From positions 1 through 44,240 of the forward strand of contig JAPLMF010000019.1 of assembly GCA_026387155.1 (NCBI GenBank): 44,240 nucleotides of DNA. The letters are read 5' to 3'. How positions within the stretch are numbered: the stretch's first letter is position 1; each line of letters opens with the position of its first letter. Below, one piece after another: positions 1 to 44,240 of this stretch. The DNA comes from Candidatus Omnitrophota bacterium. Its GTDB lineage: Bacteria > Omnitrophota > Gorgyraeia > 2-01-FULL-45-10. A program made the position numbers and the translations under genes. The notes under the pieces were generated by a model. It was not told the DNA's origin and did not search any database. It was given only the letters and a program-made list of their open reading frames with translations.

Positions 1-61
1 TTTTTTTTTTTTTTTATACTTATTTATAACTAAGTAGATGATCAAAAAAATATACTTCCCC

Positions 62-661
62 TCACCTCCTCTCTCTTTCTTCCAGAACTTTCTCTTTCAT
101 TCGATGCTTAAGCCTCTGATTATAAACGAACAGCAGCCTCTCGAAAAGACTATCCAGTTTATCGTCGCCTGCACCCGCCTCTATGGCTTTAAGCGCCTGC
201 TTTAATGTGTCTTTAAGACCTTTATTGAGAAACTCCGGCACAGATGTTTTTTTAAATTCCAGTGAAACGTTCCCGAAGGCCTGCGATAGCTCTTTCGTAG
301 AGCTCTCGATGGCCTTTTTAAATTTTAAATATACCTCGCACTTATACCGAAAAATATCCGATTCTATGATGTGCCGTTCGATTTCAGTGCTAATATTTTC
401 CTGTATGTCCTTTAGCGTTTTGGCGGAGTCGGAATATTCTCTCATAATTCCGGTTAAGTATTCCAGGGTCTCTTCTGTATAATAGGAGTTAGCTCCGGAT
501 CTTCCTTCCTTCGTCTTGATCCGTATCGGTTTTGGTATGATATCCCTGACATCTTTAAGATAAGAGAACATTCTGGGCTCAAGGGTCTTTGCGCCCAGCC
601 TGTTATTTATCTGTTTTATAACCTCGTCCTGTGTATAAAGTGTCTTTCCGAGCAGTTCCAT
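62..661 (-). CDS. Hypothetical regulator, possibly a MerR-like N-terminal HTH, divergent from the recombinase module of element A
   Basis: 199-aa ORF. The N-terminus (LYTQDEVIKQIN...YLKDV..IIPKP.R...G...YYTEETLEYLTGI) loosely resembles a MerR HTH/wing. The rest is helical and charged. Confidence 0.35.
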   Translation of the reverse strand: MELLGKTLYTQDEVIKQINNRLGAKTLEPRMFSYLKDVRDIIPKPIRIKTKEGRSGANSYYTEETLEYLTGIMREYSDSAKTLKDIQENISTEIERHIIESDIFRYKCEVYLKFKKAIESSTKELSQAFGNVSLEFKKTSVPEFLNKGLKDTLKQALKAIEAGAGDDKLDSLFERLLFVYNQRLKHRMKEKVLEERERR

Positions 662-803
662 ATATTAGTGTCCTATAACTAACTTTAAATATACACTATA
701 TTTCCGATTTTGTCAAGGTAATTTTATTTTTTGTCTTAGGTGCCCCTTAAAATTGCTTACTTTTGAGTCCCCTTTAACAACTGAAAATACCTCTCTTATC
801 GCC

Positions 804-834
804 TTGACTTGTCGGCCAACCTATGCCCTATGTT
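804..834 (+). promoter_or_regulatory. Candidate promoter of the DUF2924-recombinase operon (element A)
   Basis: TTGACT (804-809) followed 19 nt later by TATGTT (829-834). The same block, ccTTGACTtg...cctatNtg, is conserved upstream of all three modules. Confidence 0.35.
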
Positions 835-860
835 GTAATGAGGCAAGAGAGGAGGCCAAA

Positions 861-1316
861 ATGGCGAGAAACGTGGCTATGACAGAGGTAATGGCGCTTA
901 AAAAGGCGCCCGCGAAAGAGCTTCATAGGCGCTACAAAGAGCTATACGGCGAAAATGCCACCGGCACCCATAAGGTCTATCTGTGGCGTAAAATCGCTTA
1001 CAGGCTGCAGGAGCTTGAGTATGGCGGATTGTCGGCTAAGGCCAAGGCTCGGATCAAAGATCTTATCGAAAAATACGACCCTATCAATGACAAGACGCTA
1101 AAGCCTGATAGTCCTATAGTAGCCAGTTCAAAGGATAAGCGGATACCTCTTCCAGGTACGGTTATTACAAAGGACTATAAGGGCTCCGTATATCAGGTAA
1201 AGGTTCTTGAAAGAGGTTTCGAGTTTAACGGGAATGTCTATAAGTCTCTTTCGGCGATAGCCGAAAAGATAACCGGAGCGCATTGGAACGGCTACCTGTT
1301 TTTTAATCGTGTGTAG
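861..1316 (+). CDS. DUF2924-like protein (recombinase-associated), element A
   Basis: ATG at 861 is preceded by gaggagg. The 151-aa product matches the length of its two paralogs. Conserved blocks are YLWxRIAYRxQELEYGGL, RLPxPGTVITKxYKG and YKSLSAIAxxITGxHWNGYLFF. Its stop lies 8 nt before the recombinase ATG. Confidence 0.6.
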   Translation: MARNVAMTEVMALKKAPAKELHRRYKELYGENATGTHKVYLWRKIAYRLQELEYGGLSAKAKARIKDLIEKYDPINDKTLKPDSPIVASSKDKRIPLPGTVITKDYKGSVYQVKVLERGFEFNGNVYKSLSAIAEKITGAHWNGYLFFNRV

Positions 1317-1324
1317 GAGGAGCT

Positions 1325-2935
1325 ATGGAAGAAAAATTGAAGAAAGAAAAGAAAAAGATTCGCTGCGCTATATATACGCGCGTATCGACTTCTGAAGGCT
1401 TGGAACAGGAGTTTACATCGCTCGATAACCAGCGCGAATCAGCGGAAAGCTACATCCAGAGCCAGAAGTCGGAGGGCTGGATTATCTTGCCTGAGGTTTA
1501 CGATGATCCCGGCTATACTGGTGCGAATACGGAGCGCCCTGCCCTACAGAAGCTTATATCGGATATAAAAGAAAACAAAATCGATTGCGTAGTCGTATAT
1601 AAGGTCGATAGGCTGTCGCGTTCTCTTCTCAATTTTAGCCAGCTATTGGAATTTTTCGATCAAAATAACGTGACGTTTGTCTCGGTAACACAGGCCTTTA
1701 ATACCAACACGTCTATGGGGCGCCTTACCTTAAATATACTGCTCTCCTTCGCACAGTTCGAGCGCGAGATTATTTCGGAGCGCACACGCGACAAAATGGG
1801 CGCTTCCAAAATGCGCGGTAAATGGATCGGCGGTAGACCGCCATTAGGTTATGATCTAGATAAAGAGAAACATAAACTTTTCGTCAATAAAGAAGAAGCT
1901 AAAATCGTAAAAGAGATATTCGATCTCTATCTCGAAAAACGGTCTCTTTTATCCGTAGCCATAGCCTTGAATGAAAAAGATCGTAAGACAAAGACATATA
2001 CCGCTCTTAAGGGCAATAAATTCGGTGGCATAAAGTTTAAAAGCACAAACATTCAACTAACCATAAAGAATGTCTTTTATATCGGTAAGGTAGGTTACCG
2101 CGGCCAACTTTACGACGGCGAGCAGGAGCGGATCATTTCGGATGAGGTATTTCAAAAAGCTCAAGCGATACTCGCCGATAACCGACGGGAGCGCAAGATC
2201 GCCGGTACTACAAAAAACATCGGCTTACTGAGCCATATATTGCGATGTAAGGCCTGCGACAGCACCATGTACATCATCTATACCATGAAAGGTAAGCATA
2301 AATACCAATACTACCTATGTATGAGCGCCCAGAAACGTGGCTACAATAGCTGCCCCACGCGGCTTGTGGCAGCCCAATCGATGGAGAATAAGGTTATGAC
2401 CTGCCTACGGCAAATCTCAAAAGAATCGAAACTTGATCCAAAAACGTGGGAGACCTTAACGCTGGAGGAGCAGACTTCGATTATAAGATCGCTGGTCAAA
2501 CAAGCAAGCTACGACGCCCATAACGAAATTTTAGACATAACGCTTCAGGATGGCAAAACCCATAGCTTTACCGTAAGGCTTCGAGAATTGAAGCGAATTC
2601 CGCAACATAAGCGCCAGGACGGCGAGATTGCCAAAGAGCCAGCCATAAGGCAGAACCTCGTCCTTGCGTGCCAGATAAGCCAAACCTCGAAAGAAAAAGG
2701 CTGCAGCTTGCGCCAGATCGCGAAATGGGCTGGCATTCCGCTTCCAAAGATCTGCGAGATCGCGAATATGCTCAATATGTCGCCCAAAATTCAGGAAGAG
2801 ATCATGCTCTCTCAAGACAAGCGCCTCTACGATATCGCAGAATATAGACTCCGGCCTATCATCTTCGAGATAGACTGGGCAAAACAGCAGCAAATCTGGG
2901 ATTCCCTCCTAAAATCCGTAGGTAATCAAGTCTAA
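1325..2935 (+). CDS. Large serine recombinase with a C-terminally fused ParB-like HTH region (element A)
   Basis: Resolvase-type N-terminus (IYTRVSTSE with the Ser nucleophile, VYKVDRLSRS, FAQFEREIISERT), a recombinase domain, and a Cys-rich zinc ribbon (CKACDS...YYLCMS...CP). Residues ~440-536 align to the separate 124-aa ORFs that follow recombinases B and C. Confidence 0.85.
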   Translation: MEEKLKKEKKKIRCAIYTRVSTSEGLEQEFTSLDNQRESAESYIQSQKSEGWIILPEVYDDPGYTGANTERPALQKLISDIKENKIDCVVVYKVDRLSRSLLNFSQLLEFFDQNNVTFVSVTQAFNTNTSMGRLTLNILLSFAQFEREIISERTRDKMGASKMRGKWIGGRPPLGYDLDKEKHKLFVNKEEAKIVKEIFDLYLEKRSLLSVAIALNEKDRKTKTYTALKGNKFGGIKFKSTNIQLTIKNVFYIGKVGYRGQLYDGEQERIISDEVFQKAQAILADNRRERKIAGTTKNIGLLSHILRCKACDSTMYIIYTMKGKHKYQYYLCMSAQKRGYNSCPTRLVAAQSMENKVMTCLRQISKESKLDPKTWETLTLEEQTSIIRSLVKQASYDAHNEILDITLQDGKTHSFTVRLRELKRIPQHKRQDGEIAKEPAIRQNLVLACQISQTSKEKGCSLRQIAKWAGIPLPKICEIANMLNMSPKIQEEIMLSQDKRLYDIAEYRLRPIIFEIDWAKQQQIWDSLLKSVGNQV

Positions 2936-3171
2936 AACAGAAGCTGTCACGAGAGATAGATTCCCGTGACAGTCCATTTTGCGATCACAAACCTGCCAAA
3001 TAATAGCCATATATAAGTGTCGCAAACTGCCTGCCAAATCCGAGAGGAATAGCGCTATTTTGGAGACTTATGGAGCCTATGAGGAGAAATTCTACACACA
3101 CGAAACGAAGATCGTCTATCCGTCGGAAGATACGACAAAACTAACGCCCTAACTCTTTGACACTCAAAGAC

Positions 3172-3210
3172 ATAAAAAAGCCCATGATCATTGGCTACAA
3201 CCATGGGCTT
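3172..3210 (-). terminator. Intrinsic terminator just downstream of tRNA-His, supplied by element A
   Basis: On the minus strand: AAGCCCATG-loop-CATGGGCTT followed by TTTTTTAT. It sits 35 nt beyond the tRNA CCA end. Confidence 0.6.
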
Positions 3211-3245
3211 TAACCTCTCACCTCTCTCTATGAGAAGTAAAAAAT

Positions 3246-3323
3246 TGGGGTAGGTGACGGGATTTGAACCCGCGACTTCTTGAGCCACAGTCAAGCGCTC
3301 TACCGGGCTGAGCTACACCCACC
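3246..3323 (-). tRNA. tRNA-His (GUG)
   Basis: Reverse complement GGTGGGTGTAGCTCAGCCCGGTAGAGCGCTTGACTGTGGCTCAAGAAGTCGCGGGTTCAAATCCCGTCACCTACCCCA. Extra G at -1, anticodon loop CTGTGGC, encoded CCA. Confidence 0.9.
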
Positions 3324-3384
3324 AAGTGTTCGTAATTATACCACATCACCACTATCCGCAAAAGTTAAAACTGACTATGCTTTC

Positions 3385-3906
3385 CTAGGAGGATCTCTCG
3401 GTTTCTCTGGAATGGAAAGTGGCACGGGGCTGGATCTTATGGCCTACTACAAGCGATCTCATGTCGAAAACCTGGTAAGTCGCTTTAACGCTTTCTATCT
3501 CTCCTTTTACTATTGTGTCATTTTCGAGGATCTCGGGTTGAAATCGGAGCTCCGACGTTAAACAGACTCTCATTATTAGACTTTTACCGTCTATTGTGAA
3601 TAGATAGTAGCGAGTAAAACCTTTCTTCTTGAAATCGATATTCCTGGCATCGAAGACTGGGCCTCCGGCTTCGGAAGAAAGTGCCTCCAGTCTTTCCTTA
3701 AGAACATCTGTGGGGAGCCTGTCGAACGCGTCCATCCTGTAAATCATCTTCCCGATGCGGACGGCGGTTAAGAGCTGGCTAAAACAGGCCTGATCGATTA
3801 TCGATGGCGGAAGGAGAGCATATGAGGCAGCCTCCATGACTTGCGGCATGAGGATCGAAAAAATCAGTAAACCGGCCAATAGTATTGACGGTCTTATCCT
3901 GATCAC
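3385..3906 (-). CDS. Hypothetical exported protein
   Basis: 173-aa ORF with an N-terminal signal-like segment (ILLAGLLIFSILMPQVMEAAS). No recognisable family. Confidence 0.45.
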   Translation of the reverse strand: MIRIRPSILLAGLLIFSILMPQVMEAASYALLPPSIIDQACFSQLLTAVRIGKMIYRMDAFDRLPTDVLKERLEALSSEAGGPVFDARNIDFKKKGFTRYYLFTIDGKSLIMRVCLTSELRFQPEILENDTIVKGEIESVKATYQVFDMRSLVVGHKIQPRATFHSRETERSS

Positions 3907-3965
3907 AGCCCCTCGCTTTACACAAGAAGCTTATCATAAAAACTAACTTTTGCAAGGGGTGAACC

Positions 3966-4745
3966 CTAATATTTATACATCTGGCGCAGCGCGGTGGATT
4001 TTATGCCCATCTTTCCGGTGAAAGGAAAGTCCAACACGAGTATCGTATAAAGTATCATGGCGATGAGAGCTGCCAAGAGCGACGTCATAAGTACCTGCGC
4101 ACGATGATTCTCCGAACCGAAGAAGAATGTGAACGCCACAGTAACAAAACCTCCTACAATAAGGACTATCCAAAGCACAGGATGTATTCCCTGCCCGGAA
4201 TCGAATATACGTGCCCTGCGCAATTCTCCGAGCTCGTTCAGTTTCATAATCGACTCGGCGAGAAATATCTCTTCTTTTTTATTCTGAGGCGTATATGCGG
4301 TATATAGCGCAAAAAGTTTACCAAATGCATCGCGCGCGTTATCGCTGCCTTTTCCTTGCGCTAAAAGCGGCCACTCATCTACAATAACCGCTTTCCCGTA
4401 CCCTTTTGCGAGCGAAATTACCTGGTCATGGAACTCGCCGCCAAATGCGTTTGAATCCCTCGCTACGCTTATAAGGCAGTTAGCTTCTGTCTCAACGTTC
4501 TGACTCGATTTGTCAAACCCCTGCCATGCCACCACAACCACGAACGCCAAAAGGACCGTATACGCCATTCCTATGGTCCCGAATATGGGTGCAGCAATAT
4601 CGTTATGCATCTTGAGTTTCTGGTGAGATATATATCGGCGCACTATCACGAGCCCGGCAACGGACAGGGATACCAATATCGCTACTACCATAAAACCCAG
4701 CCAAAGTGACGAAAAACGCAAAAGCAGACTCTGTGTGATCGGCAT
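3966..4745 (-). CDS. Membrane protein with 2+2 TM helices around a soluble core (DUF4239-like)
   Basis: 259-aa ORF with two N-terminal and two C-terminal hydrophobic helices. The family assignment comes from topology only. Confidence 0.45.
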   Translation of the reverse strand: MPITQSLLLRFSSLWLGFMVVAILVSLSVAGLVIVRRYISHQKLKMHNDIAAPIFGTIGMAYTVLLAFVVVVAWQGFDKSSQNVETEANCLISVARDSNAFGGEFHDQVISLAKGYGKAVIVDEWPLLAQGKGSDNARDAFGKLFALYTAYTPQNKKEEIFLAESIMKLNELGELRRARIFDSGQGIHPVLWIVLIVGGFVTVAFTFFFGSENHRAQVLMTSLLAALIAMILYTILVLDFPFTGKMGIKSTALRQMYKY

Positions 4746-4818
4746 AATTCCTCCTATATTTTAACAATAGCCTCCGGTACAGAGCACGTACCACCTGCGG
4801 GCAAACGCGAGTGGTGCA

Positions 4819-4893
4819 TGGCGCGCCTGGGCGGAATCGAACCGCCATGACTAGCTTCGGAGGCTAGTGCCTTATCCGTTAGGCCACAGGCGC
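4819..4893 (-). tRNA. tRNA-Arg (CCG)
   Basis: Reverse complement GCGCCTGTGGCCTAACGGATAAGGCACTAGCCTCCGAAGCTAGTCATGGCGGTTCGATTCCGCCCAGGCGCGCCA. Anticodon loop CTCCGAA. Confidence 0.9.
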
Positions 4894-4897
4894 ATAT

Positions 4898-7333
4898 TTA
4901 ATTATTAAAGATCTGCTCCGCTATCCCTTTGACTATGTTCGGAACATCTGGTCTCACTGTATATTTAGGATCTTTAAGGCTGCCTTTTATAGTGATGTAA
5001 CTATTCTTTCCGATCTGATCCGCGGCAGTGCTGATGGATCCGGATCTTAGCGCTTCATCCGTAAATTCCGATTTAAGCGATGCATCTATATATTTATCAA
5101 AACTCATCTTCACCGACCCGTATATATTGAGAAGATCCGATTTTAATACGAGGTCGTCGGTATATATCGATTGCTCCTTTATCGAGAAACTGCAATTTCC
5201 GTCGCTGAATACCACATTGCTGATATCCTGTGGAAAGATAATCTTCCCCAGCCCTTGGAACAGGTTCAGCTGCCATAGTTTTCCGTTATTTATAGCTATT
5301 TTACCGCTTCCGATAGATTTTGATAGGTCCTTATACAACCCTTCCAGATGGGCCTGGCAGCTTAATGTACCGGATATATCCTTGTCCTTGAACGCGGTGG
5401 CGGTCTTAAGCCCCTCTATTTTTACACCGGCTATATCCGCGTTCATGAAATACGGAAGGCCTGCAGAATTCAGGTCCATCCTGCCGGATGCGGTGACAGT
5501 GCCGCCGTAAAGAAAAGAATGGAAGCGCGTTATATTACCGACACCCTCTCTCTGGTTGTAATCGATCACTACGTCTACCGGCTTAAGATCATATATTGAG
5601 ATGGTATTCGAAAATATCTTCGCATCTATGGCGCACGACCTGACGTCACTGATCTTTCCGGCCAGCCTGAAGTCAGCTTTAAGCGCTCCCGAAAGCTTCA
5701 TCTTCTCCAGTTTATCCTTTGATCCTTTCATAATATTTTTGATCTCGTCGATACTGGTTTCAGCGGTCCCGTTTATTTCACCGCGTATCCCGGACGGATC
5801 GGACATATCAAGATCCCCGGTTATTGAAAAATCTGTATTGATATATTTACCCGCAAACTTTGATATCGTTACGGTATTGCCGCTTAATGCCGCCGTGATT
5901 TTAAGAGTAAGATCTCGCGAATTTAAGGATATCTGTACGCCGGGAGCCTCGAAGTTAGTAAGGGTCCCTGAAGTATTGTACAGCGTTTCGCGGTACTTCA
6001 CTTCGAGGTCTTGCCATGTGAGCTGCTTTGAGCTGAATTGTATCTGCCCGAAAGCTACTTCGAGCGGGGGCTTCTCTTTATTGAAAACAACTGTCGCCTT
6101 CTCCATATCGAGATAACCGTTTATCTCAGGGATCGAACCCGTCTCCTTTAGATCGGCCTCCCACTTAATATATAGTCTGCCGCTTCCCCTGATATCAGCC
6201 GGCACCGATATATTAAACTTATCCTTCAGCGTCTCTTTTAGCGCTCCCAGGCTCAACTCCGATACTATGTCCGCGATAAATAACGAAGCTTTATAGTCCG
6301 GTATATATGCTTCGGCGCTGAATGGCATGCCGAATACCACAGCCTTTACATCTTTGGCATAAAAAGACGATTCCGTGAACTTGACTTCGGCCCGTAAACT
6401 CTCTATCTTTCCGAGGCTTTTAATACCATCTATCTCCATATTCTGAACCGACATGTCTCCGGAATACTTTAGCTCTTTATTTGTGAAATCATAAGAGCCG
6501 TCAGCTTTAATATCAGAACTGAATTTTGCGGATATATCGTTTTTGACGAAGACCGTCTCTTTGGCGCGAATATCAATATCCGCGGTCAGGACGGACTTTC
6601 CATATTTAAGATTCAGCAAGGCATCCGCCTTACCACCATGGAGATCTATATTAAGGCACTTATAATAAGGCGCAAATTCGCCCGGTGAAGCATCGGTCAA
6701 GGTGATCTTCGCAGTGACAGACCCGTCGGAGATCGAGTACTCTCCCCATAACCCGATGATCGTAGACAGCCCTCCGGGTATATCACAATCCGCCTCAAAT
6801 CTTATTTTGCTCGGCAGGAGGATCCGAATATCGGCGCTAAGGCCATTGATATCCTTTTTAAAGGGCTCGGCGAATGTATTATCAGTAAAACTGCCCCTGC
6901 CGTCCTTTATATTGATTCGTCTTATTATGACACGGAACTCTCCGGTCTTAGAACTATAATTTTTGAAGAGGTCCGCAATATTAAAAGTTCCATCCGGACG
7001 CCGCTCGAGGTTTATCGTCGGCGACTTGATCCTGATGACCGGCACTATGAACTCTTTTTTTAAAAACGGTAGTATAAATGGCCTTAAAGAAACCTCTTTA
7101 ATACTGATCATGGTGCTCGCTTCATCGCCTATTGATATATCCCGTAATACAAGGCCGCTTATCAGGCTGATCCTTACCTGACCCATCGAAACACTCTTAC
7201 CACTGGCATCCTCGATCGACTTTTGGATCATACTTTTGACTTTTACCGGAAGAACGACGTTGTTCAGATACACCACCGCCGCGGATATGAATATGACGGC
7301 AAGAATGAGAATAGTCAGAATGATCTTTTTCAT
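4898..7333 (-). CDS. AsmA/TamB-like outer-membrane biogenesis protein
   Basis: 811-aa ORF with an N-terminal membrane anchor followed by a long beta-rich repetitive body, typical of the AsmA family. Its start lies 8 nt from att core copy 1. Confidence 0.6.
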   Translation of the reverse strand: MKKIILTILILAVIFISAAVVYLNNVVLPVKVKSMIQKSIEDASGKSVSMGQVRISLISGLVLRDISIGDEASTMISIKEVSLRPFILPFLKKEFIVPVIRIKSPTINLERRPDGTFNIADLFKNYSSKTGEFRVIIRRINIKDGRGSFTDNTFAEPFKKDINGLSADIRILLPSKIRFEADCDIPGGLSTIIGLWGEYSISDGSVTAKITLTDASPGEFAPYYKCLNIDLHGGKADALLNLKYGKSVLTADIDIRAKETVFVKNDISAKFSSDIKADGSYDFTNKELKYSGDMSVQNMEIDGIKSLGKIESLRAEVKFTESSFYAKDVKAVVFGMPFSAEAYIPDYKASLFIADIVSELSLGALKETLKDKFNISVPADIRGSGRLYIKWEADLKETGSIPEINGYLDMEKATVVFNKEKPPLEVAFGQIQFSSKQLTWQDLEVKYRETLYNTSGTLTNFEAPGVQISLNSRDLTLKITAALSGNTVTISKFAGKYINTDFSITGDLDMSDPSGIRGEINGTAETSIDEIKNIMKGSKDKLEKMKLSGALKADFRLAGKISDVRSCAIDAKIFSNTISIYDLKPVDVVIDYNQREGVGNITRFHSFLYGGTVTASGRMDLNSAGLPYFMNADIAGVKIEGLKTATAFKDKDISGTLSCQAHLEGLYKDLSKSIGSGKIAINNGKLWQLNLFQGLGKIIFPQDISNVVFSDGNCSFSIKEQSIYTDDLVLKSDLLNIYGSVKMSFDKYIDASLKSEFTDEALRSGSISTAADQIGKNSYITIKGSLKDPKYTVRPDVPNIVKGIAEQIFNN

Positions 7334-7341
7334 GAAATTAT

Positions 7342-7352
7342 TGGCGTCCCTG
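7342..7352. repeat. att core copy 1: orphan copy of the last 11 nt of tRNA-Arg(UCU)
   Basis: tggcgtccctg is the reverse complement of CAGGGACGCCA (3' acceptor strand, discriminator and CCA). It is identical to 24818-24828. Confidence 0.8.
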
Positions 7353-7604
7353 TTATAGGGCTCTCTGATACTTATCTCTGATGTTAATGGCGCTATTATA
7401 TAACAATTGTCTATAGTTGGCGAGATATTTATAGGAATCAGAGAGATGAGTTTTTAGAGAGATGTCCGGACATGTACGTGTGCTCAAAAACTGTCCGTTT
7501 TGTCCGGTAATTTTGAGGACAAAAAGTCACAACTATCTGAAACACAACGAGATAAAAATATCCGAGGATGGAGAGACGGACATTTCTATTTTTAGAGCTA
7601 TTAT

Positions 7605-9791
7605 CTATTCTTCTCCCTTAATTATCTTTGTCATCTCGGAGGAAAGATCGCTCAAACGTTTTGCTTCTTCTCGGATTTTCTGAATTAATTCGTTTCGTTT
7701 TGATTTATCGTTAATATTGTCAGGTTTCGGTAACTCTGCAGCAGCCTCTGAAATAATCTTTAGTGGGGCTGGAAGATCAAGGGAGAATGTACTTAAAAGC
7801 AGATTTCGTAGACGTTCGCTTTCAATATCCGCTTCAGTCTTTATTGCCGTAGCAGCAAGTTGAGCGCCTTCTACTGCCGATGCGGTTTGATTTACGAATA
7901 TTTCAAGTGTATGTAGTTGATCTGGATCGGTTAACTGCTTCTCTTCTCTTGGAAATAGGCCAATAACACCTACAGTCTTTTCAGCGCCTGTTAATGGCAA
8001 ATAAATACCGCGTGAGCCGGGAAGCGTGTCCGTATCCTTTCCCGCCATCTTTTTATGCTCATATACCCACTGAGCCACAGCTTCTTCGTTTGGATTTAAT
8101 GGTAAGGCCTGAGAATCACCGAAACGGATCGTAATCCCTTTGCCCTTGGTAGGCGTAAAAATAACAGCCGGGCATTTAAAGAACTCTTGGACATAATGAA
8201 CAGATATCTGAAATATTTCGTCCAGATTGGATGTCTTGGCTAAATCCCTGTTCAAATAATACAATGCCTGAGTCCTATTTTCCCGCAGTCGCATAGCCAT
8301 GGTCTGTTGCCTAAGACGGCCTGTGAGGCTTCCTATTATAACGCCTACTACTAACATGACGCCGAATGTTATGAAATATTCAACATTGGCTACGGCAAAT
8401 GTGAAATAAGGCGGAACAAAGAAGAAATCAAAACATAATACACTTAATATCGAGGCTAGGATTGACATTCTACGTCCATATCGAAAAGCTATCCATGTAA
8501 CACTTAAAAAATAAACCATTATCAGGTTTACAAGACTTATATACTTAAATAATAGACCATCTATTGCAGTGCAAATGACAATCGTGCCGATAGTCCACAG
8601 CAGTCCTTTCCATGGAAATGGCCTAAGCGTGGGAGCTTCATGTTTCATTGGAATCTCCTGTGACTCCCCGCTCATTAAATATAAATCTATTTCGCCGCAT
8701 TTTCGCGCAAGCGCATTTATTACAGACCCAAAGAGAAATTCATGCCATTTAGGTTTCCTAGGTTTTCCGATAATTATCTTTGTGATATTCCTAGAGCGCG
8801 CATAGTCGATAATTGTTTCTGCAACATTCAAACCACTAAGAGTAATGGTTTCGGCTCCTAACCGTTCAGCTAAACGCATCATTTCGGCTATATCTGCCTT
8901 GCCTCTTCTATTGGGTATTTGAGAAATCGGATCAACATAGGCAACTATCCATTCGACACCGATACTGGAAGCAATGCGCTTTCCTGCTCGTATCAGCTGC
9001 ATGGCGCGTGGGCTCGCGCTTATACATACCAAAAGCCTATCTCTTACATTCCAAACCTTTGTTATAGAATAGGCCTGTTTATAGGATCGCATCCTAGCGT
9101 CTACAGTTCTGGAAGTATACTGAAGAGCCAATTGGCGAAGAGCAATAAGATTTCCTATCTGAAAGAAATTTTGGATTGCCCGCTGGGCTTGTTCGCCAAG
9201 GTATACCTTGCCTTCCTTGAGACGTTTAAGCAGGTCTTCAGGAGAGAGATCTACTAATTCTATATCGTCTGCCTTTTCTACAAAGGTATCTGGAACCGTT
9301 TCACGCACTGTCACGCCTGTAATCTGAGCCACAACATCATTTGCACTATCGCAGTGTTGAACGTTTAGAGTCGTATAAACATTGATGCCTGCGTCCAAGA
9401 GTTCTTCTACGTCCTGCCAGCGTTTCGGATGACGAGAACCGGAAGCATTAGAGTGAGCCAATTCGTCAACCAATATTGTAGAGGGACACCTCTTTAAGGC
9501 CGAGTCAACATCAAATTCACTAAGTTTGATATTTTTATACGGCACTTCCTTGCGAGGCAGAATTTCAAGGCCTTCTAATAAAGCGTCTGTGTCGGCACGA
9601 CCATGCGTCTCTATATAGCCGACAACGACATCGATGCCCTCTTTTTTCAGAACTCTTGCAGCTTCAAGCATAGAATAGGTTTTCCCTACTCCGGCCATAG
9701 CCCCGAAGAAGATCTTAAGCTTTCCGCGGTTAGATTCTTCGCTCTTCACCCGCGCTAGAATTTCCTCTATGTTGTTTTTTTCATTTGCCAT
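7605..9791 (-). CDS. kdpD: KdpD-like sensor lacking kinase function (KdpD-N, USP, 4 TM, GAF, degenerate HisKA; no HATPase domain)
   Basis: N-terminal GAMAGVGKTYSML Walker-like KdpD domain, a TM block and a GAF-like region. The C-terminus reads ERLRNLLLSTFSLDLPAPL where canonical KdpD has ..SHDLRTPL. The ORF ends about 50 aa later. Confidence 0.8.
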   Translation of the reverse strand: MANEKNNIEEILARVKSEESNRGKLKIFFGAMAGVGKTYSMLEAARVLKKEGIDVVVGYIETHGRADTDALLEGLEILPRKEVPYKNIKLSEFDVDSALKRCPSTILVDELAHSNASGSRHPKRWQDVEELLDAGINVYTTLNVQHCDSANDVVAQITGVTVRETVPDTFVEKADDIELVDLSPEDLLKRLKEGKVYLGEQAQRAIQNFFQIGNLIALRQLALQYTSRTVDARMRSYKQAYSITKVWNVRDRLLVCISASPRAMQLIRAGKRIASSIGVEWIVAYVDPISQIPNRRGKADIAEMMRLAERLGAETITLSGLNVAETIIDYARSRNITKIIIGKPRKPKWHEFLFGSVINALARKCGEIDLYLMSGESQEIPMKHEAPTLRPFPWKGLLWTIGTIVICTAIDGLLFKYISLVNLIMVYFLSVTWIAFRYGRRMSILASILSVLCFDFFFVPPYFTFAVANVEYFITFGVMLVVGVIIGSLTGRLRQQTMAMRLRENRTQALYYLNRDLAKTSNLDEIFQISVHYVQEFFKCPAVIFTPTKGKGITIRFGDSQALPLNPNEEAVAQWVYEHKKMAGKDTDTLPGSRGIYLPLTGAEKTVGVIGLFPREEKQLTDPDQLHTLEIFVNQTASAVEGAQLAATAIKTEADIESERLRNLLLSTFSLDLPAPLKIISEAAAELPKPDNINDKSKRNELIQKIREEAKRLSDLSSEMTKIIKGEE

Positions 9792-9805
9792 ATCTATAAT
9801 ATACT

Positions 9806-10387
9806 CTATTTTTTACTCGAATCCAAATCCATATTTACCTTCAACACATTCACAACAGGCTCTCCGATTAAACCAAAAAGACGTCCATTTGTGTTTCGAT
9901 CAATAATATTTTTTACTACATTTACAGAAAGCCCTCTATGCTTTGCAATTCTAGAAATCTGATAATACGCTCCGGCTAAACTTATATGCGGATCAAGCCC
10001 GCTCGCCGACGAAGTCACCAAGTCTACAGGTATAGGCACCTTGTTTTTGGGATCGGCTGCACGCAGTTTTTCAATACGCGCCTTCACAGTCTCTAAAAAC
10101 AGGGGATTAGATGGGCCGATGTTTGAACCTAATGACGAACTAGAATTATAAGGCACGGGCGATGTAGCCGACAGCCGTCCCCATAGATATTTAGGATCAT
10201 CAAATGGTTGTCCTATAAGGGCTGAACCAATTATTTTTCCATCTCGATATATAAGGCTACCGTTAGCTTTGGTATGGAAAAAAGCTTTAGCAATTCCTGT
10301 GACGAAAAGCGGATACAGAATGCCGGTAATTATCGTCAGGATTATGAAAACAGAAATAGCGGATCTTAGCTCTTTAAACATAGTCAT
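9806..10387 (-). CDS. kdpC: K+-transporting ATPase subunit KdpC
   Basis: 193 aa with an N-terminal TM helix and typical KdpC motifs (GSALIGQ, SGLDPHIS). It sits directly downstream of kdpB. Confidence 0.9.
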   Translation of the reverse strand: MTMFKELRSAISVFIILTIITGILYPLFVTGIAKAFFHTKANGSLIYRDGKIIGSALIGQPFDDPKYLWGRLSATSPVPYNSSSSLGSNIGPSNPLFLETVKARIEKLRAADPKNKVPIPVDLVTSSASGLDPHISLAGAYYQISRIAKHRGLSVNVVKNIIDRNTNGRLFGLIGEPVVNVLKVNMDLDSSKK

Positions 10388-10389
10388 TC

Positions 10390-12471
10390 CTATACAAAAT
10401 GTAAAGCAGCCAACAACATATCAATTAGTTTTATCCCAATAAACGGTGCAATAATACCACCTATACCATAAATCAAAAGGTTATCCCTTAAAAGGCGGTT
10501 TGCCGACATCGGTTTGTAAGGTATCCCTCGTAGAGCTAATGGAATAAGCATTATTATGATAATCGCGTTAAAAATAACCGCTGATAAAACAGCGCTTGCC
10601 GGTGTTGTAAGGTGCATTATATTAAGCGCGTTTAATTGCGGATACGTTCCAACAAATGCCGCGGGAATAATAGCAAAGTATTTTGATACATCATTAGCTA
10701 TGCTAAAAGTAGTTAACGAGCCTCTCGTCATAAGTAACTGTTTTCCAATCTCAACGATTTCAATCAATTTTGTAGGATTAGAGTCCAGGTCTATAAGATT
10801 TCCGGCCTCTTTCGCAGCCTGCGTTCCTGTATTCATGGCAACGGCGACATCCGCTTGTGCGAGAGCAGGTGCGTCATTAGTACCATCGCCTGTCATGGCG
10901 ACAAGCCTACCGCCAAGTTGCATTTCTCGAATAAGCTTAAGTTTTGTTTCAGGTGTTGCTTGCGCCAAAAAATCATCCATCCCCGCCTCGGCAGCTATAG
11001 CCGCAGCTGTTAACGGATTATCCCCTGTGATCATTATAGTTTTGATTCCCATGCGGCGAAGTTCCGCGAAACGTTCTCTTATTCCGCCCTTCACTATATC
11101 CTTCAACTGAATAACACCTAATACATTTTTATGTTCCGCTACTACAAGCGGCGTGCCGCCAGTCTTGGATATGTTCTGAATATTAAATTTCAAGTCTTCC
11201 GGGAAAAGCCCTCCGAGCTTTTTTACATATCCCTCTATCGCATCGGCTGAACCCTTCCTGATCTGCCTTCCATCACCCAAATCCACTCCGCTCATTCTTG
11301 TCTGGGCAGTAAAAGGGATAAATTTCGCTTCGAGTTCATGAATATGACGTTCTCTAATGTTGTATTTCTCTTTAGCTAATATCACTATGCTTCTGCCTTC
11401 AGGGGTTTCGTCAGATAGCGAAGCCAATTGTGCCGCATCCGCCAACGCTTCAACTGTTACGCCTTGAGCAGGTATAAAAGCCACTGCTTGTCTGTTGCCA
11501 AGAGTTATCGTGCCTGTCTTATCAAGTAACAGAACATCGACATCTCCTGCCGCTTCAACGGCACGACCTGAAGTAGCTATGACGTTTGCCTGAATCATCC
11601 TGTCCATACCGGCTATGCCTATGGCAGGTAGAAGGCCCCCTATAGTAGTTGGTATTAGACATACGAGTAGTGCCACTAATACAGTTACCGTAATTGGTAC
11701 ACCATGCCCTGAGCTTAAGACGCTGTAAATCGAAAATGGCAGAAGTGTAACCGTAGCCAAAAGGAATATTATCGTAAATACCGCAAGTAGAATGCTGAGG
11801 GCTATTTCATTGGGCGTCTTCTGTCGTTTTGCGCCTTCGACCATCGCTATCATATGATCTAAAAATGTTTCTCCAGGATTTGAGCTGACACGCACTACCA
11901 GCCAATCCGAAAGCACCCGAGTTCCTCCGGTAACAGCGTTACGATCTCCGCCCGATTCGCGTATTACGGGTGCGCTTTCTCCAGTAATAGCACTTTCATC
12001 AACTGAAGCTACTCCTTCAATAATCTCGCCGTCCATCGGTATAATGTCACCTGCTTCGACTAAAACAACATCTCCTTTTCGGATCGTCGTTGCTGAAATC
12101 GTGTCGTAACTTGAGCCATATTTTGGGCTTGAGAGTTTCTTTGCTGGAGTATCACGCCTTGCTTTCTTAAGGCTTGCTGCCTGAGCCTTGCCGCGGCCTT
12201 CGGCCATTGCCTCCGCGAAATTAGCAAATATCAATGTAAACCAAAGCCATAGCGTTATGGCCAAGATAAAACTTGCCGGCGCCTCCCCGTGTGCAAAAAT
12301 AGCCTGAACATATAACCCTGTAGTGAGAATGCTGCCTACCAATACCACAAACATTACAGGATTCTTAATTTGATGCCAAGGATTCAATTTTTTTATCGAA
12401 TCGACAATCGCCGGAATTACAATTGCGGGATCGAATAATGATTTTGTTTTATGATGTCTCTTTATTTTCAT
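10390..12471 (-). CDS. kdpB: K+-transporting P-type ATPase subunit KdpB
   Basis: 693 aa with the DKTGTIT phosphorylation motif, TGDN and [10 protein letters not shown]. Confidence 0.95.
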
Positions 12472-12479
12472 ACATAACC

Positions 12480-14225
12480 TTATAGAGAAGTAAGCATCAA
12501 ATGCTCAGCAATAGGCCCAAGCGCCAATGCCGGGATAAATGTAAGCGCACCTACAATTAATATAACCATGACCAGAAATACAATAAAAAGCGGCGTATGC
12601 GTAGGCAGTGTCCCCTGGCTTACAGGCACTATTTTTTTCCTAGAAAGTGAGCCCGCAATCGCAAGCGCAGGTATTATAAGCCAGTATCTGGCGAAGAACA
12701 TCGCTAATCCTTGAGCAATATTATAGAAAAGTGTATTCGTAGTTAATCCAGCAAACGCGCTTCCGTTGTTATTTCCTGCCGAAGAAAATGCATATAATAC
12801 TTCGCTAAATCCATGCGGCCCGGGGTTTAAGATTGAACTTTTAGCAGCAGGCACAATTACCGAAACGGCTGTGCCTATAAGAACAATCATCGGCGGTATT
12901 AGAATCATGAGAGAAGCCATTTTCATTTCATATGCCTCTATTTTCTTTCCTAAATATTCCGGAGTACGGCCAATCATAAGGCCTGAGATAAAGACAGCGA
13001 CAATAATAAATGCAATCATACCGTAAAGTCCTGAACCAACTCCGCCAAATATAACCTCTCCTAATTGCATAAGCCACATCGGAATAAGGCCGCCTAATGG
13101 CATATAAGAATCATGCATTGAGTTGACCGAACCATTGGAAGCCGCGGTTGTAGCCGTTGCCCATAAAGCGGAATTTGCGATGCCGAAGCGCGACTCCTTG
13201 CCCTCCATATTCCCACCTGGCTGCATAGCGCTTGATCTCTGGTCAATTCCTAATTTACTTAACAGAGGATTTCCCTGTTGTTCAACATGCGTACATAGCC
13301 AAAGGCATGGAATAAAAATAATTAACATGGCAGCCAGAATTGCCCAGCCCTGACGTTTGTCTTTAACCATATATCCAAATGTATAGCATAGTGCAGCAGC
13401 TATCAAAAGTATGGCCAGAACTTCCAAGAAATTTGACAGAGGCGTAGGATTCTCAAATGGATGAGCAGAATTAACATTGAAAAATCCCCCTCCGTTAGTC
13501 CCTAACTGTTTAATGGCGATCTGCGAGGCGGCAGGGCCAAGAGCAATCATTTGTTCAGACATAACTTTTCCAGTCACATCTTTAGTCGTCTCGATAAGCG
13601 CTGCTTTTACGCTCGGAGCGAATGTCTGGACAGCGCCCTGGGAAACCAATACAATGGAAAATATAATCGCCAGCGGAAGAAGTATATACAATGTTGACCG
13701 GACAAGATCTACCCAGAAATTGCCTATAGTTTCCGTTTGTTTTTGAATAAATCCTCTTATCACAGCCACAAGGACTGCCATACCTGTTGCCGCGGACACA
13801 AAGTTTTGTACGGTTAAAGTCAGCATCTGAGTAAAATAGCTTAGAGTAGTTTCACCACCGTAACTTTGCCAGTTCGTATTTGTCGCAAAGCTAACTGCAG
13901 TATTAAATGCAAGATCCGGTGTTACCGGTGGCATGGACATGGGATTTAAAGGAAGATGCATTTGAAGACGCTGAATAATATAAACGACTACTATGCCAAT
14001 AATATTAAATATCATCACTGCCACAGCATATGTTTTCCATGGCATGCTTATTTCAGGATTAATGCCAGATAAGCGATAGGTTAATCTTTCAATGGGCCCA
14101 AGCCATATGTTAAGACCTGTCGGCTTTCCTTCGTATATGCGGGCCATATAAGTTCCAAGCGGCTTAACTAATAGTACCAATACCACAAGATAGATTCCGC
14201 CTTGAATTATATTGTTCCAATTCAT
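12480..14225 (-). CDS. kdpA: K+-transporting ATPase subunit KdpA
   Basis: Polytopic protein with KdpA-type selectivity loops ([18 protein letters not shown]). I place the start at MNWNNIIQG (14225), where ATGA overlaps the kdpF stop. The 25-codon upstream extension in the ORF track overlaps kdpF in another frame. Confidence 0.9.
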
Positions 14226-14314
14226 GAAAATATCTCCGGCTTCAATAGGGCAATCAACAAATAGGCAAATAAAAGTAGTGAAATTGTGCCCCCTATCCAA
14301 TAGATAATAGTCAT
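14222..14314 (-). CDS. kdpF: KdpF small subunit
   Basis: 30-aa peptide [30 protein letters not shown]. The ...YLLxALLxPExF ending is typical of KdpF. A GAGGG SD lies 9 nt upstream, and the TGA stop overlaps the kdpA ATG. Confidence 0.8.
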   Translation of the reverse strand: MTIIYWIGGTISLLLFAYLLIALLKPEIFS

Positions 14315-14329
14315 ATTATTGCCCTCACC

Positions 14330-14410
14330 CTATAATTTGCTGCATAGCGCAATAAACACAAAAGAGGTTATCGCAAGAGACAAAATAATACCTACAAATA
14401 AAATGTCCAT
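14330..14410 (-). CDS. Second small hydrophobic peptide (26 aa) between the riboswitch terminator and kdpF
   Basis: MDILFVGIILSLAITSFVFIALCSKL, with an AAGGAAG SD 8-9 nt upstream of the ATG. Not in the ORF track because it is too short. Confidence 0.4.
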   Translation of the reverse strand: MDILFVGIILSLAITSFVFIALCSKL

Positions 14411-14425
14411 AATTTAATCTTCCTT

Positions 14426-14460
14426 AAAAACAAAAACCAGAGGATGCTTAGCTCTGGTTT
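14426..14460 (-). terminator. Intrinsic terminator (expression platform of the c-di-AMP riboswitch)
   Basis: On the minus strand: AAACCAGAG-CUAAGCAUC-CUCUGGUUU followed by UUGUUUUU, immediately 3' of the aptamer. Confidence 0.8.
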
Positions 14461-14461
14461 G

Positions 14462-14618
14462 CATTCTCTCATATTGGCTTACGGGGTTAGCTGTCGAGCT
14501 CGGGTTGAGTGACCCTAATCTACTACTCTGTAGATATTTAGATATTCGCCCTAAGGTCTGTCGTAGACCGTACTTTGGTTTCCCCGTTTCCTTCTAAATA
14601 CAGCAATTAAAAGGAATG
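14462..14618 (-). promoter_or_regulatory. c-di-AMP riboswitch (ydaO/kimA class) in the kdp leader
   Basis: The minus-strand RNA contains the class-defining blocks ACGGGGAAACC, UUAGGGCGAAUAUCU, GUAGAUUAGGGUCAC and AACCCGAGCUCGACAGCUAACCCCGUAAGCCAAUA. It is closed by CAUUC...GAAUG. The blocks match my recollection of the crystallised ydaO aptamers. Confidence 0.85.
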
Positions 14619-14634
14619 TAGCTTATTAATGTTG

Positions 14635-14663
14635 ATTATAAATCTCAAAACCCTTTGTGTCAA
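14635..14663 (-). promoter_or_regulatory. Consensus sigma-70 promoter of the kdp operon
   Basis: On the minus strand: TTGACA (14663-14658), a 17-nt spacer and TATAAT (14640-14635). The -35 element overlaps the stop of the sigma-like gene. Confidence 0.8.
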
Positions 14664-15037
14664 TATAAGATACAATCAGACTTTTTTATCTCTTCTTTTA
14701 TAAAATCAATAATGAATCCGTCAATTCTTTTCCAGATATAATAACTGAATCGGACGGGCTTTGAATTACTATGTTTGTCCTTATATCGCAAATCGTAAGT
14801 TTTAATTTTATCATAAAGGATAGGTATAGCCTGCGAGAGGATGTCTTCCCCAAAACGAACACGATAGGTTGAAAACGCTATCTTATAAATACGAAAGATG
14901 ACAAAACCTATATGGCGCAGTACAATCTCATCTTTCTTTGCCCTAGAACGTCCTTGTGCTTGTTTAATAAGCCGTCTTTCTTGATAAAGAGAAATTTTAG
15001 GATATTTTCGTATAATCTGGCGGTAAGTTTCGAACAT
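14660..15037 (-). CDS. Sigma-70 region-2-like small protein with no region 4 (element B)
   Basis: 125 aa from MFETY (the start shared with the paralog at 22290). The pattern LYQERRLIKQAQ.G...A..EIVLRHIGFV...DILSQAI..LY..I..YD......KPVRFS.YIWKRI...I.DFI resembles sigma-70 regions 1.2-2.4. Confidence 0.55.
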   Translation of the reverse strand: MFETYRQIIRKYPKISLYQERRLIKQAQGRSRAKKDEIVLRHIGFVIFRIYKIAFSTYRVRFGEDILSQAIPILYDKIKTYDLRYKDKHSNSKPVRFSYYIWKRIDGFIIDFIKEEIKKSDCILY

Positions 15038-15098
15038 AGTTGCTGTATTATACAATCCAAATATCCGAAACCAAATAAAAAATATCTCACCTATCGCC

Positions 15099-15129
15099 TT
15101 GACTTGTGGCAGTTAGTATGGCCTATATG
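15099..15129 (+). promoter_or_regulatory. Candidate promoter of the DUF2924-recombinase operon (element B)
   Basis: TTGACT (15099-15104), a 19-nt spacer and TATATG (15124-15129). The block is nearly identical to 22370-22400. Confidence 0.35.
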
Positions 15130-15157
15130 TCATGAGGTTAGAGAGGGGGTTTTGACG

Positions 15158-15613
15158 ATGAAAGAGACGATTTTAGAGCAAATATTAATCTTAAAAGAAG
15201 CGTCTATTTCGGAGCTTCGGAAGAAGTATTCGGAGGTCTTTGACGGTAAGGAAGCTCCTTCGAATAACAAGATGTGTCTTTGGCAAAGGATCGCTTATAG
15301 GATACAGGAACTTGAATACGGCGGGCTATCGCAGGAGACACAAGATAAGGTTAATGAAATGGCTATAGAATACGATCCGATCAATAACAAGGCACTGAGG
15401 CCAAACGCCGCAAAAATACATCGGCTTTCACGCGATCAACGTCTTCCGATACCGGGAACTGTAATCACAAAAGAATATAAAGGCATTACGATAGAGGTCA
15501 AGATCCTAGAAAAGGGCTTTGAGTGTAACGGCAAGACTTATAAATCTCTTACAGCTATCGCGAAAGAAATCACAGGCTGTCATTGGAACGGATATTTATT
15601 CTTTAACATGTAG
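15158..15613 (+). CDS. DUF2924-like protein (element B)
   Basis: 151 aa from MKETILEQ. Paralog of 861-1316 and 22429-22884, ending ...ITGCHWNGYLFFNM. Confidence 0.6.
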   Translation: MKETILEQILILKEASISELRKKYSEVFDGKEAPSNNKMCLWQRIAYRIQELEYGGLSQETQDKVNEMAIEYDPINNKALRPNAAKIHRLSRDQRLPIPGTVITKEYKGITIEVKILEKGFECNGKTYKSLTAIAKEITGCHWNGYLFFNM

Positions 15614-15620
15614 ATAACTT

Positions 15621-16841
15621 ATGAATAATCTTAAAAAGAGAATCTATTGTGCCATCTACACACGCAAATCCACAAGCGAAGGATTGGACCAGGACTTTAC
15701 GTCTCTGGATGCTCAGCGTGAATCCGCTGAAAGCTATATCGCGAGTCAAAAATCCGAAGGCTGGATTATGCTGCCAACGCTCTATGATGATGGCGGCTAT
15801 ACCGGCGCCAATACCGATAGGCCTGCCTTGCAAAAGCTCATGTCCGATATTAAGAATGGCGGCATTAATTGCGTGGTTGTATATAAAGTAGATCAATTAT
15901 CACGATCGCTGCTAGATTTTACGCATCTATTGGAATTTTTCGAAAAACATAACGTTGCATTCGTGTCAGTTACTCAAGCCTTTAATACAAATACATCGAT
16001 GGGACGGCTTACTTTGAATATCCTTTTGTCTTTCGCCCAGTTCGAGCGAGAAATTATCAGCGAGCGCACCAAAGACAAAATGGGCGCCGCCCGCAAGAAA
16101 GGCCGATGGGTTGGCGGTATACCCATTCTTGGCTATGACCTCGATAGGATTAACCACAAGCTCGTCATAAACCCTAAGGAAGCCGGAATTGTACGAGATT
16201 TATTCGATACCTATATCAAAGAAAAGTCGCTATTACAAACGGCTGTGATGCTCAACGAAAAAGGCTATAGACGTAAGACCTATACCCCGCCTAAAGGCAA
16301 GACGATGGGTGGCCAAAAATTCCAGACTACGACGATGCAATATATTATAAAGAACATTGCATACACAGGCAAAATAAAATATGCTGGAGTAATATATCCC
16401 GGCCTACATGAGCTGATTATATCCGAAGAGAAGTTCCAAAAGGCTCAAGAAATACTCGTCAATAATCGCGTACGGCGCGAGAAAATCGGGCATTCGAAGA
16501 ATATGGCATTACTTAGCAAGATCTTGCGTTGTAAGGCCTGTGATAAAGTAATGTTCCATACCTATACGATGCGCGGCAAATATAAGTACCGTTACTACGT
16601 ATGCCAGAGTGTTCAAAAACAAGGCTCGAATTCGTGCCCTACCAGATCGGTAAATGCACAGGCTATAGAAGACGCCGCAATAGACTGCCTTCGCAAGATG
16701 CCTCAGAAAGAGTTAAAAGAAATTTTGGCTATCTGGGATGTACTATTCCCACAGCTAAAACATGAGGCATTAAAACTCATGGTTAAAGAAGTAAAATACG
16801 ACGGAATGACTGGGAAGTTGGATATTACCTTAAATAACTAG
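15621..16841 (+). CDS. Large serine recombinase (element B) with Gln in place of the conserved DRLxR arginine
   Basis: 406 aa with YTRKSTSE, FAQFEREIISERT and a zinc ribbon (CKACDK...YYVCQS...CP). The motif reads VYKVDQLSRS (CAA at 15894-15896), whereas copies A and C read VDRLSRS. Confidence 0.85.
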   Translation: MNNLKKRIYCAIYTRKSTSEGLDQDFTSLDAQRESAESYIASQKSEGWIMLPTLYDDGGYTGANTDRPALQKLMSDIKNGGINCVVVYKVDQLSRSLLDFTHLLEFFEKHNVAFVSVTQAFNTNTSMGRLTLNILLSFAQFEREIISERTKDKMGAARKKGRWVGGIPILGYDLDRINHKLVINPKEAGIVRDLFDTYIKEKSLLQTAVMLNEKGYRRKTYTPPKGKTMGGQKFQTTTMQYIIKNIAYTGKIKYAGVIYPGLHELIISEEKFQKAQEILVNNRVRREKIGHSKNMALLSKILRCKACDKVMFHTYTMRGKYKYRYYVCQSVQKQGSNSCPTRSVNAQAIEDAAIDCLRKMPQKELKEILAIWDVLFPQLKHEALKLMVKEVKYDGMTGKLDITLNN

Positions 16842-16848
16842 GGTTTTT

Positions 16849-17223
16849 ATGAATACGGAATTAAAATATGAATTTAAGGTCGATTTAAAGCCGGTAAGAC
16901 ATAAGTCGCGTAGATATTACATGGCTAAGATATCGAATGAGCCAAGGTTGAGGCAATATTTAGTGCTCGCGTATCAGATACAGGATGCGCTCGAGAAAAA
17001 TACCGATACTTCCCTACTTCAAGTAGCTGGATGGCTAAATATGACATACACACGTATAAAACAGATAACGAACCTGCTACTTCTATGTCCCGGAATACAG
17101 AAGGAGCTATTATTGTTAAACACAGATAAAATCCGTCAGCTTACAGAGCGTAAAATCCGCGATATAGCCAAAGAAATCGACTGGCAAAAACAGCTCTCAA
17201 CCTGGAATAACCTCACGCATTAG
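16849..17223 (+). CDS. ParB/KorB-like HTH protein (element B)
   Basis: 124 aa. SLLQVAGWLNMTYTRIKQITNLLLLCPGIQKELL resembles the ParB HTH plus the 'LL.L.P.IQ' segment. It aligns to the C-terminal ~100 aa of recombinase A. Confidence 0.5.
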   Translation: MNTELKYEFKVDLKPVRHKSRRYYMAKISNEPRLRQYLVLAYQIQDALEKNTDTSLLQVAGWLNMTYTRIKQITNLLLLCPGIQKELLLLNTDKIRQLTERKIRDIAKEIDWQKQLSTWNNLTH

Positions 17224-17317
17224 CCCATACCCCTTCCAATGTTATAAAAGAAATATCTGGTAATTTTGTGTTGTAATTTTTTTACTACATGATATACTTA
17301 TAATAGACAAAGAGGGG

Positions 17318-17695
17318 GTGATTAAAATGGATGAACGTAAAACATTCGGCTCGTATTTTAAGGATAGAAGGATAGAGCTGGGCCTGACGCTGCGCAAATT
17401 CTGCGAGAAACACAGCATGGATCCCGGAAATTTAAGTAAAATCGAAAGAGGCGTGTTGCCGCCGCCCAAAGATGAGATATTGAAGAAATATGCTCATCAT
17501 CTCAAGCTGAAAGAGGCGTCAAATGAGTGGTATGAATTCTTTGACCTTGCGGCCGCGGAATCAGGCCGGCTGCCAAAGGAGCTCAGAGAAAAAGAGATCG
17601 TGGCGAGGATGCCTTTCTTATTTCGCACAATCAGGGGTAAGAAGATCTCAAAAGAGAAGCTCGATAAGCTGATAAAATTGATCAAGGAATCGTAA
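17318..17695 (+). CDS. XRE-family HTH regulator
   Basis: 125 aa. LGLTLRKFCEKHSMDPGNLSKIERG is a Cro/C1-type HTH. A GAGGGGG SD lies upstream. Confidence 0.8.
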   Translation: MIKMDERKTFGSYFKDRRIELGLTLRKFCEKHSMDPGNLSKIERGVLPPPKDEILKKYAHHLKLKEASNEWYEFFDLAAAESGRLPKELREKEIVARMPFLFRTIRGKKISKEKLDKLIKLIKES

Positions 17696-17698
17696 AAA

Positions 17699-18295
17699 AT
17701 GTCAGATGTATTTGTTCCTTATAAAAACTACGACCATATAAAGAAGATAGCTTCGGATTTCCTGCATAAATACCATCCAAGGGATATCTTTCCCACTCCG
17801 ATCGAAGAGATCATAGAATTTAAGCTCAATATTGATATCATTCCGATCCCCGGACTTCACGAGATATTGGAAGTCGACGGTTTTATATCGGCGAATTTAT
17901 CGAATATCTCCGTAGACGAGTACGTGTATAAGCACAGGCAAGGCCGCTATCGCTTTACCCTCGCCCATGAGGTCGGCCATGCCATTATGCATGAGGATGT
18001 TTATAAACACCGCGGGTTCAATACGACCGTAGATTGGAAGGATTTTATGGAGACCTTCCCGGAAGATGAATGGGCCTGGCTAGAGTGGCAGGCGAATCAA
18101 TTCGCCGGATTAGTTCTCGTGCCGAGCCATCATCTGGAGAAGAAATTAAAACATCATTCAAAACAAATCAGGGCTTTAGGCATCAAGAATGATGACGTTA
18201 TCATGGATAGGGTCGTTGAATTATTAGCACGAGATTTTGTGGTTTCAAGAGAAGTTATATTAAGAAGAATTGATAAAGACGCCAAAAAAGCCTGA
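17699..18295 (+). CDS. ImmA/IrrE-family (DUF955) zinc metallopeptidase
   Basis: 198 aa with HEVGHAIMH (HExxH) and a downstream E...ANxFA. It starts 4 nt after the stop of the XRE gene. Confidence 0.8.
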   Translation: MSDVFVPYKNYDHIKKIASDFLHKYHPRDIFPTPIEEIIEFKLNIDIIPIPGLHEILEVDGFISANLSNISVDEYVYKHRQGRYRFTLAHEVGHAIMHEDVYKHRGFNTTVDWKDFMETFPEDEWAWLEWQANQFAGLVLVPSHHLEKKLKHHSKQIRALGIKNDDVIMDRVVELLARDFVVSREVILRRIDKDAKKA

Positions 18296-18471
18296 TTTTA
18301 CGACTAAACCACCCAAAAAGTAAACCAGAGATAAAGAGAGGTATTAAGAGGAGATCTTTGCTATATATTGACTATATCACGGTAATTCGTCGAGTTGCGT
18401 TGGTATAGACAGAATAGCTCAAACTACTTAAATATTTTGAGTTTTCTCGACGACAAATCATAACAAAGTAA

Positions 18472-18489
18472 CCGACGTTAAAACGTCGG
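18472..18489 (-). terminator. Hairpin downstream of att core copy 2 (weaker equivalent of the element-borne tRNA terminator)
   Basis: On the minus strand: CCGACGT-TTTA-ACGTCGG followed by TTACTTTGTT. Same relative position as the hairpins at 3172-3210 and 24744-24780. Confidence 0.4.
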
Positions 18490-18534
18490 CTACATTCAAA
18501 TATTCTCTACCTCTCTGTTTCGAGGCAAAATAAA

Positions 18535-18544
18535 TGGCGTCCCT
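18535..18544. repeat. att core copy 2 (junction between elements B and C)
   Basis: tggcgtccct matches the last 10 nt of tRNA-Arg(UCU). It is flanked on the left by the B near arm and on the right by the C far arm. Confidence 0.8.
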
Positions 18545-18849
18545 ATTATAGGGCTCTCTTATACTTATCTCTGATTTCGATAGCGTTATTATATAGTCAT
18601 TATCACTGATTGGCAAGAATTTTTGAAGATTCAGAGAGGCGAGTTTTAGAGAGATATCCGGACATGTCTGCGTGCTCAAAAACTGTCCGTTTTGTCCAGT
18701 ATTTTTAGGACAAAAAATCCATAACTTATTGTCATGCAGTCAAATACGAATGTCCATTGTACCAGACCCGGACATTTGTCTATTTTGCTTTCACGCTTTT
18801 ATCAAAAGTCGATAAAAGGTCCTTTAAAAATGGACATTAAGCATATCGT

Positions 18850-19341
18850 TTAATGGTGAACGAATAACTCTTTATTCTTTAATGCGGCAACTCTACCTTT
18901 CTGCAGCGTCAGCTTCTTCTGCTCATCCGCGAAAGTTGTTGTTACCTGCTTAGTCGCCGGCTGTGATCCATTGGTTGCATGAGCTTCTTCAGCCGTTGAT
19001 GTAGGCTGTTCATTTAGGGATACCTCGACATCTTTCCTCACATCCGCCATAGTTTGTTTTTTTTCGGTAAGCGTTTTATCAAGAGTTTCTTGTCTTTCTA
19101 GCTGCTTTTTTATATTCTCTTTGGCTTCATCGTCTGTAGGAAAAATATTCCGGGAAATTGTATAGCCGGGTTCGACGACAGTCTCTTCTTCTTTAATGAC
19201 CTCCTTTTCCACCGGCTGGCTTAATTGTTCCTTCGCTTTATGTATCCCTGAAAAAATCACCCACACGACCATAATTATAACCCCTATAATTATGCCAGCG
19301 CCTACCAACTTATCTGTCGAAATATTTTTATTCATGCTCAT
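18850..19341 (-). CDS. Single-pass membrane protein with a charged, low-complexity ectodomain
   Basis: 163 aa with one TM helix (GAGIIIGVIIMVVWVIFSGI). It is the last gene of the pseudopilin operon. Confidence 0.45.
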   Translation of the reverse strand: MSMNKNISTDKLVGAGIIIGVIIMVVWVIFSGIHKAKEQLSQPVEKEVIKEEETVVEPGYTISRNIFPTDDEAKENIKKQLERQETLDKTLTEKKQTMADVRKDVEVSLNEQPTSTAEEAHATNGSQPATKQVTTTFADEQKKLTLQKGRVAALKNKELFVHH

Positions 19342-19368
19342 TATCCAGGTTCTTGCTGGCTGTCTTTC

Positions 19369-20742
19369 TCAAAGTTGTTTTAGCGAAATTTTACGGTATC
19401 TTAGACCCCCGCTATCCTGCGCAGGAGTAAAAGACGGCGGTATTAAACTAGTAAGCCTATCGTCATAATATGGAATTTGAAGATAACCAAATTGCAGAGC
19501 ACCGCTTCCACTAAAACATCCAAACACGGTGGCGGACCATTGAGCCATTACTCCGCCATATTGCACCAAGTTTCCTAGCACGCCTGGAACCGCTGTCATG
19601 TTTTCTAGGTAAAATGAACCGTTGAGCGCAACTATATACGCATCGACCTCCTTATTACCTGACCCAAGATCATTAGGAAAAATAACGTTTGTTTTCGCAA
19701 CCAACCCCAATACATCGGTACTGGCAGGGTTAGGTGCGCTCGGGGAAGTATCGTGATATATTATACTATCTGAAGTCCAGATATTTTGGTCACAACCAAC
19801 CGTTACCTGACCGTTTAAGGCGCCCTTAACATCAACTTCCCCGCCCGTGACATAGATAGCGCCATTTTGGGGAATTGGCATGTTGGTAGTCGTCTTATAT
19901 TGGTTATTATTTGTAACATTCATGGTGCCGTTTGCAAGAAATTGGATGCTAGTATCGGTATGCGTCCCACCCGGGCCGCGATAATATCCGGGCTGTGGGT
20001 TTTGTGGATCATTCATATTACGGCCATCTATTAACAGCCCACTTCCTGGCTGGCTTGCGGCGGTTTTAATCGCGGTCAGTAGTGGCGCAGGGTCTGGCAA
20101 AGGAACGGGTTGAACCCCAAGCCACAGGCCCGCGTTAAACTGTGGTTGGTCGACTCCCGGGGAGTCATAGTATGATACTTGAGTGTCTGCTACAGACACT
20201 GCTCCATTAAATATAGGGTTACCGGCAACATAAAGATGATCGTTAACCTGTAGCGGACCATTAACAATATTGCCTGTTACCCAATAGGATGCATATCCTT
20301 CCCAACCGGGGTAATAACAAATTTCAGTGTTGGTAATGTAAGCCCAATGTTGAAACGAGGTTAATTGAACTGTCAACTGTAAGGTCTTTGACACACCTTT
20401 ATAGGTCCCTATAGATGTTATACCATATGTAGGCCAAGTCCCGGAAGCTAGTACCTGATAGCTCACGGCATAGCTACCCGCATCATTTGCCCCGTTGACA
20501 TTATAATTTTTACTGAAAGACAGCAGCGAAGGAGTCCACCCGCCATCCCGTAAATGTTTATAGCCATCAGCTATACCGGCATCCGCAATACAATATGCGC
20601 GCATAGCATTGCATTTTGCATACGCCAGAAATATGTCATTACTACAAATGGCAAGCAATGTCGTACAAAGAAAGATGACCAATAATAGTATCGGCAATGT
20701 CATAACTAATGCGAAGCCTCTTTTATCCACAAACGACCTCAT
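19369..20742 (-). CDS. PilX/GspK-like large pseudopilin
   Basis: 457 aa. The N-terminus KRGFALVMTLPILLLVIFL is a prepilin-like hydrophobic helix without Glu5, as in GspK/PilX. The ATGA start overlaps the upstream gene. Confidence 0.55.
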   Translation of the reverse strand: MRSFVDKRGFALVMTLPILLLVIFLCTTLLAICSNDIFLAYAKCNAMRAYCIADAGIADGYKHLRDGGWTPSLLSFSKNYNVNGANDAGSYAVSYQVLASGTWPTYGITSIGTYKGVSKTLQLTVQLTSFQHWAYITNTEICYYPGWEGYASYWVTGNIVNGPLQVNDHLYVAGNPIFNGAVSVADTQVSYYDSPGVDQPQFNAGLWLGVQPVPLPDPAPLLTAIKTAASQPGSGLLIDGRNMNDPQNPQPGYYRGPGGTHTDTSIQFLANGTMNVTNNNQYKTTTNMPIPQNGAIYVTGGEVDVKGALNGQVTVGCDQNIWTSDSIIYHDTSPSAPNPASTDVLGLVAKTNVIFPNDLGSGNKEVDAYIVALNGSFYLENMTAVPGVLGNLVQYGGVMAQWSATVFGCFSGSGALQFGYLQIPYYDDRLTSLIPPSFTPAQDSGGLRYRKISLKQL

Positions 20743-21266
20743 ACTGGATGATTCCTTAAATATGCAGAGCCCTCCACTGCGCCAAGCACTGTTTTGCCGC
20801 TTATTACTTGAGATACGCTGACATATATGCTGATACAGAGGGGAGCACCTACATTCAGTGTACCAAAAGTTAACCCCACCATAGCACCCGGCGGAGCAGT
20901 ATACAAAGTATTTTGTACCCCATTTGTATCGGAATAGATAAGCCTGGTGCCTCCATTGCTTAAAGAATATGTCCGCTTAATAACGCCGTCAGTTCCAATA
21001 AATGTAAGCTTACTGGTGTCGCTATAAAAAGTAACCGATGCGGCTTCGGAGAGGCGAAGCCCGTTTGTACAGCCTTTTCCCTCCGTTATCTTACTCATAA
21101 TAACTGCCGCGTCTCTCTGAAACGTTGCCCTAGCAATATCTGTGGCGAAGATCTGTTTTACAAGAACGAAGCCGGTCAATGCAGTGGCGAATAACGTAAT
21201 TAGCAGGGCGCTTGCGATCAGAAGCTCCGTTAAAGAAAAAGCCTTTTTATCAGATAATATTATCAT
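20739..21266 (-). CDS. Prepilin-type N-terminal domain protein (minor pilin/pseudopilin)
   Basis: 175 aa. DKKAFSLTELLIASALLITLF is a class III signal with Glu5, but Ala rather than Gly at -1. Confidence 0.65.
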   Translation of the reverse strand: MIILSDKKAFSLTELLIASALLITLFATALTGFVLVKQIFATDIARATFQRDAAVIMSKITEGKGCTNGLRLSEAASVTFYSDTSKLTFIGTDGVIKRTYSLSNGGTRLIYSDTNGVQNTLYTAPPGAMVGLTFGTLNVGAPLCISIYVSVSQVISGKTVLGAVEGSAYLRNHPV

Positions 21267-21271
21267 GGACT

Positions 21272-21730
21272 TTAGTTAAGTTGCGGTTCATTAGCTATAT
21301 CGGTAGTAAGAAACTCCTGCTTAGTTACCGGTATACCATTCATTTTTTCTTTCCAACTGACTTTGATCTGGACTGTTTTTCTATAACTACAAGTAGGATC
21401 ATTGTATGGTGGAAGAACTGTTACGGTAACGGTTGCGCCGGACATATTACAACCAATGTATGCTGGCGGCAAAAATTGTTGGTTGACAATATATGGGAAC
21501 CCGGCCACACGCTGCATATCCAATACGGTGCGGGCGGCATATATAGCCTGAAGCTTATGTTTTGAATAAGAAATGAAATATTGCTGTGTATATATAATGG
21601 CCTCAAACGATATAAACGCTATGGCTATTAACAAACAGCTTATTACCACTTCCACCAGAGTAAAACCTTTTTTATGCGATCTAGACCGTCTTATAAAGCT
21701 TAGTATCTTCATAGTTACAGCTTTTTCCAA
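21272..21730 (-). CDS. Prepilin-type N-terminal cleavage/methylation domain protein
   Basis: HKKGFTLVEVVISCLLIAIAF is a canonical G|FTLxE motif. The start may instead be the MKILSF Met at 21712. Confidence 0.75.
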   Translation of the reverse strand: MEKAVTMKILSFIRRSRSHKKGFTLVEVVISCLLIAIAFISFEAIIYTQQYFISYSKHKLQAIYAARTVLDMQRVAGFPYIVNQQFLPPAYIGCNMSGATVTVTVLPPYNDPTCSYRKTVQIKVSWKEKMNGIPVTKQEFLTTDIANEPQLN

Positions 21731-21838
21731 AATTAAGTGTATGCTGCTCTTTATGTTCCAATTGAATAATTAATTAATTCGATTCCAAGGAGATATAATC
21801 CATCCTCCCTTGTGAGCAACAGAGACTATTTATAGATA

Positions 21839-21867
21839 AGTATACCCCCCCCCTTACGTTTATGCAA
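21839..21867 (-). promoter_or_regulatory. Candidate promoter of the pseudopilin operon with a G9 tract in the spacer
   Basis: On the minus strand: TTGCAT (21867-21862), a 17-nt spacer (aaacgtaa plus G9 at 21853-21845) and TATACT (21844-21839). Confidence 0.55.
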
Positions 21868-21876
21868 ATATTTTAG

Positions 21877-22290
21877 TCACAGAGGAATTTCACAACCGAA
21901 TCCTCGCCAATCAAGGCTTTGTTGCTGTCTTTCCCCGCTAAGTTCTTCCTTTAAATAATCGATGATAAATCCATCTATTCTTTTTCATACATAGGAACTA
22001 AATCGGACGGGTTTTGAATTGCCGTATTTGTCTTTATATCGTAAATCGTAGGTTTTGATTTTAGCGTATAGAATAAATATAGCCTGAGAAAGCATATCTT
22101 CCCAGAAACGGGCGCGATAGGTAGGGAATGTTATCTTATTGATCCGGAAGATGACAAAGCCTATGTGGCGTAGGACAAGTTCGTCTTTTTTTGCCTTAGA
22201 ACGTCCCTGCGCTTGTTTAATGAGGCGTCTTTCTTGGTAAAGGGAGATTCTAGGATATTTATGTATAAGGTGGCTATAGGTTTCGAACAT
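21877..22290 (-). pseudogene. Sigma-70 region-2-like gene (element C) interrupted by an in-frame TGA
   Basis: The ORF stops at ...VRFSSYV* (TGA at 21985-21987), exactly where paralog B has Trp (..RFSYYIWKRIDGFIIDF). The same frame continues KRIDGFIIDYLKEE... to a stop at 21877. Confidence 0.7.
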
Positions 22291-22369
22291 GGCGGTATAT
22301 TATACAATTCGCATATTTGAAGCCAAACTGAAAAGAGCGAGAACCCGCCAGAAATCTGCTCCTATCACC

Positions 22370-22400
22370 TTGACTTGTGGCAGTTAGTATGGCCTATATG
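22370..22400 (+). promoter_or_regulatory. Candidate promoter of the DUF2924-recombinase operon (element C)
   Basis: TTGACT (22370-22375), a 19-nt spacer and TATATG (22395-22400). Confidence 0.35.
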
Positions 22401-22428
22401 ACATGAGGCTAGAGAGGAGATTTAAGCC

Positions 22429-22884
22429 ATGAATGAACCGATTTTATCCCAGATTATAGCGTTGAAAAATGCGCCTATTTCAGAACTCAAGCAAAAGTAC
22501 AGCGAGCTATTTGCGGGCAAAAAGACGTCTTCTGATAACAGGACGTATCTTTGGCAAAGGATCTCTTATAGGATACAGGAACTTGAATATGGCGAGCTAC
22601 CGCAAGAGGCACGAGATAAGGTTAAAGAACTGGCGCAAGAATACGACCCTATCAATAATAAGGCGCTAAGGCCAAACGCCGCAAAAAAACAGTGCCTCTC
22701 ACGCGATCAGCGTCTTCCGATACCGGGAACTATAATCACAAAAGAATATAAAGGTATTACTATAGAAATTAAAGTCCTAGAGAAGGGCTTTGAATATAAA
22801 TCTAAGGTCTATAAATCTCTTACAGCTATCGCAAAAGAAATAACTGGCTGCCATTGGAACGGGTACCTCTTTTTTAAAATGTAG
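22429..22884 (+). CDS. DUF2924-like protein (element C)
   Basis: 151-aa paralog of 15158-15613, with a GAGAGGAG SD. Confidence 0.6.
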   Translation: MNEPILSQIIALKNAPISELKQKYSELFAGKKTSSDNRTYLWQRISYRIQELEYGELPQEARDKVKELAQEYDPINNKALRPNAAKKQCLSRDQRLPIPGTIITKEYKGITIEIKVLEKGFEYKSKVYKSLTAIAKEITGCHWNGYLFFKM

Positions 22885-22892
22885 GCGACGAT

Positions 22893-24113
22893 ATGAATAA
22901 ACTTAAAAATCGAATCTATTGTGCAATCTATACACGCAAATCCACAACCGAAGGACTGGAGCAGGATTTTACATCTTTAGACGCTCAGCGCGAATCTGCC
23001 GAAAATTATATCGCAAGCCAAAAGTCCGAAGGATGGGTTATGCTGCCAACGCTCTACGATGATGGCGGCTACACCGGAGCCAATACCGATAGACCTGCCT
23101 TACAAAAGCTCATGTCAGATATTAAGAATGGCGGCATTAACTGTGTCGTTGTATATAAAGTCGATAGATTATCGCGATCGCTGCTTGATTTTACCCACTT
23201 GTTAGAATTTTTCGAAAAACATAACGTCGCGTTCGTGTCAGTTACTCAAGCCTTTAATACAAATACATCGATGGGGCGACTTACATTGAATATACTATTA
23301 TCATTCGCTCAATTTGAGCGGGAGATCATATCCGAACGCACCAAAGACAAAATGGGCGCCGCGCGCAAGAAAGGCCGATGGGTTGGCGGCATTCCCATTC
23401 TTGGCTATGATCTCGACAGGATCAACCATAAGCTCGTCATCAACCTAAAAGAAGCCGGGATTGTACGAGATTTATTCGATACCTATATCAAGGAAAAGTC
23501 ACTATTACGAACAGCTGTGATACTTAACGAAAAAGGCTATAGACGTAAGACCTATACTCCGCCAAAAGGCAAGACAATGGGCGGCCAAAAATTCCAGACT
23601 ACGACTGTGCAATATATTGTAAAGAACATTACATATACCGGCAAAATAAAATATGCCGGGGTAATATATTCCGGCCTGCATGAGCCGATCATATCCGAGG
23701 AGCTATTCCAAAAGACTCAAGAAATACTCGCCAATAATCGCGTAACGCGCAAGAAGATCGGGCATTCAAAGAATACATCCCTACTCGGCGACATCTTGCG
23801 TTGTAAGGCCTGTGGTAAAGCGATGTTTCATACCTACACGATGCGAGGCAAATATAAGTATAGATATTATGTCTGCCAAAGCGTCCAAAAACAAGGCTCA
23901 AATTCGTGTCCTACCAGATCAGTAAATGCGCAGGCTATAGAGGACGCCGCGATAGACTGTCTTCGCAAGATGCCTCAGAAAGAGTTAAAAGAAATTCTGG
24001 ATATCTGGGATGTACTATTCCCACAGCTAAAACATGAGGCATTAAAACGCATGGTTAAAGAAGTAAAATACGATGGAATAACTGGCAAGCTGGATATCGT
24101 TTTAAACCGTTAG
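22893..24113 (+). CDS. Large serine recombinase (element C)
   Basis: 406 aa. By manual count it shows about 30 substitutions relative to copy B (~92% identity). The canonical VYKVDRLSRS is intact. Confidence 0.85.
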   Translation: MNKLKNRIYCAIYTRKSTTEGLEQDFTSLDAQRESAENYIASQKSEGWVMLPTLYDDGGYTGANTDRPALQKLMSDIKNGGINCVVVYKVDRLSRSLLDFTHLLEFFEKHNVAFVSVTQAFNTNTSMGRLTLNILLSFAQFEREIISERTKDKMGAARKKGRWVGGIPILGYDLDRINHKLVINLKEAGIVRDLFDTYIKEKSLLRTAVILNEKGYRRKTYTPPKGKTMGGQKFQTTTVQYIVKNITYTGKIKYAGVIYSGLHEPIISEELFQKTQEILANNRVTRKKIGHSKNTSLLGDILRCKACGKAMFHTYTMRGKYKYRYYVCQSVQKQGSNSCPTRSVNAQAIEDAAIDCLRKMPQKELKEILDIWDVLFPQLKHEALKRMVKEVKYDGITGKLDIVLNR

Positions 24114-24121
24114 GATATTTT

Positions 24122-24496
24122 ATGGATAAAAACCTGATATATGAATTTAAAGTTGATTTAAAGCCTGTAAGGCATAAGTCTTGCCGGTATCATATGGCTA
24201 AAATCTCTAATGAGCCTAAACTGCGGCAATATTTAGTGCTGGCAATGCAGATAGATGAAACGCTTTCGGAAGGAAAGGCAAAGAACCTATATCAAATCAC
24301 TGAATGGCTTTGCATGACATATACAAGGATAAAGCAGATAACAAATCTATTACTTTTATGCCCTGAGATACAGAAAGACATATTACTGATAAATACAGAC
24401 AAAATCCGTCAGATCACAGAACGAAAAATCCGCAACATAACCAAAGAAATCGACTGGCAAAAGCAACTCTTGGCGTGGCATAACCTCCTAAAATAG
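24122..24496 (+). CDS. ParB/KorB-like HTH protein (element C)
   Basis: 124-aa paralog of 16849-17223. Confidence 0.5.
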   Translation: MDKNLIYEFKVDLKPVRHKSCRYHMAKISNEPKLRQYLVLAMQIDETLSEGKAKNLYQITEWLCMTYTRIKQITNLLLLCPEIQKDILLINTDKIRQITERKIRNITKEIDWQKQLLAWHNLLK

Positions 24497-24743
24497 CTAT
24501 CTTCTTCTGTCAAATATAAGTGGTTTAGTGATTATTTTAGCTATTTTTGCTTCTCAATATATGGACAAATCTGACGATAAATCCACTAAACCACCAAAAC
24601 ACTAAACCAGAGATAAAGAGAGGTTTCGAGAGCCTATTTTGGCCAAATACTGGCCTACCTAAGGCATTCTAGTAGAAAATAGTAATATTGATAAAATGGC
24701 TCAACCTACAGCAATATTTTGAATTTTCTCGTCGAGAAATCAT

Positions 24744-24780
24744 GAAAAAGGCCTTAGTTAATTAACAATCAACTAAGGTC
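24744..24780 (-). terminator. Intrinsic terminator downstream of tRNA-Arg(UCU), supplied by element C
   Basis: On the minus strand: GACCTTAGTT-loop-AACTAAGGCC followed by TTTTTC. It begins about 37 nt after the tRNA CCA end. Confidence 0.65.
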
Positions 24781-24817
24781 TTGTATTCTATGACTCTCTG
24801 TTTCGAGGCGAAATAAG

Positions 24818-24894
24818 TGGCGTCCCTGGCCTGATTCGAACAGGCGACCCTCTGCTTAGAAGGCAGATGCTCTATCCAACTGAGCTACAGGGAC
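24818..24894 (-). tRNA. tRNA-Arg (UCU); its last 11 nt form att core copy 3
   Basis: Reverse complement GTCCCTGTAGCTCAGTTGGATAGAGCATCTGCCTTCTAAGCAGAGGGTCGCCTGTTCGAATCAGGCCAGGGACGCCA. Anticodon loop CTTCTAA. Confidence 0.9.
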
Positions 24895-24931
24895 GCGTAA
24901 ATCTTATATTCACCAGTATATATTATTAAAC

Positions 24932-25008
24932 TGGTCGGGGCGGACAGATTTGAACTGTCGACCTTCTGGTCCCAAACCAGACGCGCTAGCCAGCTGCGCT
25001 ACGCCCCG
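24932..25008 (-). tRNA. tRNA-Pro (UGG)
   Basis: Reverse complement CGGGGCGTAGCGCAGCTGGCTAGCGCGTCTGGTTTGGGACCAGAAGGTCGACAGTTCAAATCTGTCCGCCCCGACCA. Anticodon loop TTTGGGA. Confidence 0.9.
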
Positions 25009-25009
25009 A

Positions 25010-25618
25010 TTATGCCACAGAACATTTCAAATATCTTTTTAAAAATTCACGTGCCTTCTTAAGCGCTTTGGAGCGGTGGCTCATCTTATCTTTAGTTTTA
25101 AGTCCCAGCTCTCCGAAGGTCTTGCCGTACCTTGGTATCAGAAATAACGGATCGTAACCAAAACCGTGTCTACCTTTAGAGGCAAACGCTATCCTTCCTT
25201 TGCAACACTCCTCTATCACCTTCACAACCCTGCCGTTATCGGCTATCGCTACGGCACAGATGAACTTTGCTTGTCTTTTTCCGGCAGACAACCCCGCCAA
25301 AAGATGGAGGAGCTTCTTATTATTATCTTTATCGCGCTTTTTTGGCCCTGCAAATCTGGAGGACCTTACCCCCGGAGCCCCACCGAGCGCATCCACGGAC
25401 AAACCTGAATCGTCGGCCAGAACAAGCCCTTTGGTAAATCTGGACGTCACAACAGCCTTCTTTGAGGCATTGGCCTTAAACGTCTTGCCATTCTCCACTA
25501 TCCGCGGCGAATGCTCGAATTCGTCGAGCGACACCACGCCGGCGCGCATATTCTTTAAATATCTTTTAAGTTCGCGAAGCTTGCCAGCATTCTTTGTCGC
25601 TATGACGAGCTGCCTCAT
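25010..25618 (-). CDS. rdgB: dITP/XTP pyrophosphatase (RdgB/HAM1 family)
   Basis: 202 aa: [12 protein letters not shown]..., DDSGL.VDALGG.PG..S.R..., FGYDP.F. Confidence 0.9.
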
Positions 25619-26346
25619 ATTTTCAGAATGCCTTTTAGTACCTTCTTCTGCGCTGATATGAGCTCCCCGATGCCTTTCTTCGCCAGGACCAGGAGCTCGT
25701 CCATCTGGCTCTTTGTAAAAGGCTCTCTCTCCGCCGTGCCCTGTATCTCTATAAACTTATCGCCCCCGGTCATTATCACATTCATATCTACTTCGCAGGT
25801 TGAATCCTCGTCGTAGTCAAGATCCAATATCGCAGCGCCCTCAAGTATGCCGACGCTTATTGCGGCGACATAATCGGATACCGGCACCTTATTTATAACG
25901 CCCTCCTTATGTATCTTTTCGAGAGCCAGTACCATCGATATAAAACTCCCCGTTATGCTGGCACAGCGCGTCCCGCCGTCGGCCTGTATCACATCGCAGT
26001 CCACCCATATCGTGCGCTCGCCGAGCGACTTCGTGTCGACTACCGTCCTCATGGAGCGGCCTATCAGGCGCTGTATCTCCATCGTCCGCCCGCCGAGCTT
26101 GCCTTTGGCCGCCTCTCTCTGTACGCGCGTCTTACATGAGCGGGGTATCATGCCGTACTCCGCTGTGACCCAGCCCACACCTTTGCCTTTAAGGAACGGT
26201 GGTACCGAACCCTCTATAGTGGCGGTAGTTATGACCTTCGTGTCGCCGAGTTCTATGAGACATGAACCTTCCGCGTACTTTATGTAATCCTTTGTTATCT
26301 TAAGATCCCTTATTTTGTTACTTGGTCTTTTGTCGCGCCTGGTCAT
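25615..26346 (-). CDS. rph: Ribonuclease PH
   Basis: 243 aa: [38 protein letters not shown]. Confidence 0.92.
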
Positions 26347-26866
26347 ATATGTCTCTTCCTTTTGTGTCGATGCCCACTATGAGCGGAAAATCCTTTACCT
26401 CGAGCTTATGTATAGCTTCGGTTCCCAGCTCTTTAAAAAGTATAGGACGGCACGACTTCACCTTCATGGATAACAACGCGCCCAAGCCTCCGGTCGCGAT
26501 AAAATATACGCACCCGTGTTTAACGATCGCCCTGCGGACCTCTTCGGACCTGCCGCCCTTGCCTATCATCCCGCGAAGTCCTAGTTTTAAGAGTTCGGGC
26601 GTGAACGAATCCATCCTCGAGCTCGTTGTGGGGCCGCATGAGCCGATAGGCCTCCTGGCAGGGGCCGGCGCCGGGCCCGCATAATATACGACGGCGTCGA
26701 CCAGGTTTATCGGGAGTCTTTTACTTTTACTCAGGATATCATGCAGCCTCTTATGGGCGGCGTCTCTGGCTGTAAATATTATTCCGCTTAAGAGCACCTC
26801 GTCACCCACCTTCAGAGCTGCGGCTTTTTCCTTAGTGATCGGTGTATTTAATTTTATTTGGCTCAT
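26318..26866 (-). CDS. Class I fumarate hydratase / tartrate dehydratase, beta (C-terminal) subunit
   Basis: [37 protein letters not shown]. The start at MSQIKL (26866) overlaps the alpha-subunit stop (ATGA). Confidence 0.85.
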
Positions 26867-27705
26867 AATATCTTCGAAGCGCCTCGCGTCGCATGGCAAC
26901 TTACATTCACGGCGACCGGAAGGCCGGCTATGTGCGTAGGATATTCAAGTATATTGACCCCGAATACGGTGGTCTTCCCGCCCAGCCCCATCGGGCCGAT
27001 ACCCAAAGCATTTATCTCAATTTCTAGCTCTTTCTCAAGCTTTGAAATATGCCGCCTTGCGTTACTTTTATCGATCGGATTCGTAAGGGCCTTCTTCGCC
27101 AGGTATGCCGCTTTTTCGAATGTCCCCCCTATGCCTATCCCAAGCACTAGCGGCGGGCAGGCGTCCGGCCCGGCATTCTTTACCACATCTATGACGAACT
27201 TCTTTATATCTTCTACTGACGATGTCGGATTGAACATCCTGATCTTGCTCTTATTCTCGCTGCCAAATCCTTTTGGGGATATCGTCACCTTCATCTTGTC
27301 CCCGTCGACTATATCGGTAAATATCACGCAAGGGGTATTCGTCCTGGTATTGTTCCTTAATAAAGGATCATCAACGACTGATTTGCGCAAATAGCCTTTG
27401 TCATAAGCCTTCCGGACGCCGTCGTTAACGGCGTCTTCCAGATTGCCGCCGGTTATCCTGACATCGATTCCGATATCTAGGAATACCGAGACCATACCCG
27501 TATCCTGGCAGATAGCTATCTTTTTATCTTTGGCCACGCGCGCATTCTCGACTATCGTCTTTAAGATGCCCTTGGCGCGAGCATTGGTCTCCTTCTTGTA
27601 TGCGCGCTTTATAGCTCCCAGCACGTCCTTACGAAGCTCGAAGTTCGCCTTAAGGCAAAGATCACTCACCGTATCACGTATCTGTGAAACCGCTATCTCT
27701 CTCAT
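26863..27705 (-). CDS. Class I fumarate hydratase / tartrate dehydratase, alpha (N-terminal) subunit
   Basis: 280 aa from MREIAVSQI: ICQDTGMVSVF, SPKGFGSEN, PPLVLGIGIGGT. In the ORF track it is fused in frame to the upstream queF reading frame. Confidence 0.85.
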   Translation of the reverse strand: MREIAVSQIRDTVSDLCLKANFELRKDVLGAIKRAYKKETNARAKGILKTIVENARVAKDKKIAICQDTGMVSVFLDIGIDVRITGGNLEDAVNDGVRKAYDKGYLRKSVVDDPLLRNNTRTNTPCVIFTDIVDGDKMKVTISPKGFGSENKSKIRMFNPTSSVEDIKKFVIDVVKNAGPDACPPLVLGIGIGGTFEKAAYLAKKALTNPIDKSNARRHISKLEKELEIEINALGIGPMGLGGKTTVFGVNILEYPTHIAGLPVAVNVSCHATRGASKIL

Positions 27706-28086
27706 ATTTTGTACTCTGCGTTGACCGTCGTTTTTATCCCGCCGCGGGCGTTCACCTACTATCTCCATCGACCTCGGTTTACATGACCTGACGCAGTCCT
27801 CCAGTATCTTATTTACGACATTTTCATTGAATATTCCTACGTCCCTGTAAAATATTGTATACATCTTGAGTGATTTAAGCTCAAGACATAGCTCATCAGG
27901 TATGTACTTTATCATTATATTCGCAAAATCCGGCAGTCCGGTCTTAGGACAGATGCAGGTAAATTCCGGTATATCAATGGTTATAGTGTAGTCCTTATCG
28001 GGATATTGGTTCTTCCAGGTCTCTATGACCGGTGTCCTCAAGTTCCTGACCTTACCCTGCAGCCCCTCGTACGAAGATCGCTTCAT
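27702..28086 (-). pseudogene. queF: NADPH-dependent 7-cyano-7-deazaguanine reductase (QueF type I) with a frameshift near the 3' end
   Basis: FTCICPKTGLPDF and ELKSLKMY are QueF motifs. After ...MEIVGE (~27751) the canonical C-terminus ARGGIKTTVNAEYKI* is found only in the +1 frame. That frame ends with a TGA overlapping the fumA ATG. Confidence 0.75.
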
Positions 28087-28787
28087 TTAACACCCAGCTT
28101 TTTATGCATTTGCGATATCACCCGTATGTTATCGATGTTATGTTTAAGCCCTATCTCGACGAACTTCATCAAAGCGTCGTTATCCAACATCTTCTCTTCT
28201 TTCTTCAAGGGTGAGGCCGGCTGTATGACGAACGGTATGTTCCCCTTTATCCTCTTCACCAGTTCCACAGCCTTCACAATATCGGCTTTGGTGGTATTCT
28301 CGGTCACGATCGTCTTTACGAAAGTCTTCTTCCATGACGCTATCCTTAAGAACTCCAGATGCTCATCCCAAAACGGCCTCTCGCCGGTAGATGACGGAAG
28401 CTTAAAGTCCATAGCCACTATGTCAACCGATTCTATCACTTTATCGAGTTCCCGAGGCAGCGTGCCGTTCGTCTCCAGATACGTCGTCATGCCTGCTTTT
28501 TTCAGAAGCCCAAGAAAAGATTTCAGAAATTCCGAATATACCAGAGGCTCGCCTCCGGTAATAGCTACCGAGTGGTGCGGCCCCTTGGAAAGCTCTAAGT
28601 ACTTAACTTCGCTTAATAGTTCGAGCGGCGTATATTCTGTGGCCTTACCGTCCCTAGGCTCGTCGCAGTAGGAACATTTCAGGTTGCACTGCTTAAAACG
28701 AATGAATATCTGCCGCGCGCCAAGGAATACCCCTTCGCCCTGTATAGAGGAGAATATGTCTACTATATCCGCTTTGACTTTGCTCAT
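28083..28787 (-). CDS. queE: 7-carboxy-7-deazaguanine synthase (radical SAM)
   Basis: IFSSIQGEGVFLGARQIFIRFKQCNLKCSYCD. Confidence 0.9.
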   Translation of the reverse strand: MSKVKADIVDIFSSIQGEGVFLGARQIFIRFKQCNLKCSYCDEPRDGKATEYTPLELLSEVKYLELSKGPHHSVAITGGEPLVYSEFLKSFLGLLKKAGMTTYLETNGTLPRELDKVIESVDIVAMDFKLPSSTGERPFWDEHLEFLRIASWKKTFVKTIVTENTTKADIVKAVELVKRIKGNIPFVIQPASPLKKEEKMLDNDALMKFVEIGLKHNIDNIRVISQMHKKLGVK

Positions 28788-29461
28788 ATATTTAATCCAA
28801 AGTGAGGATCTTTTATTCCGGCCTCCTTAAAACCTTTGGCCCTCAAGATACAGGAGTCGCACTCACCGCAAGGTTTCACGCCGCCCCGGTAACATGATCC
28901 CGTAAATTCAAACGGCACGCCTAATAAACCACCCAACTTTATTATACCGCTCTTCGTCTTATCGATGCGCGGAAATTCTACTAAGAGTCTACCCTCAGTG
29001 CCCGCCTTCGTCCCCAGCCGCATCGCCTCGGCGAACTTTTCGAGATACCCTTTTCTGCAATCCGGATAACCACTCGAATCTTCCGAGTGCGCGCCTATGA
29101 ATACCTTACTAGCCCCTATAGCCTCAGCATACGAGGCTGCAATGCTTAAAAATATACTATTCCTGGCTGGAACATAGGTAGAAGGTATTCCCGACCTTAT
29201 CTCTCTAATAGTCCTCTTCACGGGAAGGATCATCTGTTTATCCGTAAGGCTTGAACCCTTCCAGGGAAATTTCAGGCTTACGGCTTCAAAGTGCGCTTTG
29301 GCCAACGCGGCTATTCGTTTCGCGCCGGCTATCTCTTTTAAGTGCCTTTGCCCATAATCGAACGTCAGCGCAAAACATTCGTAGCCTTTGTTTATGGCAT
29401 AAAACAGCGTAACGGCTGAGTCTAGCCCGCCGGAAAGGAGGACCACGGCTTTCTTTGCCAT
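28784..29461 (-). CDS. queC: 7-cyano-7-deazaguanine synthase
   Basis: VVLLSGGLDSAVTL PP-loop and a C-terminal CGECDSC zinc site. Confidence 0.92.
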   Translation of the reverse strand: MAKKAVVLLSGGLDSAVTLFYAINKGYECFALTFDYGQRHLKEIAGAKRIAALAKAHFEAVSLKFPWKGSSLTDKQMILPVKRTIREIRSGIPSTYVPARNSIFLSIAASYAEAIGASKVFIGAHSEDSSGYPDCRKGYLEKFAEAMRLGTKAGTEGRLLVEFPRIDKTKSGIIKLGGLLGVPFEFTGSCYRGGVKPCGECDSCILRAKGFKEAGIKDPHFGLNI

Positions 29462-29471
29462 ATGACGCGCC

Positions 29472-29831
29472 CTACTCCTCCGAATATGTGGCGCAGGAAT
29501 CCGCGTTCTCCCACACCGATATCGATTTTAAATTCTTATTATTCTTTTTCACACTGTCGTATATGAACTTCGCTATATTCTCGGAAGTCGGGTTTATATC
29601 TTTAAGCTCGTCGATTTCATTTAAATACGCATGGTCGAGTTTTTCTATGGCTTCACTGACTATTCTCTTGGCCTCTTTAAAATCTATGGCCATACCATCC
29701 TTGCCCAGGGTCTCAAATAAAAAGCGTGCTTCGACTACCCAGTTATGGCCGTGCAGATGTTCGCATTTACCGTGATAGTCCTTCAGGTTATGCGCGGCGC
29801 TGAAGTCGGCCTTTATCTTTATTTTATACAT
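29472..29831 (-). CDS. queD: 6-carboxy-5,6,7,8-tetrahydropterin synthase
   Basis: FSAAHNL..Y.GKCE.LHGHNW. I prefer the MYKIKIK start (29831), which avoids overlap with murI. The ORF track start at 29858 is also possible. Confidence 0.85.
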   Translation of the reverse strand: MYKIKIKADFSAAHNLKDYHGKCEHLHGHNWVVEARFLFETLGKDGMAIDFKEAKRIVSEAIEKLDHAYLNEIDELKDINPTSENIAKFIYDSVKKNNKNLKSISVWENADSCATYSEE

Positions 29832-29836
29832 ATGCC

Positions 29837-30634
29837 TTAATCTTTCCTTTTTGCGCAATCAATGCGCCGTTTCAGAAAATGCTCGCCTATCTTTATAAAT
29901 CTTGCCGGCTCATCGCTTGAGAAAAACTTATGACCACCTAAAGCTTGAGACTTATTCAGTGCGCCGCTTGCATCGAGAAGTTCCTTGGCCTCCTTGGCGA
30001 CCTCCATGGCTGAATCGATGAGGGACACCTTAGGCCCCATAACCTTTTCTATTACATTTTTAAGGAGCGGATAATGGGTGCAGCCCAAAATCAGCGTATC
30101 AACCTTCTTCGTCCTTAAAGGTTTTAAATATATCCCGGCGATATCCTGAGCCACCTTCTTATCGACCCACCCCTCCTCGGCGAGCGGCACAAATAACGGG
30201 CAGCTGGCAGTATAGACTTTCAATTTCTTATCGATCCTCTTCACCGCGGCCTCATATGCTCCGGACGATATCGTCGCATTGGTACCTATGACGCCTATAC
30301 GGCCGCTCCGCGTTGCGCTAACCGCTTCCCTGGCGCCGGGACCTATGACGCCGATCATCGGCACCCTGAAACACCTCTTCAAGAATTCCAGACTAAGAGA
30401 TGAGGCGGTATTACATGCTACAAGCACGAGTTTCACATCGTGAGTCATCAGGAACTCTACATTCTCCACAGAGAATTTTGTTACCGTCTCCTTGGATTTT
30501 GTGCCATATGGTACTCGCGCGGTATCTCCGAAATAGACTATATTCTCGGCGGGCAGGTACTTCCATACTTCACTAACCACGGTCAACCCCCCAACCCCGG
30601 AATCGAATATACCTATCGGCCTCTGGTCACTCAT
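29837..30634 (-). CDS. murI: Glutamate racemase
   Basis: IGIFDSGVGGLTV, ACNTAS, GCTHYPLL. Confidence 0.92.
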   Translation of the reverse strand: MSDQRPIGIFDSGVGGLTVVSEVWKYLPAENIVYFGDTARVPYGTKSKETVTKFSVENVEFLMTHDVKLVLVACNTASSLSLEFLKRCFRVPMIGVIGPGAREAVSATRSGRIGVIGTNATISSGAYEAAVKRIDKKLKVYTASCPLFVPLAEEGWVDKKVAQDIAGIYLKPLRTKKVDTLILGCTHYPLLKNVIEKVMGPKVSLIDSAMEVAKEAKELLDASGALNKSQALGGHKFFSSDEPARFIKIGEHFLKRRIDCAKRKD

Positions 30635-31770
30635 CTGTGGCTAAAACCCTCCGTGCGCTCGTATTCATTCTTATACTTCAATACTCCGGCCGCCACCGAT
30701 TCCGCTATCCTGTCCAGGAACGTCGGATCCTGAAGTTTGACCTCCTCGGTCCTGTTACTTAAGTATCCGACTTCGACCAATACCGCCGGCATGTGTGTAT
30801 GCTTCAGTACGTAGAACCGTGCGCTCCTGACCCCCCTGACACATGAGGTCCTAGCCCCCTCGATCGCATCACATACGTAGCTGGCGAGCTCCGAAGATTC
30901 CTCTCTATTCTCGGTCAGGGCAAGGTCCCAGAGCGTCTTGTCAAGCTGCCTTGAGTGCTCCACGGTCGCTCTTTCGTTCATAGAAAGCGATGAATCCTCA
31001 AAAGCTTCCAGTGCTCTGGCATTATCGTCAGTGGCTTCCGAAAGGTGATAACATTCAAAACCGTTAAGCAACTTGGAGCGCGATGCATTTATATGCACGC
31101 TCACGAAAAGATCGGCCTTTGCGCGGTTAGCTATATCTGCTCTCGTCGGCAGCGGTATAAATGTGTCATCCTTGCGCGTATATATTACTCGAAGGCCGGA
31201 CCCCTCCAGTATCGATCCGAGCTTTTTAGCAATAGCAAGCGTCATCTGCTTCTCTCTTAATCGCAACCGCCTGCCGGTGGCCCCGGGATCCTTCCCTCCG
31301 TGGCCGGCATCGATAACTACGGTCCTTATACGATATATCCTAGGGCGCTCTATAACTTCCGGAAGGGCCGTCACCTCTCTGGTTTTTACCCCCACAATAC
31401 TGCCGAAATCCTTATTCACGAACGACATTGGCACATATATCTGTCCGGAACTTAATACCGCCGATCTGTCCATCTTTTTGTGTGCGCCATTAACTAGTAT
31501 CGTGCCGGACCCTGCCCTCAAAACGATCTCATTAACCCCCTTCTCGATCTTAGCCGTGCCTATATAACTGTCCCATTTATACCGAACATCATAGGATCCG
31601 CATAATTTCTCGAGTGGTATATATTGCGCACCATCGATAGTCCTAGCGCCGGCCAGGACCGATGGATCGGCCTTAAAATACGCTCTCTGGCTGGCGCATC
31701 CGGCAAGAGCCATGGCCAAAAAAGCCAGTATACTAATCACGGTATAATATTTGTATTTGTATGTTTGCAT
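30631..31770 (-). CDS. N-acetylmuramoyl-L-alanine amidase (Amidase_3) with an N-terminal lipoprotein signal and stalk domain
   Basis: LAGCAS lipobox, VVIDAGHGGKDPGA, SVHINA. Confidence 0.85.
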   Translation of the reverse strand: MQTYKYKYYTVISILAFLAMALAGCASQRAYFKADPSVLAGARTIDGAQYIPLEKLCGSYDVRYKWDSYIGTAKIEKGVNEIVLRAGSGTILVNGAHKKMDRSAVLSSGQIYVPMSFVNKDFGSIVGVKTREVTALPEVIERPRIYRIRTVVIDAGHGGKDPGATGRRLRLREKQMTLAIAKKLGSILEGSGLRVIYTRKDDTFIPLPTRADIANRAKADLFVSVHINASRSKLLNGFECYHLSEATDDNARALEAFEDSSLSMNERATVEHSRQLDKTLWDLALTENREESSELASYVCDAIEGARTSCVRGVRSARFYVLKHTHMPAVLVEVGYLSNRTEEVKLQDPTFLDRIAESVAAGVLKYKNEYERTEGFSHR

Positions 31771-31790
31771 TATAGTACTCGTGAATTAAA

Positions 31791-31873
31791 TGGTGCGGAG
31801 AGGGGGAATTGAACCCCCATGGTTTCCCATACGGTTCTGAGCCGTACGCGTCTGCCAGTTCCGCCATCTCCGC
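31791..31873 (-). tRNA. tRNA-Leu (CAG)
   Basis: Reverse complement GCGGAGATGGCGGAACTGGCAGACGCGTACGGCTCAGAACCGTATGGGAAACCATGGGGGTTCAATTCCCCCTCTCCGCACCA. Anticodon loop CTCAGAA and a long variable arm. Confidence 0.9.
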
Positions 31874-31949
31874 ACAACTCTATATCTCTTGTCCCGCCTC
31901 ACAGCTACTCTAGGGCCGTGGCGGGGCATCTCCGCACACAGAATAGTTA

Positions 31950-31978
31950 AGTATACCGTAAATGATTATGAGTGTCAA
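31950..31978 (-). promoter_or_regulatory. Promoter of tRNA-Leu
   Basis: On the minus strand: TTGACA (31978-31973), a 17-nt spacer and TATACT (31955-31950). Confidence 0.65.
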
Positions 31979-32034
31979 TCCGGCTAAATCCGGGCATCCC
32001 GAGATGGAATAAGAAATGGAATAGAGGGTTTGCT

Positions 32035-32490
32035 TTATCTTGAGTTTTTCGGGTGGCTTCCGAACTTAACATTGAGCTTCTCAAGCGGTTTCTGGATTTT
32101 CTCGGAGAATACATTCGATGCTACCCAATCCTTGGCTCGGGAACTTGCGGACGATATGAGTACTTTTGTATGAGACGCATCCACCTCTTCGAAAAATATG
32201 CCGGCTGGAGTACCGTTAAGAGATAAGCAATATACGGCTATCATATTCTTCTCCCGGGCATAAACTTGCGTATCGGGCATCTTCGCCACCAGGGCCAGCG
32301 TCTTTTCATAGCATGTCTTATAGTCGTACTCGAAGATCTTCGAGAAAGCGTCCTTCTTCAGCTCTTCCAGCTCACTGGTCGATACGGCAAAGAATCCCTT
32401 AAACACATCCGCCGGCGTAGCAGAATACAATACCCTTGTGTTTAAGAGTATCGACAGCCCTATCACCGCAAAAACTATTTTTATCTTCAT
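32035..32490 (-). CDS. Hypothetical exported protein
   Basis: 151 aa with an N-terminal signal peptide. Its start overlaps the der stop (ATGA). Confidence 0.5.
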   Translation of the reverse strand: MKIKIVFAVIGLSILLNTRVLYSATPADVFKGFFAVSTSELEELKKDAFSKIFEYDYKTCYEKTLALVAKMPDTQVYAREKNMIAVYCLSLNGTPAGIFFEEVDASHTKVLISSASSRAKDWVASNVFSEKIQKPLEKLNVKFGSHPKNSR

Positions 32491-33785
32491 TTCGTGAACT
32501 TTACCCTGATAGGTACCCCTTCGAGATCCAGTTCAGATCTCAGAAAATTCTCTATCTGCCTCTTCATATTATCTTTTATCAGATTTACATCCTTGGAAAC
32601 CACGGTAAATTCAGGCGGCAGTGCGCTCTCCTGCCGGATAGATTTGAATTTTATATTATTGTATCGTACCTCGCCCAGCTCATTCAATGACTCCAATATA
32701 TCGGAAAGTTTTTCAGGGGCGATGATGGCATTCGACCTTTCATAGGCCGACCATATGGCGTCGAGCGATGTCGTCACGTTCTTTTTGGTCTTACACGACA
32801 TAAATATTACAGGGTAATTCCTAATGGCATTCATCTTCTTTATAAGCATCTCTTTACATTTCTTGTCACTTACACCTTCATTCAGGTCCCATTTATTTAC
32901 CGCCACGACAAGCGCTTTGCCGGACTTTATCACAAAATCTATAACCCGCCCGTCGTCTTCTCTCAGGCCGTCATAACCGTCTATGATTATCATCGCCACA
33001 TCGGCGCGTTTTATCGCCTCTTTTGATCTGACGCTGCCATAGAAATCGGCCGATTCTTTTATTTTAAGATCATGCCGTATCCCGGCGGTGTCTATCAAGA
33101 TGTAGTCCTTGCCTTTATAATTAAAATCTGTGTCGGTAGCATCTCTGGTGGTGCCGGCGATATGATGAACTATCGCCCTCTCCTCTTTAAGAAGGGCGTT
33201 AAGATACGACGACTTGCCTACATTCGGCCGACCGACTATCGCGACCTTTACGGCCTTTTCATTCGGCGTTTCGGCTGATTGCCCGATCTCGGCGACCGCT
33301 CGGTCAAGCAGATTATCTATGCCCGTATTATGCGTGGCCGAAACGGAGTACGGGTCTGCCAAGCCGAGCGAGAAGAACTCAAGCGCTCTTCCGGAGACGG
33401 ACTTGTCATCTATCTTATTCACCACTAGATATATCTTCTTAGATGTCTTCCTGAGGCGCGACGCGAGCTCAGTGTCCTGAGGCGTTATTCCAACTGACCC
33501 GTCGGTAACGAAGAGTATCATATCGGCTTCCTCGATCCCGGCATGCAGCTGCTTTAATATAAGCTCCGTCATGTCATCATGGAGCTTCGCTTCGAATCCG
33601 CCGGTATCTATAAGCGTAAACTCTCTATCCTTCCATCTGATATCGGCATAGAGTCTATCACGGGTAGTGCCGGATCTTGGCTCGACTATAGCCCTTCGAT
33701 CACCGACGATGGCGTTAAATAACGATGATTTACCTACGTTGGGCCTTCCTACTATAGCTATCTTAATCAATTTGTTCTTTGTCAT
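32487..33785 (-). CDS. der: Ribosome-biogenesis GTPase Der (EngA)
   Basis: Two G domains (GRPNVGKSSLFN and GRPNVGKSSYLN) plus a KH-like C-terminus. Confidence 0.95.
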   Translation of the reverse strand: MTKNKLIKIAIVGRPNVGKSSLFNAIVGDRRAIVEPRSGTTRDRLYADIRWKDREFTLIDTGGFEAKLHDDMTELILKQLHAGIEEADMILFVTDGSVGITPQDTELASRLRKTSKKIYLVVNKIDDKSVSGRALEFFSLGLADPYSVSATHNTGIDNLLDRAVAEIGQSAETPNEKAVKVAIVGRPNVGKSSYLNALLKEERAIVHHIAGTTRDATDTDFNYKGKDYILIDTAGIRHDLKIKESADFYGSVRSKEAIKRADVAMIIIDGYDGLREDDGRVIDFVIKSGKALVVAVNKWDLNEGVSDKKCKEMLIKKMNAIRNYPVIFMSCKTKKNVTTSLDAIWSAYERSNAIIAPEKLSDILESLNELGEVRYNNIKFKSIRQESALPPEFTVVSKDVNLIKDNMKRQIENFLRSELDLEGVPIRVKFTK

Positions 33786-33812
33786 GGACGTTATTATACC
33801 ATTAATGTAAAC

Positions 33813-33845
33813 AAAAAGGGCTGAACTTTATCTTCAGCCCTTTTT
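33813..33845 (-). terminator. Bidirectional-type intrinsic terminator
   Basis: AAAAAGGGCTGAA-ctttatc-TTCAGCCCTTTTT. Confidence 0.7.
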
Positions 33846-33868
33846 GATACTTAAGACGACAGCCTTTA

Positions 33869-34084
33869 TTACATATTTACCTTAGGCTCCACCTTCTCTT
33901 TGGTTTCTTCCTTCTTTCCCTCTTCCTTCTTCAGCTCTTTCTTCTCTTCTTTCTTTACCTTCTTATCCACTTTCTTTGCCCTATGAGCTATGGGAGTTTT
34001 TTTAACTCCATTAGCGGCATGGGAAGGAACTGTCCAAATAAATAGAGCAATTAAAGCCAAGAACAATACTGATAACTTCTTCAT
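33869..34084 (-). CDS. Small secreted Lys/Glu-rich protein
   Basis: 71 aa with a signal peptide followed by KKEEK repeats. Confidence 0.4.
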   Translation of the reverse strand: MKKLSVLFLALIALFIWTVPSHAANGVKKTPIAHRAKKVDKKVKKEEKKELKKEEGKKEETKEKVEPKVNM

Positions 34085-34129
34085 ACAACCTCCGTTTTTT
34101 ATGAAACTATTTTTTGTTTTTGGGATCTA

Positions 34130-34399
34130 CTATATAGATACTACAGGCGGGGATTTTTCGTACTTTGCCAGATATGAAACGGTATCTTCGATGAATGTCT
34201 TGTCATCGAGTATTCGGTAAGATAGATTGCAGATCGCGGGGCTGGATACAAATAGATCGTAAGAACCATGAATGCTCCCGCTATCACACATAAATTCACC
34301 GGCCAACTCAGGCGCTTCCGAGTATATCCTTATCAGTGGCACAGACAAAAATACTACCGCCACCAGGATTACAGAATTAACAAATGCGGCATTTCTCAT
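34130..34399 (-). CDS. Hypothetical small exported protein
   Basis: 89-aa ORF with an N-terminal hydrophobic segment only. Confidence 0.3.
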   Translation of the reverse strand: MRNAAFVNSVILVAVVFLSVPLIRIYSEAPELAGEFMCDSGSIHGSYDLFVSSPAICNLSYRILDDKTFIEDTVSYLAKYEKSPPVVSI

Positions 34400-34439
34400 G
34401 TCATTATTCTACCACGATAGCGGTGGAACTTATACTCAT

Positions 34440-34826
34440 TTATAATATTTCGACGTCGAAAACCTTTTTATCGGCAGGCGGAACACTTTTCTCCCACGGT
34501 CTTACATATTTAAAGGATATCTTAGACTTTCCGGTGCCTCGGGCTTTAAACTTCCACTCCTCCTTGCCGCCGGATCCGACAAGGTCAGTCTTCTGCGGGA
34601 CATAAACGAGTCCCGCCTGTTTGATCTTATTACCGTCGAGCGGCCGATCGATCTGCCACTGGTACCCGGTAGTTCTGTTGGAAGACAACAGTATTATGAA
34701 TTCATCCCCGACATTGAGTTTGAGTACGCCTGTAGACCGAGCTGCAAGCTTCGAATATAGGTACGCTCCGGCACCGATAACTACTAAAACAATACATAGG
34801 ATAGCAATCAACTTAAGGATCTTCAT
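34440..34826 (-). CDS. Chagasin/ICP-family (I42) cysteine-peptidase inhibitor
   Basis: All three family motifs are present: NRTTGYQW, GSGG and RPWE. It has an N-terminal membrane/signal segment. Confidence 0.8.
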   Translation of the reverse strand: MKILKLIAILCIVLVVIGAGAYLYSKLAARSTGVLKLNVGDEFIILLSSNRTTGYQWQIDRPLDGNKIKQAGLVYVPQKTDLVGSGGKEEWKFKARGTGKSKISFKYVRPWEKSVPPADKKVFDVEIL

Positions 34827-34835
34827 GATAGCCTT

Positions 34836-35204
34836 TTATTTAGAGAATATCATAGATATGGACATAACCAACAAGAATATACCAAAAGCCCTTTTCAAGG
34901 CTATGTTTGTTAGGCTTTCGGCAACATTCGCGCCGAAGAAACTGCCTAGCACAAACCCCAGACATATCAGCAGGGCTATAAATATATGTATATGGCCGCT
35001 TTTGTAATATCGCATGGCCGCGAAGATACCGACAGGCAGAAGAAATATCGCAAGCGTTGTGCCTTGCGCTTCATGCTGTGTGAACCCGGCTAAAAATACG
35101 AGAGCAGGTATTATTATGATCCCACCACCTATTCCGAATAAACCGCTCATCACTCCGGCCAAAACTCCTAATAATATGAACATCATCTCCTTCATCAATA
35201 TCAC
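34836..35204 (-). CDS. TauE/SafE (TSUP) family half-size membrane transporter
   Basis: 122 aa with 4 TM helices and the motif GLFGIGGGIIIIPAL. Confidence 0.65.
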   Translation of the reverse strand: MILMKEMMFILLGVLAGVMSGLFGIGGGIIIIPALVFLAGFTQHEAQGTTLAIFLLPVGIFAAMRYYKSGHIHIFIALLICLGFVLGSFFGANVAESLTNIALKRAFGIFLLVMSISMIFSK

Positions 35205-35237
35205 CCTCCACCCGTATTATATCCCAAAAACACCCAC

Positions 35238-36167
35238 TTACCTGTATTGTTTAATCTTATCCAAAACTTCATCGACGCTTATATCTAAAAGACTATTCTT
35301 TTCTATGACAACGTTACCTTCACCCCACGGGCCCCATCTTTTGGGCCTCTTGCCCGGTATGTCGTTCCTGAACAGAGCGATTACAGGGGTTCGGACAGCG
35401 CAAGCCATGTGAACGGGCCCGCTGTCTCCTGAAATAAGCAGTTTTGACTTCTCAAGCGTTGATGCCAGCTCAACTAATGTTGTTTTACCTGTTACATTCT
35501 TTATGCGCTTATCGAGATTATTGAATATTGCGCTTTTTTGCAGTTCTTCCGGACCGCCTACAATTAAAACATTTGAATTTATTTCTTTTACTATTTTTAA
35601 TGCGAGCTCACGAAAACGTTCTTCCGGCCATTGCTTCACGGAGTCACTCGTCCATGGATGGATGGCAATAACGTCTTCCTTACCAGCAACGTTGCCCATT
35701 TTTAAAGTTAGGTTCTTATCTTCTGTTTCCGCACCGATAACTTTAACCAGATCGAGATTATATTCCACTTCGTGCTTTTGGCTTAGATGCTTTAGATCCT
35801 CTATTTTTTGTGTAAGCAAAAAATCCCATTTATGCGCATAGCCCACTCTCACAGGAATACCGGCCATATAAGCGGCAATATTTGTATCTTTAGACGGATT
35901 CATGATAATAGCAATGTCGATACTCTTCTTTTTTAATAAACTACTGAATCTGACGATCTCAGGCAAAGAATGCTTGCCATTTTTCCAAATTATTATTTCA
36001 TCGGCATAGGCCACTTTTCCGGCTAATTCTTTAACATAAGGATCTACCGCTAAAATTACCTTCGATCCCTTAAAAGTTTCTTTTACTGCCCTGATAGCGG
36101 GAATATTGAGCAGGAACTCGCCGAATCTGTCATTACGCACAATAAGTATATTTTTTTGAGACTTCAT
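35238..36167 (-). CDS. Glycosyltransferase family 9 (heptosyltransferase-like)
   Basis: ILIVRNDRFGEFLLNIPAIRA..., SGDSGPVHMA. Confidence 0.8.
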   Translation of the reverse strand: MKSQKNILIVRNDRFGEFLLNIPAIRAVKETFKGSKVILAVDPYVKELAGKVAYADEIIIWKNGKHSLPEIVRFSSLLKKKSIDIAIIMNPSKDTNIAAYMAGIPVRVGYAHKWDFLLTQKIEDLKHLSQKHEVEYNLDLVKVIGAETEDKNLTLKMGNVAGKEDVIAIHPWTSDSVKQWPEERFRELALKIVKEINSNVLIVGGPEELQKSAIFNNLDKRIKNVTGKTTLVELASTLEKSKLLISGDSGPVHMACAVRTPVIALFRNDIPGKRPKRWGPWGEGNVVIEKNSLLDISVDEVLDKIKQYR

Positions 36168-36185
36168 ACTTTTTAATTACCTTTT

Positions 36186-37322
36186 TTACTTATAAGACTT
36201 GATTATATCTACCGTGGATTTGTCTTCCGGGTAGTAAACACCGTAACCATCGTCGTATCGTCCATAATCATTATGCAACAGGAACCAGAAATTCGTTCCG
36301 GCCATACCATATTCCCTGGTCTTTTCCATAACGAGCCTGTAAAGCTTATCCCTGCCTATGGTATCGCCGTTATTATCGCGATACTCACCGTATTCGAACA
36401 GCACTAAAGGCTTATTCATCTTCTTCGCATCATCGGCATGCATCTTGATCCATTTATCAGCTTCCTCCAGAGTCATACAATAATTGTCCGAGCACGGCCA
36501 CAGGTGAAACGACGCTATATCGATCGTCGATATGGAATGGTTCCTTATGAAGTCGCCGCCTTCTCTGCCGTTAAGCTTCCAGTCATCTTGGTTTGCATTC
36601 ACATAGAAACCTTCGCAGCCGGTGGTGACAAGATGATTTTTATCTAATAATTTTACATAAGAGCTCATATCGCCGATCCACCTATTAAGTATATCCCCGG
36701 AAAAATCCTTCGATACGCGCGGTTCGTTTATGAGCTCCCAGGCAAGTATCGTTGGCTCGTTCTTATATCTTATCCCGGTTATCGTGTTTTGTCGCTCCAG
36801 CACCGCCTTTATATGATCTTTATAATATTGGCGGGTGTTTATATCGGTAAAGAATTCATTATTCTCTTTATTTACCGCTGTCCGGCTCCAATCCAGGTAC
36901 TGTTTTATACCGCCGTAGTCGTTCCAATTATTCCCGAAGCTGAGAACAAGATAAATACCTTTTTCTTTGGCTTTGGCAATAACGTAATCCAGCCCAACGA
37001 ATGTGCTTTCTTCATATGAACCGGGCGAAGCCTGAAGCGCATTCCACTGATGTTTTCCGTTATTGAATGCCCATGTCCTTATAACATTCACTCCCATCTT
37101 CGCGGCATCGGTAAAGATCTCATCCGCCACTTTACGCATATCCGGCTGTACTGAGTAAACCATAAGGTAATAACTATTCGCACCCACATATCTGAACGGC
37201 TTTCCATTCAGGACAAGTTTGGTCCCCTTGGCCTTCACAAAACCTCTCTGACCCTCTCCAGCAAAAACAGTCGAGGTTAGGATTGTGAGTAATAAAAAAA
37301 CACAAAGAAAGCGAGGGTGCAT
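36186..37322 (-). CDS. Secreted glycoside hydrolase family 5 (mannanase/cellulase-like)
   Basis: Signal peptide, VIRTWAF, and AWELINEPR (the acid/base Glu in NEP). Confidence 0.75.
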   Translation of the reverse strand: MHPRFLCVFLLLTILTSTVFAGEGQRGFVKAKGTKLVLNGKPFRYVGANSYYLMVYSVQPDMRKVADEIFTDAAKMGVNVIRTWAFNNGKHQWNALQASPGSYEESTFVGLDYVIAKAKEKGIYLVLSFGNNWNDYGGIKQYLDWSRTAVNKENNEFFTDINTRQYYKDHIKAVLERQNTITGIRYKNEPTILAWELINEPRVSKDFSGDILNRWIGDMSSYVKLLDKNHLVTTGCEGFYVNANQDDWKLNGREGGDFIRNHSISTIDIASFHLWPCSDNYCMTLEEADKWIKMHADDAKKMNKPLVLFEYGEYRDNNGDTIGRDKLYRLVMEKTREYGMAGTNFWFLLHNDYGRYDDGYGVYYPEDKSTVDIIKSYK

Positions 37323-37360
37323 TACGCTTAGAAACTCCTTTTGTCAATTTATTTTGTTTG

Positions 37361-38727
37361 TTAATATCTACTAGCTAGCAGGTTCATTGATCTTTTGATT
37401 TTACTTAATAGCTTTGTAAGCCTTTTACTCCCCAAAACCTTATTCTTTGCTATCGTAACCGGAACTAAATCCCAAAAGTATTTAGCAGAATATGGGATTT
37501 TAATACCACAATGATTTACCATCTTGCGCCATCTATTCAAAGTTTTTATATTATGCTCTTTCGTATAATAATAGACAGCCCCGGACCTAATCCAAATTCT
37601 TTCGTCAAACCTATTTTCTTTGACTAAATCCGCATAAATCTTTGTTCCCGGAAGCACATAAAGCATCGAAGCCCCCGGACCATGCGTTGATCTTATATTT
37701 ATATTTGCGTATTCTATCGTTTCTTTTATTGTTTCCTCGGTTTCACCGGGGGTTCCCACGCAAAAAAATGCTGAGGTAGTCATCTTATCCGTAAACTTAG
37801 CACATATATCGAAGGCCCTCTTGACCATTTCCCTGGTGATCTTCTTATTGATCTTGCCGAGCATCTTCTCCGACAGGGTCTCCACCCCCCCATGATATAT
37901 GCCTGCAGCCGGAATCAGCCAATCTAGCGACCATCTCTTCGTTTACCGGAGTAACGCGACACTGGGCAGCATATTCAACGCCGCTTTTCTTCAATATCTC
38001 TGCAATTCTAATCGTCCTATCTATTCCCAGATTGAATGTGTCGTCATGAAAAAAAATACGCTTTGCCCCCATTCGTTTAACAAGTTCAACTTCTTCCCCG
38101 ATTCTTTCCGGAGAATTCATACGCACGTTCGCAATTAACCGGACAACCGCGAGAAGTTATTAAGTAACCGATCTCTTTTTGTTTAATTTCCTCTGCAACA
38201 TAAGAGTAATCCGGCAATGGTAAATCATCCAAATTTTTAACAAGATTAGAAACCCTGTTTGCTATAATACCGCCGCTTTTATCTTTATACACTAATCCGC
38301 TAATCAAAGACAATTCCCCTCCGGTCTCAAGCGCCTGGCATAACATAGGTAAAGATATTTCTCCTTCAGACTGGATTATGAAATCTACATCATTATAGAA
38401 ATATTTAAAAATCTGCACATAAAGGGTAGCTGGATGAACTCCGCCAAGCACAACAAAAATTTTCTTATCTATTTTCTTTATTTGTTTTAGTAACTTAAAA
38501 GCGCCCTGGCGATTAAAAGAATTAAATGATATTCCAACCAGATCCGGTTTCTTAATTTTTATAGAAGATAGAAATAATCTGATGCTTTTATTAAACTCTT
38601 TTCCGTTGTAGTTATAAACATCGACTTCATGGCGCTTGTTCAAAGAGGCGCAAAGATACGCCAAGCCCAAAGAATAGCCTTTTATATCTAATTCTGAAGT
38701 TGGCGGGTAAACTAGCGCAATTCTCAT
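37361..38727 (-). pseudogene. B12-binding-domain radical SAM protein, broken into three ORFs by two frameshifts
   Basis: The N-terminal fragment ends at TSRGCPVNC and then leaves frame, so the third Cys of CxxxCxxC is absent. The second break lies in a G7 run (C7 on +, 37889-37895). One fewer G would restore ..ISWGVETLSEKML... Confidence 0.7.
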
Positions 38728-38753
38728 CTATCTATTCTCCGGACAACGCATCT

Positions 38754-39926
38754 TCACACCCCCGCTTTCTGACCAAAGTTCAATTTTACTAAAGATATTA
38801 AATTTATCCAGCCGTATGCTGAAATGATCGCGATAAAAGGCATCATTGGCACACGAAATCGTTCACTGACCAGCCACATTATATTGATGATGGAGGCCGC
38901 CAGAAAATATAATATGATAAATAAGTACGATTGAAGATATATATTACGCCTCATTGACGCAATACCCGCAATAAATCCGGTCAGCCAAAAGATCATCCAC
39001 GGATAAGCAAATATCTTCCCGGCAACGGTAAGAATATCCGAATGAAAATACTTAAACGTGCCGGGCCTTGTCATGATAGACATCAGACAGCGAAAAGAAA
39101 CATTGAGGTAATAAGGAATCGGTGTCATCCCCAGGGTGGCAGTATCGGTATTTTTTGCGTAACTACCTATCAAGCCCACCTTGACGGTATTTAGCTGCGA
39201 TATACTGCTAAAAACACCTTCTCCACAATGTACGTAATTTCGGATCTGCCATGCCCCAAGAAGACTATACACTACCACAAAAAAAATCATAGCGTGGATT
39301 AACCCTTTTTTGATGTCTTCCCGCACATTAGCATAGATCATAAAGATAGCCATTGCGGCGCCGAGATAATAGACTATAGGGCGGACATAGGCAGCTGCGA
39401 CCAATATCAAAGCAGCCGATACGACCGTTTTAATTTCTCTATATTTTAAATACCGGGTGAATTCAAGCATAAAAAGAGACATCAGGAATAGAAATAACGC
39501 TTCCGTTAAGATTATTTGCGAAAAGACTGCGATTGGGGGTTCATACAGAATTATGACCATGCTTAGAAAAGCGACCCCAGAGTTGAAACTTGCAGCTGTT
39601 TTGTAAACTATCAAAGCTGCTAATATGGTTAGTGCTATTTGTAAAAAGACAATGCCGCTTAGAGGAATATTCATTTTATTATGAAAAATAGCTAAAAAGA
39701 GCGGGTATCCGGGAGTTCTTAATACTTCATATTTAAGGACGCCGCTTCCATCTTTAGTGGCAAATACACCGTTTGATGCCATCATGGCCGCGGGTTTTAA
39801 ATAATCGGGAGAATCAATTTCGATCTTGCTATCAGGGGTATAAAATTCAGCAAAAGCAAATAAGAGTAATTTTATTATTACAGCGGCAATTACAGCGTAT
39901 AAAAAATAGTGTTTATTTTTTGACAT
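38754..39926 (-). CDS. Polytopic membrane protein, ArnT/PMT-like (GT-C) glycosyltransferase candidate
   Basis: About 390 aa with at least 9 TM helices, in a glycan-biosynthesis neighbourhood. The start is assumed at MSKNKHYF. Confidence 0.45.
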   Translation of the reverse strand: MSKNKHYFLYAVIAAVIIKLLLFAFAEFYTPDSKIEIDSPDYLKPAAMMASNGVFATKDGSGVLKYEVLRTPGYPLFLAIFHNKMNIPLSGIVFLQIALTILAALIVYKTAASFNSGVAFLSMVIILYEPPIAVFSQIILTEALFLFLMSLFMLEFTRYLKYREIKTVVSAALILVAAAYVRPIVYYLGAAMAIFMIYANVREDIKKGLIHAMIFFVVVYSLLGAWQIRNYVHCGEGVFSSISQLNTVKVGLIGSYAKNTDTATLGMTPIPYYLNVSFRCLMSIMTRPGTFKYFHSDILTVAGKIFAYPWMIFWLTGFIAGIASMRRNIYLQSYLFIILYFLAASIINIMWLVSERFRVPMMPFIAIISAYGWINLISLVKLNFGQKAGV

Positions 39927-40002
39927 ACAATGAAGTTTATCATACCGTTGTCCGACCATCAACCTATAAAAGGTGCCTACCTGTGGAATAACACCGGGTT
40001 TC

Positions 40003-40251
40003 TCAGGGCCTAGGCTTGACGCTCATATACAAAGCAAAGCCTACAAGAAGGGTGGCAACTATTAGCTGGTATTTATATTGTCCTACAAATTCAATTCCGG
40101 AAGGGCTATGCCTTATAGGAGTTATCTTAAAGCCATAGCAAGTGGTATAGTAATCAGACCTTTGTCCCATTATAAAAACATCCTGAACAACATCTAACCC
40201 CATAAGAAATATAATTACTATAACAGCGAACCATATAATTATTTTTTCCAT
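40003..40251 (-). CDS. Small membrane protein
   Basis: 82 aa with two hydrophobic helices. Confidence 0.35.
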   Translation of the reverse strand: MEKIIIWFAVIVIIFLMGLDVVQDVFIMGQRSDYYTTCYGFKITPIRHSPSGIEFVGQYKYQLIVATLLVGFALYMSVKPRP

Positions 40252-40281
40252 AACTCTCCTTTATTTTAGCAGCGATATCAC

Positions 40282-40509
40282 CTACTGCTCGCTCCTCCAC
40301 AATTTTATCGCTTGTACAGGAATATTTCCTATCGCTTGGAGAACTTGCTCTAACGCGCCTGGTTTAGGAACACTTGGTTTAGGCTTTTCTGCTTCGTCAT
40401 CAGCATATCTATAAATTACATCGTCTTGAGGAGAATCGAGCGGATAGGAATAACCAGGAAAACCTGAAAAGAAAACTACTAATATAGCTAAAAGAATTAT
40501 CTTCTTCAT
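40282..40509 (-). CDS. Small secreted protein
   Basis: 75 aa with a signal peptide. Confidence 0.35.
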   Translation of the reverse strand: MKKIILLAILVVFFSGFPGYSYPLDSPQDDVIYRYADDEAEKPKPSVPKPGALEQVLQAIGNIPVQAIKLWRSEQ

Positions 40510-40601
40510 ATAACTTTCACCACAATAGGACCCTGTGCCATTTCACTATGCAAAGGATTAATTGTAATTATATCATCCATTTCACCCTTGGTATAGACTT
40601 A

Positions 40602-40737
40602 TTCCACACCGGGGGTGGAATGATGGCAGGATTTATTTATGTAGAGTGCTCTTTGCGAGACGGCAGCAGTTTTCGTTACTTTGTCAATTAGCCGTTCCAT
40701 CCCGGGATGGAATGGCTAATCCACCCCCGGTATGGAT
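40602..40737. repeat. Three related palindromes (TTCCAy-CCCGGG-rTGGAA type) upstream of smpB
   Basis: 40602-40620 ttccacaccgggggtggaa. 40690-40717 agccgttccatcccgggatggaatggct (28 nt, 1 mismatch). 40719-40737 atccacccccggtatggat. Confidence 0.7.
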
Positions 40738-40751
40738 AACATACCCACTTC

Positions 40752-40780
40752 TTGATTTCGGACGGTATCTATGGTATATT
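40752..40780 (+). promoter_or_regulatory. Candidate smpB promoter
   Basis: TTGATT, a 17-nt spacer and TATATT. The -10 element ends 10 nt before the ATG at 40791, which would give a near-leaderless mRNA. Confidence 0.4.
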
Positions 40781-40790
40781 TACAGTCCCT

Positions 40791-41243
40791 ATGAAGGACA
40801 ACTCCGCAGCGTCTAATAGAAAAGCGCGATTCACATATACGATATTGGAGAGCCTCGAGGCGGGTATCGAGCTTAAGGGTACCGAGGTTAAGAGTTTACG
40901 CAGCGGTCAGGCGAGCCTCGCCGACAGCTTCGCGAGGAATGAGGAAGGGGAACTATTTCTCTACAATATGCACATCCCCCCTTATGCTTTCGGGAACAGG
41001 GCTAATGCTGATCCAATAAGGCCGAGGAAACTATTACTTCATAGGAGCCAGATACGCAGGCTTACGGAAGAGGTGGCCCTGAAAAAACTGACGCTCGTGC
41101 CGCTTAAAGTCTACTTCAAGAACGGCATAGCGAAAGTGGAGCTGGCGCTGGCAAAACCGAAGAAACTCTACGACAAGCGCGAAGATATAAAGAAGCGCGA
41201 CAACGACCGCGAGATAAAAAGAAGTCTTTCTGGACGACAATAA
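40791..41243 (+). CDS. smpB: SsrA-binding protein SmpB
   Basis: NRKARFTYTILESLEAGIELKGTEVKSLR and a basic C-terminal tail. The start is chosen at MKDNSAA. Confidence 0.92.
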   Translation: MKDNSAASNRKARFTYTILESLEAGIELKGTEVKSLRSGQASLADSFARNEEGELFLYNMHIPPYAFGNRANADPIRPRKLLLHRSQIRRLTEEVALKKLTLVPLKVYFKNGIAKVELALAKPKKLYDKREDIKKRDNDREIKRSLSGRQ

Positions 41244-41304
41244 GTACCATTCCGGGAAAGAAATTACTTAAACTCGTTCCGTTCCCGGAATGATCAACTA
41301 AAAA

Positions 41305-41717
41305 GGGGGTGAAAGGCTTCGACCCAGGTAAGCAAGGTAAAAGATGCATGTAGAGGATGCTTGGAGGCCTCTCTAAAAACCAGGCAAACATCAAATGCTG
41401 ACAAATACAACGTGCCAGCGACGGTAAATGAGTTACTCAACACCATGCAAGTGGTGCCGAGTGCTTATGTACCGGCAGCGTTAGCTATATAAGCTAACCC
41501 GCCAGCCGGTTTGAGCCTGCGCAACCGGACCTGACGACGATAGCGGGCTGGTCCCGTCCTCACCTCCTTTTGAGAACGGGATGAGAGCACAATAGGATAC
41601 CTTCGCAGGATTTCGCCTGTTAAAGCCTGCGCGGGGAAACCAAAGATCAGGATAAACATGTAGTGTCTTCTACTCTGATGTCTGGGGACGGCGGTTCGAA
41701 TCCGCCCACCTCCACCA
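41305..41717 (+). ncRNA. ssrA: tmRNA (SsrA)
   Basis: 5' GGGGGTGAAAGGCTTCGAC... and 3' ...GGACGGCGGTTCGAATCCGCCCACCTCCACCA. The acceptor stem has a G3:U pair and there is a T-arm. It sits directly downstream of smpB. Confidence 0.92.
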
Positions 41718-41728
41718 AAATAAAAAAC

Positions 41729-41784
41729 GGCCAACCTCAATTTGCACAGTAACTAGCAACTGAGTTTGGCCATTTTTTATTTTC
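41729..41784 (+). terminator. Intrinsic terminator after tmRNA
   Basis: GGCCAACCTCA...TGAGTTTGGCC followed by ATTTTTTATTTT. Confidence 0.7.
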
Positions 41785-41788
41785 CAAA

Positions 41789-41809
41789 GGGGGAAACATT
41801 GTTTCCCCC
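41789..41809 (-). terminator. Tight GC hairpin between convergent genes
   Basis: GGGGGAAACA-T-TGTTTCCCCC is a perfect 10-bp stem, but the single central T is too short to form a loop, so the real hairpin would open several central pairs. There is no clear U-run. Confidence 0.4.
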
Positions 41810-41858
41810 TTCCTTAAAGGAATCAGTGCGCTATAGACGGGATTTCTTTATATGTTAA

Positions 41859-43634
41859 TTACTTCGCGCTGGCGGACTTGGAAATCTCATCGAGGCGGGT
41901 GAGGCGGGAATTGGCGATTTTCGCCAGCTCTATGAATTTGTTTTCACAGATCGATACTGCCGCAACATACTCTTCCCTGGCTTTAGCGAAATCCTTCATC
42001 TTTATATATACATCCCCTATGCGCACATGCAGGAGTGCTATATCTACAGCGCTCCTTGAACGGGCAAGCGCTCTACTGTATTCTCCTATAGCCTTATCAT
42101 ATTTTTTCATAAATTCATAAGTAGCGCCGAGATTTAAATACGCACTCACAAACGTCGGATCTATGGCAATAGAATCCTCGAATTCTCTTATCGCTTCGTC
42201 ATTTCTTCTAAGATTTCCATAAGAGACGCCGAGCAAATTCATAGCCTCCAGATTTCCCGGATCCAATTTAAGCGATTCTGTTAAAAGCTCTGCCGCCTCT
42301 TTGTACTTTTTGGTCTTAACGTAACAGAACCCCAGCGCCGTTTTCGGCGAAGAGTACCCTTTATCCAGCTCGATCGATTTCTTGAGGGCCTTTTCCGCAT
42401 CAAGATAATTCTCGTCCCCCAGATACGCCGCGCCCAGACATGTATATCCCCACGGATTCTGCGGCGAAACTTTTATTACGGACTTCGCCAGAAATACCGA
42501 ATCTCTCCAGTCCCCGTTCCTTACCATCGTAAGAAAGCCGTAGATTATAACTATCGAAACCGCGGCGGCCACTTGTATCGTCTTTCTCTGTTTCCTAAGT
42601 AACACCGCCAGGAGGACACAGAATCCTATCGATGGTATATATAAGAACCTCTCCGCCATCAGGGCTTTCAGCGGCACTATGTTAGTGACCGGTAGTATCG
42701 TTATGAAGCACCAGCATATGAAGAACGAGATCTTTTTCGAACGCTTGAATACCAAAGGTATGGCACCTAGCGAAACTAAAAAAATCGCCAAACCCAAGAG
42801 AACCTTCGGGTGAAATACTGTAGTATAGACTTTCGTTATATAGAAAGCGCATTGGTTCACAGGCAATAGCAGTATCTTGAGATAATCGAGAAATGAAACC
42901 GTCATCGAAAGGAACGTATAATATGGATTATCTCCCCACCATCCGCACTGGCTTACGCGCTTTAAGACAAACGCTCTCATTAAGATGAATACCGCGACGA
43001 TGGTAAAGTACGGTATATATTTGTATATCTTACGCCTGAGAGGCTCTTTTTTCGGAAAATGTATATCGTAGGCCACAAGCAGGATCGGCAGCGTAACGGC
43101 CATCTCTTTTGAAAAAAGCGAAACGGCAAAAAGGACTAGTGAGGGCAATATCTTCCCGCGTATGTACAGAAGGAGGGCTGAAAGATAAAAGAATAGAAAC
43201 AGCACGCTCGATCGGCCGGATATCCACGAGACGACCTCGGTCTCCACGGGATGGAGCGCGAAGAAGAGGCTCGCGAACATCGCTATCCATATATCGCCGA
43301 ATAGAGCATACAGAAATATACATAAGAGTATGGCGTTAAATGAATGGAAAAGGACATTAACGAGATGATATCCAAAAGCATTCAGCTTACAGAGTAGGTA
43401 ATCGATGGCAAAAGATAGGGTGGTTACCGGCCTGTAGACGTCCATCGACAGGTCCGCAAAAGCTACCGCCGAACGGTTGGAAAAAAAATCGGGGATGTTC
43501 CTGAGCGACTTTACATTGACGTTCTTAACTATAAAATATTCGTCGTCCGATACGAACTTCCCGCCGAGCGAATTCGAGTAAACTACGAGCGTTAAAAAAA
43601 ATATAAGAAGTATCGCTTTTGTCCGGTCGCTCAT
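41859..43634 (-). CDS. Polytopic membrane protein with C-terminal TPR repeats (TMTC/PMT_2-like glycosyltransferase candidate)
   Basis: About 10 TM helices, then TPR-like repeats (...AYLGDENYLDAEKALKKSIELD...). The start at MSDRTKA (43634) overlaps the upstream stop (ATGA). Confidence 0.6.
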   Translation of the reverse strand: MSDRTKAILLIFFLTLVVYSNSLGGKFVSDDEYFIVKNVNVKSLRNIPDFFSNRSAVAFADLSMDVYRPVTTLSFAIDYLLCKLNAFGYHLVNVLFHSFNAILLCIFLYALFGDIWIAMFASLFFALHPVETEVVSWISGRSSVLFLFFYLSALLLYIRGKILPSLVLFAVSLFSKEMAVTLPILLVAYDIHFPKKEPLRRKIYKYIPYFTIVAVFILMRAFVLKRVSQCGWWGDNPYYTFLSMTVSFLDYLKILLLPVNQCAFYITKVYTTVFHPKVLLGLAIFLVSLGAIPLVFKRSKKISFFICWCFITILPVTNIVPLKALMAERFLYIPSIGFCVLLAVLLRKQRKTIQVAAAVSIVIIYGFLTMVRNGDWRDSVFLAKSVIKVSPQNPWGYTCLGAAYLGDENYLDAEKALKKSIELDKGYSSPKTALGFCYVKTKKYKEAAELLTESLKLDPGNLEAMNLLGVSYGNLRRNDEAIREFEDSIAIDPTFVSAYLNLGATYEFMKKYDKAIGEYSRALARSRSAVDIALLHVRIGDVYIKMKDFAKAREEYVAAVSICENKFIELAKIANSRLTRLDEISKSASAK

Positions 43635-44240
43635 GCCGTCCCGAGATCCCCGTATCTGCAAAGCTTTATTCCATTATCGGCTATAGCTCTTTTTGCCTTC
43701 GCTCCGGTAAGGGCGTAAAGCTCCTCCTCGCAATTTATGTGAAACCGGTAATGGTATAGGACCTCGGGATCGAGGAATCCGGGATGTGCAACAAGCTCGG
43801 TTACGCCTTCTTTTATACTCCCGATCATTCTTAAAAGGACATCCTCGCCCACGGCCCCTGAATCGAGAAATCCGAGAAAATTATCTGCTGCGCCGAGGCC
43901 GGATTTTTTTAACAACTTTTCCATCCCGGGATGAAAGTAGTCCACCACGGCGGACCTGAATATTTTATTCAAGGAAAAGGGGGGCGCAATAGCCTCTTTC
44001 CGAAGGACCCTGATGTAACGAACCCCATATTCTTTGGCCAGGCCGATAAGGACCCTGAATATCCCGGGTATCATGTGGAGATGCTCATGGCTCGATAAGT
44101 TAGTTATCATGGCTCCGGAATTGGCCGCCCTATCCATCTGGCTCTTTAATTCTATCTTCACATGCTCGATATCGATATGGCCGGAAAATAATCTCTGGAG
44201 GAATTTAACGCGTGATCCGGGAAACAACCCGTTCTCGTCG
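43631..44240 (-). CDS. YdjC/ChbG-family carbohydrate deacetylase (N-terminus beyond the window edge)
   Basis: SSHEHLHMIPGIF...ELVAHPGF is typical of the YdjC family. The open frame continues to the window end. Confidence 0.6.
   Translation of the reverse strand, partial: DENGLFPGSRVKFLQRLFSGHIDIEHVKIELKSQMDRAANSGAMITNLSSHEHLHMIPGIFRVLIGLAKEYGVRYIRVLRKEAIAPPFSLNKIFRSAVVDYFHPGMEKLLKKSGLGAADNFLGFLDSGAVGEDVLLRMIGSIKEGVTELVAHPGFLDPEVLYHYRFHINCEEELYALTGAKAKRAIADNGIKLCRYGDLGTA

Follow-up and report, generated by a model that had tools for sequence, protein, structure and literature searches.

In the window (the whole stretch of 44,240 nucleotides that was analysed), positions 7342-24827 hold, with a probability of about 0.85, two related integrative islands that lie in tandem within the 3' end of a tRNA-Arg(UCU) gene of Candidatus Omnitrophota. 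The islands, B and C, are arranged head-to-tail at the end of the tRNA gene (Table 1). The original prediction had read tandem islands here, and it is supported by an empty site in relatives, by a recombinase of each island's own, by recurrence of the layout in other genomes and by the foreign composition of the cargo.

Table 1. Features of the islands and their surroundings, with positions in the window
Feature	Position	Strand	Remarks
Island A, third module	753-3322		cut by contig end; sits against tRNA-His(GTG)
DUF2924, island A	753-1316
Recombinase, island A	1325-2935		536 aa, with fused ParB-like tail
tRNA-His(GTG)	3246-3322	-	near-arm-like spacer with hairpin between it and the recombinase
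asmA	4898-7333	-	Pfam AsmA/DUF748; chromosomal gene, far side of insertion
Core copy 1	7342-7351		distal junction: asmA flank/far arm of B
Island B	7352-18534		11.2 kb; kdp operon cargo
Far (D) arm of B	7352-7600		attP-type half-site GTTATAGGGCTCTCTGATACTTATCTCTGAT; CAGAGA/AGAGAG motifs; TGTCC/GGACA array
Promoter-like site, far arm of B	7395-7423	-	TCGCCA-17-TATAAT, 10/12 match
Cargo of B overall	7605-14300	-	kdp operon (potassium pump)
kdpD-like sensor	7605-9791	-	Pfam KdpD/Usp/DUF4118/GAF; no kinase domains
kdpC	9806-10387	-	name from reading of the ORF translation and the original prediction
kdpB	10390-12471	-	named as kdpC
kdpA	12480-14300	-	named as kdpC
c-di-AMP riboswitch, kdp leader	14461-14615	-	Rfam RF00379, 71.5 bits, E 1.5e-14
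Sigma-factor-region-2-like ORF of B	14660-15055	-	131 aa; divergent from recombinase operon
DUF2924 protein of B	15155-15613	+	Pfam PF11149, E 6e-40
LSR of B	15621-16841	+	406 aa; Pfam; no coiled-coil; VDQLSR
ParB/Noc-like protein of B	16849-17223	+	124 aa; predicted DNA-binding; matches C-terminal domain of fused relatives
XRE-type HTH of B	17318-17695	+	Pfam HTH_3
ImmA/IrrE metallopeptidase of B	17699-18295	+	Pfam Peptidase_M78
Near (P) arm of B	18296-18534		CCAGAGATAAAGAGAGG; hairpin; attP-type half-site CTCTCTGTTTCGAGGCAAAATAAA
Predicted terminator hairpin, near arm of B	18468-18493	-	terminator scan
Core copy 2	18535-18544		internal junction: near arm of B/far arm of C
Island C	18545-24817		6.3 kb; pilin-like gene cargo
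Far (D) arm of C	18545-18800		TTGCCA-17-TATAAT, 18616 to 18588, minus strand; TGTCC/GGACA array
Cargo of C	18850-21730	-	four ORFs: 163, 457, 175, 152 aa
Sigma-like ORF of C	21985-22290	-	101 aa; shortened relative to B copy (translations compared)
DUF2924 protein of C	22429-22884	+	Pfam, E 2e-39
LSR of C	22893-24113	+	406 aa; Pfam; catalytic motifs intact; no coiled-coil
ParB/Noc-like protein of C	24122-24496	+	124 aa; model pLDDT 85; PHROG 14161 'recombinase'
Near (P) arm of C	24580-24817		predicted terminator hairpin 24752-24778, minus strand, just downstream of tRNA
tRNA-Arg(UCU)	24818-24894	-	ARAGORN; Rfam tRNA 70.8 bits; last 10 nt = core copy 3

Core repeat, empty site and occupied relatives

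The last 10 nt of tRNA-Arg(UCU), TGGCGTCCCT, occur in exactly three copies, all on the plus strand and starting at 7342, 18535 and 24818, which agrees with the three copies of the tRNA end predicted at the outset; shuffled sequences give an expectation of 0.05, and at least three copies were reached in 0/100 shuffles. Copy 3 is the tRNA's own 3' end, including the encoded CCA. Copies 1 and 3 run to 11 nt (…CCCTG), while copy 2 has an A at position 11 and structurally resembles an attP site. The start codon of asmA, whose product is identical to a protein annotated as AsmA in a Candidatus Omnitrophica MAG, lies 8 nt from copy 1.

The empty junction deduced beforehand, CAGGGACGCCA-ATAATTTC-ATG, has its counterpart in relatives: in L108-L111 (AsmA 81% identical) the locus reads rph-rdgB-tRNA-Pro-tRNA-Arg(UCU)…CAGGGACGCCA-CTAAATTC-ATG(asmA), with only 8 nt between the tRNA and the start codon of asmA. 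Together with L112, a second relative with an empty site, these genomes contradict a scenario in which all relatives hold kdp and the pilin-like genes at this locus by vertical descent, with no site empty. Searches for a circular or excised junction and for an empty site of the same species recovered none.

The same layout of arm, core and arm surrounds other cargo at tRNA-Arg(UCU) in three other metagenomic genomes, namely a tandem pair whose cargo is MutS-like and radical-SAM (L105), an island with helicase and Tricorn-like cargo (L107) and one with a repetitive protein (L006), of which only the tRNA-proximal junction is seen, the contig ending within the cargo, and whose near arm is divergent. 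Not all of these copies look functional: in L006 the recombinase is 93% identical, but the near-arm half-site carries an indel and a GIY-YIG gene has been inserted, and of a further island, in L002, only a near-arm piece and the promoter-like site are left after decay. The only content common to the five bounded islands is the module of DUF2924 protein, large serine recombinase (LSR) and 124-aa ORF, with the arms. The far chromosomal flank varies: the window has asmA, L105 a Pyr_excise gene and L107 the rdgB stop codon, which suggests that the far half of attB is poorly constrained or that the loci have been rearranged. Beside tRNA-His(GTG), the window holds one more module of this family, that of island A (753-3245), which the original prediction had missed; more distant family members are found near tRNA-Asn, Met and Ser.

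Arms of the islands

Alignment by self-blastn confirmed the predicted homology of the near arms over about 240 nt (18296-18534 vs 24580-24817), with 71.7% identity over 247 nt between 18303-18544 and 24585-24827 (E 6e-25). For the far arms, a similarity of about 240 nt had been proposed, of which some 190 nt are strongly supported (7335-7528 vs 18528-18719, 82% over 194 nt, E 3e-47), but beyond this, to about 7600, it is patchy. The sequence blocks quoted beside the core were found exactly as given. In an alignment of five elements, conservation within the arms peaks at the half-sites flanking the core; attP and attB, as reconstructed, showed no clear dyad symmetry about the core.

The far arm of B contains six TGTCC/GGACA repeats at 7463-7582, where the density of this motif is at its maximum for the contig. 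Its promoter-like site points outward, through the core and into asmA, and a motif of the form T(T/C)GCCA-17-TATAAT occurs in 5/5 far arms, as read by eye from the alignment, the scan having covered the two arms of the window only. In the decayed island of L002, the promoter-like site is kept directly upstream of asmA. The putative functions of promoter and terminator rest on matches to consensus, the promoters of this phylum being uncharacterised.

Recombinase modules and cargo

Both islands carry, next to the tRNA-proximal arm, their own module of a sigma-like ORF, a DUF2924 protein, a 406-aa LSR and a 124-aa ORF, and self-blastn gives 82% identity across 2.5 kb between the two modules (14691-17214 vs 21944-24487). 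That each island has a serine recombinase at this position, and that a tyrosine integrase is absent, were parts of the original prediction; the former holds by the Pfam domains Resolvase, Recombinase and Zn_ribbon_recom, and the latter by translations and Pfam searches of the island ORFs. The two LSRs are 92% identical and both lack the coiled-coil, which homologues of 79% and 66% identity possess. LSR_B reads VDQLSR in place of the VDRLSR of the family, and as (V/I)DRLSR is found in 119/120 homologues, this exchange of Arg for Gln probably renders LSR_B catalytically dead.

The 124-aa ORF corresponds to the tail that relatives carry as a fusion to their LSR, and in C its model resembles a ParB/Noc-like DNA-binding domain, with DNA-binding domains of ParB, Noc, Spo0J, KorB and SopB forming most of the top ~30 PDB matches. 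The model of the DUF2924 protein of C (pLDDT 84) found no match to a fold in the PDB. The sigma-like ORF of B has weak matches to the PHROG 351 sigma factor (E 2.5e-5) and to NCBIfam FliA (E 0.022), and none in Pfam.

Two of the cargo ORFs of C have prepilin-type N-terminal motifs (Pfam N_methyl; minor-pilin- or pseudopilin-like), and weak matches to Pfam DUF4900 and to PilV/ComGE-like NCBIfam families were also obtained for this cargo. The cargo of the islands is compositionally foreign. The impression, first gained by eye, of AT-rich cargo with different codons was upheld by calculation: GC is 0.414-0.417 in the islands vs 0.455-0.461 in the flanks, and GC3 is 0.35-0.38 in kdp and 0.36-0.42 in the pilin-like cargo vs mostly 0.50-0.63 in the flank genes.

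Proposed integration and its alternatives

We infer that strand exchange between the attP of the element, …CTCTCTGTTTCGAGGCAAAATAAA / TGGCGTCCC(T) / GTTATAGGRCTCTCT…, and the end of the tRNA gene is the work of the serine recombinase. The crossover would fall in the shared core, no further along than its first 9 nt; this limit is set by the internal core of L105, which is TGGCGTCCCC although the tRNA copy there retains the T. The tRNA would stay intact, its last 10 nt being copied to the far junction, and the near-arm terminator would end its transcript. Insertion would separate asmA from the tRNA operon, with the far-arm promoter replacing the lost drive. LI integrase deprived of its coiled-coil shows weak, similar activity on PxB and LxR substrates (PMC5499577), and LSRs lacking this element, which confines phage integrases to the attP x attB reaction, may likewise accept hybrid sites; such relaxed directionality would permit insertion of a second element next to the first and excision of B, C or B+C. 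Since LSR_B is probably inactive, B would depend on LSR_C. The islands may still be mobile.

B and C may have been inserted serially or as a pre-formed pair, and either order fits the sequence. Arrival in a single event, in which circles of B and C had fused (either the recombinase joined two attP sites, or the 82%-identical modules underwent homologous recombination) and the double circle was integrated through one attP, leaving the other as the internal junction, is a possibility to be taken seriously, albeit a minority one. The internal junction, running from the near arm of B through the core to the far arm of C, is built exactly like an attP, and canonical serine integrases do not, according to PMC3783163, target hybrid sites. 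Moreover, near- and far-arm subtypes are reassorted among genomes (A5/A6 compared by eye), which indicates that the elements recombine with each other. The enzymes considered here, however, have no coiled-coil to hold them to the attP x attB rule, so serial insertion may occur, and the different cargo pair of L105 in the same layout argues that arrays form repeatedly and independently; the sequence features are alike under both routes. It is somewhat less probable, and in our view doubtful, that the islands are fixed relics of a past integration, no longer mobile, whose arms are kept only for the promoter and terminator that they give to adjacent genes. The substitution in LSR_B, the shortened sigma-like ORF of C, the decayed copies (the remnant in L002, the broken near arm of L006) and the failure to find excised forms would suit such relics, but LSR_C is intact, as are the DUF2924 and 124-aa genes of both islands, conservation is strongest in the half-sites, and occupancy and cargo vary among close relatives, empty sites included, which points to recent turnover.

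Two further explanations are very improbable. The 3' ends of tRNA genes are the classic target of tyrosine integrases, and the link between LSR and site rests here on sequence; an integrase of that type encoded elsewhere might have inserted the islands, the LSR module serving some other end such as resolution or inversion. Against this, module and arms are what five islands with different cargo have in common, no tyrosine recombinase occurs in any of the islands examined (B, C, L105, L107), family members lie at tRNA or tmRNA ends in other lineages, and a 10-nt core is typical of LSR sites and short for tRNA islands of tyrosine integrases. Hardly more credible is a joining of chromosome and circular elements through short repeats during assembly. 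The contig does belong to a MAG, and the breaks of independent Logan contigs lie within the repeated arms, but the core has just 10 nt and the arms, at 72-82% identity, are too divergent for collapse; a circle of one element would yield P(B)-core-D(B), where P(B)-core-D(C) is observed. The asmA and tRNA junctions are reproduced in three other samples and identical across independent assemblies of the same strain, and the tandem layout recurs in an independent metagenome (L105). For three junction-adjacent proteins, no record was found in other assemblies.

Relation to known systems

The ssrA-specific genomic islands of Dehalococcoides, with their serine integrase DsiB (McMurdie et al. 2011; PMC3146451), share with the array varied cargo of low GC, a CcrB-like large serine recombinase, tandem insertion downstream of a tRNA-like gene, island boundaries marked by a short direct repeat of the gene's 3' end, an integration module at the gene-proximal end and array members without a working module. 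They belong to a different phylum, however, and their target is tmRNA instead of tRNA-Arg(UCU), their repeat 20 nt instead of 10, and DsiB, the small serine recombinase DsiA and RecF/ParBc/Mom-like genes take the place of DUF2924, coiled-coil-less LSR and ParB-like ORF. The closest annotated relative of the recombinase belongs to the recombinase module Gp4-Gp3-Gp2 of the Acidithiobacillus phage AcaML1 (LSR 40.7% identical), where the gene order is the same, with a DUF2924 homologue (E 3e-24), a 'large subunit' LSR and a 'small subunit' of ~125 aa, although a pairwise comparison of Gp2 with the 124-aa ORF gave no significant similarity. AcaML1 is reported to be integrated at the tmRNA gene (ssrA), flanked by direct repeats of 10 nt (PMC3826726, Table 2); unlike the cargo cassettes of 6-11 kb described here, this is a prophage of 59 kb, and a tandem array is not reported for it.

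SCCmec and other SCC elements (CcrAB, CcrC) are likewise cassettes of variable cargo, which large serine recombinases insert into a single conserved gene at its 3' end and which build up tandem composite arrays with short repeats between them. Their target, however, is rlmH and not a tRNA, two recombinases stand against one with non-catalytic partners, and the LSR, whose best NCBIfam match is CcrB with 190 bits vs a cutoff of 900, is no orthologue of Ccr. Phage serine integrases (phiC31, Bxb1, A118/LI, SPbeta) share the series of catalytic, recombinase and zinc-ribbon domains and a short stretch of identical sequence where the crossover occurs, but in the model enzymes a coiled-coil in the zinc-ribbon domain, missing here, enforces attP x attB directionality. 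Their targets usually are protein-coding, and no reusable site is left. The tycheposons of Prochlorococcus (Hackl et al., 10.1101/2020.12.28.424599) are small cargo elements inserted site-specifically beside tRNA genes, with tandem junctions possible, niche-adaptive genes supplied and large serine recombinases in a minority; 910/937 of them use tyrosine recombinases, many carry replication genes, the DUF2924/ParB-like module is lacking and the host phylum is a different one.

The islands are thus a further example of a kind of genomic island already described, closest to the ssrA islands of Dehalococcoides, AcaML1, SCCmec and the tycheposons, to which they add new details: an LSR without coiled-coil, a ParB-like 124-aa ORF, a putative outward promoter with a TGTCC array, a predicted near-arm terminator, an Arg-to-Gln substitution in LSR_B and a module at tRNA-His.

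Tandem islands at tRNA-Arg(UCU)

Three copies of the 10-mer TGGCGTCCCT are present in the 44,240-nt window, and their coordinates (7342, 18535 and 24818) are those of the original prediction; in dinucleotide-preserving shuffles it is expected 0.05 times, and none of 100 shuffles contained three copies. The third copy is the reverse complement of the last 10 nt of tRNA-Arg(UCU), encoded CCA included, and lies inside the gene as claimed. The paired similarity of the flanks, also proposed beforehand, was recovered by alignment: copies 2 and 3 share 71.7% identity across 247 nt on their low-coordinate flanks (E 6e-25), and copies 1 and 2 share 82% across 194 nt on their high-coordinate flanks (E 3e-47). 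Based on the shuffles and the self-alignment, chance repeats are rejected. Islands B and C are thereby bounded by an intact tRNA gene and direct repeats of its 3' end, the features by which tRNA islands are recognised.

Features of contig JAPLMF010000019.1 considered in this section
Feature	Position	Strand	Content or evidence
Run of 16 T	1-16		contig start; probably an assembly-end artefact
Third module (island A)	753-3322		DUF2924 gene, 753-1316; 536-aa coiled-coil-less recombinase with fused ParB-like tail, 1325-2935
tRNA-His(GTG)	3246-3322	minus	abutted by a near-arm-like spacer ending …CCTCTCTCTATGAGAAGTAAAAAAT, then TGGGGTAGG, at the tRNA 3' end
Island B	7352-18534		kdpD-like sensor, kdpC, kdpB, kdpA; sigma-region-2-like ORF; DUF2924 protein; 406-aa LSR; 124-aa ORF; XRE-type HTH; ImmA/IrrE peptidase
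kdpD-like gene (island B)	7605-9791		KdpD, Usp, DUF4118 and GAF domains; without histidine-kinase domains
c-di-AMP riboswitch	14461-14615	minus	RF00379, 71.5 bits; leader of the island-B kdp operon
Island C	18545-24817		four cargo ORFs, then sigma-like ORF, DUF2924, 406-aa recombinase, 124-aa ORF
tRNA-Arg(UCU)	24818-24894	minus	ARAGORN; Rfam tRNA, 70.8 bits
tmRNA gene	41305-41717		predicted tag peptide unusually long, ADKYNVPATVNELLNTMQVVPSAYVPAALAI

The gene maps place in each island an own recombinase adjoining the tRNA-proximal end, as part of a module (sigma-like ORF, DUF2924 gene, large serine recombinase or LSR, 124-aa ORF) whose DNA is 82% identical between B and C over 2.5 kb; the two recombinases, LSR_B and LSR_C, are 92% identical in protein. 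Domain searches upheld the proposal that each island has its own serine recombinase and no tyrosine integrase: no Phage_integrase match and no tyrosine recombinase was found among the island ORFs of the window and of the related loci L105 and L107. The tyrosine (lambda-type) integrase is the usual enzyme of tRNA-integrated genomic islands. Two of the four cargo ORFs in island C have prepilin N-terminal motifs. The by-eye impression of an AT-rich kdp cargo with different codon use agrees with the computed profiles, GC being 0.414-0.417 in the islands vs 0.455-0.461 in the flanks, and GC3 0.35-0.42 in the cargo vs mostly 0.50-0.63 in the flanks, that is, lower by about 0.15.

Occupied, empty and decayed sites in relatives

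A relative's locus, L105, carries two tandem islands at the same tRNA (cores TGGCGTCCCT, TGGCGTCCCC and TGGCGTCCCT), each with the same module, one with a 1505-aa MutS-like gene and the other with a 1176-aa B12/radical-SAM gene as cargo. In L107, one 9.1-kb island with helicase and Tricorn-like cargo lies between two cores, its recombinase being 79% identical and containing the coiled-coil, and in L006 a module 93% identical adjoins the same tRNA, the cargo being different again. An assembly artefact is rejected: junctions identical to those of the window are present in three other sequencing runs, the arms are divergent, the internal junction is hybrid, and a tandem array is also found in L105.

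Tracing AsmA homologues back to their contigs revealed the empty site. The order predicted, CAGGGACGCCA-ATAATTTC-ATG, is read as CAGGGACGCCA-CTAAATTC-ATG in four contigs of one relative (L108-L111; AsmA 81% identical), where rph, rdgB, tRNA-Pro and tRNA-Arg(UCU) are followed by CTAAATTC and the asmA start codon. The site is also unoccupied in a second relative (L112), tRNA-Arg(UCU) being directly followed by asmA. A scan of genome contigs with AsmA gave one locus, L002, from a third relative (AsmA 80%), in which ~980 nt separate the tRNA from asmA. This spacer contains a near-arm piece (74% over 128 nt) as well as the far-arm promoter (86% over 37 nt), the latter adjoining asmA, and neither a recombinase nor a second core was found in it; since the arm remnants are kept while recombinase and second core are absent, we read L002 from its sequence as a decayed island and dropped it as a near-empty site. 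Other samples yielded integrated junctions only. Contigs carrying AsmA or the 124-aa ORF likewise show integrated junctions only and break in the repeats, and an exact-protein look-up for other junction states found three junction-adjacent proteins (ImmA, the 163-aa ORF and KdpD) not on record. Taken together, the observation of the three repeats is confirmed and its interpretation as tandem islands is supported.

Some further peculiarities of these loci should be mentioned. With the window as reference, the L107 block of tRNA-Pro, tRNA-Arg, island and distal core (4557-13810) is inverted relative to rdgB and rph, and its distal core lies 1 nt from the rdgB stop codon, the position of the tRNA-Pro 5' end in the window; because of the inversion, an outward promoter would here read antisense into rdgB. 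The anticodon loop of tRNA-Arg(UCU) is split by an insert of ~650 nt in L002 (38-680), L006 (7398-8047) and L105 (about 19340-20000), and uninterrupted in the window, L107 and L108. The insert encodes a PD-(D/E)XK (PDDEXK_5) endonuclease and looks like a group I intron with homing endonuclease, although no such intron was called in it by Rfam. The near arm of the L006 island is interrupted by a GIY-YIG nuclease ORF (6950-7228), and another such ORF lies just upstream of tRNA-Arg(UCU) in L112 (3-248). The sequence GAGTGGTACA (L002 729-738; L006 8190-8199), which belongs to a stretch of ~110-170 nt rich in GGTACA and GGTGCA repeats, directly adjoins the tRNA-Arg 3' end in L002 and the tRNA-Pro 3' end in L006; it may represent an arm of another small element that likewise targets tRNA ends.

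Architecture of the arms

In an alignment of five near (tRNA-proximal) and five far (tRNA-distal) arms, the most conserved part is a block of ~65 bp consisting of CTCTCTGTTTCGAGGCAAAATAAA, the core and GTTATAGGRCTCTCTNATACTTATCTCTGAT, which is the size expected for the attP of a serine integrase. The internal core of L105 has a C at position 10, and its tRNA copy keeps T; from this we infer a crossover within core positions 1-9, provided that the C is not a later mutation. A dyad-symmetry scan of the reconstructed attB and attP gave no convincing inverted half-sites centred in the core and thus did not place the crossover dinucleotide. The palindrome CCCTATTATAGGG at the core edge was rejected as the crossover centre, as it is not conserved in L105 and has no tRNA counterpart.

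Both arms contain candidate transcription signals. On the minus strand of the far arm, a near-consensus promoter-like site (TCGCCA-17-TATAAT in B, TTGCCA-17-TATAAT in C) is aimed outward through the core, and T(T/C)GCCA-17-TATAAT can be read in all five far arms of the alignment (A5). At the distal junction this site faces asmA, whose ATG lies 8 nt past the core with no terminator between. As asmA follows the tRNA by 8 nt in the empty site, it would be transcribed there together with the tRNAs, and an island would otherwise orphan it. Each near arm has one predicted terminator hairpin on the minus strand, 40-50 nt past the core and with a stem sequence that differs between B and C. Transcription of the tRNA, or from the neighbour's outward promoter, would end there. 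The far arm also has, upstream of its promoter, 6-9 TGTCC/GGACA repeats in a conserved layout, palindrome TGTCCGGACA included; this motif is denser in the two far arms than in any other 150-nt window of the contig (6 each vs a background of 0.24), and CAGAGA/AGAGAG motifs are likewise densest at the arms.

Recombinases and accessory proteins

Homologues of the LSR are abundant in Omnitrophota. LSR_B and LSR_C match Pfam Resolvase, the N-terminal catalytic domain (E 1e-36 to 1e-37), and LSR_A (from the tRNA-His module), LSR_B and LSR_C all score above cutoff for PF07508 (Recombinase) and for PF13408 (Zn_ribbon_recom), the zinc beta-ribbon domain that follows it. LSR_C has both catalytic motifs, YTRKST and VDRLSR. 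LSR_B alone reads VDQLSR (residue 92; window 15894-15896), (V/I)DRLSR being found in LSR_C and 119 of the 120 homologues; as the Gln occupies the position equivalent to Arg68 of gamma-delta/Tn3 resolvase, a catalytic residue, LSR_B is probably inactive. In island C, the sigma-like ORF (21985-22290) is ~30 aa shorter than the copy of island B, and each island thus has one apparently damaged gene.

Three architectures can be distinguished by alignment: short-tailed enzymes with a coiled-coil insert of ~100 aa, short-tailed enzymes without it, and enzymes that have no insert but a C-terminal extension of ~125 aa. The insert, seen in homologues P0013 and P0052, is present in 25 of the 60 parsed homologues and missing in 35, and it is absent from the window enzymes (alignment A7). 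The 124-aa ORF aligns to the C-terminal extension of relatives (36-44% identity); islands B and C thus encode the extension in a gene of its own, whereas in LSR_A (536 aa) it is fused. The 124-aa ORFs of both islands have no Pfam match. The AlphaFold model (pLDDT 85) finds among its best PDB matches nearly exclusively ParB/Noc/Spo0J/KorB/SopB DNA-binding domains, with a probability of up to 1.0 and TM 0.55-0.59, at a Foldseek E of only 0.1-1. For the DUF2924 model (pLDDT 84), the PDB yielded no matching fold (best E 0.68), and the only lead on its role is a remark in the literature that DUF2924 partly corresponds to the RAMA DNA-binding domain.

The family is not restricted to tRNA-Arg. Island A, which extends past the left contig end, abuts tRNA-His(GTG), an arrangement also seen in L105 and L106. 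Two further arrays of DUF2924 and serine recombinase islands (L114 and L115; ENA ERZ27248895; JGI 3300028299) end at tRNA-His(GTG), their genes including a type I restriction-modification system as well as a system of MvaI/BcnI type; no repeat of the tRNA end of at least 9 nt was found in the DNA fetched for them. Distant members (37-55% identity), mostly on IMG/VR prophage contigs (L026, L037, L038, L044, L070, L079, L073) and in two cases on metagenome contigs (L016, L017), have a tRNA-Asn(GTT), tRNA-Met or tRNA-Ser gene at a distance of 0.4-2.2 kb. Targeting of tRNA ends may be general in the family; as the fetched DNA contained no convincing second copy of the tRNA 3' ends (tRNA-Asn, Met, Ser, His), such targeting by distant members is suggested by adjacency only.

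How the array may have formed

An island-borne serine recombinase would exchange attP with the tRNA end inside the shared core. The coiled-coil in the zinc-ribbon domain controls directionality, restricting phage enzymes to attP x attB. An LI integrase without its coiled-coil is weak and acts alike on PxB and LxR substrates (PMC5499577). Since the window enzymes have no coiled-coil, they may accept hybrid junctions, which would account for array growth and permit excision of B, C or B+C. Alternatively, B and C could have entered once as a cointegrate, and the internal junction formally is an attP, as such an entry would have it; we consider a single entry less likely than not.

Two accessory proteins predicted to bind DNA and two motif families invite the speculation of an accessory-site architecture. 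In its most explicit form, to which we give little credence at present, the enzymes would be 'two-handed' integrases that have lost the coiled-coil: the ParB/Noc-like domain (fused in some members, a separate 124-aa protein here) would grip the TGTCC array 100-230 bp from the crossover, the RAMA-like DUF2924 would bind CAGAGA/AGAGAG, and an attP-specific complex would select the site pairs. If true, a serine recombinase would here have reinvented the arm-site principle of lambda integrase, which would also explain how occupied sites stay usable and tandem arrays grow.

Comparison with known systems

SCCmec and the tycheposons are functional analogues. SCC elements are defined by Ccr-orthologous recombinases and integration in rlmH (orfX); here, the CcrB model reaches 190 bits vs a cutoff of 900, and the target is a tRNA. 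The closest described system are the ssrA islands of Dehalococcoides, which occur in tandem, are bounded by a 20-bp repeat of the tmRNA 3' end and each have, on the proximal side, a module with a CcrB-like serine integrase (PMC3146451). Whereas those are characterised by the ssrA target, the 20-bp repeat and a DsiB + DsiA module, the islands here lie at tRNA-Arg, ~16 kb from the tmRNA gene of the contig, and no second small serine recombinase was found among the ORFs of B and C. The closest annotated relative of the enzyme (40.7% identity) belongs to the Acidithiobacillus phage AcaML1, which has the same order of DUF2924, large subunit and small subunit and was reported at ssrA with 10-nt repeats (PMC3826726). 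In Wolbachia phage WO, the LSR (39% identity) is preceded by a 143-aa ORF (gp30) of DUF2924 size; in strain wStri, one WO region has been reported to carry a DUF2924 gene immediately upstream of a recombinase. Unlike all these systems, the present one combines a true tRNA target, a compact coiled-coil-less enzyme, a detached ParB-like domain and arms with predicted promoter and terminator. The phenomenon is known in outline; the family itself is uncharacterised, occurs widely in an uncultured phylum and is suggestive as to mechanism.

Significance

The islands illustrate, with cross-validation, how adaptive genes are gained and exchanged in uncultured Omnitrophota, via a small cassette docking at a tRNA end: potassium uptake and pilin genes here, repair, restriction and radical-SAM genes in relatives. 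The cassette appears to be built to do little harm, as it supplies the tRNA with a terminator and the downstream gene that it displaces with a promoter (both predicted). More broadly, the 3' ends of tRNA or tmRNA genes appear to be the targets of a large, uncharacterised group of related serine recombinases (a clade associated with DUF2924), among them enzymes of ~400 aa that naturally lack the coiled-coil. Being compact and having conserved natural targets, such recombinases may be of interest to genome engineers, and they pose the question of how direction is controlled without a coiled-coil.

Follow-up and report, generated by a model that had tools for sequence, protein, structure and literature searches.

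A serine recombinase operon with a DUF2924 gene and a ParB-type HTH domain in tandem tRNA-targeting elements of Omnitrophota

Organization of the locus

The window, meaning the whole analysed stretch of 44,240 nucleotides, contains three copies (A, B and C) of the integration unit of small islands that target tRNA genes. Islands B and C are related to each other and lie head-to-tail in tRNA-Arg(UCU); copy A adjoins tRNA-His, and the remainder of its element lies beyond the left end of the window. The elements, their targets and the core sequences are as follows:

3246-3322 (-): tRNA-His(GUG), the target of element A, 3' end toward the module
7342-7351: attL core TGGCGTCCCT, 8 nt from the start codon (7333) of an asmA-like gene
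7352-18544: element B, 11.2 kb, kdp cargo
18535-18544: core TGGCGTCCCT at the B/C junction, the hybrid att site of the tandem array
18545-24827: element C, 6.3 kb, pilin-like cargo
24818-24894 (-): tRNA-Arg(UCU), 3' end toward the module; the core is its last 10 nt (24818-24827)

The 10-nt core TGGCGTCCCT is the 3' terminus of tRNA-Arg(UCU), including the CCA, and occurs three times, bounding both B and C, and is flanked by homologous far and near arms. An empty tRNA-Arg(UCU) site is found in two related contigs (L087 and L089), in which the tRNA 3' end lies 8 nt from the asmA ATG, asmA is 81-87% identical and the synteny is that of the window. The tRNA-His site is likewise empty in L087, and in L086 it is filled by an element carrying DUF2924 and a fused large serine recombinase (LSR). 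The window thus displays what is expected of tRNA-integrating islands: direct repeats of the tRNA 3' end at both ends, an integrase beside the tRNA and an empty site in relatives. These site-specific integration units belong to small integrative elements that form a family in Omnitrophota; B and C are two tandem insertions into the 3' end of tRNA-Arg(UCU), and a third element, A, sits at tRNA-His. An earlier reading made from the letters of the window (hereafter the sequence-only reading) had proposed integration modules of tRNA-targeting elements, and the direct repeats, the tandem array and the empty sites agree with it. It had also placed every module opposite a tRNA 3' end, which is correct for A (tRNA-His) and C (tRNA-Arg(UCU)); B faces only a 10-nt fragment, its junction with C. 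This B/C junction has the same structure as an attP. The core is just 7-9 nt in another contig (L001), and no clear case of the dyad symmetry seen around the core of a classical LSR attP was found.

The window derives from a metagenome-assembled contig, and assemblers can be misled by repeats, so the repeated modules might reflect a local duplication or a mis-assembly in place of two independent integrations. This is extremely improbable, as the copies have diverged (72-89% at the DNA level, 75% for DUF2924, 72% for the HTH protein), carry different cargo and are each bounded by the core, empty sites exist, and the same tandem layout recurs with other cargo on an independent metagenome contig, L080, whose middle junction deviates at core position +9.

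The conserved operon

The genes of the three modules and their leaders are as follows:

784-857 (A), 15079-15157 (B) and 22350-22428 (C) (+): conserved operon promoter/leader, CCTTGACTTGTGGCAGTTAGTATGGCCTATAT...AGAGAGG
858-1316 (+): copy A DUF2924 (PF11149, E 3e-40), likely starting at ATG 858 (mechanical ORF from 753); 50% identical to C
1325-2935 (+): copy A LSR, 536 aa (Resolvase, Recombinase and Zn_ribbon_recom), with the ParB-like HTH fused at its C-terminus (residues ~410-536)
15158-15613 (+): copy B DUF2924, by sequence comparison
15621-16841 (+): copy B LSR, 406 aa, by domain search and alignment; Q for a conserved Arg
16849-17223 (+): copy B 124-aa ParB-type HTH protein, a detached LSR C-terminal domain
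22429-22884 (+): copy C DUF2924 (Pfam E 2e-39; AlphaFold2 model)
22893-24113 (+): copy C LSR, 406 aa, by domain search and alignment; active-site motif intact
24122-24496 (+): copy C 124-aa ParB-type HTH protein (AlphaFold2 pLDDT 82; Foldseek)

The conserved unit is an operon in which DUF2924 is followed by an LSR with an extra C-terminal ParB-type HTH domain. In 75 of 76 related loci from four phyla the LSR gene directly follows DUF2924, overlapping it or separated from it by 7-8 nt, the latter being the spacing in the window; the coupling that had been noticed in the three copies is almost invariable. In a neighbourhood check of these pairs, 28 of the 41 Omnitrophota loci had a tRNA 150-450 nt downstream, encoded on the facing strand, and 11 had none within 1.5 kb. 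The frequency of the gene coupling and that of the facing tRNA both speak against chance. The targets (tRNAs for His, Glu, Gln, Asp, Val, Lys, Leu and Arg) are clustered on the LSR tree, yet repeated switches have occurred, which bears out the suggestion that the family retargets between tRNAs while keeping its element-side features. The set of DUF2924, 406-aa LSR and 124-aa protein was correctly recognized in B (15158-17223) and C (22429-24496), where the three proteins are 75%, 92% and 72% identical, respectively. For copy A, which had been placed at 62-2935, DUF2924 and the LSR are present at 858-2935, and the HTH is the C-terminal domain of the LSR with no separate gene.

The LSR of copy C matches PF00239 (E 1e-37), PF07508 (E 4e-16) and PF13408 (E 7e-11), and A has the same domains; the LSR also matches the phage family phrog_95, 'integrase' (E 1e-112). 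Among NCBIfam models it is most similar to CcrB and XisF, both far below cutoff. The active site is intact in A and C (YTRKST / VDRLSRS). Copy B reads VDQLSRS, with Q for the Arg of the VDRLSR motif that is present in all 8 other aligned LSRs, suggesting that its recombinase may be catalytically impaired. The segment that separates the last Cys region from the terminal beta-strands is only ~30 residues long in B and C, and is longer and variable in relatives.

The C-terminal 130 aa of the copy A LSR are collinear in alignment with the 124-aa proteins of B and C, and the domain is fused in 41 of 45 Omnitrophota loci and split in 4; the 124-aa gene, which had been taken for an independent accessory, is better described as a detached recombinase domain. 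The split in B and C falls inside an apparent beta-hairpin of the recombinase C-terminus. A conserved programmed frameshift was excluded, since the frame of the 124-aa gene relative to the LSR differs between B and C, +1 in one and +2 in the other. Weak signals of the domain are seen at the C-termini of alphaproteobacterial LSRs and in small ORFs of Lentisphaeria; a profile search with the 124-aa protein returned 2272 representatives, and stand-alone homologues of ~124 aa form at least 120 clusters. The prediction of a ParB-like HTH held up in structure modelling: with the AlphaFold2 model as a Foldseek query, the top 35 PDB hits are all ParB, Noc, Spo0J or KorB (probability ~1; TM 0.55-0.64, rmsd ~2 A over 87 columns), with modest E-values of 0.03-0.5, and no ParB family was matched at the sequence level. 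The N-terminal CTPase (ParB/Srx) domain is absent, leaving an HTH whose first ~20 residues are disordered, and the candidate arm sites (see below) are direct repeats with no parS-type palindrome. As an HTH domain alone with direct-repeat candidate sites, the modelled protein is a ParB-type DNA-binding domain and not a ParB protein.

The match of DUF2924 to PF11149 is full-length (135-138 bits against a gathering cutoff of 31.2). Its AlphaFold2 model consists of an N-terminal four-helix domain, a disordered but conserved linker and a C-terminal beta4-alpha2 domain, and had no structural match in the PDB. A weak sequence match to the GT-1 trihelix was seen, and part of DUF2924 has been equated with the RAMA DNA-binding domain (PMC11342252). 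DUF2924 can be read from these data as two putative DNA-binding domains. A serine integrase with two extra, uncharacterised and putatively DNA-binding partners occurs in many bacteria, and no experimental study of this arrangement was found in the literature searched.

Arms, terminators and promoters

The following arms flank the cores:

2936-3245: near arm of copy A; terminator-like hairpin for the tRNA strand at 3177-3211 (-), CCTCTC motifs between hairpin and tRNA end
7352-7604: far arm of B; CTCTC/GAGAG and TGTCC repeats, outward promoter
18296-18534: near arm of B; terminator for the tRNA strand at 18493->18468 (-), CCTCTCT at 18510-18516
18545-18800: far arm of C; outward promoter TTGCCA-17-TATAAT at 18616->18588 (-)
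24497-24817: near arm of C; terminator for the tRNA strand at 24778->24752 (-), CTCTCT at about -24

The spacer signals described previously, CTCTCT at -24..-19 and an A-rich run ahead of the core, were recovered, as were the hairpins, which lie ~34-41 nt from the tRNA end. Compensatory changes occur in the hairpin stems, and on the tRNA strand a T-run comes next, features by which the near-arm hairpins are recognizable as terminators for the tRNA. In the far arm of B, which is 72-78% identical to that of C and 80-88% to those of L080/L081, a promoter scan identified a sigma70-like TCGCCA-17-TATAAT at 7423->7395 (-), directed through the core toward asmA; no other part of the far-arm alignment is as well conserved as this promoter block. 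The motif AGAGAGG occurs 16 times in the window (4.4 expected), mostly in the control regions of the elements, and recurs in the operon leader and in both arms.

The near arm of B contains the paired repeats CTAAACCA/GTAAACCA at 18304-18327, followed by the invariant GAGATAAAGAGAGG at 18328-18341; in C, CTAAACCA is present three times, at 24521-24528 (inverted), 24586-24593 and 24602-24609, with GAGATAAAGAGAGG at 24610-24623. Both copies of the repeat pair change together between elements, and in 10 elements the repeats track the subtype of the ParB-like protein and not LSR or DUF2924 similarity. This hints at arm-type sites; with only ~100 nt from the gene to the repeats, linkage alone could also account for the association.

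Cargo and the sigma-like gene

The remaining genes of B and C are listed below:

7605-14615 (-): cargo of B, with a KdpD-like sensor, kdpC, kdpB and kdpA (Pfam)
14461-14615 (-): c-di-AMP riboswitch preceding the kdp cargo (Rfam RF00379, 71.5 bits)
14660-15055 (-): sigma-70 region-2-like protein of B, 131 aa (phrog_351, E 2.5e-5), leading the cargo operon
17318-17695 (+): XRE-type HTH, in B only (Pfam)
17699-18295 (+): ImmA/IrrE M78 peptidase, in B only (Pfam)
18850-21730 (-): cargo of C, four genes; prepilin N-terminal methylation motifs in two or more of them (Pfam N_methyl, E 1e-5 and 0.013)
21985-22290 (-): sigma-like gene of C, shortened by an in-frame stop in place of a conserved Trp codon

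The XRE and ImmA/IrrE genes of B (17318-18295) likely form an induction switch, and the pair is also present in the L080/L081 counterpart of B. They lie between the module and the arm, so that the module of B is not directly followed by the arm, as had been claimed for all copies.

The sigma-like protein had no hit in Pfam; NCBIfam FliA was matched at E 0.022, and a profile comparison with the PDB aligned it in register to residues 14-83 of sigmaF (E 0.45). Sigma region 4 is absent. The sequence-only reading was right that a divergent sigma-like gene lies upstream of DUF2924 in B and C; in C, for which 21877-22290 had been given, the ORF with its in-frame stop spans 21985-22290. It further made this region-2-only protein part of a conserved four-gene module, which would give it a functional role in recombination or targeting. 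The divergent position beside DUF2924 in B, C and one L080/L081 element would fit such a module, but none of the 79 DUF2924 genome loci has the gene, copy A and two of the three L080 modules lack it, and two loci that do carry it (L082 and L083) have no recombinase in the vicinity. In all the elements examined the gene precedes the neighbouring cargo genes and reads in the same direction as they do, and its C copy is interrupted by a premature stop. The four-gene reading is already largely refuted, and a role of the sigma-like protein in recombination is very improbable. Members of the family (~1200 proteins) stand first in cargo operons, whether or not a recombinase is close by, from which we infer that the gene is a cargo-operon leader and not a recombination component.

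Comparison with known systems

The sequence-only reading was aware of no functional description of the arrangement. The three-gene unit is not entirely new: it is annotated in phage AcaML1, and DUF2924 with an LSR has been noted in Wolbachia phage WO, in both cases without functional study. In AcaML1 of Acidithiobacillus caldus (JX507079) the same gene order is seen: Gp4, a DUF2924 homologue (32% identical), Gp3, a 459-aa recombinase 'large subunit', and Gp2, a 127-aa 'small subunit' that shares an L..LLL.P.I ... DW..Q motif with the 124-aa protein in a weak alignment (BLASTP E 1.2). A further match of the 124-aa protein is phrog_14161, which is a 'recombinase' family of phages. The AcaML1 module is likewise directed at the prophage end, and its attB is a tmRNA gene (with a tRNA-like 3' end) giving a 10-bp direct repeat (PMC3826726). 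Unlike the islands, AcaML1 is a 59-kb phage and not a small cargo island, its Gp3 is without the zinc-ribbon cysteines, and an extra gene, Gp1, separates the small subunit from the att end; no functional study of Gp4-Gp3-Gp2 was found in the literature searched. In Wolbachia phage WO, DUF2924 (~30% identity) adjoins the LSR in a prophage context, and no evidence of tRNA targeting was seen. No such targeting is known for this phage or for some other DUF2924-LSR pairs.

The island LSRs share the resolvase catalytic, recombinase and zinc-ribbon domains with phiC31, Bxb1, A118, TP901-1 and CcrB/XisF, as well as crossover within a short core. Classical LSRs use sites of ~40-50 bp, mostly target protein-coding genes and have a recombination directionality factor (RDF) encoded elsewhere; they are not known to need a cofactor for integration. 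The island enzymes differ in an apparently very short coiled-coil segment and the extra ParB-type HTH domain or subunit, and their elements in the invariably coupled DUF2924, conserved arms of 240-350 nt and tRNA 3' end targets.

The islands also resemble the lambda/P4-type heterobivalent tyrosine integrases, which also integrate at tRNA 3' ends with gene regeneration, have the integrase gene beside att and a small partner gene just upstream of int, and show long arms with repeated candidate binding sites and tandem arrays. The resemblance is in logic only, as the islands use serine and not tyrosine chemistry from an unrelated family, and their putative arm-binding domain is a C-terminal ParB-type HTH, where lambda/P4-type enzymes have an N-terminal one. 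Prochlorococcus tycheposons are cargo elements that integrate at a few tRNA genes, including Arg(UCU) and Pro(UGG), that similarly build islands by tandem pile-up (10.1101/2020.12.28.424599). They belong to a different phylum, rely on tyrosine recombinases in 910 of 937 cases and in many cases have replication genes, and DUF2924 was not reported (10.1101/2020.12.28.424599).

Proposed mechanism and alternatives

Viewed as a whole, the locus is probably explained by an integration unit of tRNA-targeting elements made up of DUF2924, the LSR and the ParB-type HTH. Strand exchange, as read from the junction sequences, would fall in the terminal ~7 nt of the tRNA gene (NNNN-CCA), and the tRNA would be regenerated because the element brings a copy of its terminal bases. 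The near arm would supply a new terminator for the tRNA, and the outward promoter of the far arm would re-drive asmA, a host gene that loses its connection to the tRNA operon through the insertion. Recombination chemistry would be provided by the LSR, the ParB-like domain or subunit would bind the paired 8-nt repeats ~210-240 nt inside the near arm as arm-type sites, and DUF2924, co-translated with the LSR, would be an obligatory accessory subunit for complex assembly or direction setting. A bolder proposal, put forward tentatively and with the chances against it, is that these enzymes form a distinct, phylum-spanning class of serine integrases acting as a multi-part, lambda-like intasome, in which the HTH reads arm repeats ~200 bp from the crossover and DUF2924 is required. 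If true, this would be a serine integrase with long, complex att sites and built-in retargeting among tRNA 3' ends.

DUF2924 could instead be the RDF (excisionase) in an arrangement like lambda xis-int, co-transcribed with the integrase for excision, with the integrase alone expressed from an internal start for integration. Its position directly upstream of the LSR fits this, element C has no other conserved small gene as a candidate, the ParB-like domain cannot be the switchable factor because it is usually fused to the LSR, and the motif-rich linker of DUF2924 could dock on the recombinase. The known RDFs of serine integrases, however, are unrelated to DUF2924; they work through protein-protein contacts with the coiled-coil, and their expression is usually separate. 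DUF2924 resembles a two-domain DNA binder, and the only conserved promoter block that was found sits upstream of DUF2924. An RDF role is possible but doubtful. It is unlikely, and less likely than an RDF role, that DUF2924, the ParB-like protein or both are regulators or maintenance factors (autorepressors of the operon, regulators of the outward promoter or ParB/parS-like factors for the excised circle, for example) while the LSR alone recombines simple sites. ParB-type HTH domains are classically partition or repressor modules, AGAGAGG recurs as described above, and CTCTC/GAGAG motifs flank the outward promoter. Serine integrases are also regarded as short-site, cofactor-free enzymes (PMC12884075). 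Against this, the covalent HTH-recombinase fusion in most relatives argues for action within the recombinase-DNA complex, the split in B and C lies within an apparent beta-hairpin of the recombinase itself, and the operon coupling of DUF2924 is near-universal across four phyla.

Under the preferred reading of a three-part integration unit, element B, with its catalytic arginine lost, may depend on C for its mobility or may be immobile.

Organization and distribution of the integration unit

The DUF2924 gene occurs three times in the window (PF11149, E ~1e-39; ORF listing and Pfam), and in each copy the gene for a large serine recombinase (LSR; Resolvase, Recombinase and Zn_ribbon_recom domains) begins 7-8 nt downstream of it:

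858-1316, DUF2924 gene of copy A (at tRNA-His)
1325-2935, LSR of copy A, 536 aa
15158-15613, DUF2924 gene of copy B (at tRNA-Arg(UCU))
15621-16841, LSR of copy B, 406 aa
16849-17223, 124-aa ORF of copy B
22429-22884, DUF2924 gene of copy C (in tandem with B)
22893-24113, LSR of copy C, 406 aa
24122-24496, 124-aa ORF of copy C

In alignment, the final ~130 residues of the A LSR are collinear with the 124-aa proteins, and the helix-turn-helix (HTH) gene of B and C is therefore the detached C-terminal domain of the recombinase. As its frame relative to the LSR gene (+1 and +2) differs between B and C, it is truly separate and not a frameshift product. Protein identity between B and C is 92% for the LSR, 75% for DUF2924 and 72% for the 124-aa protein; between A and C the values are about 60%, 50% and 37%. 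The MAG apparently has a fourth copy of the unit on a different contig (locus tags NTZ95_01455-01485).

Sequence and profile searches with the 124-aa protein found no match in Pfam or the PDB, and it matches phrog_14161, labelled 'recombinase'. Its AlphaFold2 model (pLDDT 82, the first ~20 residues being of low confidence) has as its top 35 PDB matches only ParB/Noc/Spo0J/KorB/SopB DNA-binding domains (probability ~1, TM 0.55-0.64); the ParB N-terminal domain is absent. The stretch of the fused form A equivalent to the 124-aa N-terminus reads ...LDITLQDGKTHSFTVRL..., which suggests that the split in B and C falls inside a beta-hairpin and that the two polypeptides would re-associate. In its structural model DUF2924 begins with a domain of four helices and ends with a beta4-alpha2 domain, the two being joined by a conserved disordered linker (YDPINNK...RDxRLPxPGT); no PDB entry matched this fold meaningfully, and at the sequence level there is a weak match to the GT-1 trihelix domain. 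Part of DUF2924 has been equated with the RAMA DNA-binding domain (PMC11342252).

A genome scan with a DUF2924 alignment, analysed with phmmer and ARAGORN, yielded 79 loci, ~50 of them in Omnitrophota, followed by Phycisphaerae, Lentisphaeria and Alphaproteobacteria. The LSR follows DUF2924 in 75 of the 76 loci with room downstream. Among the Omnitrophota loci, 41 have the ParB-like domain fused to the LSR and 4 have it split off; outside the phylum it can be made out weakly in the C-terminal part of some alphaproteobacterial LSRs and in small ORFs of Lentisphaeria. The stand-alone 124-aa form is common, with at least 120 clusters at 90% identity, and a profile search returned 2272 representatives at E <= 1e-3, mostly of 120-150 aa and some fused (535-653 aa).

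The sequence-only reading had described a module of four genes, one of them a divergent sigma-like gene. This is not supported: no match to the sigma-like protein, to the 199-aa protein of copy A, or to XRE or ImmA was found in the 79 DUF2924 loci. The sigma-like gene (14660-15055, minus strand, in B) heads a co-directional cargo operon in every context examined, leading kdp genes in B, pilins in C, MutS-like genes in L080 (an independent contig with the same tandem array), metal-resistance genes in L082, a 1641-aa protein in L083 and phage genes in L084; no recombinase is in view in L082 and L083. In C an in-frame stop replaces a conserved Trp codon (..RFSSYV*KRIDGF..), so that the gene (21985-22290, minus strand, reading on to ~21880) is truncated or a pseudogene. 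From its operon-head position with or without a recombinase and the stop in C, it is most probably a cargo-leader gene outside the integration unit, which thus has three parts. Placing a ParB-like HTH in the unit is supported at the level of fold, but the HTH is not a separate gene in A, where it is fused to the recombinase. Calling the 199-aa protein divergent from A (62-661, minus strand) a regulator is unsupported, as it has no match in Pfam, NCBIfam or PHROGs. The HTH belongs to the recombinase; how the accessory parts work is inferred.

Copy B carries VDQLSRS at LSR residue 92, where C, A and six relatives (the 8 other aligned LSRs) have VDRLSRS. The Arg of the VDRLSR motif is one that we take to be catalytic by comparison with resolvases. 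From this substitution, element B may be immobile, or may be moved in trans by the enzyme of C, whose own unit looks intact.

Elements in tRNA-Arg(UCU), their cargo and their empty sites

The core, TGGCGTCCCT on the plus strand (AGGGACGCCA, CCA included), is the final 10 nt of the tRNA-Arg gene, and further copies of this 3' end lie at 18535-18544 and 7342-7351. The copies at 18535 and 24818 have homologous near arms (the recombinase-side flanks) on their left; those at 7342 and 18535 have homologous far arms on their right (7352-7604 and 18545-18800, 72-78% identity). The core copies and arms together set the bounds of the elements:

3246-3322, minus strand, tRNA-His(GUG) (ARAGORN)
4898-7333, minus strand, asmA-like gene, start codon 8 nt from the core copy at 7342
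7352-18544, element B, 11,193 bp
14461-14615, minus strand, c-di-AMP riboswitch (RF00379, 71.5 bits), ahead of kdpA (kdp region 7605-14300, minus strand)
18545-24827, element C, 6,283 bp
24818-24894, minus strand, tRNA-Arg(UCU) (ARAGORN)
24932-25008, minus strand, tRNA-Pro (ARAGORN)

Element B comprises the far arm, a KdpD-like sensor, kdpC, kdpB, kdpA, the riboswitch, the sigma-like gene, the DUF2924-LSR-124-aa unit, an XRE/ImmA pair and the near arm. Element C holds four genes, two with prepilin methylation motifs, along with the sigma-like gene and the unit. As the entire kdp operon and its riboswitch lie inside B, a potassium-uptake system and its regulator travel as island cargo.

A protein search of metagenome contigs with the asmA-like protein recovered two relatives, L087 (81% identical) and L089 (87%), which share the order rdgB, tRNA-Pro, tRNA-Arg(UCU), asmA. 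Neither contig has an element there, and 8 nt separate the asmA ATG from the tRNA-Arg 3' end in each (8992-9001 in L087). The tRNA-His of L087 has no recombinase after it, and that of the related contig L086 is occupied by an element with DUF2924 and a fused LSR. The comparison with these contigs is direct evidence for the insertion of B and C, and of A-type elements. The empty sites came from the asmA search, after metagenomes scanned for an exact match to the reconstructed empty attB had given none; in the contig index, neither the C recombinase nor protein P0179 had an exact match. Direct repeats of the tRNA end of >=10 nt were almost absent from the 7 kb upstream in the genome loci, either because the elements exceed this flank or because the cores are short.

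The tandem array recurs at the same core in the independent contig L080/L081, where the cargo is different (2670-6200, 10435-14952 and 19881-20375 in L080), namely a 1176-aa B12/radical-SAM protein, a 1505-aa MutS_V-domain (MutS-like) protein, and a Vsr endonuclease with a DNA methylase; part of this cargo looks defence-related. Elsewhere, in L084 (an ERZ27250635 contig; 1188-3430 and 8714-10357), a split unit (DUF2924, 462-aa LSR, 124-aa protein) sits at tRNA-Lys(UUU) in a prophage-like element with terminase, so the unit is used by phages and small islands alike.

Attachment arms and the crossover point

Anchored at the tRNA end, 29 Omnitrophota near arms share an A-run and hairpin at about -66..-36, the stem varying with compensatory changes. 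Read on the tRNA strand, the hairpin runs into a stretch of T, and a scanner predicts minus-strand terminators at 3211->3177, 18493->18468 and 24778->24752; the near-arm hairpins of the sequence-only reading are thus predicted replacement terminators for the tRNA. Between hairpin and tRNA, CCTCTC (about -31..-25) and GAGAG (-14..-10) are conserved whatever the target tRNA. RNAalifold gave covariation support nowhere in the near arms beyond the terminator hairpin, a long-range AGAGAGG/CCTCTCT pairing consisting of invariant columns only, and a search of the B and C near arms for small conserved ORFs gave none. The promoter/leader of the DUF2924 operon, CCTTGACTTGTGGCAGTTAGTATGGCCTATAT...AGAGAGG, is conserved in A, B, C, L080 and L001 (a related element at tRNA-Val); the window has 16 AGAGAGG motifs where 4.4 are expected, and nine or ten of them fall in the ~2 kb that the element control regions make up.

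The best-conserved block of the far arm is a predicted minus-strand sigma70-like promoter pointing outward through the core (TTGCCA-17-TATAAT, 18616->18588; TCGCCA-17-TATAAT, 7423->7395; TTGCCT-17-TATAAT in L001); the far arm is conserved at 80-88% in L080/L081 and 73-79% in L001. As asmA starts 8 nt after tRNA-Arg in the empty site, its transcript must be shared with the tRNA-Pro/tRNA-Arg genes. In an occupied site asmA has the far-arm promoter of the element in front of it instead, and this promoter plausibly restores its expression. The elements show a 'seamless insertion' design, in which the tRNA end would be regenerated and supplied with a new terminator, and the orphaned downstream gene with an outward promoter.

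In the Arg elements, identity common to the attB-like and attP-like junctions is confined to the 10-nt core. In L001 the shared block is only (AG)TGGTGGG, and the middle junction of L080, TGGCGTCCCC, differs at core position +9. Taken together, these would confine strand exchange to the initial ~7 nt of the core, NNNN-CCA of the tRNA. No convincing dyad symmetry was found around the core; a weak GAG(G/A)...CTCTC relation in the Arg elements is absent in L001.

Candidate arm-type sites

Near arms of the split lineage carry two direct 8-nt repeats with a 14-16-nt period, beside an invariant GAGATAAAGAGAGG ~207 nt from the core, and some have a third, inverted copy. Both copies of a pair change together between elements, and among 10 elements the repeat sequence tracks the subtype of the ParB-like protein.

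Near-arm repeats by subtype of the ParB-like protein (winB and winC, window copies B and C; L080a and L080b, two L080 elements; the others, related loci)
MTYTRIKQI(T/M)N: repeat CTAAACCA; winB, winC, L080b
MTPPRI(C/S)QI.. / KEPLWEKQ: repeat ATTAACT; L080a, L093, L094
MTPPR(I/V)SQILN / KEI(D/N)WEKQ: repeat ATTAAATG; L001, L084, L092
MTKARLSQIMN: repeat GTTAAATG; L014

This pattern fits a ParB-like subunit that would read the paired repeats as arm-type sites. As the ParB-like gene adjoins the repeats, linkage is an alternative. L080a is informative here: its LSR is 91% identical to that of winC and its DUF2924 is closest to that of L080b (83%), yet its HTH and its repeats are both of another class. 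The paired-repeat analysis did not carry over to fused-type arms, in which the distal arm is organised differently.

tRNA targets and retargeting

Of 41 Omnitrophota loci, 28 have a facing-strand tRNA 150-450 nt beyond the unit (His 15, Glu 7, Gln 3, Asp 1, Leu 1, Val 1), as do 9 of 22 proteobacterial loci, all tRNA-Gln(UUG). In a neighbour-joining LSR tree the targets cluster yet have switched repeatedly: Gln targets form a clade, His targets are spread widely and enclose an Asp/Glu subclade, and the split clade spans Val, Lys and Arg targets at 66-77% LSR identity. Element-side features are retained across targets, in agreement with the earlier proposal that the family retargets between tRNAs. 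The finding is real and in one respect more general than first thought, being a phylum-spanning DUF2924-LSR-ParB-HTH unit aimed at tRNA/tmRNA 3' ends; in having three parts instead of four it is narrower.

Relation to known systems

Serine integrases are prized as tools on the view that short sites suffice and cofactors are dispensable, and they are generally described as avoiding tRNA genes. They are also described as needing short sites and no cofactors (PMC12884075), and known tRNA-targeting tandem cargo elements overwhelmingly use tyrosine recombinases, as in tycheposons (10.1101/2020.12.28.424599). The present clade differs from the usual picture in its DUF2924 pairing, ParB-type HTH, tRNA/tmRNA 3'-end targets and many target switches.

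In the literature searched, DUF2924 is mentioned only in passing, in three papers on Wolbachia, and no functional description of the DUF2924-LSR-HTH arrangement was found. Searching phage records with tblastn showed a DUF2924 homologue adjoining an LSR in Wolbachia phage WO and Acidithiobacillus phage AcaML1. The AcaML1 order is Gp4 (DUF2924), Gp3 'site specific recombinase large subunit' (459 aa) and Gp2 'small subunit' (127 aa), and its prophage lies in the tmRNA gene with 10-bp direct repeats (PMC3826726). The arrangement has therefore already been seen and annotated, and the clade is found in Omnitrophota, Planctomycetota, Lentisphaerota and Proteobacteria as well as these two phages.

If the partners are required, a function could be assigned to DUF2924 and an arm-type architecture demonstrated for serine integrases, and a natural series of close enzymes with different tRNA targets would be available for the study or engineering of site choice. 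The elements also move useful cargo in an uncultured phylum, examples being pilins, defence-like genes and a kdp operon preceded by a c-di-AMP riboswitch.

Further observations

The sigma-like family may merit its own study, having ~1200 members, which are short (120-145 aa), region-2-only-like and found in Omnitrophota mobile DNA. A relationship to sigma region 2 is weakly suggested by phrog_351 (E 2.5e-5), FliA (E 0.022) and sigmaF in the PDB (E 0.45 but in register); sequence and profile searches of the PDB with this protein and the 124-aa protein yielded either no hit or hits at E ~0.3-0.5.

In L080 (1-60, reverse strand) and the related contig L088 (~1230-1320), tRNA-Arg(UCU) is interrupted in the anticodon after T34 by a common insert, ...ggtgcggtaag|CTAAGCAGAGG; ARAGORN calls no tRNA in either, and Rfam no group I intron. 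On L091, another related contig, a far-arm-like remnant including the outward promoter block (~4560-4790) adjoins asmA with a differing core (AGGCGGGCCA), ~1 kb from an intact tRNA-Arg(UCU), and is possibly a decayed element.

A CTAAACCA pair at 40360-40382 was considered as an att remnant and rejected; the stretch encodes PKPSVPKPG beside smpB/tmRNA and is treated as a coding coincidence. The tmRNA gene itself (41305-41717, plus strand), with smpB just upstream (40752-41243), has an unusually long predicted tag peptide (ADKYNVPATVNELLNTMQVVPSAYVPAALAI).

Follow-up and report, generated by a model that had tools for sequence, protein, structure and literature searches.

A nine-guanine tract in the spacer of a predicted promoter ahead of an island-borne minor-pilin cassette of Omnitrophota: a candidate phase-variation switch

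Does a run of nine guanines, situated between two promoter-like hexamers ahead of a set of pilin genes, act as an expression switch in an uncultured bacterium of the phylum Omnitrophota? The run (G9) lies in a stretch of 44,240 nt of contig JAPLMF010000019.1, hereafter the window, by which we mean the whole of the DNA analysed. In the mechanism considered here, G9 would be part of a sigma-70-type promoter driving a four-gene minor-pilin cassette with a ComZ-like pilus-tip protein, the nine guanines placing the -35 TTG and the -10 TATACT at the optimal distance of 17 nt. Being prone to slipped-strand mispairing, G9 would yield G8 and G10 variants during replication, and in these variants the spacing, and hence the promoter strength, would be altered, resulting in a stochastic switch between high and low expression of the type known from porA and tp0126. 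For this the promoter would have to fire, the tract would have to slip at a useful rate in this organism and expression would have to follow tract length. We put forward the complete reading, in which a slippage-prone G9 determines the spacing of a real promoter and the output changes in G8 and G10 cells, tentatively, as a candidate case of porA/tp0126-type phase variation whose chances we place somewhat below even.

The tract and its surroundings comprise the following elements, listed from upstream to downstream.

21868-21863, minus strand: alternative -35 register TTTGCA, matching TTGACA in 4/6 positions, with an 18-nt spacer
21867-21862, minus strand: -35-like hexamer TTGCAT, matching TTGACA in 3/6 positions, TTG kept
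21861-21845, minus strand: 17-nt spacer aaacgtaaGGGGGGGGG, read from the sequence
21853-21845, minus strand: G9 homopolymer (C9 on the plus strand), directly abutting the -10 hexamer
21844-21839, minus strand: -10-like hexamer TATACT, matching TATAAT in 5/6 positions
21713..21838, minus strand: predicted 5' leader of approx. 110-125 nt, with a mini-ORF

The spacer is composed of aaacgtaa followed by GGGGGGGGG, and the homopolymer thus takes up 9 of the 17 positions between the predicted hexamers TTGCAT and TATACT. Coordinates and base count agree exactly with the preliminary description of this DNA, which had claimed TTGCAT and TATACT at a distance of 17 nt with a 9-nt G run at 21845-21853. 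Its placement of the promoter about 100 nt upstream of the first pseudopilin gene was fair: counted from the last base of the -10 hexamer, the distance is 108 nt to a possible TTG start at 21730 and 126 nt to the ATG at 21712, which is the start used by the gene calls. Between the sigma-like gene that lies upstream and the pilin start, TTGCAT...TATACT is the top sigma-70-like -35/-10 candidate; the consensus promoter scan lists it in the register TTTGCA-18-TATACT, at 9/12. Since TTTGCA overlaps the TTGCAT register, the loss of one G would restore the 17-nt spacing with a 4/6 -35 and buffer the effect, and the predicted response to a -1 G change may be milder than that to a +1 G change.

The tract is the sole G/C run of at least 8 nt in the 44 kb window, and under a first-order Markov model 17% of simulated windows contained a run of at least 9 nt. 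The intergenic region in which it lies measures 164 nt, with approx. 30% GC and 15.5% G outside the run; from this composition alone, simple arithmetic gives an expectation of approx. 8e-6 occurrences of G9 in these 164 nt. In 462 kb of related loci there were two G/C runs of at least 8 nt, one of them in Omnitrophota, and the frequency of such runs in related DNA of Omnitrophota is approx. one per 400 kb. Given a G9 in the background, flanks as promoter-like as those observed (a TTG at 17 nt and a 5/6 -10) appeared in about 2% of simulations per strand. These results support a non-random tract in a promoter-like frame, the promoter itself being a prediction.

The genes that follow on the same strand form the cassette.

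21272..21712, minus strand: gene 1, prepilin-type minor pilin with the N-terminus KKGFTLVEV and a weak PilV-like match
20739..21266, minus strand: gene 2, pilin-like protein with the N-terminus KKAFSLTELL
19369..20742, minus strand: gene 3, 457-aa DUF4900 protein with a ComZ-like fold
18850..19341, minus strand: gene 4, single-pass membrane protein, from gene call

The genes downstream of the candidate promoter encode a surface structure, as seen from the prepilin N_methyl motif of gene 1 (25.4 bits against a Pfam cut-off of 21.2), from its PilV-like match and from the fold of gene 3. The AlphaFold model of the gene 3 product (pLDDT 87, pTM 0.81) has a single significant match in the PDB, Thermus thermophilus ComZ (6qvi; Foldseek E 2e-9, probability 1.0, TM approx. 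0.35, identity 12%), and on the basis of this model it is predicted to be a large tip-type minor pilin, ComZ-like. Gene calls for L007 and L008, both close relatives, and for the strain of the window itself place a protein of 161-171 aa at the position of gene 4. The gene order, pilin (approx. 148 aa), approx. 172 aa, approx. 430 aa, is shared by more than 40 Omnitrophota genomes, in most cases at chromosomal locations, and homologues of gene 3 derive almost exclusively from Omnitrophota MAGs. With its prepilin N-termini, ComZ-like pilin and gene order, the locus belongs to the DUF4900 minor-pilin/tip cassettes of this phylum; because the order is conserved across Omnitrophota and is mostly chromosomal, the copy studied here, which is carried on an island, is best described as an accessory pilus-tip module. 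Genes for an assembly ATPase, a platform protein or a secretin are absent from the island. In Omnitrophota, attachment to the host is believed to be mediated by type IV pili (PMC10066038).

The predicted leader between the -10 hexamer and gene 1 gave no Rfam match and no significant fold. Within it (21773-21811, minus strand), a strong Shine-Dalgarno-like sequence, AAGGGAGG, abuts the ATG of a 9-codon mini-ORF, MDYISLESN followed by a stop codon. The real pilin start in the window is preceded by a weak Shine-Dalgarno sequence only, and in relatives GGGAGG stands 8 nt ahead of the pilin ATG. The mini-ORF, with its ATG and Shine-Dalgarno-like sequence, may be the vestige of an older gene start.

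The genomic setting is that of an integrated element, of which the relevant parts are as follows.

18545..24817, strand not applicable: island with the cassette as cargo, with copies of the tRNA-Arg(TCT) 3' end at both borders
22429-24496: integration module, comprising a DUF2924 protein, a large serine recombinase and a 124-aa protein
22326-22299, minus strand: promoter of the sigma-like gene, TTGGCT-16-TATAAT, conserved in the paralogous island
21877..22290, minus strand: sigma-region-2-like gene of the island integration module, with a paralog at 14660-15055

Direct repeats, TGGCGTCCCT, border this outer island at 18535 and 24818, the tRNA-Arg(TCT) itself being located at 24818-24894, and a third copy at 7342 forms the border of a second, tandem island. 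The border repeats and a recombinase with Resolvase, Recombinase and Zn ribbon domains characterise a tRNA-integrating island. Both islands share a module consisting of the minus-strand sigma-region-2-like gene, the DUF2924 protein, the serine recombinase and the 124-aa protein, and in each the cargo is found downstream of the sigma-like gene: the four-gene cassette (21712-18850) in the outer island, and kdpFABC in the inner one, where it stands behind TTGACA-17-TATAAT at a position equivalent to that of the G9 promoter. In the inner island, a c-di-AMP riboswitch (14461-14615; Rfam, 71.5 bits) follows this perfect TTGACA-17-TATAAT (14620-14660) and precedes kdpFABC. The homology between the two integration modules stops at approx. 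21940, and related islands represented by contigs of the same metagenomes diverge at 21907-21955; from both observations, the G9 region is part of the cargo and not of the module. A location of G9 at the island/cargo junction was ruled out on the same coordinates, the junction lying at approx. 21907-21955. The sigma-like gene of the outer island has a TGA at 21987-21985 where its paralog has TGG for a conserved Trp, and the frame is open to 21877; TGA recoding was considered and rejected, as the TGG of the paralog identifies the change as a nonsense mutation. A broader proposal is that the island, small and tRNA-targeting, brings an Omnitrophota nanobacterium a self-contained pilus-tip module (PilV-like plus ComZ-like) that slippage can switch; it strikes us as doubtful, albeit worth stating.

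Upstream of the orthologous cassettes of Omnitrophota there are conserved promoters of the sigma-70 type, with 17-nt spacers and in several cases with TATACT as the -10. In the clade L046-L052, TTGATA-17-TATACT is located approx. 50 nt upstream of the pilin gene and is followed by GGGAGG and ATG; the hexamers are invariant, the middle of the spacer is variable, and beyond the promoter, on its upstream side, some members have unrelated sequence. As far as comparison of sequences can tell, this pattern is the one by which a real promoter is classically recognised. It could also be used as a reference for promoter architecture in Omnitrophota. The other loci read TTGACA-17-TATACT (L011), TTGTCA-17-TATAAT (L044), TTGACA-17-TACAAT (L007, whose cargo protein is 84% identical) and TTGTTG-17-TATAAT (L008). 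The presence of TATACT in orthologous promoters indicates that this -10 is commonly used before the cassette in the phylum. Among the orthologous cassettes with a promoter, no spacer contains a G/C run of at least 6 nt.

A G run in a comparable position was found in another context. In L013 (86-114), a G7 lies within the 17-nt spacer of TTGACA...TGaTATAAA, approx. 170 nt upstream of a PilA-like gene, and in strains with 5-9 differences per 250 nt the G7 is kept and the core promoter is free of SNPs, with a divergent leader. This case supports the promoter reading, the G run there behaving, to judge from these alignments, as a fixed part of the promoter. The only other G9 in the loci fetched is that of L028 (3201-3209), 4 nt before the ATG of a gene for an RRM-type RNA-binding protein, where the poly-G seems to serve as a ribosome-binding site. 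The same role was ruled out for G9 of the window, as no start codon follows it.

The placement of a promoter at this site in the preliminary description has therefore gained in three respects: it is the best sigma-70-like candidate of the intergenic region, orthologous cassettes have promoters with the same 17-nt spacing, and the paralogous island has a consensus promoter. A promoter reading of the G9 region is plausible, and we predict that TTGCAT-17-TATACT is probably a functional promoter.

The main alternative is that no functional promoter exists here, the hexamers having come together by chance; the cassette would be transcribed by read-through from 22326-22299 or from elsewhere, and G9 would have grown by neutral slippage in non-coding cargo DNA. 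Promoter-like hexamer pairs as such are indeed without enrichment between 18.5 and 23 kb (13 found against 11.9 in shuffles), and the -35 matches the consensus in 3/6 positions only. A source of read-through is also at hand: TTGGCT-16-TATAAT, the promoter of the sigma-like gene, is conserved between the paralogous islands, and the interval that separates this gene from the cassette lacks any terminator or stable hairpin, which makes read-through into the cassette possible; transcription of the cassette from 22326-22299 is accordingly to be counted as a possible, predicted route. Furthermore, the leader of 108-126 nt exceeds the 25-30 nt in most relatives for which a promoter was found (-35 beginning 47-51 nt before the start codon), it carries the vestigial-looking Shine-Dalgarno sequence and ATG, and all sequence upstream of the KKGFTL codons is unrelated between the window and L007. 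Long leaders are nevertheless known, of approx. 170 nt in L013 and approx. 200 nt in L007. Chance is also a poor match for the tract itself, with its expectation of approx. 8e-6 in DNA of 30% GC, and for its frame, which was reproduced in about 2% of simulations and has as its -10 the TATACT conserved in orthologous cassettes. We consider the absence of a promoter somewhat unlikely.

If the promoter is real, the question becomes whether the tract varies in length. Tract variants were sought in Logan consensus contigs of 13 DNA runs, those holding the sequence being lake and freshwater metagenomes. The contigs extending across the tract had G9 in 9/9 runs from eight samples and three studies (X1, X2, X3, X4, X25 and X26 in one; X5 and X8 in another; X9 in the third), covering 2022-2025 with a summed depth of approx. 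80x. Four further contigs, obtained by exact-protein look-up, were also G9; these look-ups returned the same strain only. The closest relatives, at 65-75% identity, come from ENA, and for those at 75% (assemblies ERZ1426844 and ERZ1426855) the spacing of the genes mirrors that of the island. At 7-13x per run, the Logan contigs included no alternative low-depth contig with an indel in the tract, and pattern scans of JGI metagenome contigs and IMG/VR allowing G6-G18 gave no match. Two runs of 5x break near the tract, but similar breaks occur elsewhere in low-depth runs and these two are hence uninformative. Indels are detectable by this approach: as a positive control, the same method revealed a 32-nt difference at 38130/38131. 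No sequence of this organism, its tmRNA included, turned up in the metatranscriptome contigs of these samples.

At the level of consensus contigs the samples are thus uniform in tract length, all being G9. The dominant allele is stably G9, and variants above approx. 15-25% in any one sample are unlikely. G9, at 17 nt, is the predicted 'on' state and is dominant in every population sampled. For the phase switch suggested in the preliminary description, the outcome is divided: the homopolymer does sit in a promoter-like spacer, but consensus contigs from eight samples contain G9 only, and the spacers of relatives lack G/C runs of at least 6 nt. The inspection for G8 or G10 at 21845-21853 that it had advised was carried out at the level of consensus contigs, at which minority variants are invisible, and returned G9 throughout.

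Elsewhere in the window, the reading frame of a radical-SAM gene breaks exactly at a G7 run (37885-37891, minus strand), which has seven guanines in 4/4 sequencing runs. The position of this tract at the break and its fixed length indicate that one-base slippage in a G run has occurred and persisted in this lineage.

A second alternative accepts the promoter and takes G9 as a fixed part of its spacer, setting the 17 nt and perhaps providing local stiffness, with its length held by selection or efficient repair and no consequential switching. The uniformity of the tract across nine runs and three studies is what this reading would expect, as is L013, where the length of the G7 and the SNP-free core promoter are conserved while the leader diverges; the G9 at the ribosome-binding site of L028 likewise suggests that G runs serve as ordinary signal sequence in the phylum. 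However, a run of nine cannot wholly escape slippage, given that runs of at least 8 in N. meningitidis vary even within overnight colonies (PMC5084427), and the orthologous promoters attain 17 nt with mixed sequence, from which it follows that a homopolymer is not required. It should also be noted that minority variants would be invisible in consensus contigs. Such a fixed spacer is, in our estimation, unlikely as the full account of the tract.

That the run length is an artefact of assembly or sequencing is effectively refuted: although the window assembly has a local defect, lacking 32 nt at 38130/38131 relative to contigs of the same population, the tract reads exactly G9 in independent Logan contigs from nine runs and in the four further contigs.

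The difference at 38130/38131 falls inside the radical-SAM gene, where 32 additional bases are present in X26, in X5 and at a loose end in X1; it is a local assembly deletion or a variant, and the decay of this gene is probably in part an assembly defect. Two other irregularities were noticed in the window. At 26863-28086, a single ORF of 407 aa has a QueF-like start and continues as the alpha subunit of fumarate hydratase, a fusion that is a probable frameshift or assembly join, and the T15 run at the contig edge (window 1-15) is probably an assembly end artefact.

Should G9 act as the slippage switch outlined at the outset, carriers of the island could stochastically tune an accessory pilus tip, altering host attachment or DNA uptake, and an uncultured and probably host-dependent phylum would have its first simple-sequence contingency locus, a mobile one at that. 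Within the literature that could be searched, phase variation is nowhere reported for Omnitrophota. With a working switch, simple-sequence phase variation, known from animal pathogens, would reach an environmental phylum of free-living or episymbiotic bacteria, and a mobile island would be seen to bring along stochastic control over the expression of a pilus-tip module. If the switch fails, the tract is an unusual promoter spacer or a neutral run, of value for annotation only.

Several known systems allow comparison. With respect to gene content, the locus resembles comZ/pilA of Thermus thermophilus, in that a 457-aa protein of ComZ fold is encoded beside small prepilin-type proteins as a pilus-tip module. 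The resemblance to ComZ itself is limited to 12% identity and a TM of approx. 0.35, and any role in DNA binding or competence would be hypothetical. To our knowledge, ComZ has not been described as phase-variable or as island-borne.

With respect to regulation, the likeness is to porA of N. meningitidis, in which a G homopolymer lies in the sigma-70 spacer of a surface-protein gene and its length sets the -35/-10 distance. The original work on the poly-G of the porA promoter is reportedly that of van der Ende et al. (1995). For porA, both the variation in length, among strains as well as inside them, and its consequences for expression have been demonstrated, whereas here G9 alone is found and the promoter is predicted; the porA host is a pathogen, whereas our locus is the cargo of a mobile island in an uncultured environmental member of Omnitrophota. 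Graded or on/off control by slippage also operates in fetA (poly-C), in fim2/fim3 of Bordetella pertussis (poly-C) and in vlp of Mycoplasma hyorhinis (poly-A), the homopolymers lying within or beside promoter elements of adhesin or fimbrial genes. A spacing of 17 nt is optimal in porA (as summarised in PMC7864442), and the same optimum applies to tp0126 of T. pallidum, with its poly-G between -35 and -10 (PMC7864442). The tprL tract of T. pallidum is mostly G9, with minor variants of G7-G11, and as it is G9-dominant yet variable, a G9 consensus is compatible with switching (PMC7864442). In N. meningitidis, tracts of at least 8 are predominantly variable (PMC5084427). T. pallidum is hard to grow, and amplicon fragment-length analysis and GFP reporters in E. 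coli were used for it (PMC7864442); for tp0126 and tprL, the start site, the length heterogeneity in vivo and the reporter effects were measured, whereas those of the present locus are predicted from sequence. In opc of Neisseria, a poly-C homopolymer lies in or next to promoter elements and expression changes by slippage (PMC7864442). The tracts of opc and fim overlap or adjoin an activator or -35 site, unlike the simple spacer considered here, and opc, fetA, fim and vlp belong to host-associated pathogens with many such loci, whereas a single tract is known from the 44 kb window. By analogy with porA and tp0126, the design proposed for G9 would be one already known, and what would be new, if it is real, is the phylum in which it occurs and its location on a mobile island.
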